From Candidatus Altimarinota bacterium (GTDB lineage Bacteria; Patescibacteriota; Gracilibacteria; JBDHUY01): a stretch of DNA of 25,635 nt. Under the pieces are notes generated by a model. The model was not told where the DNA came from, ran no database searches, and worked only from the letters and a program-made list of their open reading frames with translations. Location of the stretch: positions 1 to 25,635 of the forward strand of contig JBDHUY010000020.1 of assembly GCA_039809385.1 (NCBI GenBank). The letters are read 5' to 3'. Positions within the stretch are counted from its first letter, which is position 1. The number at the start of each line of letters is the position of its first letter. The translations under genes were made by a program, and so were the position numbers. Shown here one piece after another: positions 1 through 25,635 of the stretch.

Positions 1-285
1 GCAGAGTATATGAGGATAAAGATATGAGGAATGTTTGTATAGATGTATAGTATTTGTTTAGAGGTTAGTATTTCGAATTTAGAAATTTTCTCATCGGGGT
101 GTGGCGCAATTGGCTAGCGCGTCCCGACGTGAGTGTCGGGAAGGCTATGGGTTTAAGTCCTGATGCAGAGTATATGAGGATAAAGATATGAGGAATGTTT
201 GTATAGATGTATAGTATTTGTTTAGAGGTTAGTATTTCGAATTTAGAAATTTTCTCATCGGGGTGTGGCGCAATTGGCTAGCGCG
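1..285 (+). repeat. Tandem duplication with 164-bp period (1-121 identical to 165-285), covering the upstream region and 5' part of tRNA-Pro(GGG); may extend left of the window
   Basis: GCAGAGTATATGAGG... at position 1 recurs at 165; identity runs to ...GGCTAGCGCG (121/285). Confidence 0.95.
95..160 (+). pseudogene. Pseudo-tRNA-Pro(GGG) with anticodon arm replaced by hairpin TCCCGACGTGAGTGTCGGGA; truncated after the T-loop
   Basis: 95-121 equals tRNA 259-285; 122-141 is a foreign hairpin; 142-160 matches tRNA 303-321 with 2 mismatches; no 3' acceptor strand or CCA. Confidence 0.9.
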
Positions 286-335
286 CATGCATGGGGTGCA
301 TGAGGCTGTGGGTTCAAGTCCCGCCACCCCGACCA
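259..335 (+). tRNA. tRNA-Pro(GGG)
   Basis: 77 nt; acceptor CGGGGTG/CACCCCG, anticodon stem CATGC/GCATG with loop ATGGGGT, GGTTCAAGTCC T-arm, encoded CCA. Confidence 0.95.
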
Positions 336-424
336 GAGATTCATGGAAGAGATCATTTTGCTAACGTTCATATATTATAAAACCGTAATGACAAGGAGGG
401 GAAGATATAACAGCATGATAAAAA

Positions 425-434
425 TGGTATAACT
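425..434 (+). promoter_or_regulatory. Possible extended -10 promoter (TGGTATAACT) for tRNA-Pro(TGG)
   Basis: TGnTATAA-like motif ending about 9 nt upstream of the tRNA 5' end. Confidence 0.4.
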
Positions 435-442
435 AACATTAT

Positions 443-519
443 CGGGGACTGGCTCAATTGGCTAGAGTGCCCGCTTTGGGAGCGGGAGGTTCCGGGTTCG
501 AGTCCCGGGTCCCCGACCA
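443..519 (+). tRNA. tRNA-Pro(TGG)
   Basis: 77 nt; acceptor CGGGGAC/GTCCCCG, anticodon stem CCCGC/GCGGG with loop TTTGGGA, GGTTCGAGTCC, CCA. Confidence 0.96.
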
Positions 520-608
520 GTAGGTCAGTTTGAGAGGCGAGTTTGGAGTTTTTACCATTTGATCTTGAAGGAGGTGAATGACTCCAGAGCTTCTTTATAT
601 TAGGAACA

Positions 609-962
609 TTGAGCAACTTTCTTGGAAAATCACCCACGGACGGGGTGCGAATTGGCGTGGGGAATCTGGCTGGGAAAGGCGTTTTTGCCGCCCGGGATTT
701 TAAAAAAGGTGAAACGGTGATTCGGTATAAGCTTACACCTTTGACCGAGGACGAATTTCAAAAACTGCCCGAGTCGGAAAAAATGTTTACGCACATGCAT
801 TGGGGACAGCTGTATCTTTATTCCGAACCGGAACGGTACGTGAATGATTCCGCTACTCCCAATACTGCTCAGGATTTGATAAAACGATGCGATATTGCTT
901 CACGCGATATACTCGAAGGCGAAGAGATTACCTGTGATATGACCAAGGATGATATTGAATAG
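609..962 (+). CDS. SET domain-containing protein (putative lysine methyltransferase)
   Basis: GKGVFAARDFKKGE N-terminal SET motif, RYVNDSATPN (NHS-like box), IASRDILEGEEITCD; start codon uncertain. Confidence 0.8.
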   Translation: MSNFLGKSPTDGVRIGVGNLAGKGVFAARDFKKGETVIRYKLTPLTEDEFQKLPESEKMFTHMHWGQLYLYSEPERYVNDSATPNTAQDLIKRCDIASRDILEGEEITCDMTKDDIE

Positions 963-968
963 TCAACT

Positions 969-1436
969 ATGATAACTTGCAAAAATAACTTCGGTGAAAT
1001 CGTACACCAGCCTAAGGAGAAATTTGTTTTTCGTCCCAGTGTTTACGGATTTATCCGCAATGAAGACCGGATCTGTGTTTTTCGTACCAAGAGCAATGAC
1101 AAAATATGGTTTCCGGGCGGCGGTATAGAGGCAGGTGAAACCAGGCAGGAAGCACTTTTGAGAGAGATTGATGAAGAGACCGGTCTCAAAAATGTGAAAA
1201 TCGGCCGGCTCCTGGGCTCATTTGAGAACTTTTTTTATTATCAACCAAGGAACGAAGCCATGCAGGCTTTTCTGTTTTTTTATGAATGTTTTTCCTTGGA
1301 CACCGCATTAAAAACCAATTCGGAAATTCTGGATGACGAGGCCCAGGATCTGCTATGGTTGCCTATTCGCGATATTACAGCTGATGATATTGCGGATCTC
1401 CCAATAGAGTTGTTCGATCTATTGCAATCTCTGTGA
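969..1436 (+). CDS. NUDIX hydrolase
   Basis: Nudix box GGGIEAGETRQEALLREIDEETGL. Confidence 0.92.
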   Translation: MITCKNNFGEIVHQPKEKFVFRPSVYGFIRNEDRICVFRTKSNDKIWFPGGGIEAGETRQEALLREIDEETGLKNVKIGRLLGSFENFFYYQPRNEAMQAFLFFYECFSLDTALKTNSEILDDEAQDLLWLPIRDITADDIADLPIELFDLLQSL

Positions 1437-1493
1437 CAATCTTCAACAGTAACCGCATGTTTGAGTAGTATCATGCGTTCTATGTCAAAAGGA

Positions 1494-2096
1494 TTAGACG
1501 ATTTTTTGGGTATTATTGCTGATTTTTTCCAGTGTTAATTCCCTAACGCGGGTCACTAATGCGTTAATATTTTTTTGCTGTTTTTCACTGATTCTATAGG
1601 TTACATATTTTTGGCCCGTTTGTGATATCGTCGATTGAAATATGCCTAATGATCGGTTCAAAATATCTGTTAGCGATACGGTTTTTTCCCGTTCTTGTGC
1701 TTCCTGATAAAGAAGTTTCAGGACGTTTATATTGGCTAGTTTGTCAGAATAAATGACGTTCGGGAGTTCGAGTAACGGCTCGATGGCTGGGATTATCTGG
1801 ATGATTTGCGATTCTGTCATAACCGAAAAAAGAATGAGCATATCATTGGGAAACAGGTACAACCTCTGCAAAGCTGCCGGAATACCTTGTTGCTCATTTC
1901 TCCATCCTAAATCGTTGTATCCCCATAAAAGATTGATAAATGTATTGATCGTTAGCCATCTTTCACTTTGAAATAAAGGATATTCCAATAAATTTCGGAT
2001 AGCTGCCCCTTCGTTTGGTTCGGCAATAATAAATGCCGGTTTTTCTTCTGGGAATTCGTTATTTTCCGGAATAGTACTTTCTCCGACCTGATACAT
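1494..2096 (-). CDS. Hypothetical protein
   Basis: Part of the 1494-2327 ORF. The ATG at 2096 (MYQVGEST), just after the DUF2304 stop, avoids the overlap. No motif recognised. Confidence 0.6.
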   Translation of the reverse strand: MYQVGESTIPENNEFPEEKPAFIIAEPNEGAAIRNLLEYPLFQSERWLTINTFINLLWGYNDLGWRNEQQGIPAALQRLYLFPNDMLILFSVMTESQIIQIIPAIEPLLELPNVIYSDKLANINVLKLLYQEAQEREKTVSLTDILNRSLGIFQSTISQTGQKYVTYRISEKQQKNINALVTRVRELTLEKISNNTQKIV

Positions 2097-2107
2097 AGAA
2101 AGCGCAG

Positions 2108-2455
2108 TTACGGATTTTTTAGCTTCGACAACGCTATCGTACGTACCAGTTCGGTGAGTTTTCGCTCCTGATCTTCCATTTTCATTAAGAGCCGTAAATA
2201 GCCGTAAGTAAGTACTACCAAGGCAAAGAAAATCAGCGCGTTGATCCCGCTCTTGATCCCGGTTATTTTCGAAAGCCAGTCGATCGTCACGTCGGGGAAA
2301 AAAGCCACTCCAGAGATTAGGCACCATACTACGATCCAGGCAAATAATTCCCGTCCCGACAGATTTTTACGCAAATAACGTGATACTGCCCGGGTGATCA
2401 TGAGCAAGGCCAAAAGGGGGACAAGCAGCTGATAGAGCGAGAAAGAACCGATCAT
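2108..2455 (-). CDS. DUF2304-family small membrane protein
   Basis: Three hydrophobic segments and the C-terminal motif ERKLTELVRTIAL; adjacent to a DPM1-like GT2, the usual context for this family; start placed at ATG 2455. Confidence 0.85.
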   Translation of the reverse strand: MIGSFSLYQLLVPLLALLMITRAVSRYLRKNLSGRELFAWIVVWCLISGVAFFPDVTIDWLSKITGIKSGINALIFFALVVLTYGYLRLLMKMEDQERKLTELVRTIALSKLKNP

Positions 2456-2464
2456 GTGAATAAT

Positions 2465-2630
2465 GTCAAATATCAAAGTTCAAATGACAGATGAATACCA
2501 AATTTCAAAACTCAAAACGAAGTGATCAATAAAGGTGATAGAAATTTATGCAGTTTTGTTGTTCGGTTTTTTATTTTGGTCTTTGAACTTTGAGTTTATT
2601 TTGTCATTTGGTAGTAGGATTTTGGTTTTC
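2465..2630. repeat. Intergenic TCAAA-rich inverted repeat element
   Basis: TCAAAGTTCAAA 2473-2484 / TTTGAACTTTGA 2582-2593; CAAATGACA 2481-2489 / TGTCATTTG 2602-2610. Confidence 0.75.
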
Positions 2631-2697
2631 ATGCTGGTGGTACAGACCAAGTTTTCTCTCTCCATGATTCGTTCTTCGTGATTCTTGATTCTCATAG

Positions 2698-3372
2698 CTA
2701 TCGCATCAATGATCGTACGACGAGTTTAAAAATCGTCGAAAGGCCCGTAGCAAAGTTTTGGCCTTTACTCAAAGAATATGCGGTATAGCGAACGCTGATA
2801 GGAACTTCACATATCGTGAGTTTGCGGTATACCGCTTCCCGGATCATTTCGCTGCTGAATTCGTACCCGTCCGAGGTAATATTGATCGTTTCAAGAGCTC
2901 TTTCATTCAAGGCTTTCATGCCAGATTGCGTATCGGTCAGATAACGGCCGCTCAGCAAAAATACGACTCCGTTGGCAATGCGATTAAATATTGTTCGCAA
3001 CAACGGAATCCGGTTATTCCGTCCCAAGAATCGCGAACCGATCACCAAGTCGGCTTTTTTTTCCGCCAATGCGGCCAATAGTTTTTCGATATCTTGCGGC
3101 TCGTGCTGGCCGTCTCCGTCGAGTGTTACTGCCACGTCGGCTCCCAGTACTCTGGCCGCTTCCAGGCCGGTTTGTGTGGCCGCCCCGGCGCCGCGGTTAA
3201 TCATATGGCTTACTACGATTGCGCCGGCTTGTTGCGCAATCTCCGCACTGTTGTCACGGCTGCCGTCATCGACGACGATCAAATTTGGATAACCGGCGGT
3301 TTTACAGTCTTCTAAGATCTGCGCCAATCGTGTCGCTTCGTCCTTTACCGGAATAATCACAAAGACCTTCAT
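2698..3372 (-). CDS. Glycosyltransferase family 2, DPM1-like (polyprenol-phosphate sugar synthase)
   Basis: VIIPVKDE, VVDDGSRD, NRGAGAA, LDGDGQH, DTQSGMK motifs; start placed at ATG 3372. Confidence 0.92.
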   Translation of the reverse strand: MKVFVIIPVKDEATRLAQILEDCKTAGYPNLIVVDDGSRDNSAEIAQQAGAIVVSHMINRGAGAATQTGLEAARVLGADVAVTLDGDGQHEPQDIEKLLAALAEKKADLVIGSRFLGRNNRIPLLRTIFNRIANGVVFLLSGRYLTDTQSGMKALNERALETINITSDGYEFSSEMIREAVYRKLTICEVPISVRYTAYSLSKGQNFATGLSTIFKLVVRSLMR

Positions 3373-3450
3373 TTTGGATTGCGTCACAAGTATACTGTGC
3401 GGAGTATAGCGTATTCTGCTGTTCTATACGAGTCATCTTTCTTTAATTGT

Positions 3451-6156
3451 ATGAAACGTTTCCTTGCCCGATTTCTGACGTTTCTGGCCATCGCCTGGAT
3501 CTGTACAATCGTATTTCTGTATTTCTTCGATGTTCGAAGTTCTCTTGAAGGCTGCTTGGAGAGCGAGAGTTGCTTTGCTTTTCCCGGGACATTTCTGACT
3601 GTTACGTGGCGTACCTCCCATGCTTATTATCTTGACCCTCTCCGCCATCTGGCGGGAAACGATCGATTTCCCGGTATCAGTCCTCTACTCGGTATTGTAG
3701 TGATTATGGGCCTTGGTTATATTTTCTGGCTGTGGTATCTGAAGTCGCGGATGTCAAAATCCGATACAGAAGTAAAGGTATCTGCTTTTTTTCTATGGGG
3801 TGTATATGCGGCGCTTTTTTTTCTTGTGGCGTTTCAGTGGTTCTCTTTTTACGATCTACTTAATAAACCGGCTCTGGCTACCGGTATTTTTCAGCATTTT
3901 TTCTTTCAGCAAGGGAGTGTCTTTTTGCTCTTTTTTCCGCTAGCCGGATTTGGCAGGAAGTTACTGAAGTTGTTAGGATTTTCGGTTTCCGAAACCTTAC
4001 CGCTCTTTTTTCTGGCAACGAGTACCGGAACCGGTGCTTTTTTGTTCATACTTTTTTTGTTGGGACTCCTCGGCAGTTTGAGTTTCTGGCCGGTACTGGG
4101 ATTTCTTGTTCTGATCGTTCTTCTCTCTTTTCGTGATATCTGGTTTTTTATACAGGCTGCGGCGCAAAGAACTATTGGGATTGGAAAGGGCGTGCCGCGG
4201 CATCTGAGCGCTTTGTTACTTCTTTTTCTGTTTATCGTTATCGCTCACAATCAGCTGGAACTTATCCGCCCCATGCCGATCGGGTTCGACGACCTGGCAC
4301 TCTATATGAATGTTCCCAAATTGCTGGCCGGTAACGGAAGTCTGCTATCGGGATTCGACGCCTACGGATGGGGGCTTTTCATGAGTTTGGGATTTATCCT
4401 GTTTGGCAGCGCGTCGATGAGTATGGTAATCGCGTTTCTCGGGGGACTGTTGGCGGCAATGGGGCTGTATTTGATAATTCTCCAATACGGACGTCTGAGA
4501 GGAACGGATTCGAAAAATATGCACCTGCCGGCTTTGCTTATTGCGGTTCTGTTTTATACGTTGCCTACCGTGGTATTCCAGTCCGCCAAGGATATGAAAT
4601 TTGATCTAGCGGCTCTATTTTTTTGTATTGCCGGGTTACTAGTACTTTTGATCGCATGGCACCAAGAACGCATTAGCTTTAAAGATGTTTTGTTGGCCGG
4701 TCTCTTCATCGGGACGGCCTTTACGATCAAATATACTGCCTTGTTCTTTCTGGTCGCGGTGATGATCTTGGTGGTTTTTTCGTATATTGGAAAGGAAAAA
4801 GGATATTTTCAGAAAGCATTTTTGGCAGGCATCTTCTTCATAGTAGCCTTTTCTTTGCCGTTTCTCCCCTTTGGTATAAAAAATATAGTTGAGAGCAGAC
4901 TGGATGTTTTACAGTTTGTGCACAGCGTTGCTGTATATATCTCTCTTTCCGCCCTGCAGTATATAACTCATATCGTAACGTTCACCTTATTCATGGGATT
5001 TTTCTTATGTACGAAAATCTTTTTTCCCCGCTTCTGGAAAAGCACATTTGCGATATCGACTGTTTTTCTTATCCTTATTTTGGGACAAATTCCATTGTTG
5101 AGACTTCCGGTCCCTTGGACTATGTCTTTGAGCACAAGCGCCGCAATTGTCCATGCAGATATACAAAAAATACGATCCGGAGCCTTAGTGGCCCCGACTA
5201 TTCTTATCAATCCGCAGTTTACGGCGTTGCCTGATTCCGCGGCGGCTGTTTCAGAACCCAGCGGTGTTCGTGAAGAATTGCAGCGGTATATCGGCTACGA
5301 CGAGGGGTGGCTGCTCTTTCTTTTGTTGCCCTTTCGTGCCACGTTTAACACGACAGTTGTCGGGATGTATGTCGATGCCGGCTATATCTGGCTGGCCTTG
5401 ATTCCAGTTCTTTTTCTACTGGTATGGTTTTCTTCTGCCGCCACTTCGGAAAGGTTTTTGTATTTCAAGCTCCTGACGATTGCCGGAACTGCCTATTGGT
5501 TGTTGTGGCTGTTCATGGCGCAAGGGGTGATCTGGTATGGGTTCGGCGGTTTTGTGTTTTTGGGAATATGGCTTTTCGAACTCCTGCAGATTCTTCGCGA
5601 ATCTACATGGAAGGTAGTTCGGTATTTCGCAGGTACGACGTTGATTCTGTGGTTTTTTGCCGCACTGCTATTACGTACGGCTTTTTTACCCGAACATGGA
5701 GTCCAGATTGATCGGAAAGGGGTGGAGTATGCCCGCGGCATACTTGATGAAAATGCGTATTTTTCTTCCAAAATAGCACCCTACTTGCCGATCATCCGTC
5801 AGGTAAATGAGTCCATGAACGATTCCAAAGAACGGAACTATGTCTATCGTGTCGGAACATTCATCAAATATTTTATCGCCCACAACGACCGCACCGTGTT
5901 TGACGACAATCAGTTGGATACCTTTACCTATCTCCAGCAGGATGGCGACGATGCCAAAACGTATCAGCGTCTGAAGAACGCCGGATTTCGCTATTTTATT
6001 ATAGATACTAATACACCAACCATTGATAAAACTCCGGAACAAAGCCTGATTCGCAAATATGAAAATCTGATCCGTTTTTTGAAAAACAATCCCACGTATG
6101 TGAAGATCGTTCTGGATCAGCCCCAGTTCGGGGTCTTGTTTGCCGAAGTTTTGTAA
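3451..6156 (+). CDS. Large polytopic membrane protein, probable GT-C fold glycosyltransferase (ArnT/PMT-like)
   Basis: Many TM helices, loop motif PIGFDDLALYMNVPK, K-x-D (MKFD) and IKYT motifs; divergent from the DPM1-like GT2; ATG at 3451. Confidence 0.7.
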   Translation: MKRFLARFLTFLAIAWICTIVFLYFFDVRSSLEGCLESESCFAFPGTFLTVTWRTSHAYYLDPLRHLAGNDRFPGISPLLGIVVIMGLGYIFWLWYLKSRMSKSDTEVKVSAFFLWGVYAALFFLVAFQWFSFYDLLNKPALATGIFQHFFFQQGSVFLLFFPLAGFGRKLLKLLGFSVSETLPLFFLATSTGTGAFLFILFLLGLLGSLSFWPVLGFLVLIVLLSFRDIWFFIQAAAQRTIGIGKGVPRHLSALLLLFLFIVIAHNQLELIRPMPIGFDDLALYMNVPKLLAGNGSLLSGFDAYGWGLFMSLGFILFGSASMSMVIAFLGGLLAAMGLYLIILQYGRLRGTDSKNMHLPALLIAVLFYTLPTVVFQSAKDMKFDLAALFFCIAGLLVLLIAWHQERISFKDVLLAGLFIGTAFTIKYTALFFLVAVMILVVFSYIGKEKGYFQKAFLAGIFFIVAFSLPFLPFGIKNIVESRLDVLQFVHSVAVYISLSALQYITHIVTFTLFMGFFLCTKIFFPRFWKSTFAISTVFLILILGQIPLLRLPVPWTMSLSTSAAIVHADIQKIRSGALVAPTILINPQFTALPDSAAAVSEPSGVREELQRYIGYDEGWLLFLLLPFRATFNTTVVGMYVDAGYIWLALIPVLFLLVWFSSAATSERFLYFKLLTIAGTAYWLLWLFMAQGVIWYGFGGFVFLGIWLFELLQILRESTWKVVRYFAGTTLILWFFAALLLRTAFLPEHGVQIDRKGVEYARGILDENAYFSSKIAPYLPIIRQVNESMNDSKERNYVYRVGTFIKYFIAHNDRTVFDDNQLDTFTYLQQDGDDAKTYQRLKNAGFRYFIIDTNTPTIDKTPEQSLIRKYENLIRFLKNNPTYVKIVLDQPQFGVLFAEVL

Positions 6157-6159
6157 ATG

Positions 6160-6390
6160 TTGCTAAAAATCGCAAAAATTCGGTCAGAGTCATTTCTGTT
6201 TGATCAAGAATCGATTTCAAGGTGCCTGGTTGTATGTCTTTATTGTGTATGATACGATGACCCGTACTTTGGGTTTGTCAGGATGCCTAAAAAGATGATG
6301 GCTGCCGGATGACCTATCAATTACAAAACTTTTTTTTGCCAAAATACTCATTACTTGTCTGGGAGTCACTACCGGCAATCGCTTGTTCAT
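6160..6390 (-). pseudogene. hicA: HicA-family toxin, frameshifted
   Basis: From ATG 6390: MNKRLPVVTPRQVMSILAKKSFVIDRSSGSHHLFRHPDKPKVRVIV; after a 1-nt shift near 6245-6250: HNKDIQPGTLKSILDQTEMTLTEFLRFL; ATGA overlap with the hicB stop; 3' end approximate. Confidence 0.85.
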
Positions 6391-6650
6391 ACTGGTTCAA
6401 ATTGTGAATGTGCTTGCTTCCTTTTCAGGTGGTTTACCTTTGAATTAGCTGGAACAGGTTCGCCGTCCGCCTGCAGAGACTCAATGTATAAGCTCATCGC
6501 ATCCTGCGCCATCCATTCAGCTTCCTCCAATGTGTTGCCTTCTGTGACCAGACCCGGCAGAGCCGGACAAGTTACCGTGTAGCCGCCTTCGGGTTGGGGT
6601 TCGAATATGCAAGTGAAAGCGTATTCTCCAGTCGTAATGATCTTTTTCAT
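6387..6650 (-). CDS. hicB: HicB-family antitoxin
   Basis: EGGYTVTCPALPGLVTEGNTLEEA...AMSLYIESLQADGEPVP; start placed at ATG 6650. Confidence 0.92.
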   Translation of the reverse strand: MKKIITTGEYAFTCIFEPQPEGGYTVTCPALPGLVTEGNTLEEAEWMAQDAMSLYIESLQADGEPVPANSKVNHLKRKQAHSQFEPV

Positions 6651-6821
6651 AGATCTCAAAAAACAGAATAATGACACATTTATTCTAATCTTGCTTAATC
6701 CTTTCTCCAGTCAAAAAGAGCAAAATTCGTGAGAATTTATCTTTTGATAATCTTTGTTCTCGTAAAAATATGCAAAAAGGAATGGCCGTATCCTTAAATA
6801 CCCGAAGAAGCCAATATGCTT

Positions 6822-7934
6822 CTATTTCTTCTTCTTCGTATCCAACGCATAAACCGCGCGTCCCACGCGGACGAATTGGGGACAGTTCTGCAGGTTGAGA
6901 GAGATAGTTCCGATCTTAACCTGGCGCTGTTTGAGTACAGCATTGATAATCTCCTGCTTTTTCATCGGTTTGCCGGCTTTAGTCATAATGTCTTCGATCA
7001 CATCCGCCACAGTTCCCGATTTATATCCCCATTCTTTCAGCGCGTACAGTCCGCGTCCCACCAGCACAAATTTCTCGTACCGGATCAATTCGTTATGCAC
7101 CGCCTGGGTCGTGACCGATTTGCGGTCGAACCCGCGGTTGACGATCTGGTTGGCTATTTCGACGAAATGCAGCGGTTCTCCAGCTTCTTTCAACACAATA
7201 TAGGCTTTGTCGCGGATACTTTTGGGATTAATGTGGCGCCATTCCATCAAGCCCCACGATTGCCCTACTTTCTTGAAGCGTCGGTCGCACTCGAGGGCTC
7301 CCGCGATCGTTTGGGGTTTCAGGCTATATTTATGTGATATTTTTGTTATAATCATATCGCACAGATCCTCTTCCAACATTACCGTCTCTTTTGATCGGAG
7401 CAAACCGTAGGCGGTCTGGAAGACCAGATTCAATGCGGGCCGCTCGATCGTATCTTCGTGCCAAAACGGATCGAACTGGAACGATTTTTCCTGTTTTAAA
7501 AGATGATGGTCGACGTTTAACGCAAGCCGAATGATATAGCCGTCCACATCTTCGGGATTATCCAGGTGCTTCAGTACCTCGCTTACAATAATATCTTCGC
7601 GCATCACGCCGCCTTTTTGCGCCAATATCTGGCGGGCTACTTCGTTGATCGACCGCAAAGCGGTATTCGGCAAGATACGTTTCAGTTTGGAAAGAGCGAT
7701 ATTCTCGATCTGGCGTACCCGTTCGCGCGTAATCGAAAATTTCTGACCGATAAATTCCAGTGTACGGCGGGGGCGGTTATCGAGCCCGAAACGCTCTACC
7801 ACGATCGTCCTCTCTTTTTCAGTCAGTACCATAAACATATCTTCCAGGACCGCATTGAGGTTGAGTTTTATTTTTTGTCCGTGCTGTACCGCACCTATTA
7901 CTGCGTTGCTATCCTGAAAACTCGACAGACTCAT
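6822..7934 (-). CDS. Sigma70 region-4 HTH plus HARE-HTH (RpoE/delta-like) domain protein
   Basis: RTLEFIGQKFSITRERVRQIENIALSKL (sigma region 4); C-terminal PLHFVEIA...QAVHNELIRYEKFVLVGRGLYAL and a second repeat FVRVGRAVYAL. Confidence 0.85.
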   Translation of the reverse strand: MSLSSFQDSNAVIGAVQHGQKIKLNLNAVLEDMFMVLTEKERTIVVERFGLDNRPRRTLEFIGQKFSITRERVRQIENIALSKLKRILPNTALRSINEVARQILAQKGGVMREDIIVSEVLKHLDNPEDVDGYIIRLALNVDHHLLKQEKSFQFDPFWHEDTIERPALNLVFQTAYGLLRSKETVMLEEDLCDMIITKISHKYSLKPQTIAGALECDRRFKKVGQSWGLMEWRHINPKSIRDKAYIVLKEAGEPLHFVEIANQIVNRGFDRKSVTTQAVHNELIRYEKFVLVGRGLYALKEWGYKSGTVADVIEDIMTKAGKPMKKQEIINAVLKQRQVKIGTISLNLQNCPQFVRVGRAVYALDTKKKK

Positions 7935-8018
7935 GAGACAAAAGAGTTACAATAGATAAAAACCTGATAAAAATCCTTTACATTTAGCCATTTAATGTGA
8001 TGGTCCGAATCAAAGTTA

Positions 8019-8047
8019 AGATTATGAGGAAATAGGTAAAATGTCAA
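8019..8047 (-). promoter_or_regulatory. Sigma70-type promoter TTGACA-N17-TAATCT for the 7934 gene
   Basis: Minus strand: TTGACA at 8047-8042, 17-nt spacer, TAATCT at 8024-8019. Confidence 0.6.
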
Positions 8048-8210
8048 TAGTTTCCTTTTTCCTTCGTTCTCCCCTTATATTGGGGGAAAAGAGTAATACC
8101 GGAAGCGTAAAAAAGCAACACTTTTTTTATAAATTGACCCCCTTGCCTCTTCGACCTCTCATGGGCTAGTATTTGATCCGGATTTTTTATTTATTACCTT
8201 GTATCGGGCA

Positions 8211-9311
8211 ATGAACATCGTGTGTTTTTTCGACGCCTATTGGCCCGATGTCGGCGGTGCGGAAATTTTGTATCAACGCTTGTGCGAACATTGGGCTCGA
8301 AGCGGGCACCAAGTTACAGTGGTGACCTCGGGGAAACAGAGACAACCTTTCCGGGAAGTGGTAGGAGGCGTAACGCTCCGGCGCGCGCCAAGAGTTCCGC
8401 GCTGGATGCAATCGTTCGCGGGCTATCGTTTGGCCGTGCGAGAGGTGTCTGCAGCCGATCTGGTGGTCTGTTCGACCTACGCCTCCGCTTGGGCGGCCTT
8501 CTGGTTTGCCAGACGCAAAAAACTCAAAACAGTGGTGATCGTTCACGAAGTTTTATACCGCCTATGGAAAAGACTCGTTCCCTTCTCTTTCCTCTACCGC
8601 TGGTACGAAAAAGGAATGTTACGACTCGGCTTCGACCGCTATGTGGCGGTCAGCGATTCTACCAAACAAGAGCTTATCGGTTTGGGGATTGGGGAAGCCC
8701 GGATCGATCTTATTTATAACGGCGTTGATCTGGATCGTTTTACGCCGCGGCCGTTGGATCGTACATTACGTCTTACAGTCGCGGGAAGCACCGATCCGCT
8801 CATCCTGTATTTCGGTCGTCCCGGCGTAACCAAAGGGGTGTCATTTTTACTTCGGGCGGTGGTAGGATTGAGCAATGACTATCCTGGTTTAAAACTTTGT
8901 CTGCTGCTTGGCCGTACTCCGGTATCCGGCTATCGGCGAGTACGGCGGGAAATCAAAAGTCTGGAGCTTACGGAACGTATTCTGCTTCTCGATCCGCTCG
9001 AGCGTAACGTTCTGCCCGATTACGTTAACCTGGCCGATGTCGTGGTTATTCCTTCTCTTTCGGAAGGCTTCGGATTCAGCGCGCTCGAAGCTGCTTCCCT
9101 GGATAAAAAGCTCGTGATCAGCCGTGCAGGCGCTTTGCCCGAGGTGGCGTTTGGACGAGTGACGTGGGTGGAACCGGGCAATGTCGCATCTCTTGCGAAG
9201 GGAGTCCAGAAAAGTTTAGAGAACGACTATGTGGTTGTGGAGCCCAAAAAGTTTTTGTGGGAAGACTGCTTTCAACGGTATGATCGCATTATTAACGAAA
9301 TGTTTGTATGA
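8211..9311 (+). CDS. Glycosyltransferase family 4
   Basis: PDVGGAE, NGVD, FGRPGVTKG, PSLSEGFGFSALEA, GALPEV; ATG at 8211. Confidence 0.92.
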   Translation: MNIVCFFDAYWPDVGGAEILYQRLCEHWARSGHQVTVVTSGKQRQPFREVVGGVTLRRAPRVPRWMQSFAGYRLAVREVSAADLVVCSTYASAWAAFWFARRKKLKTVVIVHEVLYRLWKRLVPFSFLYRWYEKGMLRLGFDRYVAVSDSTKQELIGLGIGEARIDLIYNGVDLDRFTPRPLDRTLRLTVAGSTDPLILYFGRPGVTKGVSFLLRAVVGLSNDYPGLKLCLLLGRTPVSGYRRVRREIKSLELTERILLLDPLERNVLPDYVNLADVVVIPSLSEGFGFSALEAASLDKKLVISRAGALPEVAFGRVTWVEPGNVASLAKGVQKSLENDYVVVEPKKFLWEDCFQRYDRIINEMFV

Positions 9312-10417
9312 AACCTGCTCGACGTGTGTGTGTCATTGCCGATTATATCGACGAACAGTACGCCGGGATCTATACGTATGCCCACGAATTGATCAAAGCA
9401 CTGCTCAAGATCGATAGCTCGTACGAATATACGTTCTTACATTGCCGCAAAAACAGCTTTTTCGATGGACAGCGCGAAATAATCGTCCAGCTCAAGCGCT
9501 TTGTCCCGGGCGTGCCCAGCTTTCGCAAATTCGTGACGATTCCGCATATCTTACGTCGTGAACGGTTTGACCTGGTCCACGATCTTTCTCATATCGCGCC
9601 TTTTGCCTTTGCGCGCTTTCCGGGAAAAAAGGTGATCACGATTCATGATCTGACCCCTGTCTTGTTTCCCAAATTACATGTCTGGAACAGCGGATTGGTG
9701 CACAAAATCATGCTGCCGCACGTGTTTCGCAAAGCCGATGCGATTATTGCCGTTTCTGAGAATACCAAAAACGACATTGTACATACCTATCACCCCCAAT
9801 CGCCGGTATTTGTGACACCCCTGGGCACACGTGATCTGGCTTCTTTCGCTTCCACTGATGTCGAAAACCCCATTAGGGGGGGCAACTATATCCTCTTCCT
9901 CAGTACTCTGGAGCCGCGTAAAAATGCTGTTACGCTGATTGAAGCGTATAACCTTATTCGCAAACAAGGACGATCTGAAAAGCTGGTTCTGATTGGCAAA
10001 ACCGGTTGGAAATCAGAGGCGATTTTTGAGCGTATCGATCAATCGCCGTTTCGGCAGGATATTATTCTCCCCGGGTATCTTTCCCCTTCGGAGATCGTTC
10101 CATATCTTCGCTATGCTAGCACGTTTGTCTACCCGTCGCTCTACGAAGGAGCCGGGTTGCCTATTTTGGAAGCGATGCATTTTGGCGTTCCCGTTATTGC
10201 GGCTAATAATTCGTCTATACCCGAGATTGTGGGTGACGCGGGACTCTATTTTGAAACTACAGATCCGGTTGATCTGGCCAGCAAATTAACACGACTGCTG
10301 GAAGATCAGGTATTGCAGAACTCTTTACGCTCTCAGAGCCTTAAACAGGCGCAAAAATTTACGTGGGAAAATACGGCACGGAAAACGATGGAAGTGTATG
10401 ATTTCTTGCTGCCGTAG
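9308..10417 (+). CDS. Glycosyltransferase family 4 (MtfB/WbaZ-like)
   Basis: ITIHDL, STLEPRKN, YPSLYEGAGLPILEAM, SSIPEIVG; ATGA-coupled to the upstream GT4. Confidence 0.93.
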   Translation: MKPARRVCVIADYIDEQYAGIYTYAHELIKALLKIDSSYEYTFLHCRKNSFFDGQREIIVQLKRFVPGVPSFRKFVTIPHILRRERFDLVHDLSHIAPFAFARFPGKKVITIHDLTPVLFPKLHVWNSGLVHKIMLPHVFRKADAIIAVSENTKNDIVHTYHPQSPVFVTPLGTRDLASFASTDVENPIRGGNYILFLSTLEPRKNAVTLIEAYNLIRKQGRSEKLVLIGKTGWKSEAIFERIDQSPFRQDIILPGYLSPSEIVPYLRYASTFVYPSLYEGAGLPILEAMHFGVPVIAANNSSIPEIVGDAGLYFETTDPVDLASKLTRLLEDQVLQNSLRSQSLKQAQKFTWENTARKTMEVYDFLLP

Positions 10418-10567
10418 AGCCGTGTGATCAGGCAACTTCTTATGAGTTCTGAGTTCATAAGCTCAAAATTTAAAGTTCAAATGTCAAAATAATATCAAAA
10501 ATCAAATGGTAACCATTAAGAGTGCATATCACCATGCCAATATCTTATACCATTTACCCCCTTCCTC

Positions 10568-10894
10568 ATGTCCCGTCTCAGAGCAGGTTATTCGAAACTG
10601 GCTAACGGATTATTTATATTTGCCGATTTTTTTAATACCGCCTTCTTTCTGGTCACGCTTCTGATTTGGTTGATCCATGTTTTCTCTACGAATTTTGCAG
10701 AATTTCAACTTTCAACCTTATGGACGGCATTTAACGGGTTGTATAGCCGCTTTGAGTTTAAGGTGTCGTGCATCTTTTTGATTCTTTATAACGGGGTGAT
10801 TTCCTTCAAAACCCTGTTTGATCAGATATTTCTGTTTTTCATTAGCATTCATCGGTATAAGAACGTGACGGAAACGCTGCGTAAGAAAAAATAA
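10568..10894 (+). CDS. Hypothetical small membrane protein
   Basis: ATG start, same strand as the operon, hydrophobic segments, basic tail; no family recognised. Confidence 0.45.
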   Translation: MSRLRAGYSKLANGLFIFADFFNTAFFLVTLLIWLIHVFSTNFAEFQLSTLWTAFNGLYSRFEFKVSCIFLILYNGVISFKTLFDQIFLFFISIHRYKNVTETLRKKK

Positions 10895-10923
10895 TGGCTG
10901 CTCAATGGTGTAACAAGGTATGC

Positions 10924-11040
10924 TCAAAGTTCAAATGTTAAAGATTAAGATAGGTTATCCGAGCGTATAAATTTTGAACTTTGATATTGGGGTTTCTTTT
11001 GTCATTTGGTCCGCGGCGGGGATTGAACTTTGGTCTTTTT
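10924..11040. repeat. Second TCAAA-rich inverted repeat element; a related left arm lies at about 10462-10508
   Basis: TCAAAGTTCAAA 10924-10935 / TTTGAACTTTGA 10973-10984; TTTTGTCATTTGGT also occurs in the 2465-2630 element. Confidence 0.7.
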
Positions 11041-11121
11041 CGTGATTCTATTTCAGTCTTTTGGTTTGATTGCATAGACAAAAGACCGTATAGTTTGAAA
11101 CGATCGCATTTTTTCCCGTCT

Positions 11122-11904
11122 ATGGCTCTTTATAAAACCGATTTCTCGCTTCGACAATCGTTGGAAATCATCCGCGTCCTGGCGGTTACCGATTTCAAAT
11201 TGCGCTACTACGGCTCGTATTTAGGCTATTTGTGGTCGCTGCTCAAGCCGCTGGCATTGTTTTCGGTGTTGTATATTGTCTTTTCGGTCTTTATGCGCTG
11301 GGACGTTGCCAACTACCAGCTGTATCTGTTGCTCGGGATTATTTTGTGGAATTTTTTTGCCGAGAGTACCAGTGTCGGCGTGACGGCTCTCGCGGCCCGG
11401 TCTCACTTAATCAAAAAGGTCTATTTCCCCCGGATCGTAGCCGTTATCGCTACTGCCGTGAGCGCTCTATTGGGATTACTCTTGAACTTGCTGGTGTTCT
11501 TCGTATTTGCGTTTCTGAGCGGTTTGCCTCTGAGCTCTACCGTTTTTCTAGCGCCTTTTTTCCTCGTATTGCTTTTTTTCCTCATACTTGGTATTTCACT
11601 CTTGTTATCCGGACTCTATATTCCTTTTCGCGATATCAATCAAATCTGGGAAGTACTGTTACAACTGCTTTTCTGGCTCACTCCCATTGTTTACCCGCTT
11701 TCGTTTGTACCTGAGCAATATCGTTTCTGGCTTTTTCTGAACCCTATGACCGGGATCATCCAGTATATCCGCATTCTAACGATTGACGGTACGTTCCCCA
11801 GTTTGATGGGAACTCTCTATGTTTTCTGTGCGGTAGTCTGTATTTTTCTGGCGGGCCTGTTCGTATTTTCCCGTTTTGAATCCGTTGCTCCCGAACAACT
11901 ATGA
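11122..11904 (+). CDS. wzm: ABC-2 polysaccharide export permease (Wzm/RfbA/TagG)
   Basis: DFKLRYYGSYLGYLWSLLKPL, LIKKVYFPR, FRDINQIW, FWLTPIVYP, LNPM; ATG at 11122. Confidence 0.93.
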   Translation: MALYKTDFSLRQSLEIIRVLAVTDFKLRYYGSYLGYLWSLLKPLALFSVLYIVFSVFMRWDVANYQLYLLLGIILWNFFAESTSVGVTALAARSHLIKKVYFPRIVAVIATAVSALLGLLLNLLVFFVFAFLSGLPLSSTVFLAPFFLVLLFFLILGISLLLSGLYIPFRDINQIWEVLLQLLFWLTPIVYPLSFVPEQYRFWLFLNPMTGIIQYIRILTIDGTFPSLMGTLYVFCAVVCIFLAGLFVFSRFESVAPEQL

Positions 11905-12650
11905 AACCTCTGATTGATGTCCAACATCTTAACAAGACCTTTCACCTGCCGCAACGGTCTCTCGATACGGTCAAAGACCGCCTTTTTCAGCTCTTTACAC
12001 CCAATCCCAAACGAGTCCTGCCGGTTTTGCGAGATGTGACCTTTTCGGTTTCGGGGGGCGAATTTATCGGGATCGTCGGACGTAACGGCAGCGGTAAGTC
12101 GACCCTGCTCAAGATTTTGGCCGGGATCTATCGTCCCGATCCCGGCGCGCGTATAGAGCTGGAGGGACGTATTTCGCCTTTTCTGGAATTGGGAGTCGGG
12201 TTTCATCCGGAGCTGACGGCGCGCGAAAATGTGCATGTAAACGCGATTCTGCTTGGCCTTACCCCTTCTCAGGTGGCGAACCGGTTTGAGGAGATTATCC
12301 GGTTTGCCGAGCTCGAGGATTTCGTCGAACAGAAATTGAAATTTTTTTCAAGCGGTATGCAAGTGCGTCTGGCATTTGCGGTGGCGATTCAGGTCGATGC
12401 CGCTATTTTCCTGATGGACGAAGTTCTGGCAGTGGGCGATATGGCTTTTCAGGAAAAATGCCTGGACGTGTTTCGCGCTTTTAAAAAGCGTGGTAGTACG
12501 GTAATTCTGGTAACGCACAGTATGTCGCACGTCGAAAACTTTTGCGATCGGTTGCTGGTAATGGAACAAGGCCGGCTTGTTTTTGACGGCGATGTCACCG
12601 CCGGTATCCGCGAATATATACGTCTTAATCATGCTGTCGAACATGGATAA
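11901..12650 (+). CDS. wzt: Polysaccharide ABC transporter ATPase (Wzt/TagH), without a C-terminal carbohydrate-binding domain
   Basis: Walker A GRNGSGKST, FSSGMQVRLAFA, MDEVLAVGD. Confidence 0.95.
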   Translation: MKPLIDVQHLNKTFHLPQRSLDTVKDRLFQLFTPNPKRVLPVLRDVTFSVSGGEFIGIVGRNGSGKSTLLKILAGIYRPDPGARIELEGRISPFLELGVGFHPELTARENVHVNAILLGLTPSQVANRFEEIIRFAELEDFVEQKLKFFSSGMQVRLAFAVAIQVDAAIFLMDEVLAVGDMAFQEKCLDVFRAFKKRGSTVILVTHSMSHVENFCDRLLVMEQGRLVFDGDVTAGIREYIRLNHAVEHG

Positions 12651-14796
12651 AATGCCTAAATGTCTAATTTCGGTAATTATTCCGGTGTACAATACCGGTA
12701 ATTTCCTTTTGGAAACGCTTGATTCGGTTGCGGAGCAGACTTTTCCTCAGGATCTGATGGAAGTTCTTGTGGTAAACGATGCTTCCACTGATCCTGTTAC
12801 TATCAAGATCCTGCGCGATATTGAAAAGAAACCGCAGTATCGCGGTATTGATTGCCGAGTTTTGCATCACCAGACGAACCAGTGGCTGGCTCAAACGCGC
12901 AATACGGGCGTCCGCGCAGCCCGGGGCGTTTATATTTGCACGCTTGACAGCGACGACCTGATCAAGCCCGATTTCTTGCAAAAATCTCTACTGACGCTGC
13001 TGGCTCACCCGCATGCCGGCTGGGTCTATCCGGGGGTGCAGAAATTCGGTTATGTGTACAGTCTGGACTATCCTGTCGATTTTAGCGCTCCCAAATTTTT
13101 CTGGAACAATTACTGTGTCTCTGCCTCGTTGCTAAGACGCGACATGTGGGAGCGGGTCGGCGGACAGCGTAAAAAGACCGTGGTCGGGAAGATCAAATGG
13201 TTTGAGGACTGGGATTTCTGGATCCGTGCGATGGGCAAAGGATTTTACGGTGTTCCGCTGCGCGAGATCCAATTTCTCTACCGCCAGCATCTGACTAGCT
13301 TAATTCAGCGTTCTCCGGCCATTCAGCTGCTCACCTATTACCTGATCTACCGCAGCAATTTTTTGCAATTATTTCGTATTCAAAAGGCGCAGCGCAATAT
13401 GCTTGAGGATAACCGGCAGGGTACGCTAAAAAAACGTTCTCCCTGGCGCTTGTCCACGTATATGGATCGTTTGTCGGGAATATTGCTCAAGTTCGCGGCC
13501 CATCGGAGCGAAAGATACTATTCGTTTCGGATGCTGTTGATGAGCTTACTCTTTCCTAAAAAGTTCATTACCGAAGTCTTGTCCAAGAAAGAAGTCCTGA
13601 CAAAAGCCGAGTTTTTATGCGGATTTCGCGAAAAGTTACCAGTAACGCTCACTCCTCTTCCGGCGGCGCGCGAAAAAGGAAAATTCCGTACCGTTCTGTT
13701 TGGTCACTACTGGTGGCACTTAGGCGGCGGTGACAATATTTTACTGGATTGGATGAGGTCTACGTATGAATTAAAAAATACCAGGTGTATCGATCTGGTC
13801 AAAGAATCGGCAATCGACAACGGTTTTCTCGAAGACCGCTTCGAACCCTTCGCTGCCAGTCAGTACGCGCTCGACCGTATGGCGAATAACCCCCTGGCTG
13901 CTTTGCTTATCTGCTGGAATCTGATCTGTCTGGAACGGCCGGAAGTGATTTTCATCATGAGCAATCCGTTCCTCTATGTCCTCTCGCCTTGGATTAAACG
14001 CTATTTTCCCGAGACGAAAATCGTCGATCTGTTGCACTGCGAAGATAACAACGATCCGGGCTGGTTTGCCATATCGGACGAATACCGCGAATTCCTGGAC
14101 AAACGGGTCGTGACCAGCGATTTCTGGAAGACCGTGCTGGTTGAAAAATACGGCGAAGATCCGGGGCGTATCGACGTAGCGTACAACGGGGTCGATCTTA
14201 CCCGTTTCGACCCGAAAAAACACCCCAAGCTTTCTTTACGCAAAGACTTCAAACTCCCGGCCGATAAAATCATTGTCGGATTCCTGGGACGTTTCGACTA
14301 CCAAAAAAATCCGTTTACCTTTCTCGAAACTGCCGATCTGATGCTGGAGGACCGGGCTTTTCATTTTGTCATGATTGGCAAAGGTACCTACGATGAGCAG
14401 ATAAAGGAACGGCTTAAACGATTGTCTAACGTTACCTATCTTGGTTTTACCAAAAATCCCGAACGCTACTATCCTTTGTTTGACGTGGCGGTTTATCCTT
14501 CGGTCTACGAAGGGTTTCCGATGGTAGGCCTCGAATCGGCTGCCATGAACGTACCGGTGATCGCGACGGATATCGTCGGTTTTCGCGAACAGATCGGACA
14601 GGGAAAATTCGGCTTTCTCTACACCCAGGAAGATCCGAAAAAAGATGCCAAAAAGATTCGTGATCTCCTCTACGAACATAGGAGCGAATGGTCCGATATC
14701 GGAAACCGGGGACGCCCCTTTATCAAACAACATCACGACTTTGCCGAGGTGAAAAAGGTGTATCAGCGGATTATGACCGATTTGCTGGATGGATGA
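12643..14796 (+). CDS. Bifunctional glycosyltransferase (N-terminal GT2, C-terminal GT4)
   Basis: SVIIPVYN, VNDASTD, LDSDD, FEDWDFW; then GGGDN, GRFDYQKNP, PSVYEGFPMVGLES; ATG at 12643. Confidence 0.9.
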   Translation: MDKMPKCLISVIIPVYNTGNFLLETLDSVAEQTFPQDLMEVLVVNDASTDPVTIKILRDIEKKPQYRGIDCRVLHHQTNQWLAQTRNTGVRAARGVYICTLDSDDLIKPDFLQKSLLTLLAHPHAGWVYPGVQKFGYVYSLDYPVDFSAPKFFWNNYCVSASLLRRDMWERVGGQRKKTVVGKIKWFEDWDFWIRAMGKGFYGVPLREIQFLYRQHLTSLIQRSPAIQLLTYYLIYRSNFLQLFRIQKAQRNMLEDNRQGTLKKRSPWRLSTYMDRLSGILLKFAAHRSERYYSFRMLLMSLLFPKKFITEVLSKKEVLTKAEFLCGFREKLPVTLTPLPAAREKGKFRTVLFGHYWWHLGGGDNILLDWMRSTYELKNTRCIDLVKESAIDNGFLEDRFEPFAASQYALDRMANNPLAALLICWNLICLERPEVIFIMSNPFLYVLSPWIKRYFPETKIVDLLHCEDNNDPGWFAISDEYREFLDKRVVTSDFWKTVLVEKYGEDPGRIDVAYNGVDLTRFDPKKHPKLSLRKDFKLPADKIIVGFLGRFDYQKNPFTFLETADLMLEDRAFHFVMIGKGTYDEQIKERLKRLSNVTYLGFTKNPERYYPLFDVAVYPSVYEGFPMVGLESAAMNVPVIATDIVGFREQIGQGKFGFLYTQEDPKKDAKKIRDLLYEHRSEWSDIGNRGRPFIKQHHDFAEVKKVYQRIMTDLLDG

Positions 14797-15010
14797 TGTG
14801 GATATCAACCCCTTATTTTGTTTCCAGAGATTCGCTCGTTACTCTGGCTTATTTATCCCGCCAAAACAGCTGTCCAAAGGAATAAGTATCAGGTAGTTTG
14901 GGAATCAGTAGTAGCTTCACTGAGCGCAATAAAAACGCTAAAAGTGTCAACGGTTCCTGGGCCACCGCCCTTGGCGGGACAAGCAAGCCGGGATGACCTT
15001 TCTTGGTTAT

Positions 15011-15616
15011 CTAGTCTATTCGCTTTTCGTCTTGCTGTTGCCGATCAACCCACCATGTATCGTTTTTGTCGGTAAACCACCAGGCGTTCGAATCGGTTTT
15101 CATAATCTGGTCGGCCAGTTGCTGGGCAGGTTCGGTTTTGAGACGCTTGATCGCGGACTCGATCCAGTCCAGCGCGCGCTTATTCCCGATATCGACTTGT
15201 TCTTTGAGCGAAATGATCCATTCCAGATTGTCGGCGTCCTTGGCCAGAATCGCTTCGCGGCTCTTTCGTTCGTGGTATTCGTCCCACAGTGCTTGCAGAT
15301 CGGGGCCGAAGGGGAGCGTGGCGGCCAGTTCGCCGATGGCCTTGTCTTCGTAGCGGGCGGTATATTTCTGATGCACATAGTTCAAATCCGAAACCCGGCT
15401 TTCGGCAAAATCGTGCAAGAGACACATCTGGACTACTTTGCCGGTGTCGATGTCTTGTTCCATCTTGGACAAGGTGAGCCCGATAATGGCGGTACGGAAC
15501 AAATGTTCCGAGACGCTCTGTTCGCCGCTGCCCAAAAAATGAAATCCGCTGCGGGGCGTTTTTGATAAGATGCCTGCTTCAAACAGGAAATTGACGATTG
15601 ATGACAGATGATTCAT
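15011..15616 (-). CDS. HD-domain phosphohydrolase (YfbR/HDDC2-like 5'-deoxynucleotidase)
   Basis: PRSG, SVSEHLFR, LLHDFAESRVSD, KDADNLE. Confidence 0.9.
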   Translation of the reverse strand: MNHLSSIVNFLFEAGILSKTPRSGFHFLGSGEQSVSEHLFRTAIIGLTLSKMEQDIDTGKVVQMCLLHDFAESRVSDLNYVHQKYTARYEDKAIGELAATLPFGPDLQALWDEYHERKSREAILAKDADNLEWIISLKEQVDIGNKRALDWIESAIKRLKTEPAQQLADQIMKTDSNAWWFTDKNDTWWVDRQQQDEKRID

Positions 15617-15631
15617 ATATGGGTACTGGAG

Positions 15632-17035
15632 TTATCGAGGTTGAGAATTAAGCGGTCGGGCATTCAGCTTTCCACTGGATGCGGCTTCTGCCAGTTGTAT
15701 GCCGAGATTATATAGGATTTGTCCGGCCTCTCTCCTCTGTTCCGGACCATAGGCTGGGTCACAGATCAGCGCGTCGAAGGAACTGGTCTCTGCGGTTCCC
15801 CTCTTCTCCATAGTTTCTATGAGAGATGCTTTCCGCGCTGAATCTTGAGCTGTTTTTAGTGTCGCAATGGGGAGTATAAGATTGACAAGCTTATACGCAT
15901 TATCACTAGGGATAAGGTAGTTCATGTGTCCAGCCGGGACTTCCATCTTTGACTTTGACAGCTCTGCTCCGACTGCAATTAGTTCGTGAATCGTATACTG
16001 GTTATACCAGCCTGAAAAATCAAATGTACGTCCCCCTGCCTGCATCGTTAAAGGAATGTAAAATTCTCGTACTTCCAGACTGTCTTTCGTAGTGATCTGG
16101 GAATACTTCTCTATGATTGCTTGGTGTACCGCTTCATGGTGTTCGGACTCTTCTACGTATTCTTGCTGCAAACTTTTTATATCAGTTGTTTTGAGAGGAT
16201 GATCTTTCGGAAGCCGGCTTAGAAATTCTTCCACCGAAATATTGTCCGGGAATATCACCGAATGATTACCTGAATTAACCGTAATTCCGGGATATCTTCC
16301 TTTTTCATTTGTGGTATTTGCAAGAAACGGATAAGAGACCTTTATCATAGGAAATCCTTTTGAATTTCCTTGCAATGTAACCTTGTCGACTCCTGTGATA
16401 TGAAACAAATTCAGGGTTATTTTGCTATTTATGTCTACCTCTAGATGTATATATCTTTTCCCGGGAATTAAATATCGATTGAAAACATCTATCATAAGAT
16501 CTAGCCGATCGTTTGTCCCAGCGGTCATTGCCGCAAAGTCTTTCTTTATTTCCGGGTTTGGGTAAAGATTTAGATAGGTAATGATCATCCCAGAGAACAT
16601 TTTAGGGTCATGCTGATACTCCATGAGTACTTTTTCGGTTAATTCTGCCAGTTGCCGACTAAAGGTTTGAAACTCTGCTGGGGAAATTTTTATTCCGCCG
16701 GGAATACCGTTAAATTTTACATCATGAACAATGGTATAGTCTGGTATCGTTTGGTACTCGGCCTCAGGAGTTACAACTACTCCGATTTTTGGGGAAGTTG
16801 AATCTTCGGGTGTAGCAGTATCCGGTTTTGTCGCAACGCTTTTCTTTGTATCATTCGGAAGATCCCCTTGCCATCTGTCTTTCAGGATCACTCCTATGCC
16901 AATAATTGCGGCTAGCACGGTGGCAGTGATCGCAGTTTTAGAAGACATAATCTTTTTCAAGAGGTCCGGTGTATCTTTATCTGAGTTCGGGGAAGTTTTC
17001 AGACCTTCTTTTCTGTGTTTTTTAGGTTTATTCAT
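15632..17035 (-). CDS. Hypothetical membrane-anchored protein
   Basis: 467-aa ORF, basic N-terminus and one TM helix (TAITATVLAAIIGIGVIL); contains HEAVH, a possible zincin HExxH. Confidence 0.75.
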   Translation of the reverse strand: MNKPKKHRKEGLKTSPNSDKDTPDLLKKIMSSKTAITATVLAAIIGIGVILKDRWQGDLPNDTKKSVATKPDTATPEDSTSPKIGVVVTPEAEYQTIPDYTIVHDVKFNGIPGGIKISPAEFQTFSRQLAELTEKVLMEYQHDPKMFSGMIITYLNLYPNPEIKKDFAAMTAGTNDRLDLMIDVFNRYLIPGKRYIHLEVDINSKITLNLFHITGVDKVTLQGNSKGFPMIKVSYPFLANTTNEKGRYPGITVNSGNHSVIFPDNISVEEFLSRLPKDHPLKTTDIKSLQQEYVEESEHHEAVHQAIIEKYSQITTKDSLEVREFYIPLTMQAGGRTFDFSGWYNQYTIHELIAVGAELSKSKMEVPAGHMNYLIPSDNAYKLVNLILPIATLKTAQDSARKASLIETMEKRGTAETSSFDALICDPAYGPEQRREAGQILYNLGIQLAEAASSGKLNARPLNSQPR

Positions 17036-17083
17036 AGTATGAAGAATAATGGTTAGCGTGTATGTTTTTTCGTCGATTCCTGG

Positions 17084-17977
17084 CTAGAGGAGTCCTCCGG
17101 ATAATAACCGGAATTCTTTCTTATTCTCCCATAAATCCAGCAATTTTTCAAAATTCCGGTCGGGATCCTGCATGAGCACGGCTAACGCATCGAGTTCAGA
17201 GAGTTCACTTTCGCTTAGTTTTGGAAATGTATCGTGTCGTCCGTAGCGAGTGGTGTATATGTACGGAATCTCGTGATTCATCAGACAGTGGAAATCATAG
17301 AAAAGCGCCCAGACAACGGTGATGCTCCCTCTGGCCGGAACTGGGTTATAGAAACGGTCCGGGTTTACTTTTTCGCTTCTGATATCGAGCCACGCCTTTG
17401 CTGGGAAGTCGAATGTGCCCGGTTCCATATCGTAGGGATCCAGTTCTTTATTCAGGCTCAGACTTCCGTCGACGTCTATCGTGATCCAGCGCGCTTGCTT
17501 CTCATCCCAATACTGGTTGATCCAGTGATCGGTCGTAATCGAGCCTAAGTTCCCCATGTCAAAATAGTCGGCATGTCCGGCTCTGAGGCGGGCCGGAATG
17601 CCCTTGCATTTCAAAATGCTGGCCATTAGCAGGCTTACGAACCGGCAAGTCAGTACCAGTTTATCCTCGGCTGGGCGATCAGGAATCAGTCCCCGATTAT
17701 TCCTCCTGTGCAGCTCGGCCAGCATCGCGGCGACAGTTCCCAACACATCGTCTTCGGGCTGTCGCCACCACGGGACTCTGGTCATGTCTCCGAAGCGCAG
17801 ATCCGCATTTGTTCCGGTATTGCCGGCTGCCAGCGTCGTGCGGTGAATGATGTTTTTTCGAATCAGAAGACCGAGCTCGCGAATGTCATCGGGTAGCTTT
17901 TCAAGTTCCGCTTGATATAATCCGGGATTGGTGAAAAGGCTAAATTGTCGATAATGATCGAGAATGCGCGTATCCAT
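17084..17977 (-). CDS. Transglutaminase-like superfamily protein
   Basis: LTCRFVSLLMASILKCKGIPARLRAG (Cys), DHW (His), WITIDVD (Asp) triad. Confidence 0.85.
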   Translation of the reverse strand: MDTRILDHYRQFSLFTNPGLYQAELEKLPDDIRELGLLIRKNIIHRTTLAAGNTGTNADLRFGDMTRVPWWRQPEDDVLGTVAAMLAELHRRNNRGLIPDRPAEDKLVLTCRFVSLLMASILKCKGIPARLRAGHADYFDMGNLGSITTDHWINQYWDEKQARWITIDVDGSLSLNKELDPYDMEPGTFDFPAKAWLDIRSEKVNPDRFYNPVPARGSITVVWALFYDFHCLMNHEIPYIYTTRYGRHDTFPKLSESELSELDALAVLMQDPDRNFEKLLDLWENKKEFRLLSGGLL

Positions 17978-18025
17978 ATTTCTTTATGAAAAGTTCGTAA
18001 TACTTCCAGTTGTTCTGTATCTTCC

Positions 18026-18850
18026 TTATTTTGAAGATCTTGATGCCAGGAGCGGCTCGTACATCATAATCGCATCGTTGCGTGTGACAAGCTCTTCGCT
18101 GACTTTTTTCCTCTCCTCTCTGTTGTAACCGATTTTGTAGAGTTCGTTATGCCGGGTATATCCGCCCCAGCTCTCGTGTTCGATCCGGTGTTGTTTTTCT
18201 ACAACCTCATAGAGGACTTCTGCCTGTGTGTCCGCTCGCCATGCTCCGACCAGGTATTCTTTGGTGAAAGAAATTTCTAGCTGGAACGTGGCCGCGGTGT
18301 CGTTTCTTATCTGAAGATCGATATTCGGATAGGAGCAGGTGGCGCCGGAACCAAAGGGTTGCATTCTGGCACTGTCCGGAAAAACGTCGTAGCTGTGTCT
18401 CCAGCGTTCGAGTACGGTGAGTGGCGTGTGTAAGGTTATCCAATAGATCAGGTTGGATAACTGGCACAGTCCTCCCCCGGTTCCGGCCCGGACTTGTCCT
18501 TGGTAGAGAATCATGCCGTCCACATATCCTCTGGCTTTGGTCGGTTTGCCGATGATGCGCCAGTATGAAAAAACTTCTCCTGGGTGTATCAGCAGACCGC
18601 TCATCTTTGCTGCCGCCAGTCGCAGGTTACGGATTTTATTGTGTTGCATCCACATTTCCACGTTTTTCAACCGGCGTAGCAGCAAACTTTGATGCCGGTA
18701 GATTTCATAGGGAAGCAGTTCTTTTGTGCTTTGGATTGCAAATTTTTCTCTCGAAAAATGCCAGTACAGCTGTTTCTTTATCCAAAAATAAATACCTCCC
18801 CAGAATATCCGTATACCTGAACGCGCAATAGGTTTTTGCATACTATACAT
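18026..18850 (-). CDS. VanW-family protein
   Basis: NLRLAA, PGEVFSYW, GGGLCQLSNLIYW, ERWRHS, DLQIRN. Confidence 0.9.
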   Translation of the reverse strand: MYSMQKPIARSGIRIFWGGIYFWIKKQLYWHFSREKFAIQSTKELLPYEIYRHQSLLLRRLKNVEMWMQHNKIRNLRLAAAKMSGLLIHPGEVFSYWRIIGKPTKARGYVDGMILYQGQVRAGTGGGLCQLSNLIYWITLHTPLTVLERWRHSYDVFPDSARMQPFGSGATCSYPNIDLQIRNDTAATFQLEISFTKEYLVGAWRADTQAEVLYEVVEKQHRIEHESWGGYTRHNELYKIGYNREERKKVSEELVTRNDAIMMYEPLLASRSSK

Positions 18851-19854
18851 TATATCACAAAATCTTGTTTCTGCTGCTTTGGATAGATTTGCCGGGATGG
18901 ATGAAAACTCCGGGTTGTCAGGGGAATTCCGGCCTGTTCCGCCAGGTTTTGTATCGCCGGGTCGGCTGCATGTGCCGAACGTACAAAGAAAAACTCACAG
19001 TCGTAGGTGTCGTCAATGAACTTGCGGTTTCGGTAAGCCAGATTGAGTTGTGTATCCGCAAAAGGTTTCCCGTCGGGTTCCGGCGTGAGCCAATCCGGAA
19101 TGGAGTATTTGTCGGTAACAATAAAGATAAAGTCAAAATCGGAAAACAAACTCCCCCGAAATCCGGGGGCTTGATATTGACCAAAAGATCCTTTAACCGA
19201 GGATCCGATCAGCAGTATCTTTTCGATCTCCGGGGCGGGTAAAAAGACATTTTCAATCTTTTGAATTGCTTTCGTTCTAAGCTCGTTCTGCAATTGTAAC
19301 GGGAAGATGGTTTTATGGGGGCGATTTTTCAGATGGTTTTCCATTGATCTGACAGATTTCACTTTTTGCAGAAAAACCAGATCCCTCTCTGTGATAAACG
19401 TTCCCTCGAAATTATTCGGCGTGTCGTGTTCTAATACAGCAATTGCTTGATCCAAGGTCATCCATTGTAATTGAAAGTTGTCCGCGAGTTCGCCTTCGGT
19501 AAACTCCGGGGTTCCTTTCGTGCCTACTCGACCGTAATAACAATAGGAAGTTTGTTTTACATCCCCATGAGAAAAGTTCTTTCCCGAGCGATATTCTATG
19601 ATTATTCCGACTTCGCCGTTTACTTCAATCTCGCATCCGGTTTCTTCGCGAACTTCCCGTCGTAATGCTTCTATTTTTCCCTCATCGGTTTCTATTCCGC
19701 CGCCTGGCAATTTGTGGTATTGATGTTTTGCTACAAACAGCAAAGGAATACATTCTTGATCGTCAAATACCACTGCGCGAGCAGCCTCTCTCAGGGTGAC
19801 GTTCGAATCTTCATGTGGGTATAGATCGTCCTTTATCTCCTTCAGCAGCTCCAT
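18850..19854 (-). CDS. NUDIX hydrolase fused to a nucleotidyltransferase-like (Pol beta superfamily) domain
   Basis: Nudix box GGGIETDEGKIEALRREVREETGC; C-terminal LLIGSSVKG...SDFDFIF (GS...DxD). Confidence 0.8.
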   Translation of the reverse strand: MELLKEIKDDLYPHEDSNVTLREAARAVVFDDQECIPLLFVAKHQYHKLPGGGIETDEGKIEALRREVREETGCEIEVNGEVGIIIEYRSGKNFSHGDVKQTSYCYYGRVGTKGTPEFTEGELADNFQLQWMTLDQAIAVLEHDTPNNFEGTFITERDLVFLQKVKSVRSMENHLKNRPHKTIFPLQLQNELRTKAIQKIENVFLPAPEIEKILLIGSSVKGSFGQYQAPGFRGSLFSDFDFIFIVTDKYSIPDWLTPEPDGKPFADTQLNLAYRNRKFIDDTYDCEFFFVRSAHAADPAIQNLAEQAGIPLTTRSFHPSRQIYPKQQKQDFVI

Positions 19855-19863
19855 ATTCGCACT

Positions 19864-20001
19864 TTACATTGTTGCAGTTGTCATACCTCTATTGTGTTCT
19901 TCCAATCTCTTGGCTGTATTCATGGTAGAACCAATATAATACTGGCCTATAATACTGGCCGTTTTTCTACTTTTCAAAATATAAACAAATCCTAGATCAA
20001 T
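19864..20001 (-). pseudogene. Truncated GIY-YIG nuclease remnant
   Basis: Reads IDLGFVYILKSRKTASIIGQYYIGSTMNTAKRLEEHNRGMTTATM*; homologous to the 24412 and 25434 genes; 13-bp tandem duplication at 19935-19960; no canonical start. Confidence 0.9.
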
Positions 20002-20021
20002 AGTCGAGCTATCTTTTCAGA

Positions 20022-20055
20022 AAGATGGTCGGCCTTTCAAACCACAACTCGAACC
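20022..20055 (-). other. att-like site mimicking the tRNA-Pro 3' end (GGTTC-N18-CCGACCA on the - strand)
   Basis: 26/34 ungapped identity with 24437-24470; shares ATGGTCGG with the tRNA and pseudo-tRNA 3' ends. Confidence 0.65.
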
Positions 20056-20180
20056 GAATGCCAAAAGGTTATGGGAAATTGAGGATAAAGCAATCGACCT
20101 GACGATTAAGGGGTTGAGAGTGTATTTAATTGGGAGAGATTCGGATGTGAATTTTTTGAAGAAACAAACAGAGGAAAATT

Positions 20181-21668
20181 TTAAAAAACTGATGGAATGA
20201 GATTAATATCTACCACATCATCATTCACGATTTTATCTAATACATCCTCAAGGTGCTCCTTCATTTTCTTCATTGATTTATCAAGTTCAACAATACCAAC
20301 CTCTTCATTCCACCTTTGATCTTCTTCTAGAAAGTTTTTTAAGTTCAAAGATTTTGGATAATTGGTAGGATTATGATACAGGGTAGCTATTTCTTTTTGT
20401 TTTGGTTCCGAAAAATTGGGAAATGGAATAATCCCCCAATATTTCATAGCCAAACTTCCACCATTACCACCAACTGCATACAAATCAACTAATCCAACGT
20501 TTCTTAAATAATCTAAGAAACATTTGATAAAAACAGATAGTGTTATGTTTCCTTTGGTATGGTTTATAGTAACACCATGAATATTTGTAATGGTCTTATC
20601 TCTATCTTTTAATATAACCATCGACCTGCCTTTTTCAAATCCTTCAGCCCCCAAAATAATATCTCCTGCTTTAAGAGTTTTTAGTTCTTTGGGATTTCCT
20701 AAATATTCCTGTGAAAATGCTGTTCCATACTGTGATAAATGTTTCGGTTTTATTACTGTATAAAAGTTGTCTTTGTAATCATTTGAATAAATACTTTTAC
20801 CTATGCAAGAAACTTGTAAATTTTGCCCCCTACTAATCTTAAATCCCATACTTTTTATATCTGAAAAACCTAGTTTATAATTTTTAATTATGTACTCATT
20901 ACTTAGAAAATACTTTGAATAAAATCCCGCATTTATACGGTTGAATTTCTGTAATTCTTTAATTTTTGGTAAAGAATATTCAAAAATTTTGTCTTTTTGA
21001 TTTTCTAAAAGCTCTTTTTCAATTTTTTTTAAAATTTGCTCGTGTTTTTTCCGAATCCCCTTTTCCTTATTGATAATTGCTTGAGTTAGAAGCTCCACAT
21101 AAGCAATTACATCATCTTTGTTAGCTTGATTCGGAAATGGAATTTTACAATCCAAAAATAAAGTTTTTGCGTGTCTTATAGTAGATCCTTTGGGAACCAT
21201 CAAATCCAGTTGATTCAGAAAATATTTGTGCTTCAAAAAAGCAAATAGATAATATTTATTTTGCGTTACTGGTAATTTATATAAAGCTCCTGAAAGTGTA
21301 TGATTTGGTAAATCTTGGTCTAAAATAACAACTTCACCAATATTTGAATCTTTAGAAATTAAAATATCACCTTGTTTCAAATCAAAATTAGTAAAAACTT
21401 GTGGACGAATAGGAATAGCCGTCTCTTCTGTTAGAAATGGTAAAAAAGATTCTTTTTGTAATGCCTTTGATCTAATAAAATATTTAGGTGATTTATAGAT
21501 ATAATTTACAGAACCGACTTCGTTTCCGTTATCGGAAAATTTAAATTTCCTACTCAACAAATTGTTCACAAGCAATTTATTTTGATTTGGCACGCTTAAG
21601 GTTGTTAGCTGACTTGGAGCTAAATTGTACTTATTGCTGACGATGTCTTTGTAGGTAGCAACAGGCAT
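20181..21668 (-). CDS. Restriction-modification specificity (HsdS-like) subunit
   Basis: Two TRD-like halves (LKQGDILISKDSNIG...KGSTIRH...IPFP; LKAGDIILGAEG...IPFPN) with helical spacers; starts 1 nt after the MTase stop. Confidence 0.8.
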   Translation of the reverse strand: MPVATYKDIVSNKYNLAPSQLTTLSVPNQNKLLVNNLLSRKFKFSDNGNEVGSVNYIYKSPKYFIRSKALQKESFLPFLTEETAIPIRPQVFTNFDLKQGDILISKDSNIGEVVILDQDLPNHTLSGALYKLPVTQNKYYLFAFLKHKYFLNQLDLMVPKGSTIRHAKTLFLDCKIPFPNQANKDDVIAYVELLTQAIINKEKGIRKKHEQILKKIEKELLENQKDKIFEYSLPKIKELQKFNRINAGFYSKYFLSNEYIIKNYKLGFSDIKSMGFKISRGQNLQVSCIGKSIYSNDYKDNFYTVIKPKHLSQYGTAFSQEYLGNPKELKTLKAGDIILGAEGFEKGRSMVILKDRDKTITNIHGVTINHTKGNITLSVFIKCFLDYLRNVGLVDLYAVGGNGGSLAMKYWGIIPFPNFSEPKQKEIATLYHNPTNYPKSLNLKNFLEEDQRWNEEVGIVELDKSMKKMKEHLEDVLDKIVNDDVVDINLIPSVF

Positions 21669-21669
21669 A

Positions 21670-23847
21670 TTATTTCTCTTTTATAAATAGATCTTGTAGT
21701 GCTTTTTCTTGACCTAAGCACCATTTTTTGAAATGAGAAATTGTTTCAGTGAACTCTTCGTCTATCAAAGGAGTTCCCTCTTCGTTTTGCTCTATTTCAA
21801 AAGTCTGTTCATTGATTTTGTAGATTGGATTGAAGTATTTTATCCTCTTTGAGGTTCTCACTTCATACCCTACTTTTTTTATGTCTTTTACAAAAACATC
21901 ATAATTTGATTCTTTCAATTTTTGTAATTCACTTTCTTTTGGCTTATATGCCACGATTAGAGTTGTATTTACTCCAGTATCGGCAAACACATTCGGTGGC
22001 AAATCAAACAAAGCCACTATTCTCATTTTTTCCATAAGCCATGCCCTAGCCTTCTTCCATCTATCAATTGAAGCGATAGAATTTGAAACAATAATTCCCA
22101 TTCTTCCCCCTTCTCCTAAAATACGATATGAGTTTTCCAAAAATACTATTCCTAAATCTATCCACTTTCCACTTCTTGCAATATCCCAAAGTTCGTACAT
22201 TTCAGCTTGTTCTTTTTCTGACTGTGTTTTCGGTTCCCACTTTCTATCTTCTCCGAATGGTGGATTTGTCAGAACTACATCAAACTTTTTTAACTTGGTT
22301 TGATCTTTCCAATTATCCCAATTCCCAGCTTTGTGTAAGTTTGGTTGCAATTCTACGAGATTATTTCTATCATCGAATTTCCAAGTGATAGATCCTTTGT
22401 CTGGTTTATACTTTAAAACAGCATTTCCATCTCCATTTAAAAGCATATTCAATTGTGCAAGCATTATCATTTGCTCATCATTATCAACTCCATAGATGTT
22501 GTTGTCATCTAGCCGACTATTAGAGTTAACATATGATACAGAAAGAAAATCCGCAATTCCGCTTGTTGGGTCAATGATTTTTTCAGTGCTTCTCGGGTTT
22601 ACAATTTGTACAAGAAAATCAATTAATGGAATAGGGGTAATAAATTGCCCTTTGTCACTTTTAGAAAATTCGTTAGCAAATTTATAGAAAACAATTTGGT
22701 ACAAATCCGTTTTATGTGATAAAACGAAACTGTAATCCTGAAACTGCTCTACAACCTCACTAATAATTTGAATATGTACAGGATTGTCCCAGCTAATGGT
22801 TTCTGTATCTTTCCTTTTCAATATATAGTGATATTTTGCTGAAGCTTCATTGTATAATTGTCTTAGTCTTTCAATAAATTGTTGTATTTCTTCATCTCCC
22901 AAATTTGTGTGGATTTTTTCTTCTTTTGTTATGTAAAACAGTAAATTAAGCTTTTTAGTTTCGGGATCACTTTTATAAAAATCTAAAAACTTTTTAGGAT
23001 CTGAATTTAAGCTTCTTTTTTCGTCAAAAATTTTAAGGGCCATGATTTGAATAAGAATTTCATAACCTCTTTGGTTTTTCATTCCTATTTTATCCATTAC
23101 CCTCAAGATATTTGAAATACCATCCGTTAATTGTTTACTGTAAATACCTGTAACAATATCAAGATCATCAATGGTTCTTTGTGATCTATCTATGGTAACT
23201 TGAGTGATTTTTTTCTGTAATTGTTCAAAAGAAGGAATCTTGTAGTAAGCATCCGTAAGATGTAATGATAAATCTTTGGTAGTGCTTTTTTCACCTTTCA
23301 AATTAAAAGATTCATCGAGTCTTAAATAGTTATTTTGTTTTCTTTGAAATAAATAAAGCCTTTCCGTGTCATACAAAACTCCTAAACAAAAATCATTTTC
23401 AGATTCTTTAATAGCTGGTTTAAGTTGTTGGTTGTAAACAGTTTCAATATCTTTTGAATCTTCTTTTTTAAATTCAATAACTCCAAGCAAATGACTCCTC
23501 AGCCAGTCTAAAGATTCTTGATCTTTGTTCTGATGATATTTTTTGTACCAATCAAACCAATTTGGATCATCAAAAATTGCTCCATCCAGTTTTATAGGGG
23601 CAGAGTTTTTATTCCCCTTTGGAAAATACACCTCGCACCCCAAATAATCTTTTTGATACAAGCCAGAATGCACTAAGGCGTAGAAAAACTGCCACTTGTA
23701 GTATTCTTCATTCGTCTCACCTTTCTTATTTTTGATGGCATAATTTTCAGATAACTTCTGATTTACAGGAATAAATGCTGTAAATTCTTTGGCAGAGGAA
23801 TACTTACGATCAAAATCCTGTTTGGCTTGTAAGAAGGTTCCTAGCAT
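21670..23847 (-). CDS. Fused restriction endonuclease / N6-adenine methyltransferase (Type IIB/IIG-like, BcgI-alpha-like architecture)
   Basis: GQFITP, motif I IIDPTSGIADFL, motif IV LTNPPFG; N-terminal E..LD..IEFK PD-(D/E)XK-like motif. Confidence 0.85.
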   Translation of the reverse strand: MLGTFLQAKQDFDRKYSSAKEFTAFIPVNQKLSENYAIKNKKGETNEEYYKWQFFYALVHSGLYQKDYLGCEVYFPKGNKNSAPIKLDGAIFDDPNWFDWYKKYHQNKDQESLDWLRSHLLGVIEFKKEDSKDIETVYNQQLKPAIKESENDFCLGVLYDTERLYLFQRKQNNYLRLDESFNLKGEKSTTKDLSLHLTDAYYKIPSFEQLQKKITQVTIDRSQRTIDDLDIVTGIYSKQLTDGISNILRVMDKIGMKNQRGYEILIQIMALKIFDEKRSLNSDPKKFLDFYKSDPETKKLNLLFYITKEEKIHTNLGDEEIQQFIERLRQLYNEASAKYHYILKRKDTETISWDNPVHIQIISEVVEQFQDYSFVLSHKTDLYQIVFYKFANEFSKSDKGQFITPIPLIDFLVQIVNPRSTEKIIDPTSGIADFLSVSYVNSNSRLDDNNIYGVDNDEQMIMLAQLNMLLNGDGNAVLKYKPDKGSITWKFDDRNNLVELQPNLHKAGNWDNWKDQTKLKKFDVVLTNPPFGEDRKWEPKTQSEKEQAEMYELWDIARSGKWIDLGIVFLENSYRILGEGGRMGIIVSNSIASIDRWKKARAWLMEKMRIVALFDLPPNVFADTGVNTTLIVAYKPKESELQKLKESNYDVFVKDIKKVGYEVRTSKRIKYFNPIYKINEQTFEIEQNEEGTPLIDEEFTETISHFKKWCLGQEKALQDLFIKEK

Positions 23848-24075
23848 GCTTTTTAGTTAAAAACTACACACAGTTTACTTGAAGAAAATAAAAAGCCAAT
23901 AACATTTTATCTCGAACCACCTGCCAAAAGCTGAAATACTGCTTCGCAAAGCCATATTATAAAAATACGCTGGACTATTTTTCCAAAAGGTTCATAGTTC
24001 AAAACTCGCGAATAACCGCCCAAAAAAGCCTTATTCAACACATATTCCTAAATAAGACTTTCTGCTGTAATTAAA

Positions 24076-24143
24076 TGGTCGGGGATGCGGGACTTGAACC
24101 CGCGACCTTCCCGACGGGAGCGTCGGGACGCGCTAGCCAACTG
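24076..24143 (-). pseudogene. Pseudo-tRNA-Pro(CGG): D-loop to CCA retained, anticodon arm replaced by hairpin TCCCGACGCTCCCGTCGGGA
   Basis: Identical to tRNA 25452-25528 on both sides of the 20-nt hairpin (24109-24128); lacks the 5' acceptor strand. Confidence 0.93.
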
Positions 24144-24145
24144 GC

Positions 24146-24412
24146 TTAATTCATTTTAATTACTTGATCTCGAATGATCTTCTCCAGATAATCACGTCTT
24201 TTCATTTTCTTGAGGAGCTGCTCTATTTTACGCGCTTGAGGGATAGATGGGTATTGTTGTTGAAATACAATTGTCCAAGGTCCTTTATTACGGGTTGAAA
24301 TGGTTGTTCCGGAATTATGCTCGTGTAATCTCTTTTGAGTATCCATGGTAGAACCAATATAATATTGACCACTTTTTCTACTTTGCAAAATGTACACAAA
24401 CCCTTGAACCAT
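24146..24412 (-). CDS. Small stand-alone GIY-YIG nuclease (UPF0213/YhbQ-like), copy 2
   Basis: GFVYIL...YYIGST, KRLHEHN, ARKIEQLLKKMK; 88 aa. Confidence 0.92.
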   Translation of the reverse strand: MVQGFVYILQSRKSGQYYIGSTMDTQKRLHEHNSGTTISTRNKGPWTIVFQQQYPSIPQARKIEQLLKKMKRRDYLEKIIRDQVIKMN

Positions 24413-24436
24413 AAAGGCGAGATCTTATTTCTTGAG

Positions 24437-24470
24437 AAGATGGTCGGCCTGATGAACCACAGAGTGAACC
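24437..24470 (-). other. att-like site mimicking the tRNA-Pro 3' end (GGTTC-N18-CCGACCA on the - strand)
   Basis: Paralog of 20022-20055; its CCA ends 28 nt upstream of GIY-YIG copy 2. Confidence 0.65.
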
Positions 24471-24580
24471 TGCAACTACATGCTGTACGCCGCTTATTGA
24501 AGAGGCATTGTACGAATTAAAAGCATATTTCGACCAGTCAAATTCTACGGGATTTGAGCAATTTTACAAGATGGTTAAAA

Positions 24581-25063
24581 TTACAACTTCTTAATCATCC
24601 CTATCATTCTATCTTGATAATCAGATTTTTTGTAAAAATTATGAGCACTTATGTTTGGAACAAATACTTCAACCCAAGCAGTATCACATCGTTTGAGTCG
24701 AAAATATTCTTCTATTTTATTCATTAAAGCAGTGCCAATTTTCTTTCCTCGATGCTCACTACTTACAACAAGCTCAATAATGTTGCCAACTTTGGATTCA
24801 ATATGATCAACTTTATCTACATCAGTTTGTTTTTCAATTATCCCAGCCACCATTCCAACAGCAGCTTCATCAATTTTCGCAATATAGATCATTCCTTCCC
24901 TACTCTGTATTTTTTTCAGTAAATCATCTACATAGACTTTTCCATATGTAGATGGTCTTTTCAATCGTTTTAGCGGATCAATTTCTACTAAAAAGTCTTG
25001 TAATTGTTCCATTAAACTAACAAGACTTTCTTTATCACTACTATATTCAACTATTTTTACCAT
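24581..25063 (-). CDS. GNAT-family N-acetyltransferase
   Basis: IIELVVSSEHRGKKIGTALM (acetyl-CoA motif A), NISAHNFYKK; start placed at ATG 25063. Confidence 0.92.
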   Translation of the reverse strand: MVKIVEYSSDKESLVSLMEQLQDFLVEIDPLKRLKRPSTYGKVYVDDLLKKIQSREGMIYIAKIDEAAVGMVAGIIEKQTDVDKVDHIESKVGNIIELVVSSEHRGKKIGTALMNKIEEYFRLKRCDTAWVEVFVPNISAHNFYKKSDYQDRMIGMIKKL

Positions 25064-25097
25064 AGAATTAGATTGAATTGTTTGTCTTGACAATCAA

Positions 25098-25165
25098 TGG
25101 TCGGGGATGCGGGACTTGAACCCGCGACCTTCCCGACGGGAGCGTCGGGACGCGCTAGCCAACTG
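25098..25165 (-). pseudogene. Pseudo-tRNA-Pro(CGG) with hairpin-replaced anticodon arm (identical to 24076-24143)
   Basis: Hairpin at 25131-25150; flanks match the intact tRNA. Confidence 0.93.
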
Positions 25166-25167
25166 GC

Positions 25168-25434
25168 TTAATTCATTTTAATTACTTGATCTCGAATGAT
25201 CTTCTCCAGATAATCACGTCTTTTCATTTTCTTGAGGAGCTGCTCTATTTTACGCGCTTGAGGGATAGATGGGTATTGTTGTTGAAATACAATTGTCCAA
25301 GGTCCTTTATTACGGGTTGAAATGGTTGTTCCGGAATTATGCTCGTGTAATCTCTTTGTAGTATCAATAGTAGAACCAATGTAATATTGGCCTGTTTTTT
25401 CACTTCTGAGGATATAAATAAAACCTGGTCTCAT
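25168..25434 (-). CDS. Small stand-alone GIY-YIG nuclease, copy 1
   Basis: GFIYIL...YYIGST, KRLHEHN; starts 17 nt after the tRNA CCA. Confidence 0.92.
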   Translation of the reverse strand: MRPGFIYILRSEKTGQYYIGSTIDTTKRLHEHNSGTTISTRNKGPWTIVFQQQYPSIPQARKIEQLLKKMKRRDYLEKIIRDQVIKMN

Positions 25435-25451
25435 AACTGTACTTCATACAA

Positions 25452-25528
25452 TGGTCGGGGATGCGGGACTTGAACCCGCGACCTCGTCGTCCCGAACGAC
25501 GCGCGCTAGCCAACTGCGCTAATCCCCG
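25452..25528 (-). tRNA. tRNA-Pro(CGG)
   Basis: Reverse complement is 77 nt; acceptor CGGGGAT/ATCCCCG, anticodon stem CGTCG/CGACG with loop TTCGGGA, GGTTCAAGTCC, CCA. Confidence 0.96.
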
Positions 25529-25609
25529 TTAATGGCTCACTATTTGATAGTGATAGTATGGTATTATTTTCGAGATAGTAACGTAACGATCGGTCTACCT
25601 TCGCCCAAT

Positions 25610-25635
25610 GACTTGAACCCGCGACCTCCCCGACG
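25610..25635 (-). pseudogene. Partial pseudo-tRNA-Pro(CGG) copy, cut by the window edge and 3'-truncated after the T-loop
   Basis: GACTTGAACCCGCGACCT matches the tRNA, then CCCCGACG follows, matching the hairpin arm (TCCCGACG, 1 mismatch) rather than the native anticodon arm. Confidence 0.75.

What the first reader, a model, noticed from the sequence alone, without database searches (positions are those of the whole stretch)
95..25635. Family of tRNA-Pro mimics whose anticodon arm is swapped for a shared TCCCGAC-N6-GTCGGGA hairpin
Seen: copies at 95-160, 24076-24143, 25098-25165 and (partial) 25610-25635 keep the D-side and variable/T-side sequence of the neighbouring intact tRNA. In the three complete copies exactly the 17-nt anticodon stem-loop is replaced by a 20-nt hairpin. 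The left copy derives from Pro(GGG) and carries TCCCGAC-GTGAGT-GTCGGGA; the right copies derive from Pro(CGG) and carry TCCCGAC-GCTCCC-GTCGGGA. The arms and length are the same, the core varies, the junctions are identical, and the two parent tRNAs lie about 24 kb apart. Inference: random decay would not produce this, so a dedicated mechanism probably writes the hairpin into duplicated tRNA genes. The adjacent GIY-YIG protein is the candidate enzyme, by analogy to REP/RAYT pairs. The RNAs could alternatively act as anticodon-less decoys or nuclease-bound RNAs. I know of no named system with this arrangement.
Basis: partly seen in the sequence, partly recalled or inferred. Interest (0 to 1): 0.92.

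Follow-up and report, generated by a model that had tools for sequence, protein, structure and literature searches.

The report
Hairpin-capped dead tRNA copies beside GIY-YIG genes
Spare, broken copies of tRNA genes in this bacterium have had their anticodon arm swapped for one shared GC-rich hairpin, a pattern that recurs next to small GIY-YIG nuclease genes in many small-genome bacteria and in Bacteroidota and looks like an undescribed kind of selfish DNA module.

Summary
In the whole genome, the hairpin TCCCGAC-N6-GTCGGGR occurs 13 times. All 13 sit exactly where the anticodon arm should be in defective local duplicates of tRNA-Pro(GGG), Pro(CGG), Leu(GAG) and Ile(GAU). Most copies lie in tandem arrays of 147-164 nt units. 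Contigs from four independent studies carry the same junctions.

The 88-aa neighbour is a UPF0213/Slx1-like GIY-YIG nuclease. Homologues occur in 118 of 201 genomes of the same class. Of 51 copies examined, 39 lie within 200 nt of a tRNA, always on the same strand. At least 32 lie next to a partial tRNA copy that abuts a GC-rich hairpin.

In three loci (one 16S rRNA, two probable RNase P RNA) the hairpin arms bracket the nuclease ORF. The identical arms replace anticodon arms in Bacteroidota and Ignavibacteria.

Best reading, at about 0.5: these are DNA-level products of a selfish nuclease-plus-palindrome module that colonises structured-RNA genes, amplified by break-induced recombination. They are not working tRNA mimics. 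How the hairpin is installed is unproven. RNA decoys and an independent REP-like element remain live rivals. Eight searches of the held paper library found no description.

The parts
1..94 (+). Spacer of the 164-nt tandem unit. It is identical to 165-258, the upstream region of tRNA-Pro(GGG). The array continues leftwards on contig C26.
   Evidence: (D3: 1-121 = 165-285, 100%)
95..160 (+). Defective copy of tRNA-Pro(GGG). Positions 1-27 are intact, hairpin 122-141 replaces the anticodon arm, the T arm is mutated and the 3' acceptor strand is lost.
   Evidence: not called by ARAGORN or Rfam
259..335 (+). Intact tRNA-Pro(GGG), the parent of the left copies.
19858..20055 (-). Degenerate third nuclease module. 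It is an N-terminal GIY-YIG fragment (63% identity over 41 aa, with a stop), preceded by a tRNA 3'-end-like remnant at 20022-20055.
   Evidence: (D2, D7, D10)
20181..23847 (-). Cargo between nuclease modules: a DNA methyltransferase (21670-23847) and a specificity subunit (20181-21668), both weakly like the methylation-associated defence system (MADS).
   Evidence: patchy cover in other runs
24076..24143 (-). Defective copy of tRNA-Pro(CGG). It runs from the D loop to the CCA end, hairpin 24109-24128 replaces the anticodon arm, and the 5' acceptor strand is replaced by the end of the nuclease ORF.
   Evidence: independent contigs X1, X5, X10
24146..24412 (-). GIY-YIG nuclease gene 2 (88 aa, P0002).
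24437..24470 (-). Foreign tRNA 3'-end-like remnant (...GGCCGACCA) just upstream of nuclease gene 2. It is homologous to 20022-20055.
   Evidence: (D10)
24581..25093 (-). GNAT acetyltransferase gene lying between the two nuclease modules (cargo).
25098..25165 (-). Second defective copy of tRNA-Pro(CGG), with hairpin 25131-25150. It is identical to the copy at 24076-24143.
   Evidence: (D1); contig X6 record 29
25168..25434 (-). GIY-YIG nuclease gene 1 (88 aa, P0001). It starts 17 nt after the CCA end of tRNA-Pro(CGG), and its stop codon abuts the defective copy.
25452..25528 (-). Intact tRNA-Pro(CGG), the parent of the right copies.
25529..25635 (-). First unit of a 147-nt tandem array of hairpin-bearing 5' copies of tRNA-Pro(CGG), upstream of the true gene. 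The partial hairpin copy is at 25610-25635, and the array continues on contig C25 (5 copies).
   Evidence: joint 25635->25515 with 26 letters between, in runs X1, X5, X6

Best explanation
**What the copies are**
The hairpin-bearing tRNA look-alikes are non-functional local duplicates of tRNA genes. They belong to a selfish DNA module with two parts.
- A small gene for a single-domain UPF0213/Slx1-like GIY-YIG nuclease. It nests in the transcription unit of a tRNA gene, or more rarely inside 16S rRNA or RNase P RNA.
- A GC-rich perfect palindrome with a conserved TCCC...GGGA base. It takes the place of a native helix tip of the invaded RNA-gene copy. Here that is the anticodon arm. Elsewhere it is the D loop, the T loop, 16S helix 6 or RNase P helix P3.

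**Shown**
- The anatomy of the copies.
- The co-occurrence of nuclease genes and hairpins.
- Arms bracketing the ORF in three loci.
- Hairpin variants that are specific to a lineage and shared across several tRNA loci of one genome.
- Flanks kept identical to the neighbouring working tRNA.

**Inferred**
- The nuclease, which lacks a DNA-binding domain, recognises DNA structure (an extruded hairpin or branched tDNA), not a long sequence.
- Its breaks are repaired by homologous recombination with neighbouring copies.
- That repair yields tandem amplification of tRNA-plus-flank units and gene conversion that keeps the flanks identical to the working tRNA.
- The palindrome marks and disables every surplus copy. 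One intact tRNA per array is kept by selection.

The step that first installs the palindrome in a new tRNA copy is unknown.
For: **This genome**
- 13 of 13 hairpins in the genome replace the anticodon arm of a tRNA copy beside its parent.
- The arrays and junctions recur in contigs of runs from 4 studies.

**The protein**
- It hits Pfam GIY-YIG at E 2.9e-13.
- The catalytic Y, Y, R, H, E and K positions are conserved in 19 homologues.
- The nearest solved relatives are UPF0213 proteins 1zg2 (E 2.6e-18) and 1ywl, then SLX1. I-TevI scores only E 1.7e-3.

**Association across the class**
- Homologues occur in 118 of 201 class genomes.
- 39 of 51 copies lie within 200 nt of a tRNA, 39 of 39 on the same strand.
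- 39 of 51 have a partial tRNA duplicate nearby.
- 32 of 51 have a perfect hairpin abutting that duplicate.
- 43 of 128 hairpins fall in an edge zone that is about 1.3% of the bases.

**Arms bracketing the ORF**
- Inverted repeats of 13-14 nt bracket the ORF in L021 (16S; Rfam 190 bits), L031 and L164 (RNase P position). None of 200 shuffles reached that length.
- The L021 and L164 arms are alike although their host genes differ.

**Lineage specificity**
- Genus g17 carries TCCCGAT-N4-ATCGGGA at 13 of 15 sites in copies of Val, three Pro and Ile tRNAs.
- This genome carries TCCCGAC-N6 at Pro, Leu and Ile.
- A narrow hairpin pattern is found in 12 of 201 genomes. All 11 besides this one also have the nuclease, against 117 of 200 overall.
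- Nuclease clades track tRNA type (29 changes against a shuffled mean of 43.2; 0 of 200 shuffles as low) and arm class (13 against 19.1; 0 of 500).

**Other phyla and control**
- The same arms replace anticodon arms in Bacteroidota and Ignavibacteria, at 11 of 15 sites in five genomes.
- As a control, 0 of 80 viral-contig hits of the same hairpin are in such a context.

**Precedent**
- The GIY-YIG nuclease SegB drives recombination-dependent tandem amplification of a tRNA-plus-segB unit (PMC13096335, passages read).
Against: - No assay or expression data exist. Nothing shows that the nuclease binds or cuts the hairpin.
- Most hairpin loci lack a nuclease gene. In this genome only the Pro(CGG) locus has one among four parent loci. 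In genus g17 only 4 of 13 tRNA-context sites lie within 700 nt of one.
- At tRNA loci the ORF is never inside the hairpin. It lies beside a closed hairpin.
- The array spacers are not detectable nuclease remnants.
- The genome has 151 other GC-rich hairpins with stems of 7 bp or more.
- It also has a roughly 37-copy palindrome family, TCCGCCGCGGCGGA, that is mostly intergenic, and a borderline Y1-transposase match. A different mobiliser is therefore possible.
- The co-occurrence statistics are confounded by kinship: 9 of the 11 pattern-positive genomes are from one family.
- The tree is poorly resolved, with 87 columns.
- Precise replacement in the class II tRNA-Leu has no homology-based explanation.
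Confidence: 0.5

Rival explanations
1. RNA-level function. The copies are transcribed with the tRNA operon. The hairpin-capped, anticodon-less tRNA-like RNAs then act as decoys, antitoxin-like inhibitors, guides or processing and stability elements for the nuclease or its mRNA.
For: - The tandem units carry the tRNA's upstream region, so each could have a promoter.
- The ORF is always co-oriented with the tRNA. It often starts just after the G-rich T-stem strand and stops inside the next tRNA's D arm.
- Three Bacteroidota copies are complete cloverleaves that ARAGORN calls tRNA-???.
- The loop motif GGNANC mostly keeps one orientation relative to the tRNA.
- Prokaryotic Slx1-like domains are fused to tRNA methyltransferase-like enzymes (PMC1564403, section 11 read).
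- The hairpin is about twice as stable as the native arm: -11.6 and -13 against -6.3 and -7 kcal/mol.
Against: - All 13 copies in this genome lack a paired acceptor stem, and several have damaged T arms.
- The hairpin occurs in both orientations: C25:651 against C23:18178, and the two 3' copies.
- There is no G-U over A-C excess in the sense strand (3 against 2).
- GIY-YIG enzymes are known as DNases (recalled).
Confidence: 0.12
2. Independent palindromic repeat. The hairpin is a REP/MITE-like mini-element, moved by some other enzyme or by replication slippage. It accumulates in dispensable tRNA duplicates. The GIY-YIG genes merely share a liking for tRNA loci.
For: - The genome is rich in other lineage-specific GC palindromes, including a roughly 37-copy family that is mostly intergenic but also sits in 5-6 tRNA remnants.
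- There is one borderline Y1_Tnp match (22.7 bits).
- Most hairpin copies have no nuclease gene nearby.
- The hairpin also lies in the 23S-5S spacer of a Tenacibaculum.
Against: - This family is never extragenic here (13 of 13).
- It replaces a helix exactly, without adding to it.
- The arms bracket the nuclease ORF in three loci.
- Arm class follows the nuclease clade.
- All 11 pattern-positive genomes carry the nuclease.
Confidence: 0.2
3. Scars of integrase-type island insertions. Serial integration of islands at tRNA-Pro(CGG) duplicated the tRNA 3' part, and the copies later decayed.
For: 3'-part copies lie downstream of inserted segments that carry cargo genes: GNAT, a methyltransferase and a specificity subunit.
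Against: - No integrase or recombinase domain appears in the 20 ORFs scanned, plus the two GIY-YIG genes.
- The left, Leu and Ile arrays duplicate 5' parts together with promoter or trailer sequence.
- A shared hairpin in four tRNA families is not decay.
Confidence: 0.03
4. Assembly artefact: chimeric joins of tRNA reads.
For: The copies lie at contig ends and break the assembly.
Against: Contigs assembled independently from runs of four studies cover the hairpin junctions without differences. Three runs show the 147-nt back-joint.
Confidence: 0.01

Closest known systems
Phage T4/T6 SegB, a free-standing GIY-YIG homing endonuclease in the tRNA gene cluster
   Same: - A GIY-YIG nuclease gene nested among tRNA genes.
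- Nuclease-dependent, recombination-dependent tandem amplification of a tRNA-plus-nuclease unit.
- Microhomology between the 3' end of the ORF and the 5' end of the tRNA.

Source: PMC13096335, passages read. For PMC2330249 only the search listing and the start of the abstract were seen.
   Different: - SegB is a phage protein with an added DNA-binding part (recalled).
- Its amplified tRNAs stay intact and there is no hairpin cassette.
- The protein here is an 88-aa UPF0213/Slx1-like domain in a cellular genome.
REP elements with RAYT transposases, and MITE/IS pairs
   Same: - A short GC-rich palindrome in many copies.
- A sequence variant specific to the lineage.
- A candidate cognate nuclease gene, sometimes flanked by the palindrome arms.
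   Different: - RAYTs are HUH/Y1 enzymes (recalled). The candidate here is GIY-YIG.
- REPs are extragenic. This cassette replaces a helix inside copies of RNA genes.
Insertion sequences with GIY-YIG ORFs in rRNA genes of CPR bacteria
   Same: Locus L021 is such a case: a GIY-YIG ORF unlike any intron, at a stem-loop of 16S rRNA. The paper states that these ORFs lie in insertions unlike group I or II introns, and that most insertions sit at the top or base of stem-loops (PMC11270868, passages read).
   Different: - The paper's main text has no occurrence of 'tRNA' or 'hairpin'. Its supplements were not seen.
- The window's copies are in tRNA duplicates, with the ORF beside the hairpin and not inside it.
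tRNA-gene attachment-site duplications left by integrating islands
   Same: Partial tRNA 3' copies lie downstream of inserted cargo.
   Different: - No integrase is present.
- 5'-side duplicates occur with promoter sequence.
- A constant hairpin replaces the anticodon arm.
GC-rich palindromes of fungal mitochondria (Neurospora PstI palindromes flanking tRNA genes; yeast GC clusters). Recalled, not checked here.
   Same: Mobile-looking GC palindromes in AT-richer genomes, often near tRNA genes and near endonuclease ORFs.
   Different: They are organellar, and they flank tRNA arms without replacing them.
Type III toxin-antitoxin systems (ToxIN)
   Same: Tandem short repeats lie next to a small nuclease gene.
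   Different: ToxN is an RNase of another fold, with 36-nt repeats and a terminator between repeats and gene (recalled). None of this is seen here.

Membership tests
GIY-YIG nuclease superfamily, UPF0213 / prokaryotic Slx1-like branch | GIY-YIG catalytic domain detected by profile | tested here: met
   PF01541 at E 2.9e-13 and 50.4 bits, against a cut-off of 22.6.
GIY-YIG nuclease superfamily, UPF0213 / prokaryotic Slx1-like branch | Conserved catalytic residues (two Tyr, Arg, His/Asn, Glu) | tested here: met
   In 19 sequences, Y18, G20, H32, E64 and K68 are invariant, and Y7 and R28 are at least 90% conserved.
GIY-YIG nuclease superfamily, UPF0213 / prokaryotic Slx1-like branch | Closer to UPF0213/SLX1 than to intron homing endonucleases | tested here: met
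   1zg2 at E 2.6e-18, 1ywl at 1.2e-14, SLX1 at 1e-8 to 1e-6, I-TevI at 1.7e-3.
Free-standing homing endonuclease (Seg-like) | Nuclease gene inserted beside or within its target gene, with patchy presence among relatives | tested here: met
   Present in 118 of 201 genomes. 39 of 51 copies lie at tRNAs, and clades track tRNA type.
Free-standing homing endonuclease (Seg-like) | Separate DNA-binding domain giving a long asymmetric target | tested here: not met
   The protein is 88 aa and consists of the catalytic domain only.
Free-standing homing endonuclease (Seg-like) | Cleaves the allele that lacks the gene | not testable with these tools
   This needs enzyme assays.
REP/RAYT | HUH/Y1 transposase as the cognate enzyme | tested here: not met
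   The neighbouring gene is GIY-YIG. The genome has only one borderline Y1_Tnp match, elsewhere (C2:140099, 22.7 bits).
REP/RAYT | Extragenic dispersed palindromes | tested here: not met
   13 of 13 copies lie inside tRNA-gene copies.
True tRNA (including a tRNA with an enlarged anticodon loop) | Cloverleaf with paired acceptor stem and a 7-nt anticodon loop, detected by ARAGORN or Rfam | tested here: not met
   No copy is called in the window or the genome. The acceptor strands are missing.
Integrase-mediated tRNA att duplication | Tyrosine or serine recombinase gene in the inserted segment | tested here: not met
   No such domain in the ORFs scanned.
rRNA intervening or insertion sequence with a GIY-YIG ORF | ORF-bearing insert at a helix tip of an rRNA gene | tested here: not met
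   This holds for relative L021 but not for the window's copies, which lie in tRNA duplicates.
Type III toxin-antitoxin | ToxN/AbiQ-fold RNase with short repeat RNA upstream | tested here: not met
   The protein is GIY-YIG. The repeats are 147-164 nt tRNA copies.

The most novel reading that the evidence does not exclude
This is a previously unrecognised class of mobile cassette that replaces helices. A structure-specific Slx1-like GIY-YIG nuclease, acting in trans, cuts at the base of hairpins in DNA of structured-RNA genes (tRNA arms, 16S helix 6, RNase P helix P3). It installs its own cognate GC palindrome in their place, a hairpin-for-hairpin swap. The system is spread across small-genome (probably CPR) bacteria and Bacteroidota. 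It creates arrays of disabled tRNA copies, and nuclease modules may carry defence islands with them.
Probability: 0.25. Interest if true: 0.9.

Novelty: new variant of a known kind. Interest (0 to 1): 0.78.

Why it matters
If the reading holds, several unexplained observations get one explanation:
- why small UPF0213/Slx1-like nuclease genes are multi-copy and sit beside tRNA genes in many uncultured bacteria and in Bacteroidota;
- why tRNA loci there break assemblies;
- where the non-intron GIY-YIG insertions in rRNA of CPR bacteria come from.

It would add a structure-guided way of moving DNA to the known ways: sequence-guided homing, transposases and RAYTs. It would also give a function to a protein family that has solved structures but no known role.

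On the practical side, the copies are a source of false or missed tRNA calls and of contig breaks in metagenome-assembled genomes.

Tried and rejected
**Ideas tested and not supported**
- Array spacers as decayed nuclease ORFs. Local alignment against shuffles gave Pro(GGG) p 0.43, Leu 0.57 and Ile 0.26-0.76. Only the Pro(CGG) spacer was marginal, at p 0.003-0.013.
- Strand asymmetry of wobble pairs, to separate an RNA-level from a DNA-level role. The result was 3 G-U against 2 A-C, which is inconclusive. The automatic stems also ran into the flanks.
- Rfam scans of five other hairpin contexts in this genome found only ordinary tRNAs.

**Searches that found nothing useful**
With the single protein it found nothing.
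- Phage carriers. There is no phage homologue of the nuclease. Among 80 viral-contig hits of the hairpin, none is in a tRNA copy and 3 merely lie near tRNA-Trp.
- Expression. No RNA holder is listed for this stretch.

**Readings considered and dropped**
- A true tRNA with an 8-nt, four-base anticodon loop. The acceptor stems are absent and the loop lacks the usual U33/purine-37 pattern (read).
- The hairpin as the recognition site of the adjacent methyltransferase/specificity pair (GAC-N6-GTC looks like a bipartite site). This was not tested. It is dropped as the main reading because the same cassette occurs at other loci and in other genomes without those genes.
- Integrase att scars and assembly chimeras. 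See the rival explanations.

**Tool problems**
- One script call returned no answer. The annotation was then done with search_protein_families instead.

Full report
**1. The observation**

The window is a whole contig (C20) of a 1.87-Mb, 26-contig genome.
- ARAGORN finds three tRNA genes: Pro(GGG) at 259-335, Pro(UGG) at 443-519 and Pro(CGG) at 25452-25528 on the minus strand. Rfam finds the same three and nothing else tRNA-like.
- The pattern TCCCGAC-N6-GTCGGGA occurs three times, at 122-141, 24109-24128 and 25131-25150. None of 100 shuffles gave a match.
- Alignment A2 shows that each copy differs from its parent tRNA by replacement of the 17-nt anticodon arm with the 20-nt hairpin.
- The adjoining blocks are 100% identical to the parent: positions 1-27 for the left copy and 45-77 for the two right copies.
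- As RNA the hairpin folds at -11.6 to -13 kcal/mol, against -6.3 and -7 for the native arms.

- The left copy has lost its 3' acceptor strand.
- In the right copies the 5' acceptor strand is replaced by the last codons of the neighbouring ORF.

**2. The whole genome**

With one mismatch allowed, the hairpin occurs at 13 sites, and the reversed control gives 0. All 13 replace the anticodon arm of a tRNA-like copy lying beside the tRNA it copies.

| Parent tRNA | Copies | Arrangement |
|---|---|---|
| Pro(GGG) | 3 | 164-nt tandem units that include the tRNA's upstream region; they run from contig C26 into the start of the window |
| Pro(CGG) | 7 | the two 3' copies in the window, plus five 5' copies in mostly 147-nt units that run from the window's end into contig C25 |
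| Leu(GAG) | 2 | 159-nt units downstream of the gene, on contigs C18 and C17 |
| Ile(GAU) | 1 | in the rRNA operon, on contig C23 |

- Loop sequences differ between arrays, and the cassette occurs in both orientations. C25:651 is the reverse complement of C23:18178.
- None of the 13 copies keeps a paired acceptor stem (read).
- A related hairpin with a 7-nt loop at C5:19467 is not in a recognisable RNA gene.

**3. Not an assembly artefact**

DNA runs from activated sludge and wastewater, from several studies, hold the stretch.
- Contigs from four studies cover the hairpin junctions without differences: X1 record 7, X5 record 22 and X10 record 10 for the copy at 24109, and X6 record 29 for the copy at 25131.
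- Three runs show the back-joint 25635 to 25515 with 26 letters between, which is the 147-nt repeat.
- No RNA run was listed.

**4. The neighbouring gene**

- ORFs 25434-25168 and 24412-24146 encode 88-aa proteins that are 91% identical. A third, truncated copy lies at 19992-19858.
- They match Pfam GIY-YIG at E 2.9e-13.
- The catalytic residues are conserved across 19 homologues.
- A profile of these homologues hits the UPF0213 proteins 1zg2 and 1ywl best (E 2.6e-18 and 1.2e-14), then the eukaryotic SLX1 structure-specific endonucleases. It hits I-TevI only at E 1.7e-3.
- The protein is thus the prokaryotic Slx1-like single-domain nuclease, without the DNA-binding extension of classical homing endonucleases.
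- Two more diverged copies in this genome lie just after tRNA-Met (C25) and after tRNA-Tyr (C4). The Met copy is followed by a tRNA-Met remnant carrying another hairpin, TCCGCCGCGGCGGA.

**5. The same module elsewhere in the class**

The relatives have genomes of 0.6-2.0 Mb, and some read TGA as sense (in-frame TGA in hits of family f12). I infer, without proof, that this is a CPR/Patescibacteria class.
- The exact hairpin of this genome was not found in 40 relatives. There was one unrelated match.
- Homologues of the nuclease occur in 118 of 201 genomes sampled.
- In 49 fetched loci with 51 nuclease copies:
  - 39 copies lie within 200 nt of a tRNA, and 39 of 39 are on its strand;
  - 39 have a partial duplicate of that tRNA within 400 nt;
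  - 32 have a perfect hairpin of 6 bp or more abutting the edge of that duplicate.
- 43 of the 128 hairpins in these loci fall in the edge zone, which is about 1.3% of the bases.
- Reading the loci shows two arrangements:
  - [tRNA 1-26][hairpin][44-53][ORF][intact tRNA];
  - [intact tRNA][ORF][D arm][hairpin][44-76]. The window has this second one.
- The ORF often starts a few bases after the G-rich T-stem strand and stops inside the D arm of the following tRNA.
- The hairpins differ between lineages by paired changes, for example TCCCGAC/GTCGGGA, TCCCGAT/ATCGGGA, TCCCGCC/GGCGGGA and GTCCGATG/CATCGGAC, with loops of 3-6 nt. Most share a TCCC...GGGA base.
- In the nearest nuclease relatives, the D loop and T loop of the dead copies are also replaced by GC hairpins.

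**6. Arms around the ORF**

In three loci the ORF lies between inverted repeats of 13-14 nt. None of 200 shuffles reached that length.
- L021 lies inside a 16S rRNA gene (Rfam 190 bits), at the position of helix 6 as read against conserved flanks.
- L031 and L164 lie immediately before the GGAAAGTCCG motif. L031 has a weak RNase P 3'-end match (E 0.078). I read this as helix P3 of RNase P RNA, which is an inference.
- The arms of L021 and L164 are alike (TCCCRCCCATTCW) although their host genes differ. They therefore belong to the insert, not to the host helix.
- A published survey of rRNA insertions in CPR bacteria reports GIY-YIG ORFs in insertions unlike any intron, and reports insertions at stem-loop tips or bases. 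Its main text does not contain the word tRNA (PMC11270868, passages read; supplements not seen).

**7. Lineage specificity and trans action**

- In five genomes of genus g17, which hold the closest nuclease relatives, TCCCGAT-N4-ATCGGGA occurs at 15 distinct sites. Thirteen of these replace the anticodon arm in copies of Val(CAC), Pro(GGG), Pro(CGG), Pro(UGG) and Ile(GAU). Only four lie within 700 nt of a nuclease gene.
- The same tRNA loci are therefore hit in two families. Each genome uses one hairpin variant across all its loci.
- This fits either ongoing exchange between loci or a trans-acting factor. It does not fit independent decay.
- A narrow pattern (GCGTCCCG-N4-10-CGGGRAGG) matches 12 of 201 genomes, with 1 control hit. 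All 11 besides this one have the nuclease, against a background of 117 of 200. Nine of the 11 are from one family.
- On a weakly resolved tree of 58 nuclease sequences:
  - tRNA type needs 29 changes against a shuffled mean of 43.2 (0 of 200 shuffles as low);
  - arm class needs 13 against 19.1 (0 of 500, one row per locus).
- The tRNA-Met copy of this genome groups with Pro(UGG)-associated nucleases that share TCCGCC arms, so the arm follows the nuclease here and not the tRNA. These tests are confounded by kinship.

**8. Other phyla**

  - Most matches are chance matches in high-GC coding DNA.
  - Of 15 loci with GC of 0.50 or less, six are anticodon-arm replacements in Ignavibacteriaceae and Bacteroidota. 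One of these has a nuclease gene directly downstream.
  - Three more lie in the 23S-5S spacer of a Tenacibaculum.
- In five of those genomes, 11 of 15 distinct hairpin sites are in tRNA-like copies.
- Bacteroidota nucleases nest inside the diversity of the class.
- As a control at similar GC, 0 of 80 viral-contig matches are in such a context.

**9. What it most likely is**

The simplest account that covers all of this is a selfish module of a structure-specific nuclease gene and a cognate palindrome that lives in structured-RNA genes.
- The surplus tRNA copies are its by-products and carriers.
- An experimental precedent exists for the amplification step. The GIY-YIG nuclease SegB drives recombination-dependent tandem amplification of a tRNA-plus-segB unit in phage T6 (PMC13096335, passages read).
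- A 2006 survey noted fusions of prokaryotic Slx1-like domains with tRNA-methyltransferase-like enzymes (PMC1564403, section 11 read).
- That the nuclease recognises the hairpin, and how the hairpin first enters a new tRNA copy, remain inference. This applies especially to the class II tRNA-Leu, where no flanking homology to other copies exists.

**10. What speaks against it**

- Most hairpin copies have no nuclease gene beside them.
- At tRNA loci the ORF is never inside the hairpin.
- The array spacers are not nuclease remnants.
- The genome has 151 GC-rich hairpins with stems of 7 bp or more, in several families.
- It has a second palindrome, TCCGCCGCGGCGGA, with about 37 mostly intergenic copies. 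One variant lies in the window near 11009.
- It has a borderline Y1-transposase match.

An independent REP-like element therefore remains a serious rival. The complete cloverleaf copies in Bacteroidota keep an RNA-level role open.

**11. Literature**

- Eight searches of the held library found no description of anticodon-arm replacement by a shared hairpin, or of UPF0213 genes nested at tRNA genes.
- The library lacks most subscription journals, and supplements were closed.

**12. Verdict**

The feature is real, reproducible and widespread, and appears to be undescribed. I file it as a new variant of known kinds: free-standing GIY-YIG selfish genes at tRNA loci, and palindromic repeat elements. 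There is a one-in-four chance that it is a new, structure-guided way of moving DNA.

Noticed in passing
window 19858-25451: The segment between the truncated nuclease copy and tRNA-Pro(CGG) is built of three repeats of [tRNA 3'-end remnant][nuclease gene][hairpin copy]. Cargo lies between them: a GNAT gene, and a methyltransferase plus specificity subunit weakly like the MADS defence system. Contigs from other studies cover it only in patches, and one variant replaces 136 nt with 148 others at 22114-22251. The island therefore looks strain-variable.
   Followed up: partly
window 2460-2612, 10457-11025; about 37 sites in the genome: A second palindromic repeat family: TCCGCCGCGGCGGA (variant TCCGCGGCGGG near 11009), flanked by AT-rich inverted motifs such as tttgtcatttgg / caaatgacaaa. 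It is mostly intergenic, sometimes terminator-like, and sits in 5-6 tRNA remnants (Met, His, Arg, Met, Gln).
   Followed up: partly
loci L017, L018, L023, L024, L030, L035, L037, L040 (relatives): The nuclease ORF runs into the following tRNA gene and uses a TAG or TAA in its D loop as the stop codon. RNase P cleavage of the tRNA would therefore cut off the ORF's stop codon.
   Followed up: no
genomes G029, G144, G151, G179 (family f12): Nuclease matches there carry 2-4 in-frame TGA codons, which suggests that this family of relatives reads TGA as sense.
   Followed up: no
L065, L067, L121 (Tenacibaculum ovolyticum contig ends): The same 20-nt hairpin lies in the 23S-5S rRNA spacer, at three contig ends.
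   Followed up: partly
G000:C2:140099-140314: The genome's only match to the Y1 transposase family (RAYT/IS200-like). It is borderline at 22.7 bits and could be a mobiliser of the palindromic repeats.
   Followed up: no
G000:C6:102827-103137: Three copies of CGGAGGAAGCTCCTCCG spaced 147 nt apart, inside an Asn/Gly-rich repetitive stretch that looks like coding sequence. They appear unrelated to the tRNA arrays, despite the equal period.
   Followed up: no
window 24059-24358 vs 25081-25380: The 3' two-thirds of the two nuclease genes and the hairpin copies are 96% identical. The 5' thirds and the upstream tRNA remnants differ. This mosaic suggests recent gene conversion between the two modules.
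   Followed up: no

What the first reader, a model, noticed from the sequence alone, without database searches (positions are those of the whole stretch)
19864..25528. Integrase-free cassette array downstream of tRNA-Pro(CGG): repeated [CCGACCA > GIY-YIG > pseudo-tRNA > cargo]
Seen on the - strand: tRNA > GIY-YIG > pseudo-tRNA > GNAT > att-like site > GIY-YIG > pseudo-tRNA > RM operon > att-like site > GIY-YIG remnant. Every GIY-YIG copy begins 17-28 nt after a CCGACCA end. Both intact copies run from their stop codon almost directly into a pseudo-tRNA. Each cargo block is bounded by a direct ATGGTCGG core. No recombinase ORF is recognisable in the window. Inference: a tandem GIY-YIG/pseudo-tRNA array supplies spare tRNA-3'-end landing pads into which cargo (defence, acetyltransferase) integrates, giving an integron-like hotspot that leaves the real tRNA intact.
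Basis: partly seen in the sequence, partly recalled or inferred. Interest (0 to 1): 0.88.

Follow-up and report, generated by a model that had tools for sequence, protein, structure and literature searches.

The report
Selfish nuclease cassettes stacked at tRNA-Pro
A tiny nuclease gene that settles beside transfer-RNA genes and leaves hairpin-marked tRNA fragments is stacked three times here with two acquired gene blocks in between; this kind of element is widespread and I found no description of it, but an integron-like capture system is not shown.

Summary
On the minus strand: tRNA-Pro(CGG), GIY-YIG, truncated tRNA copy, GNAT, decayed tRNA 3' end, GIY-YIG, truncated tRNA copy, DNA methylase plus specificity gene, decayed tRNA 3' end, GIY-YIG remnant.

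It is a local case of something general. 88-aa UPF0213/Slx1-like GIY-YIG genes abut a co-oriented tRNA or tmRNA in 55 of 86 homologue hits fetched elsewhere, never only an opposite-strand one. They are flanked by partial tRNA copies, usually with a GC hairpin in place of the anticodon arm (stem often TCCCG[A/C]...[T/G]CGGGA). Homologues occur in 91 of 151 genomes of the class and in several phyla. Protein clades follow tRNA isotype across phyla. Two genera hold empty and occupied alleles, one also a tandem allele.

Best reading: self-propagating tRNA-nested nuclease cassettes, with two low-GC blocks inserted between them. Each block is flanked by imperfect repeats of the tRNA 3' end.

No recombinase lies on the contig. 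None of 92 other loci shows a distant tRNA-fragment copy or distant second unit of the kind that brackets cargo. Reads show no alternative forms. The integron-like reading is therefore unproven. A 262-nt perfect repeat makes the GNAT block a 1,022-bp loop that could recombine in or out.

The parts
25610..25635 (-). 3' half of a 5' tRNA-Pro fragment (hairpin 3' arm, variable loop, T-stem and T-loop), cut by the contig end. It is one unit of a tandem array with a 147-nt period that continues on contig C25.
   Evidence: (loop 'goes back 121' plus 26 letters)
25529..25609 (-). Spacer between the 5' fragment and the real tRNA. Its tRNA-proximal part repeats the tRNA's own 5' flank.
25452..25528 (-). 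Intact tRNA-Pro(CGG), the only CGG isoacceptor found in the assembly.
   Evidence: Rfam tRNA 65.3 bits
25168..25434 (-). GIY-YIG#1: 88-aa UPF0213/Slx1-like nuclease gene, 17 nt after the tRNA's CCA.
25098..25165 (-). 3' tRNA fragment C1: tRNA positions 13-27, 8-bp hairpin (25131-25150) in place of the anticodon arm, then positions 45-77 identical to the real tRNA.
24581..25093 (-). Cargo 1: GNAT acetyltransferase (170 aa). It starts 4 nt after C1. GC is about 0.35.
24441..24485 (-). Decayed tRNA 3' part (variable loop to CCGACCA, with a 5-nt insertion) at the right edge of cargo 1, upstream of GIY-YIG#2.
   Evidence: not scored by Rfam
24146..24412 (-). GIY-YIG#2, a mosaic gene. Its first 77 nt and its upstream region resemble unit #3. 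From 24335 downwards it is identical to unit #1.
24076..24143 (-). 3' tRNA fragment C2 (hairpin 24109-24128), identical to C1.
21670..23847 (-). Cargo 2a: 725-aa protein with an N6-adenine DNA methylase domain at residues about 380-680. The N-terminal part is unassigned.
   Evidence: 64%-identical homologue in G208
20181..21668 (-). Cargo 2b: 495-aa type-I-like specificity subunit.
   Evidence: (21.8 bits, just under Pfam's cut-off of 22)
20026..20065 (-). Decayed tRNA 3' part (T-loop-like stretch to CCGACCA) at the right edge of cargo 2.
   Evidence: (D7)
19858..20001 (-). GIY-YIG#3 remnant: N-terminal 44 codons with a 12-nt duplication, no start codon and a stop. It is truncated against the NUDIX gene.
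24074..24335 (.). 262-nt perfect repeat, also at 25096-25357. It makes 24336-25357 a 1,022-bp loop: GIY#2 N-terminus, decayed tRNA end, GNAT, and one copy of the repeat.
   Evidence: (D1)

Best explanation
The locus is a stack of tRNA-nested selfish cassettes.

Each cassette holds an 88-aa, catalytic-domain-only GIY-YIG nuclease gene (UPF0213 family; nearest characterised relative is the SLX1 structure-specific nuclease domain). The gene abuts a tRNA gene on the same strand. With it comes a partial copy of that tRNA whose anticodon arm is replaced by a tight GC hairpin. The cassette enters the cognate tRNA gene at an edge of the anticodon arm and carries the duplicated tRNA part, so an intact tRNA is always kept.
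- Form 1: 5' fragment, nuclease gene, tRNA.
- Form 2: tRNA, nuclease gene, 3' fragment.

Inferred steps. Entry is by recombination or break repair through the tRNA homology the cassette carries, perhaps stimulated by the nuclease. The gene is expressed by read-through from the tRNA promoter. Arrays grow by repeated entry or unequal crossing-over.

At this tRNA-Pro(CGG) there are three generations of cassette. The oldest is a remnant. Two have been homogenised over 262 nt. Two foreign low-GC blocks lie between them (GNAT; methylase plus specificity subunit). Each block is bounded by imperfect direct repeats of the tRNA 3' part, the usual footprint of insertion at a tRNA 3' end.

Most economical history: cassettes and blocks hit the same hotspot in turn, newest next to the tRNA. 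No dedicated cassette-capture machinery is needed.
For: Shown by tool results.

1. Family. Pfam GIY-YIG E 2.9e-13. A profile of 5 sequences hits PDB UPF0213 proteins 1zg2 (3.1e-11) and 1ywl (5.9e-09), SLX1 at 0.003, and I-TevI only at 0.44. Y7, Y18, G20, R28, H32 and E64 are invariant in the 5-sequence alignment.

2. tRNA adjacency.
- Own genome: all 7 matches lie beside a tRNA, tmRNA or tRNA fragment.
- Class set: 25 of 31 hits have a same-strand tRNA or tmRNA within 150 nt.
- Genome-wide set: 30 of 55 do.
- None has only an opposite-strand one.
- Several of the 31 misses are inner members of tandem arrays. A 9-row clade has no tRNA at all.
- Metagenome contigs: 11 of 16 loci have an adjacent same-strand tRNA.

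3. Partial tRNA copies flank the gene in most loci: positions 1 to about 27 upstream, about 44-77 downstream.

4. Hairpins with a CCCG stem: 0.75 per kb within 450 nt of the gene against 0.04 per kb elsewhere, in 47 loci; 20 of the 47 have at least one.

5. Empty against occupied alleles with the same 5' flank.
- G114 empty; G085 and G105 occupied (tRNA-Pro(TGG)).
- G011 empty; G112 single; G028 tandem double (tRNA-Ala(GGC)).

6. Protein clades follow tRNA isotype across phyla: 33 label changes against 61.5 in shuffles, 0 of 200 as low. Relatives share labels, so this overstates.

7. Tandem arrays occur elsewhere: L028, L053, L058, L069, L072.

8. Window. Unit #2 is a mosaic: 54/80 identity to #3 against 38/80 to #1 upstream, then a 262-nt exact match to #1. 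Cargo GC is low. Cargo edges are given.

9. A contig from an independent run bridges NUDIX, remnant and specificity gene (X4 record 12, 18777-20645, no differences). A second study holds the same junction in two abutting pieces.
Against: - No nuclease activity or target is shown.
- The protein has no DNA-binding domain, unlike I-TevI or the Seg enzymes.
- The intact tRNA in occupied alleles has the same anticodon arm as in empty alleles. The classic 'target destroyed by insertion' immunity of homing endonucleases is therefore not met.
- The role of the hairpin is unknown.
- Tandem tRNA-fragment arrays without any nuclease gene flank both tRNA-Pro loci of this contig. Eleven of 47 tRNA loci in the genome have fragments, but only two of those have a GIY-YIG gene. 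The fragments may therefore arise independently of the nuclease.
- 5' and 3' fragments in one locus share nearly the same hairpin and overlap. Two independent one-sided insertions do not explain that.
- No close relative of this particular locus was found, so the order of events here is inferred.
- The order across the 262-nt repeat rests on the original assembly.
Confidence: 0.55

Rival explanations
1. The tRNA fragments behind each GIY-YIG gene are working attachment sites for an integrase encoded elsewhere. Integrase-free cargo cassettes are inserted there, sparing the real tRNA, as in an integron.
For: - Each cargo block is flanked by imperfect direct repeats of the tRNA 3' part sharing the core CCGACCAT.
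- The fragments keep positions 45-77 identical to the real tRNA.
- Both blocks are too small to be self-mobile and have low GC.
- The right-end repeats of the two blocks resemble each other: 26 of 40 alignment columns.
- The genome encodes two serine and two tyrosine recombinases on other contigs.
Against: - No recombinase is on the contig.
- The genome's recombinases show no link to tRNA-Pro. No other copy of the cargo flanks exists in the genome.
- None of the 76 loci tested has a distant tRNA-fragment copy. None of the 16 metagenome loci shows a second co-oriented unit at a distance.
- Cargo homologues elsewhere are not at GIY-YIG or tRNA sites, apart from one tRNA about 1 kb away in 1 of 16 loci.
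- No circle or empty-site junction has adequate support.
- The same layout arises if the blocks entered the real tRNA and cassettes were inserted afterwards.
Confidence: 0.15
2. Cargo rides on the cassette by homologous recombination. The 1,022-bp loop (GNAT plus GIY-YIG plus tRNA fragment) pops out as a circle and re-enters through the 262-nt repeat or the 33-nt tRNA identity. The nuclease/tRNA-fragment module thus acts as portable homology that carries passenger genes into tRNA loci.
For: - A 262-nt exact repeat brackets the GNAT block, spacing 1,022 nt.
- Unit #2 is a recombinant mosaic.
- Cassette lineages keep to one tRNA isotype across phyla, as expected if entry depends on tRNA homology.
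Against: - No junction of a circle or of the deleted form was seen in contigs of four runs.
- No such cargo-bearing unit was seen in the other loci.
- The methylase block is not bracketed by long identical repeats.
Confidence: 0.15
3. The small GIY-YIG genes are ordinary host genes that have settled in tRNA transcription units. The tRNA fragments with hairpins are RNA-level elements (mRNA end protection, processing signals). They were made by local duplication at replication-transcription conflict sites, and nothing is mobile.
For: - Strict co-orientation with the tRNA: 55 adjacent cases, none opposite-only.
- The fragment folds into three stable hairpins (z -2.1 and -3.3).
- In one clade the T-stem GGAGG sits 7 nt before the start codon, like a ribosome-binding site.
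- Fragment arrays exist without the gene.
Against: - Empty, single and tandem alleles occur within one genus.
- Protein clades tied to one tRNA isotype are spread over different phyla.
- Pseudogenised copies exist.
- The same hairpin stem turns up at different tRNAs and in different phyla.
Confidence: 0.1
4. Assembly artefact. Low-GC blocks from another organism were joined in through the repeated units of a metagenome-assembled genome.
For: - The window is a whole contig of a 26-contig assembly. Both ends break in repeats.
- A 262-nt perfect repeat lies inside the array.
Against: - A 1,869-nt contig from another run spans NUDIX, remnant and specificity gene without a difference.
- Pieces identical to the window (no differences), at low depth like those on the flanks, cover GNAT and the methylase block in two studies.
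- Unit #3 and its decayed tRNA end tie the methylase block to host sequence.
Confidence: 0.05

Closest known systems
Phage T4 SegB, a free-standing GIY-YIG homing endonuclease in the tRNA gene cluster (PMC2330249; abstract read)
   Same: A GIY-YIG gene sits among tRNA genes. By the abstract, its recognition site includes the conserved T-stem-loop motif of tRNA genes, and its own gene spreads together with neighbouring tRNA genes. Here the 5' tRNA fragments end in the T-stem or T-loop.
   Different: SegB is a phage protein with more than a catalytic domain (recalled, not tested). The proteins here are 80-110 aa, of the UPF0213/Slx1-like branch, chromosomal, flanked by hairpin-bearing tRNA fragments and often tandem. 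There was no tblastn match in 50,697 phage records at E 1e-3.
Free-standing homing endonuclease genes of fungal mitochondria that duplicate part of the host gene on insertion (recalled; only search listings seen)
   Same: The insertion brings a replacement piece of the interrupted gene. The gene stays intact and the displaced piece remains as a fragment.
   Different: Those sit in protein-coding genes of organelles. Here the host gene is a bacterial tRNA, and the fragment carries a conserved hairpin in place of the anticodon arm.
tRNA-targeting genomic islands (integrase-mediated)
   Same: Foreign, low-GC DNA is bounded by direct repeats of the tRNA 3' end.
   Different: No integrase lies in or near the blocks. 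The blocks are 0.6 and 4 kb. The left repeat is a tRNA fragment belonging to a nuclease cassette.
Integrons
   Same: Co-oriented, recombinase-free gene blocks lie in series at one site.
   Different: No intI, no attI or attC, no evidence of cassette turnover. The repeated units carry their own nuclease gene.
SLX1 / UPF0213 (BH0048, EF2693) GIY-YIG proteins
   Same: Sequence family of the 88-aa protein.
   Different: SLX1 acts with SLX4 in eukaryotic DNA repair. The bacterial UPF0213 structures carry no assigned function in the PDB titles. I found no paper linking them to tRNA genes.

Membership tests
GIY-YIG nuclease superfamily, UPF0213 branch | GIY and YIG motifs with the conserved Arg and Glu of the catalytic core, plus a sequence match to the family | tested here: met
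   Pfam PF01541 50.4 bits against a cut-off of 22.6. Y7, Y18, G20, R28, H32 and E64 invariant in 5 sequences. PDB 1zg2 3.1e-11 and 1ywl 5.9e-09.
Homing endonuclease gene (free-standing) | Presence/absence polymorphism at one genomic site among close relatives | tested here: met
   G114 empty against G085 and G105 occupied. G011 empty, G112 single, G028 double.
Homing endonuclease gene (free-standing) | Site-specific cleavage of the empty allele | not testable with these tools
   Needs the purified protein and target DNA.
Homing endonuclease gene (free-standing) | Target site disrupted or altered in the occupied allele (self-immunity) | tested here: not met
   The intact tRNA of occupied alleles has the same anticodon arm as the empty allele. 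In the tRNA-Pro(TGG) pair the rest differs by one base in the variable loop. Only the fragments are altered.
Homing endonuclease gene (free-standing) | DNA-binding domain beside the catalytic domain | tested here: not met
   88 aa, with one Pfam domain covering residues 4-73.
Integron | Integron integrase next to the array | tested here: not met
   PF00589 and PF00239 hits lie only on contigs C2, C3 and C13.
Integron | Cassettes ending in attC-type recombination sites | tested here: not met
   Block ends are tRNA-derived repeats. Rfam scores only the real tRNA over its cut-off.
Integron | Cassette content varies between relatives at fixed boundaries | tested here: inconclusive
   The only holders are the same strain, from 4 runs in 2 studies. 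No close relative of the locus was found. No distant fragment copy in 76 loci and no distant second unit in 16 metagenome loci.
tRNA-integrated genomic island | Direct repeats of the tRNA 3' end at both island ends | tested here: met
   Imperfect repeats from T-loop to CCA with the shared core CCGACCAT at both blocks.
tRNA-integrated genomic island | Island-encoded integrase | tested here: not met
   None on the contig.
Restriction-modification system | Methylase together with a restriction nuclease | tested here: inconclusive
   Methylase and specificity subunit found. No nuclease domain was recognised. The N-terminal part of the 725-aa protein is unassigned.

The most novel reading that the evidence does not exclude
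A minimal Slx1-like nuclease, a hairpin-substituted tRNA fragment and the tRNA gene together form a self-propagating module that uses the universal conservation of tRNA sequence as portable homology. The nuclease acts next to its own gene and keeps the tRNA locus recombinogenic. Cassettes therefore multiply, hop between phyla to the same tRNA isotype, and occasionally trap passenger genes. The 1,022-bp GNAT loop would be such a passenger-bearing unit, able to leave and enter by recombination.
Probability: 0.2. Interest if true: 0.8.

Novelty: new variant of a known kind. Interest (0 to 1): 0.62.

Why it matters
- **Annotation.** If these cassettes are what they seem, a large share of the many small 'GIY-YIG nuclease family protein' genes in Patescibacteria, Bacteroidota, Ignavibacteria and other phyla are selfish elements living inside tRNA transcription units.
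- **Assembly.** They would explain tRNA fragments, tandem tRNA-like repeats and contig breaks at tRNA genes in such genomes.
- **Mechanism.** They offer a compact system: an 88-aa nuclease, a 17-20-nt hairpin and a tRNA. It could show how a catalytic-domain-only nuclease finds a target, and how an essential gene is kept intact during invasion.
- **This locus.** tRNA hotspots can stack several kinds of insertion, which can mimic an ordered cassette array.

Tried and rejected
- A coordinate slip (a stop codon inside the range) was corrected.
- The NUDIX neighbour gave only distant homologues in 31 relatives, so no syntenic locus was available.
- The metagenome scan with the single protein found nothing. 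With the alignment it gave 16 loci, none closer than 60% identity and none with a second co-oriented unit at a distance.
- tblastn against phage records: no match.
- Rfam at E up to 10 scored only the real tRNA and a T-arm piece. It cannot confirm the fragments or the decayed ends as tRNA-derived.
- Reads:
  - 'goes back 354' (X4) and 'goes back 121' (X7) are loops expected from the repeats, not circles.
  - 'skips 1075' (X5) has a 22-letter side and 33 foreign letters, so it is probably another organism.
  - No well-supported empty-site or circle junction was seen.
  - The GNAT and GIY#2 N-terminal bins have roughly half the depth of neighbouring bins in X1 and X4. The tool states that contig depth cannot rank parts, so I draw nothing from it.
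- The promoter and terminator scan was at chance level: 30 found against 22.0 ± 5.7, and 3 against 3.2.
- Models considered and dropped:
  - A transposon-like staggered cut with a 35-50-nt target duplication. The 'insert' contains host-specific flank.
  - A hairpin formed anew as a repair scar. The same stem recurs across tRNAs and phyla.
- The short + strand ORFs starting at ATGGTCGG were rejected as coding. The shared similarity is only the roughly 34-nt tRNA-derived stretch.
- Seven literature searches found no paper on chromosomal small GIY-YIG genes at bacterial tRNA genes. Subscription journals and supplements were not searched.
Full report
**1. What is in the window**

The window is the whole 25,635-bp contig C20 of a 1.87-Mb, 26-contig assembly with GC about 0.46. 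Its closest GIY-YIG relatives lie in MAGs labelled Patescibacteria or Woesebacteria.

- tRNA-Pro(CGG) 25528-25452
- GIY-YIG#1 25434-25168
- a truncated tRNA copy, 25165-25098
- GNAT 25093-24581
- CCGACCA at 24447-24441
- GIY-YIG#2 24412-24146
- a second truncated copy, 24143-24076
- a 725-aa methylase protein and a 495-aa specificity-like protein, 23847-20181
- CCGACCA at 20032-20026
- a GIY-YIG remnant, about 20001-19858
- a NUDIX gene

CCGACCA occurs 11 times against 2.24 expected; 0 of 100 shuffles reach 11.

The truncated copies consist of tRNA positions 13-27, an 8-bp GC hairpin where the anticodon arm should be, and positions 45-77 identical to the real tRNA. The two 'att-like' sites align with the real tRNA from the variable loop or T-loop to CCA, so they are decayed tRNA 3' parts. 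Rfam does not score them.

The methylase block has GC 0.27-0.35 and GNAT about 0.35. The 'RM operon' is methylase plus specificity subunit, and no restriction nuclease was recognised. No tyrosine- or serine-recombinase domain lies on the contig. The genome has two of each on C2, C3 and C13.

**2. The units belong to a general phenomenon**

*Own genome.* All 7 matches to the protein lie beside a tRNA, a tmRNA or a tRNA fragment:
- the three of this array;
- one 18 nt after tRNA-Met, followed by a tRNA-Met fragment and a duplicate of the gene's own start;
- one after tRNA-Tyr;
- one after the tmRNA;
- a broken one between tRNA-Val and tRNA-Ala.

*Spread.* In the class, 91 of 151 genomes have a match at E ≤ 1e-5.

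*Adjacency.* Of the hits in fetched loci, 25 of 31 (class set) and 30 of 55 (genome-wide set, several phyla) have a same-strand tRNA or tmRNA within 150 nt. None has only an opposite-strand one. Several misses are inner members of tandem arrays. Nine rows form a clade without any tRNA, from Campylobacterota, Spirochaetota, Flavobacteriaceae, Lachnospiraceae and one unclassified MAG. Of 16 metagenome contigs, 11 show the same adjacency.

*The protein.* It belongs to the UPF0213 branch. PDB hits are 1zg2 at 3.1e-11, 1ywl at 5.9e-09, the SLX1 nuclease domain at 0.003, and I-TevI only at 0.44. The catalytic-core residues are invariant in five sequences.

**3. Common architecture**

The gene and one intact tRNA lie side by side in either order. 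They are bracketed by:
- a 5' fragment: positions 1 to about 27, a hairpin, then about 44 to 53-62;
- and/or a 3' fragment: about 13-28 onward, a hairpin, then 44-77.

The hairpin usually replaces the anticodon arm. In some loci further hairpins sit in the D- or T-loop.

Its stem is often TCCCG[A/C]...[T/G]CGGGA, at different tRNAs and in different phyla. Hairpins with a CCCG stem occur at 0.75 per kb within 450 nt of the gene against 0.04 per kb elsewhere in 47 loci. Twenty of the 47 have at least one.

The window's closest relatives (51-55% identity) also sit at tRNA-Pro and carry nearly the same hairpin stem. The hairpin is therefore inherited with the cassette.

**4. Evidence for mobility**

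- *Genus g17.* G114 has the plain tRNA-Pro(TGG) behind the same 5' flank (80% identity over 607 nt). G085 and G105 carry 5' fragment, GIY, tRNA and a 3' fragment. The difference is an insertion at tRNA position 27/28 that carries a second copy of positions 1-27.
- *Genus g12.* G011 has the plain tRNA-Ala(GGC). G112 has 5' fragment, tRNA, GIY and 3' fragment. G028 has two tandem GIY units.
- *Tree.* In a tree of 86 proteins, clades follow tRNA isotype across phyla. An 8-row tRNA-Ser clade spans four phyla. Overall there are 33 label changes against 61.5 in shuffles, with 0 of 200 as low. Relatives share labels, so this overstates. Both arrangements occur within single clades.
- *Arrays.* Tandem arrays occur in L028, L053, L058, L069 and L072.

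**5. What speaks against a textbook homing endonuclease**

- The protein is a bare catalytic domain.
- The intact tRNA of occupied alleles keeps the same anticodon arm as the empty allele, so the insertion does not destroy an obvious target.
- 5' and 3' fragments of one locus overlap and share the hairpin.
- Fragment arrays exist without the gene. The minus-strand continuation of this array lies at the start of contig C25: at least four units of fragment plus 80-nt spacer, period 147. A similar array with period 161 lies upstream of tRNA-Pro(GGG) at the window start and at the end of C26.
- Eleven of 47 tRNA loci of the genome have fragments nearby, but only two of those have a GIY gene.

I therefore call it a selfish, tRNA-nested cassette. 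Its entry most likely runs through the tRNA homology it carries. Whether the nuclease makes the initiating break is inferred, not shown.

**6. The cargo**

Units #1 and #2 share an exact 262-nt repeat (24074-24335 and 25096-25357). It ends 2 nt past the CCA of the fragment. Upstream of it, unit #2 resembles unit #3 (54/80 identity) more than unit #1 (38/80). Unit #2 is thus a recombinant.

Each cargo block starts right after a fragment's CCA and ends at a decayed tRNA 3' part. This is the footprint of insertion at a tRNA 3' end. The footprint does not say whether the hit copy was the real tRNA, with a cassette inserted later between them, or the fragment.

Evidence bearing on a general capture function:
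- None of the 76 fetched loci L014-L089 has a tRNA-fragment copy more than 450 nt from its unit.
- The 16 metagenome loci were not put through that test. Their lists of GIY hits, tRNAs and hairpins show no second co-oriented unit at a distance.
- Seven GNAT and nine methylase homologue loci, plus an 18-kb stretch around the 64%-identical methylase pair in G208, show no GIY gene. They show only one tRNA, about 1 kb from a GNAT.
- No other copy of the cargo flanks exists in the genome.

**7. Reads**

Ten runs hold part of the stretch. I laid four, from two studies of activated sludge and wastewater. They hold the same strain as short, low-depth contigs.

One 1,869-nt contig bridges NUDIX, remnant and specificity gene without a difference. 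A second study has the same junction in two abutting pieces. The blocks are therefore not an assembly chimera.

No well-supported empty site, circle or alternative cargo was seen. The two 'goes back' joints are graph loops caused by the repeats. The order across the 262-nt repeat cannot be checked with these contigs. The 1,022-bp stretch carrying GNAT could be present in 0, 1 or more copies per cell.

**8. Comparison and novelty**

The nearest known case is phage T4 SegB. It is a GIY-YIG enzyme in a tRNA cluster whose recognition site includes the conserved T-stem-loop motif, and it spreads its own gene with neighbouring tRNA genes (abstract of PMC2330249). Fungal mitochondrial endonuclease genes that duplicate part of the host gene are a second analogue; this is recalled, as I saw only search listings.

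Seven searches found no paper on chromosomal small GIY-YIG genes at bacterial tRNA genes. In the 2006 superfamily survey (PMC1564403) I searched only four terms. The three passages with 'tRNA' concern other matters. Supplements and subscription journals were not searched.

**Verdict**
- The integron-like interpretation is partly supported at most.
- The underlying cassette family is a new variant of a known kind and is the more interesting result.

Noticed in passing
window 95-141 and 1-258; contig C26 10740-11039: Upstream of tRNA-Pro(GGG) (259-335, + strand) lie tandem units with a 161-nt period. Each has tRNA positions 1-27, a TCCCGA-stem hairpin, a decayed T-arm and a copy of the tRNA's 5' flank, with no GIY-YIG gene. 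The array runs off the contig start and matches the end of C26.
   Followed up: partly
contig C25 1-709 (minus strand): At least four 147-nt units (5' tRNA-Pro(CGG) fragment with hairpin, plus 80-nt spacer), and a first, different unit directly after a protein-coding gene. This is the continuation of the window's minus strand beyond 25635, so C25 and C20 are neighbours.
   Followed up: partly
genome G000, 11 of 47 tRNA loci: Partial tRNA copies lie within 2 kb of tRNA-Ser(TGA), His, Lys(CTT), Leu(CAA), Asp, Phe, Leu(GAG), Ile, Met and the two tRNA-Pro loci. At tRNA-Ile (C23 18151-18196) the fragment is followed by the same hairpin stem as in the window. Only two of these loci have a GIY-YIG gene.
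   Followed up: partly
G000 C3:177021-179577: A large serine recombinase (641-aa frame) and a weak tyrosine-recombinase match lie next to tRNA-Gln(CTG) at the end of contig C3. This may be an integrated element at another tRNA.
   Followed up: no
G000 C11:16893-17042: A GIY-YIG homologue with an in-frame TGA lies between tRNA-Val and tRNA-Ala. In the class search several genomes show 1-4 in-frame TGA in their copies (for example G029, G088, G144). These are either pseudogenes or lineages that read TGA as sense.
   Followed up: no
window 24230-24939 (table 2): In runs X1 and X4 the bins covering the GIY#2 N-terminus and GNAT have roughly half the summed contig depth of the bins on either side. 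The tool warns that contig depth cannot rank parts, so this is only a pointer to test whether the 1,022-bp loop is missing in part of the population.
   Followed up: no
L129 11777-12106: Five TCCCGC-stem hairpins with a 78-nt period lie beside tRNA-Arg(TCT) in a metagenome contig, without a GIY-YIG gene there. This is another gene-less hairpin array.
   Followed up: no
window 21670-23847; L100 (G208:C3): About the first 250 residues of the 725-aa methylase protein match no family. The best PADLOC and NCBIfam names are the methylase and specificity parts of 'MADS', far below their cut-offs. A 64%-identical pair sits in G208 in an unrelated context.
   Followed up: partly
L014, L016 (G105, G085): In the tRNA-Pro(TGG) cassettes the GGAGG of the fragment's T-stem lies 7 nt before the GIY-YIG start codon, where a ribosome-binding site would be.
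   Followed up: no
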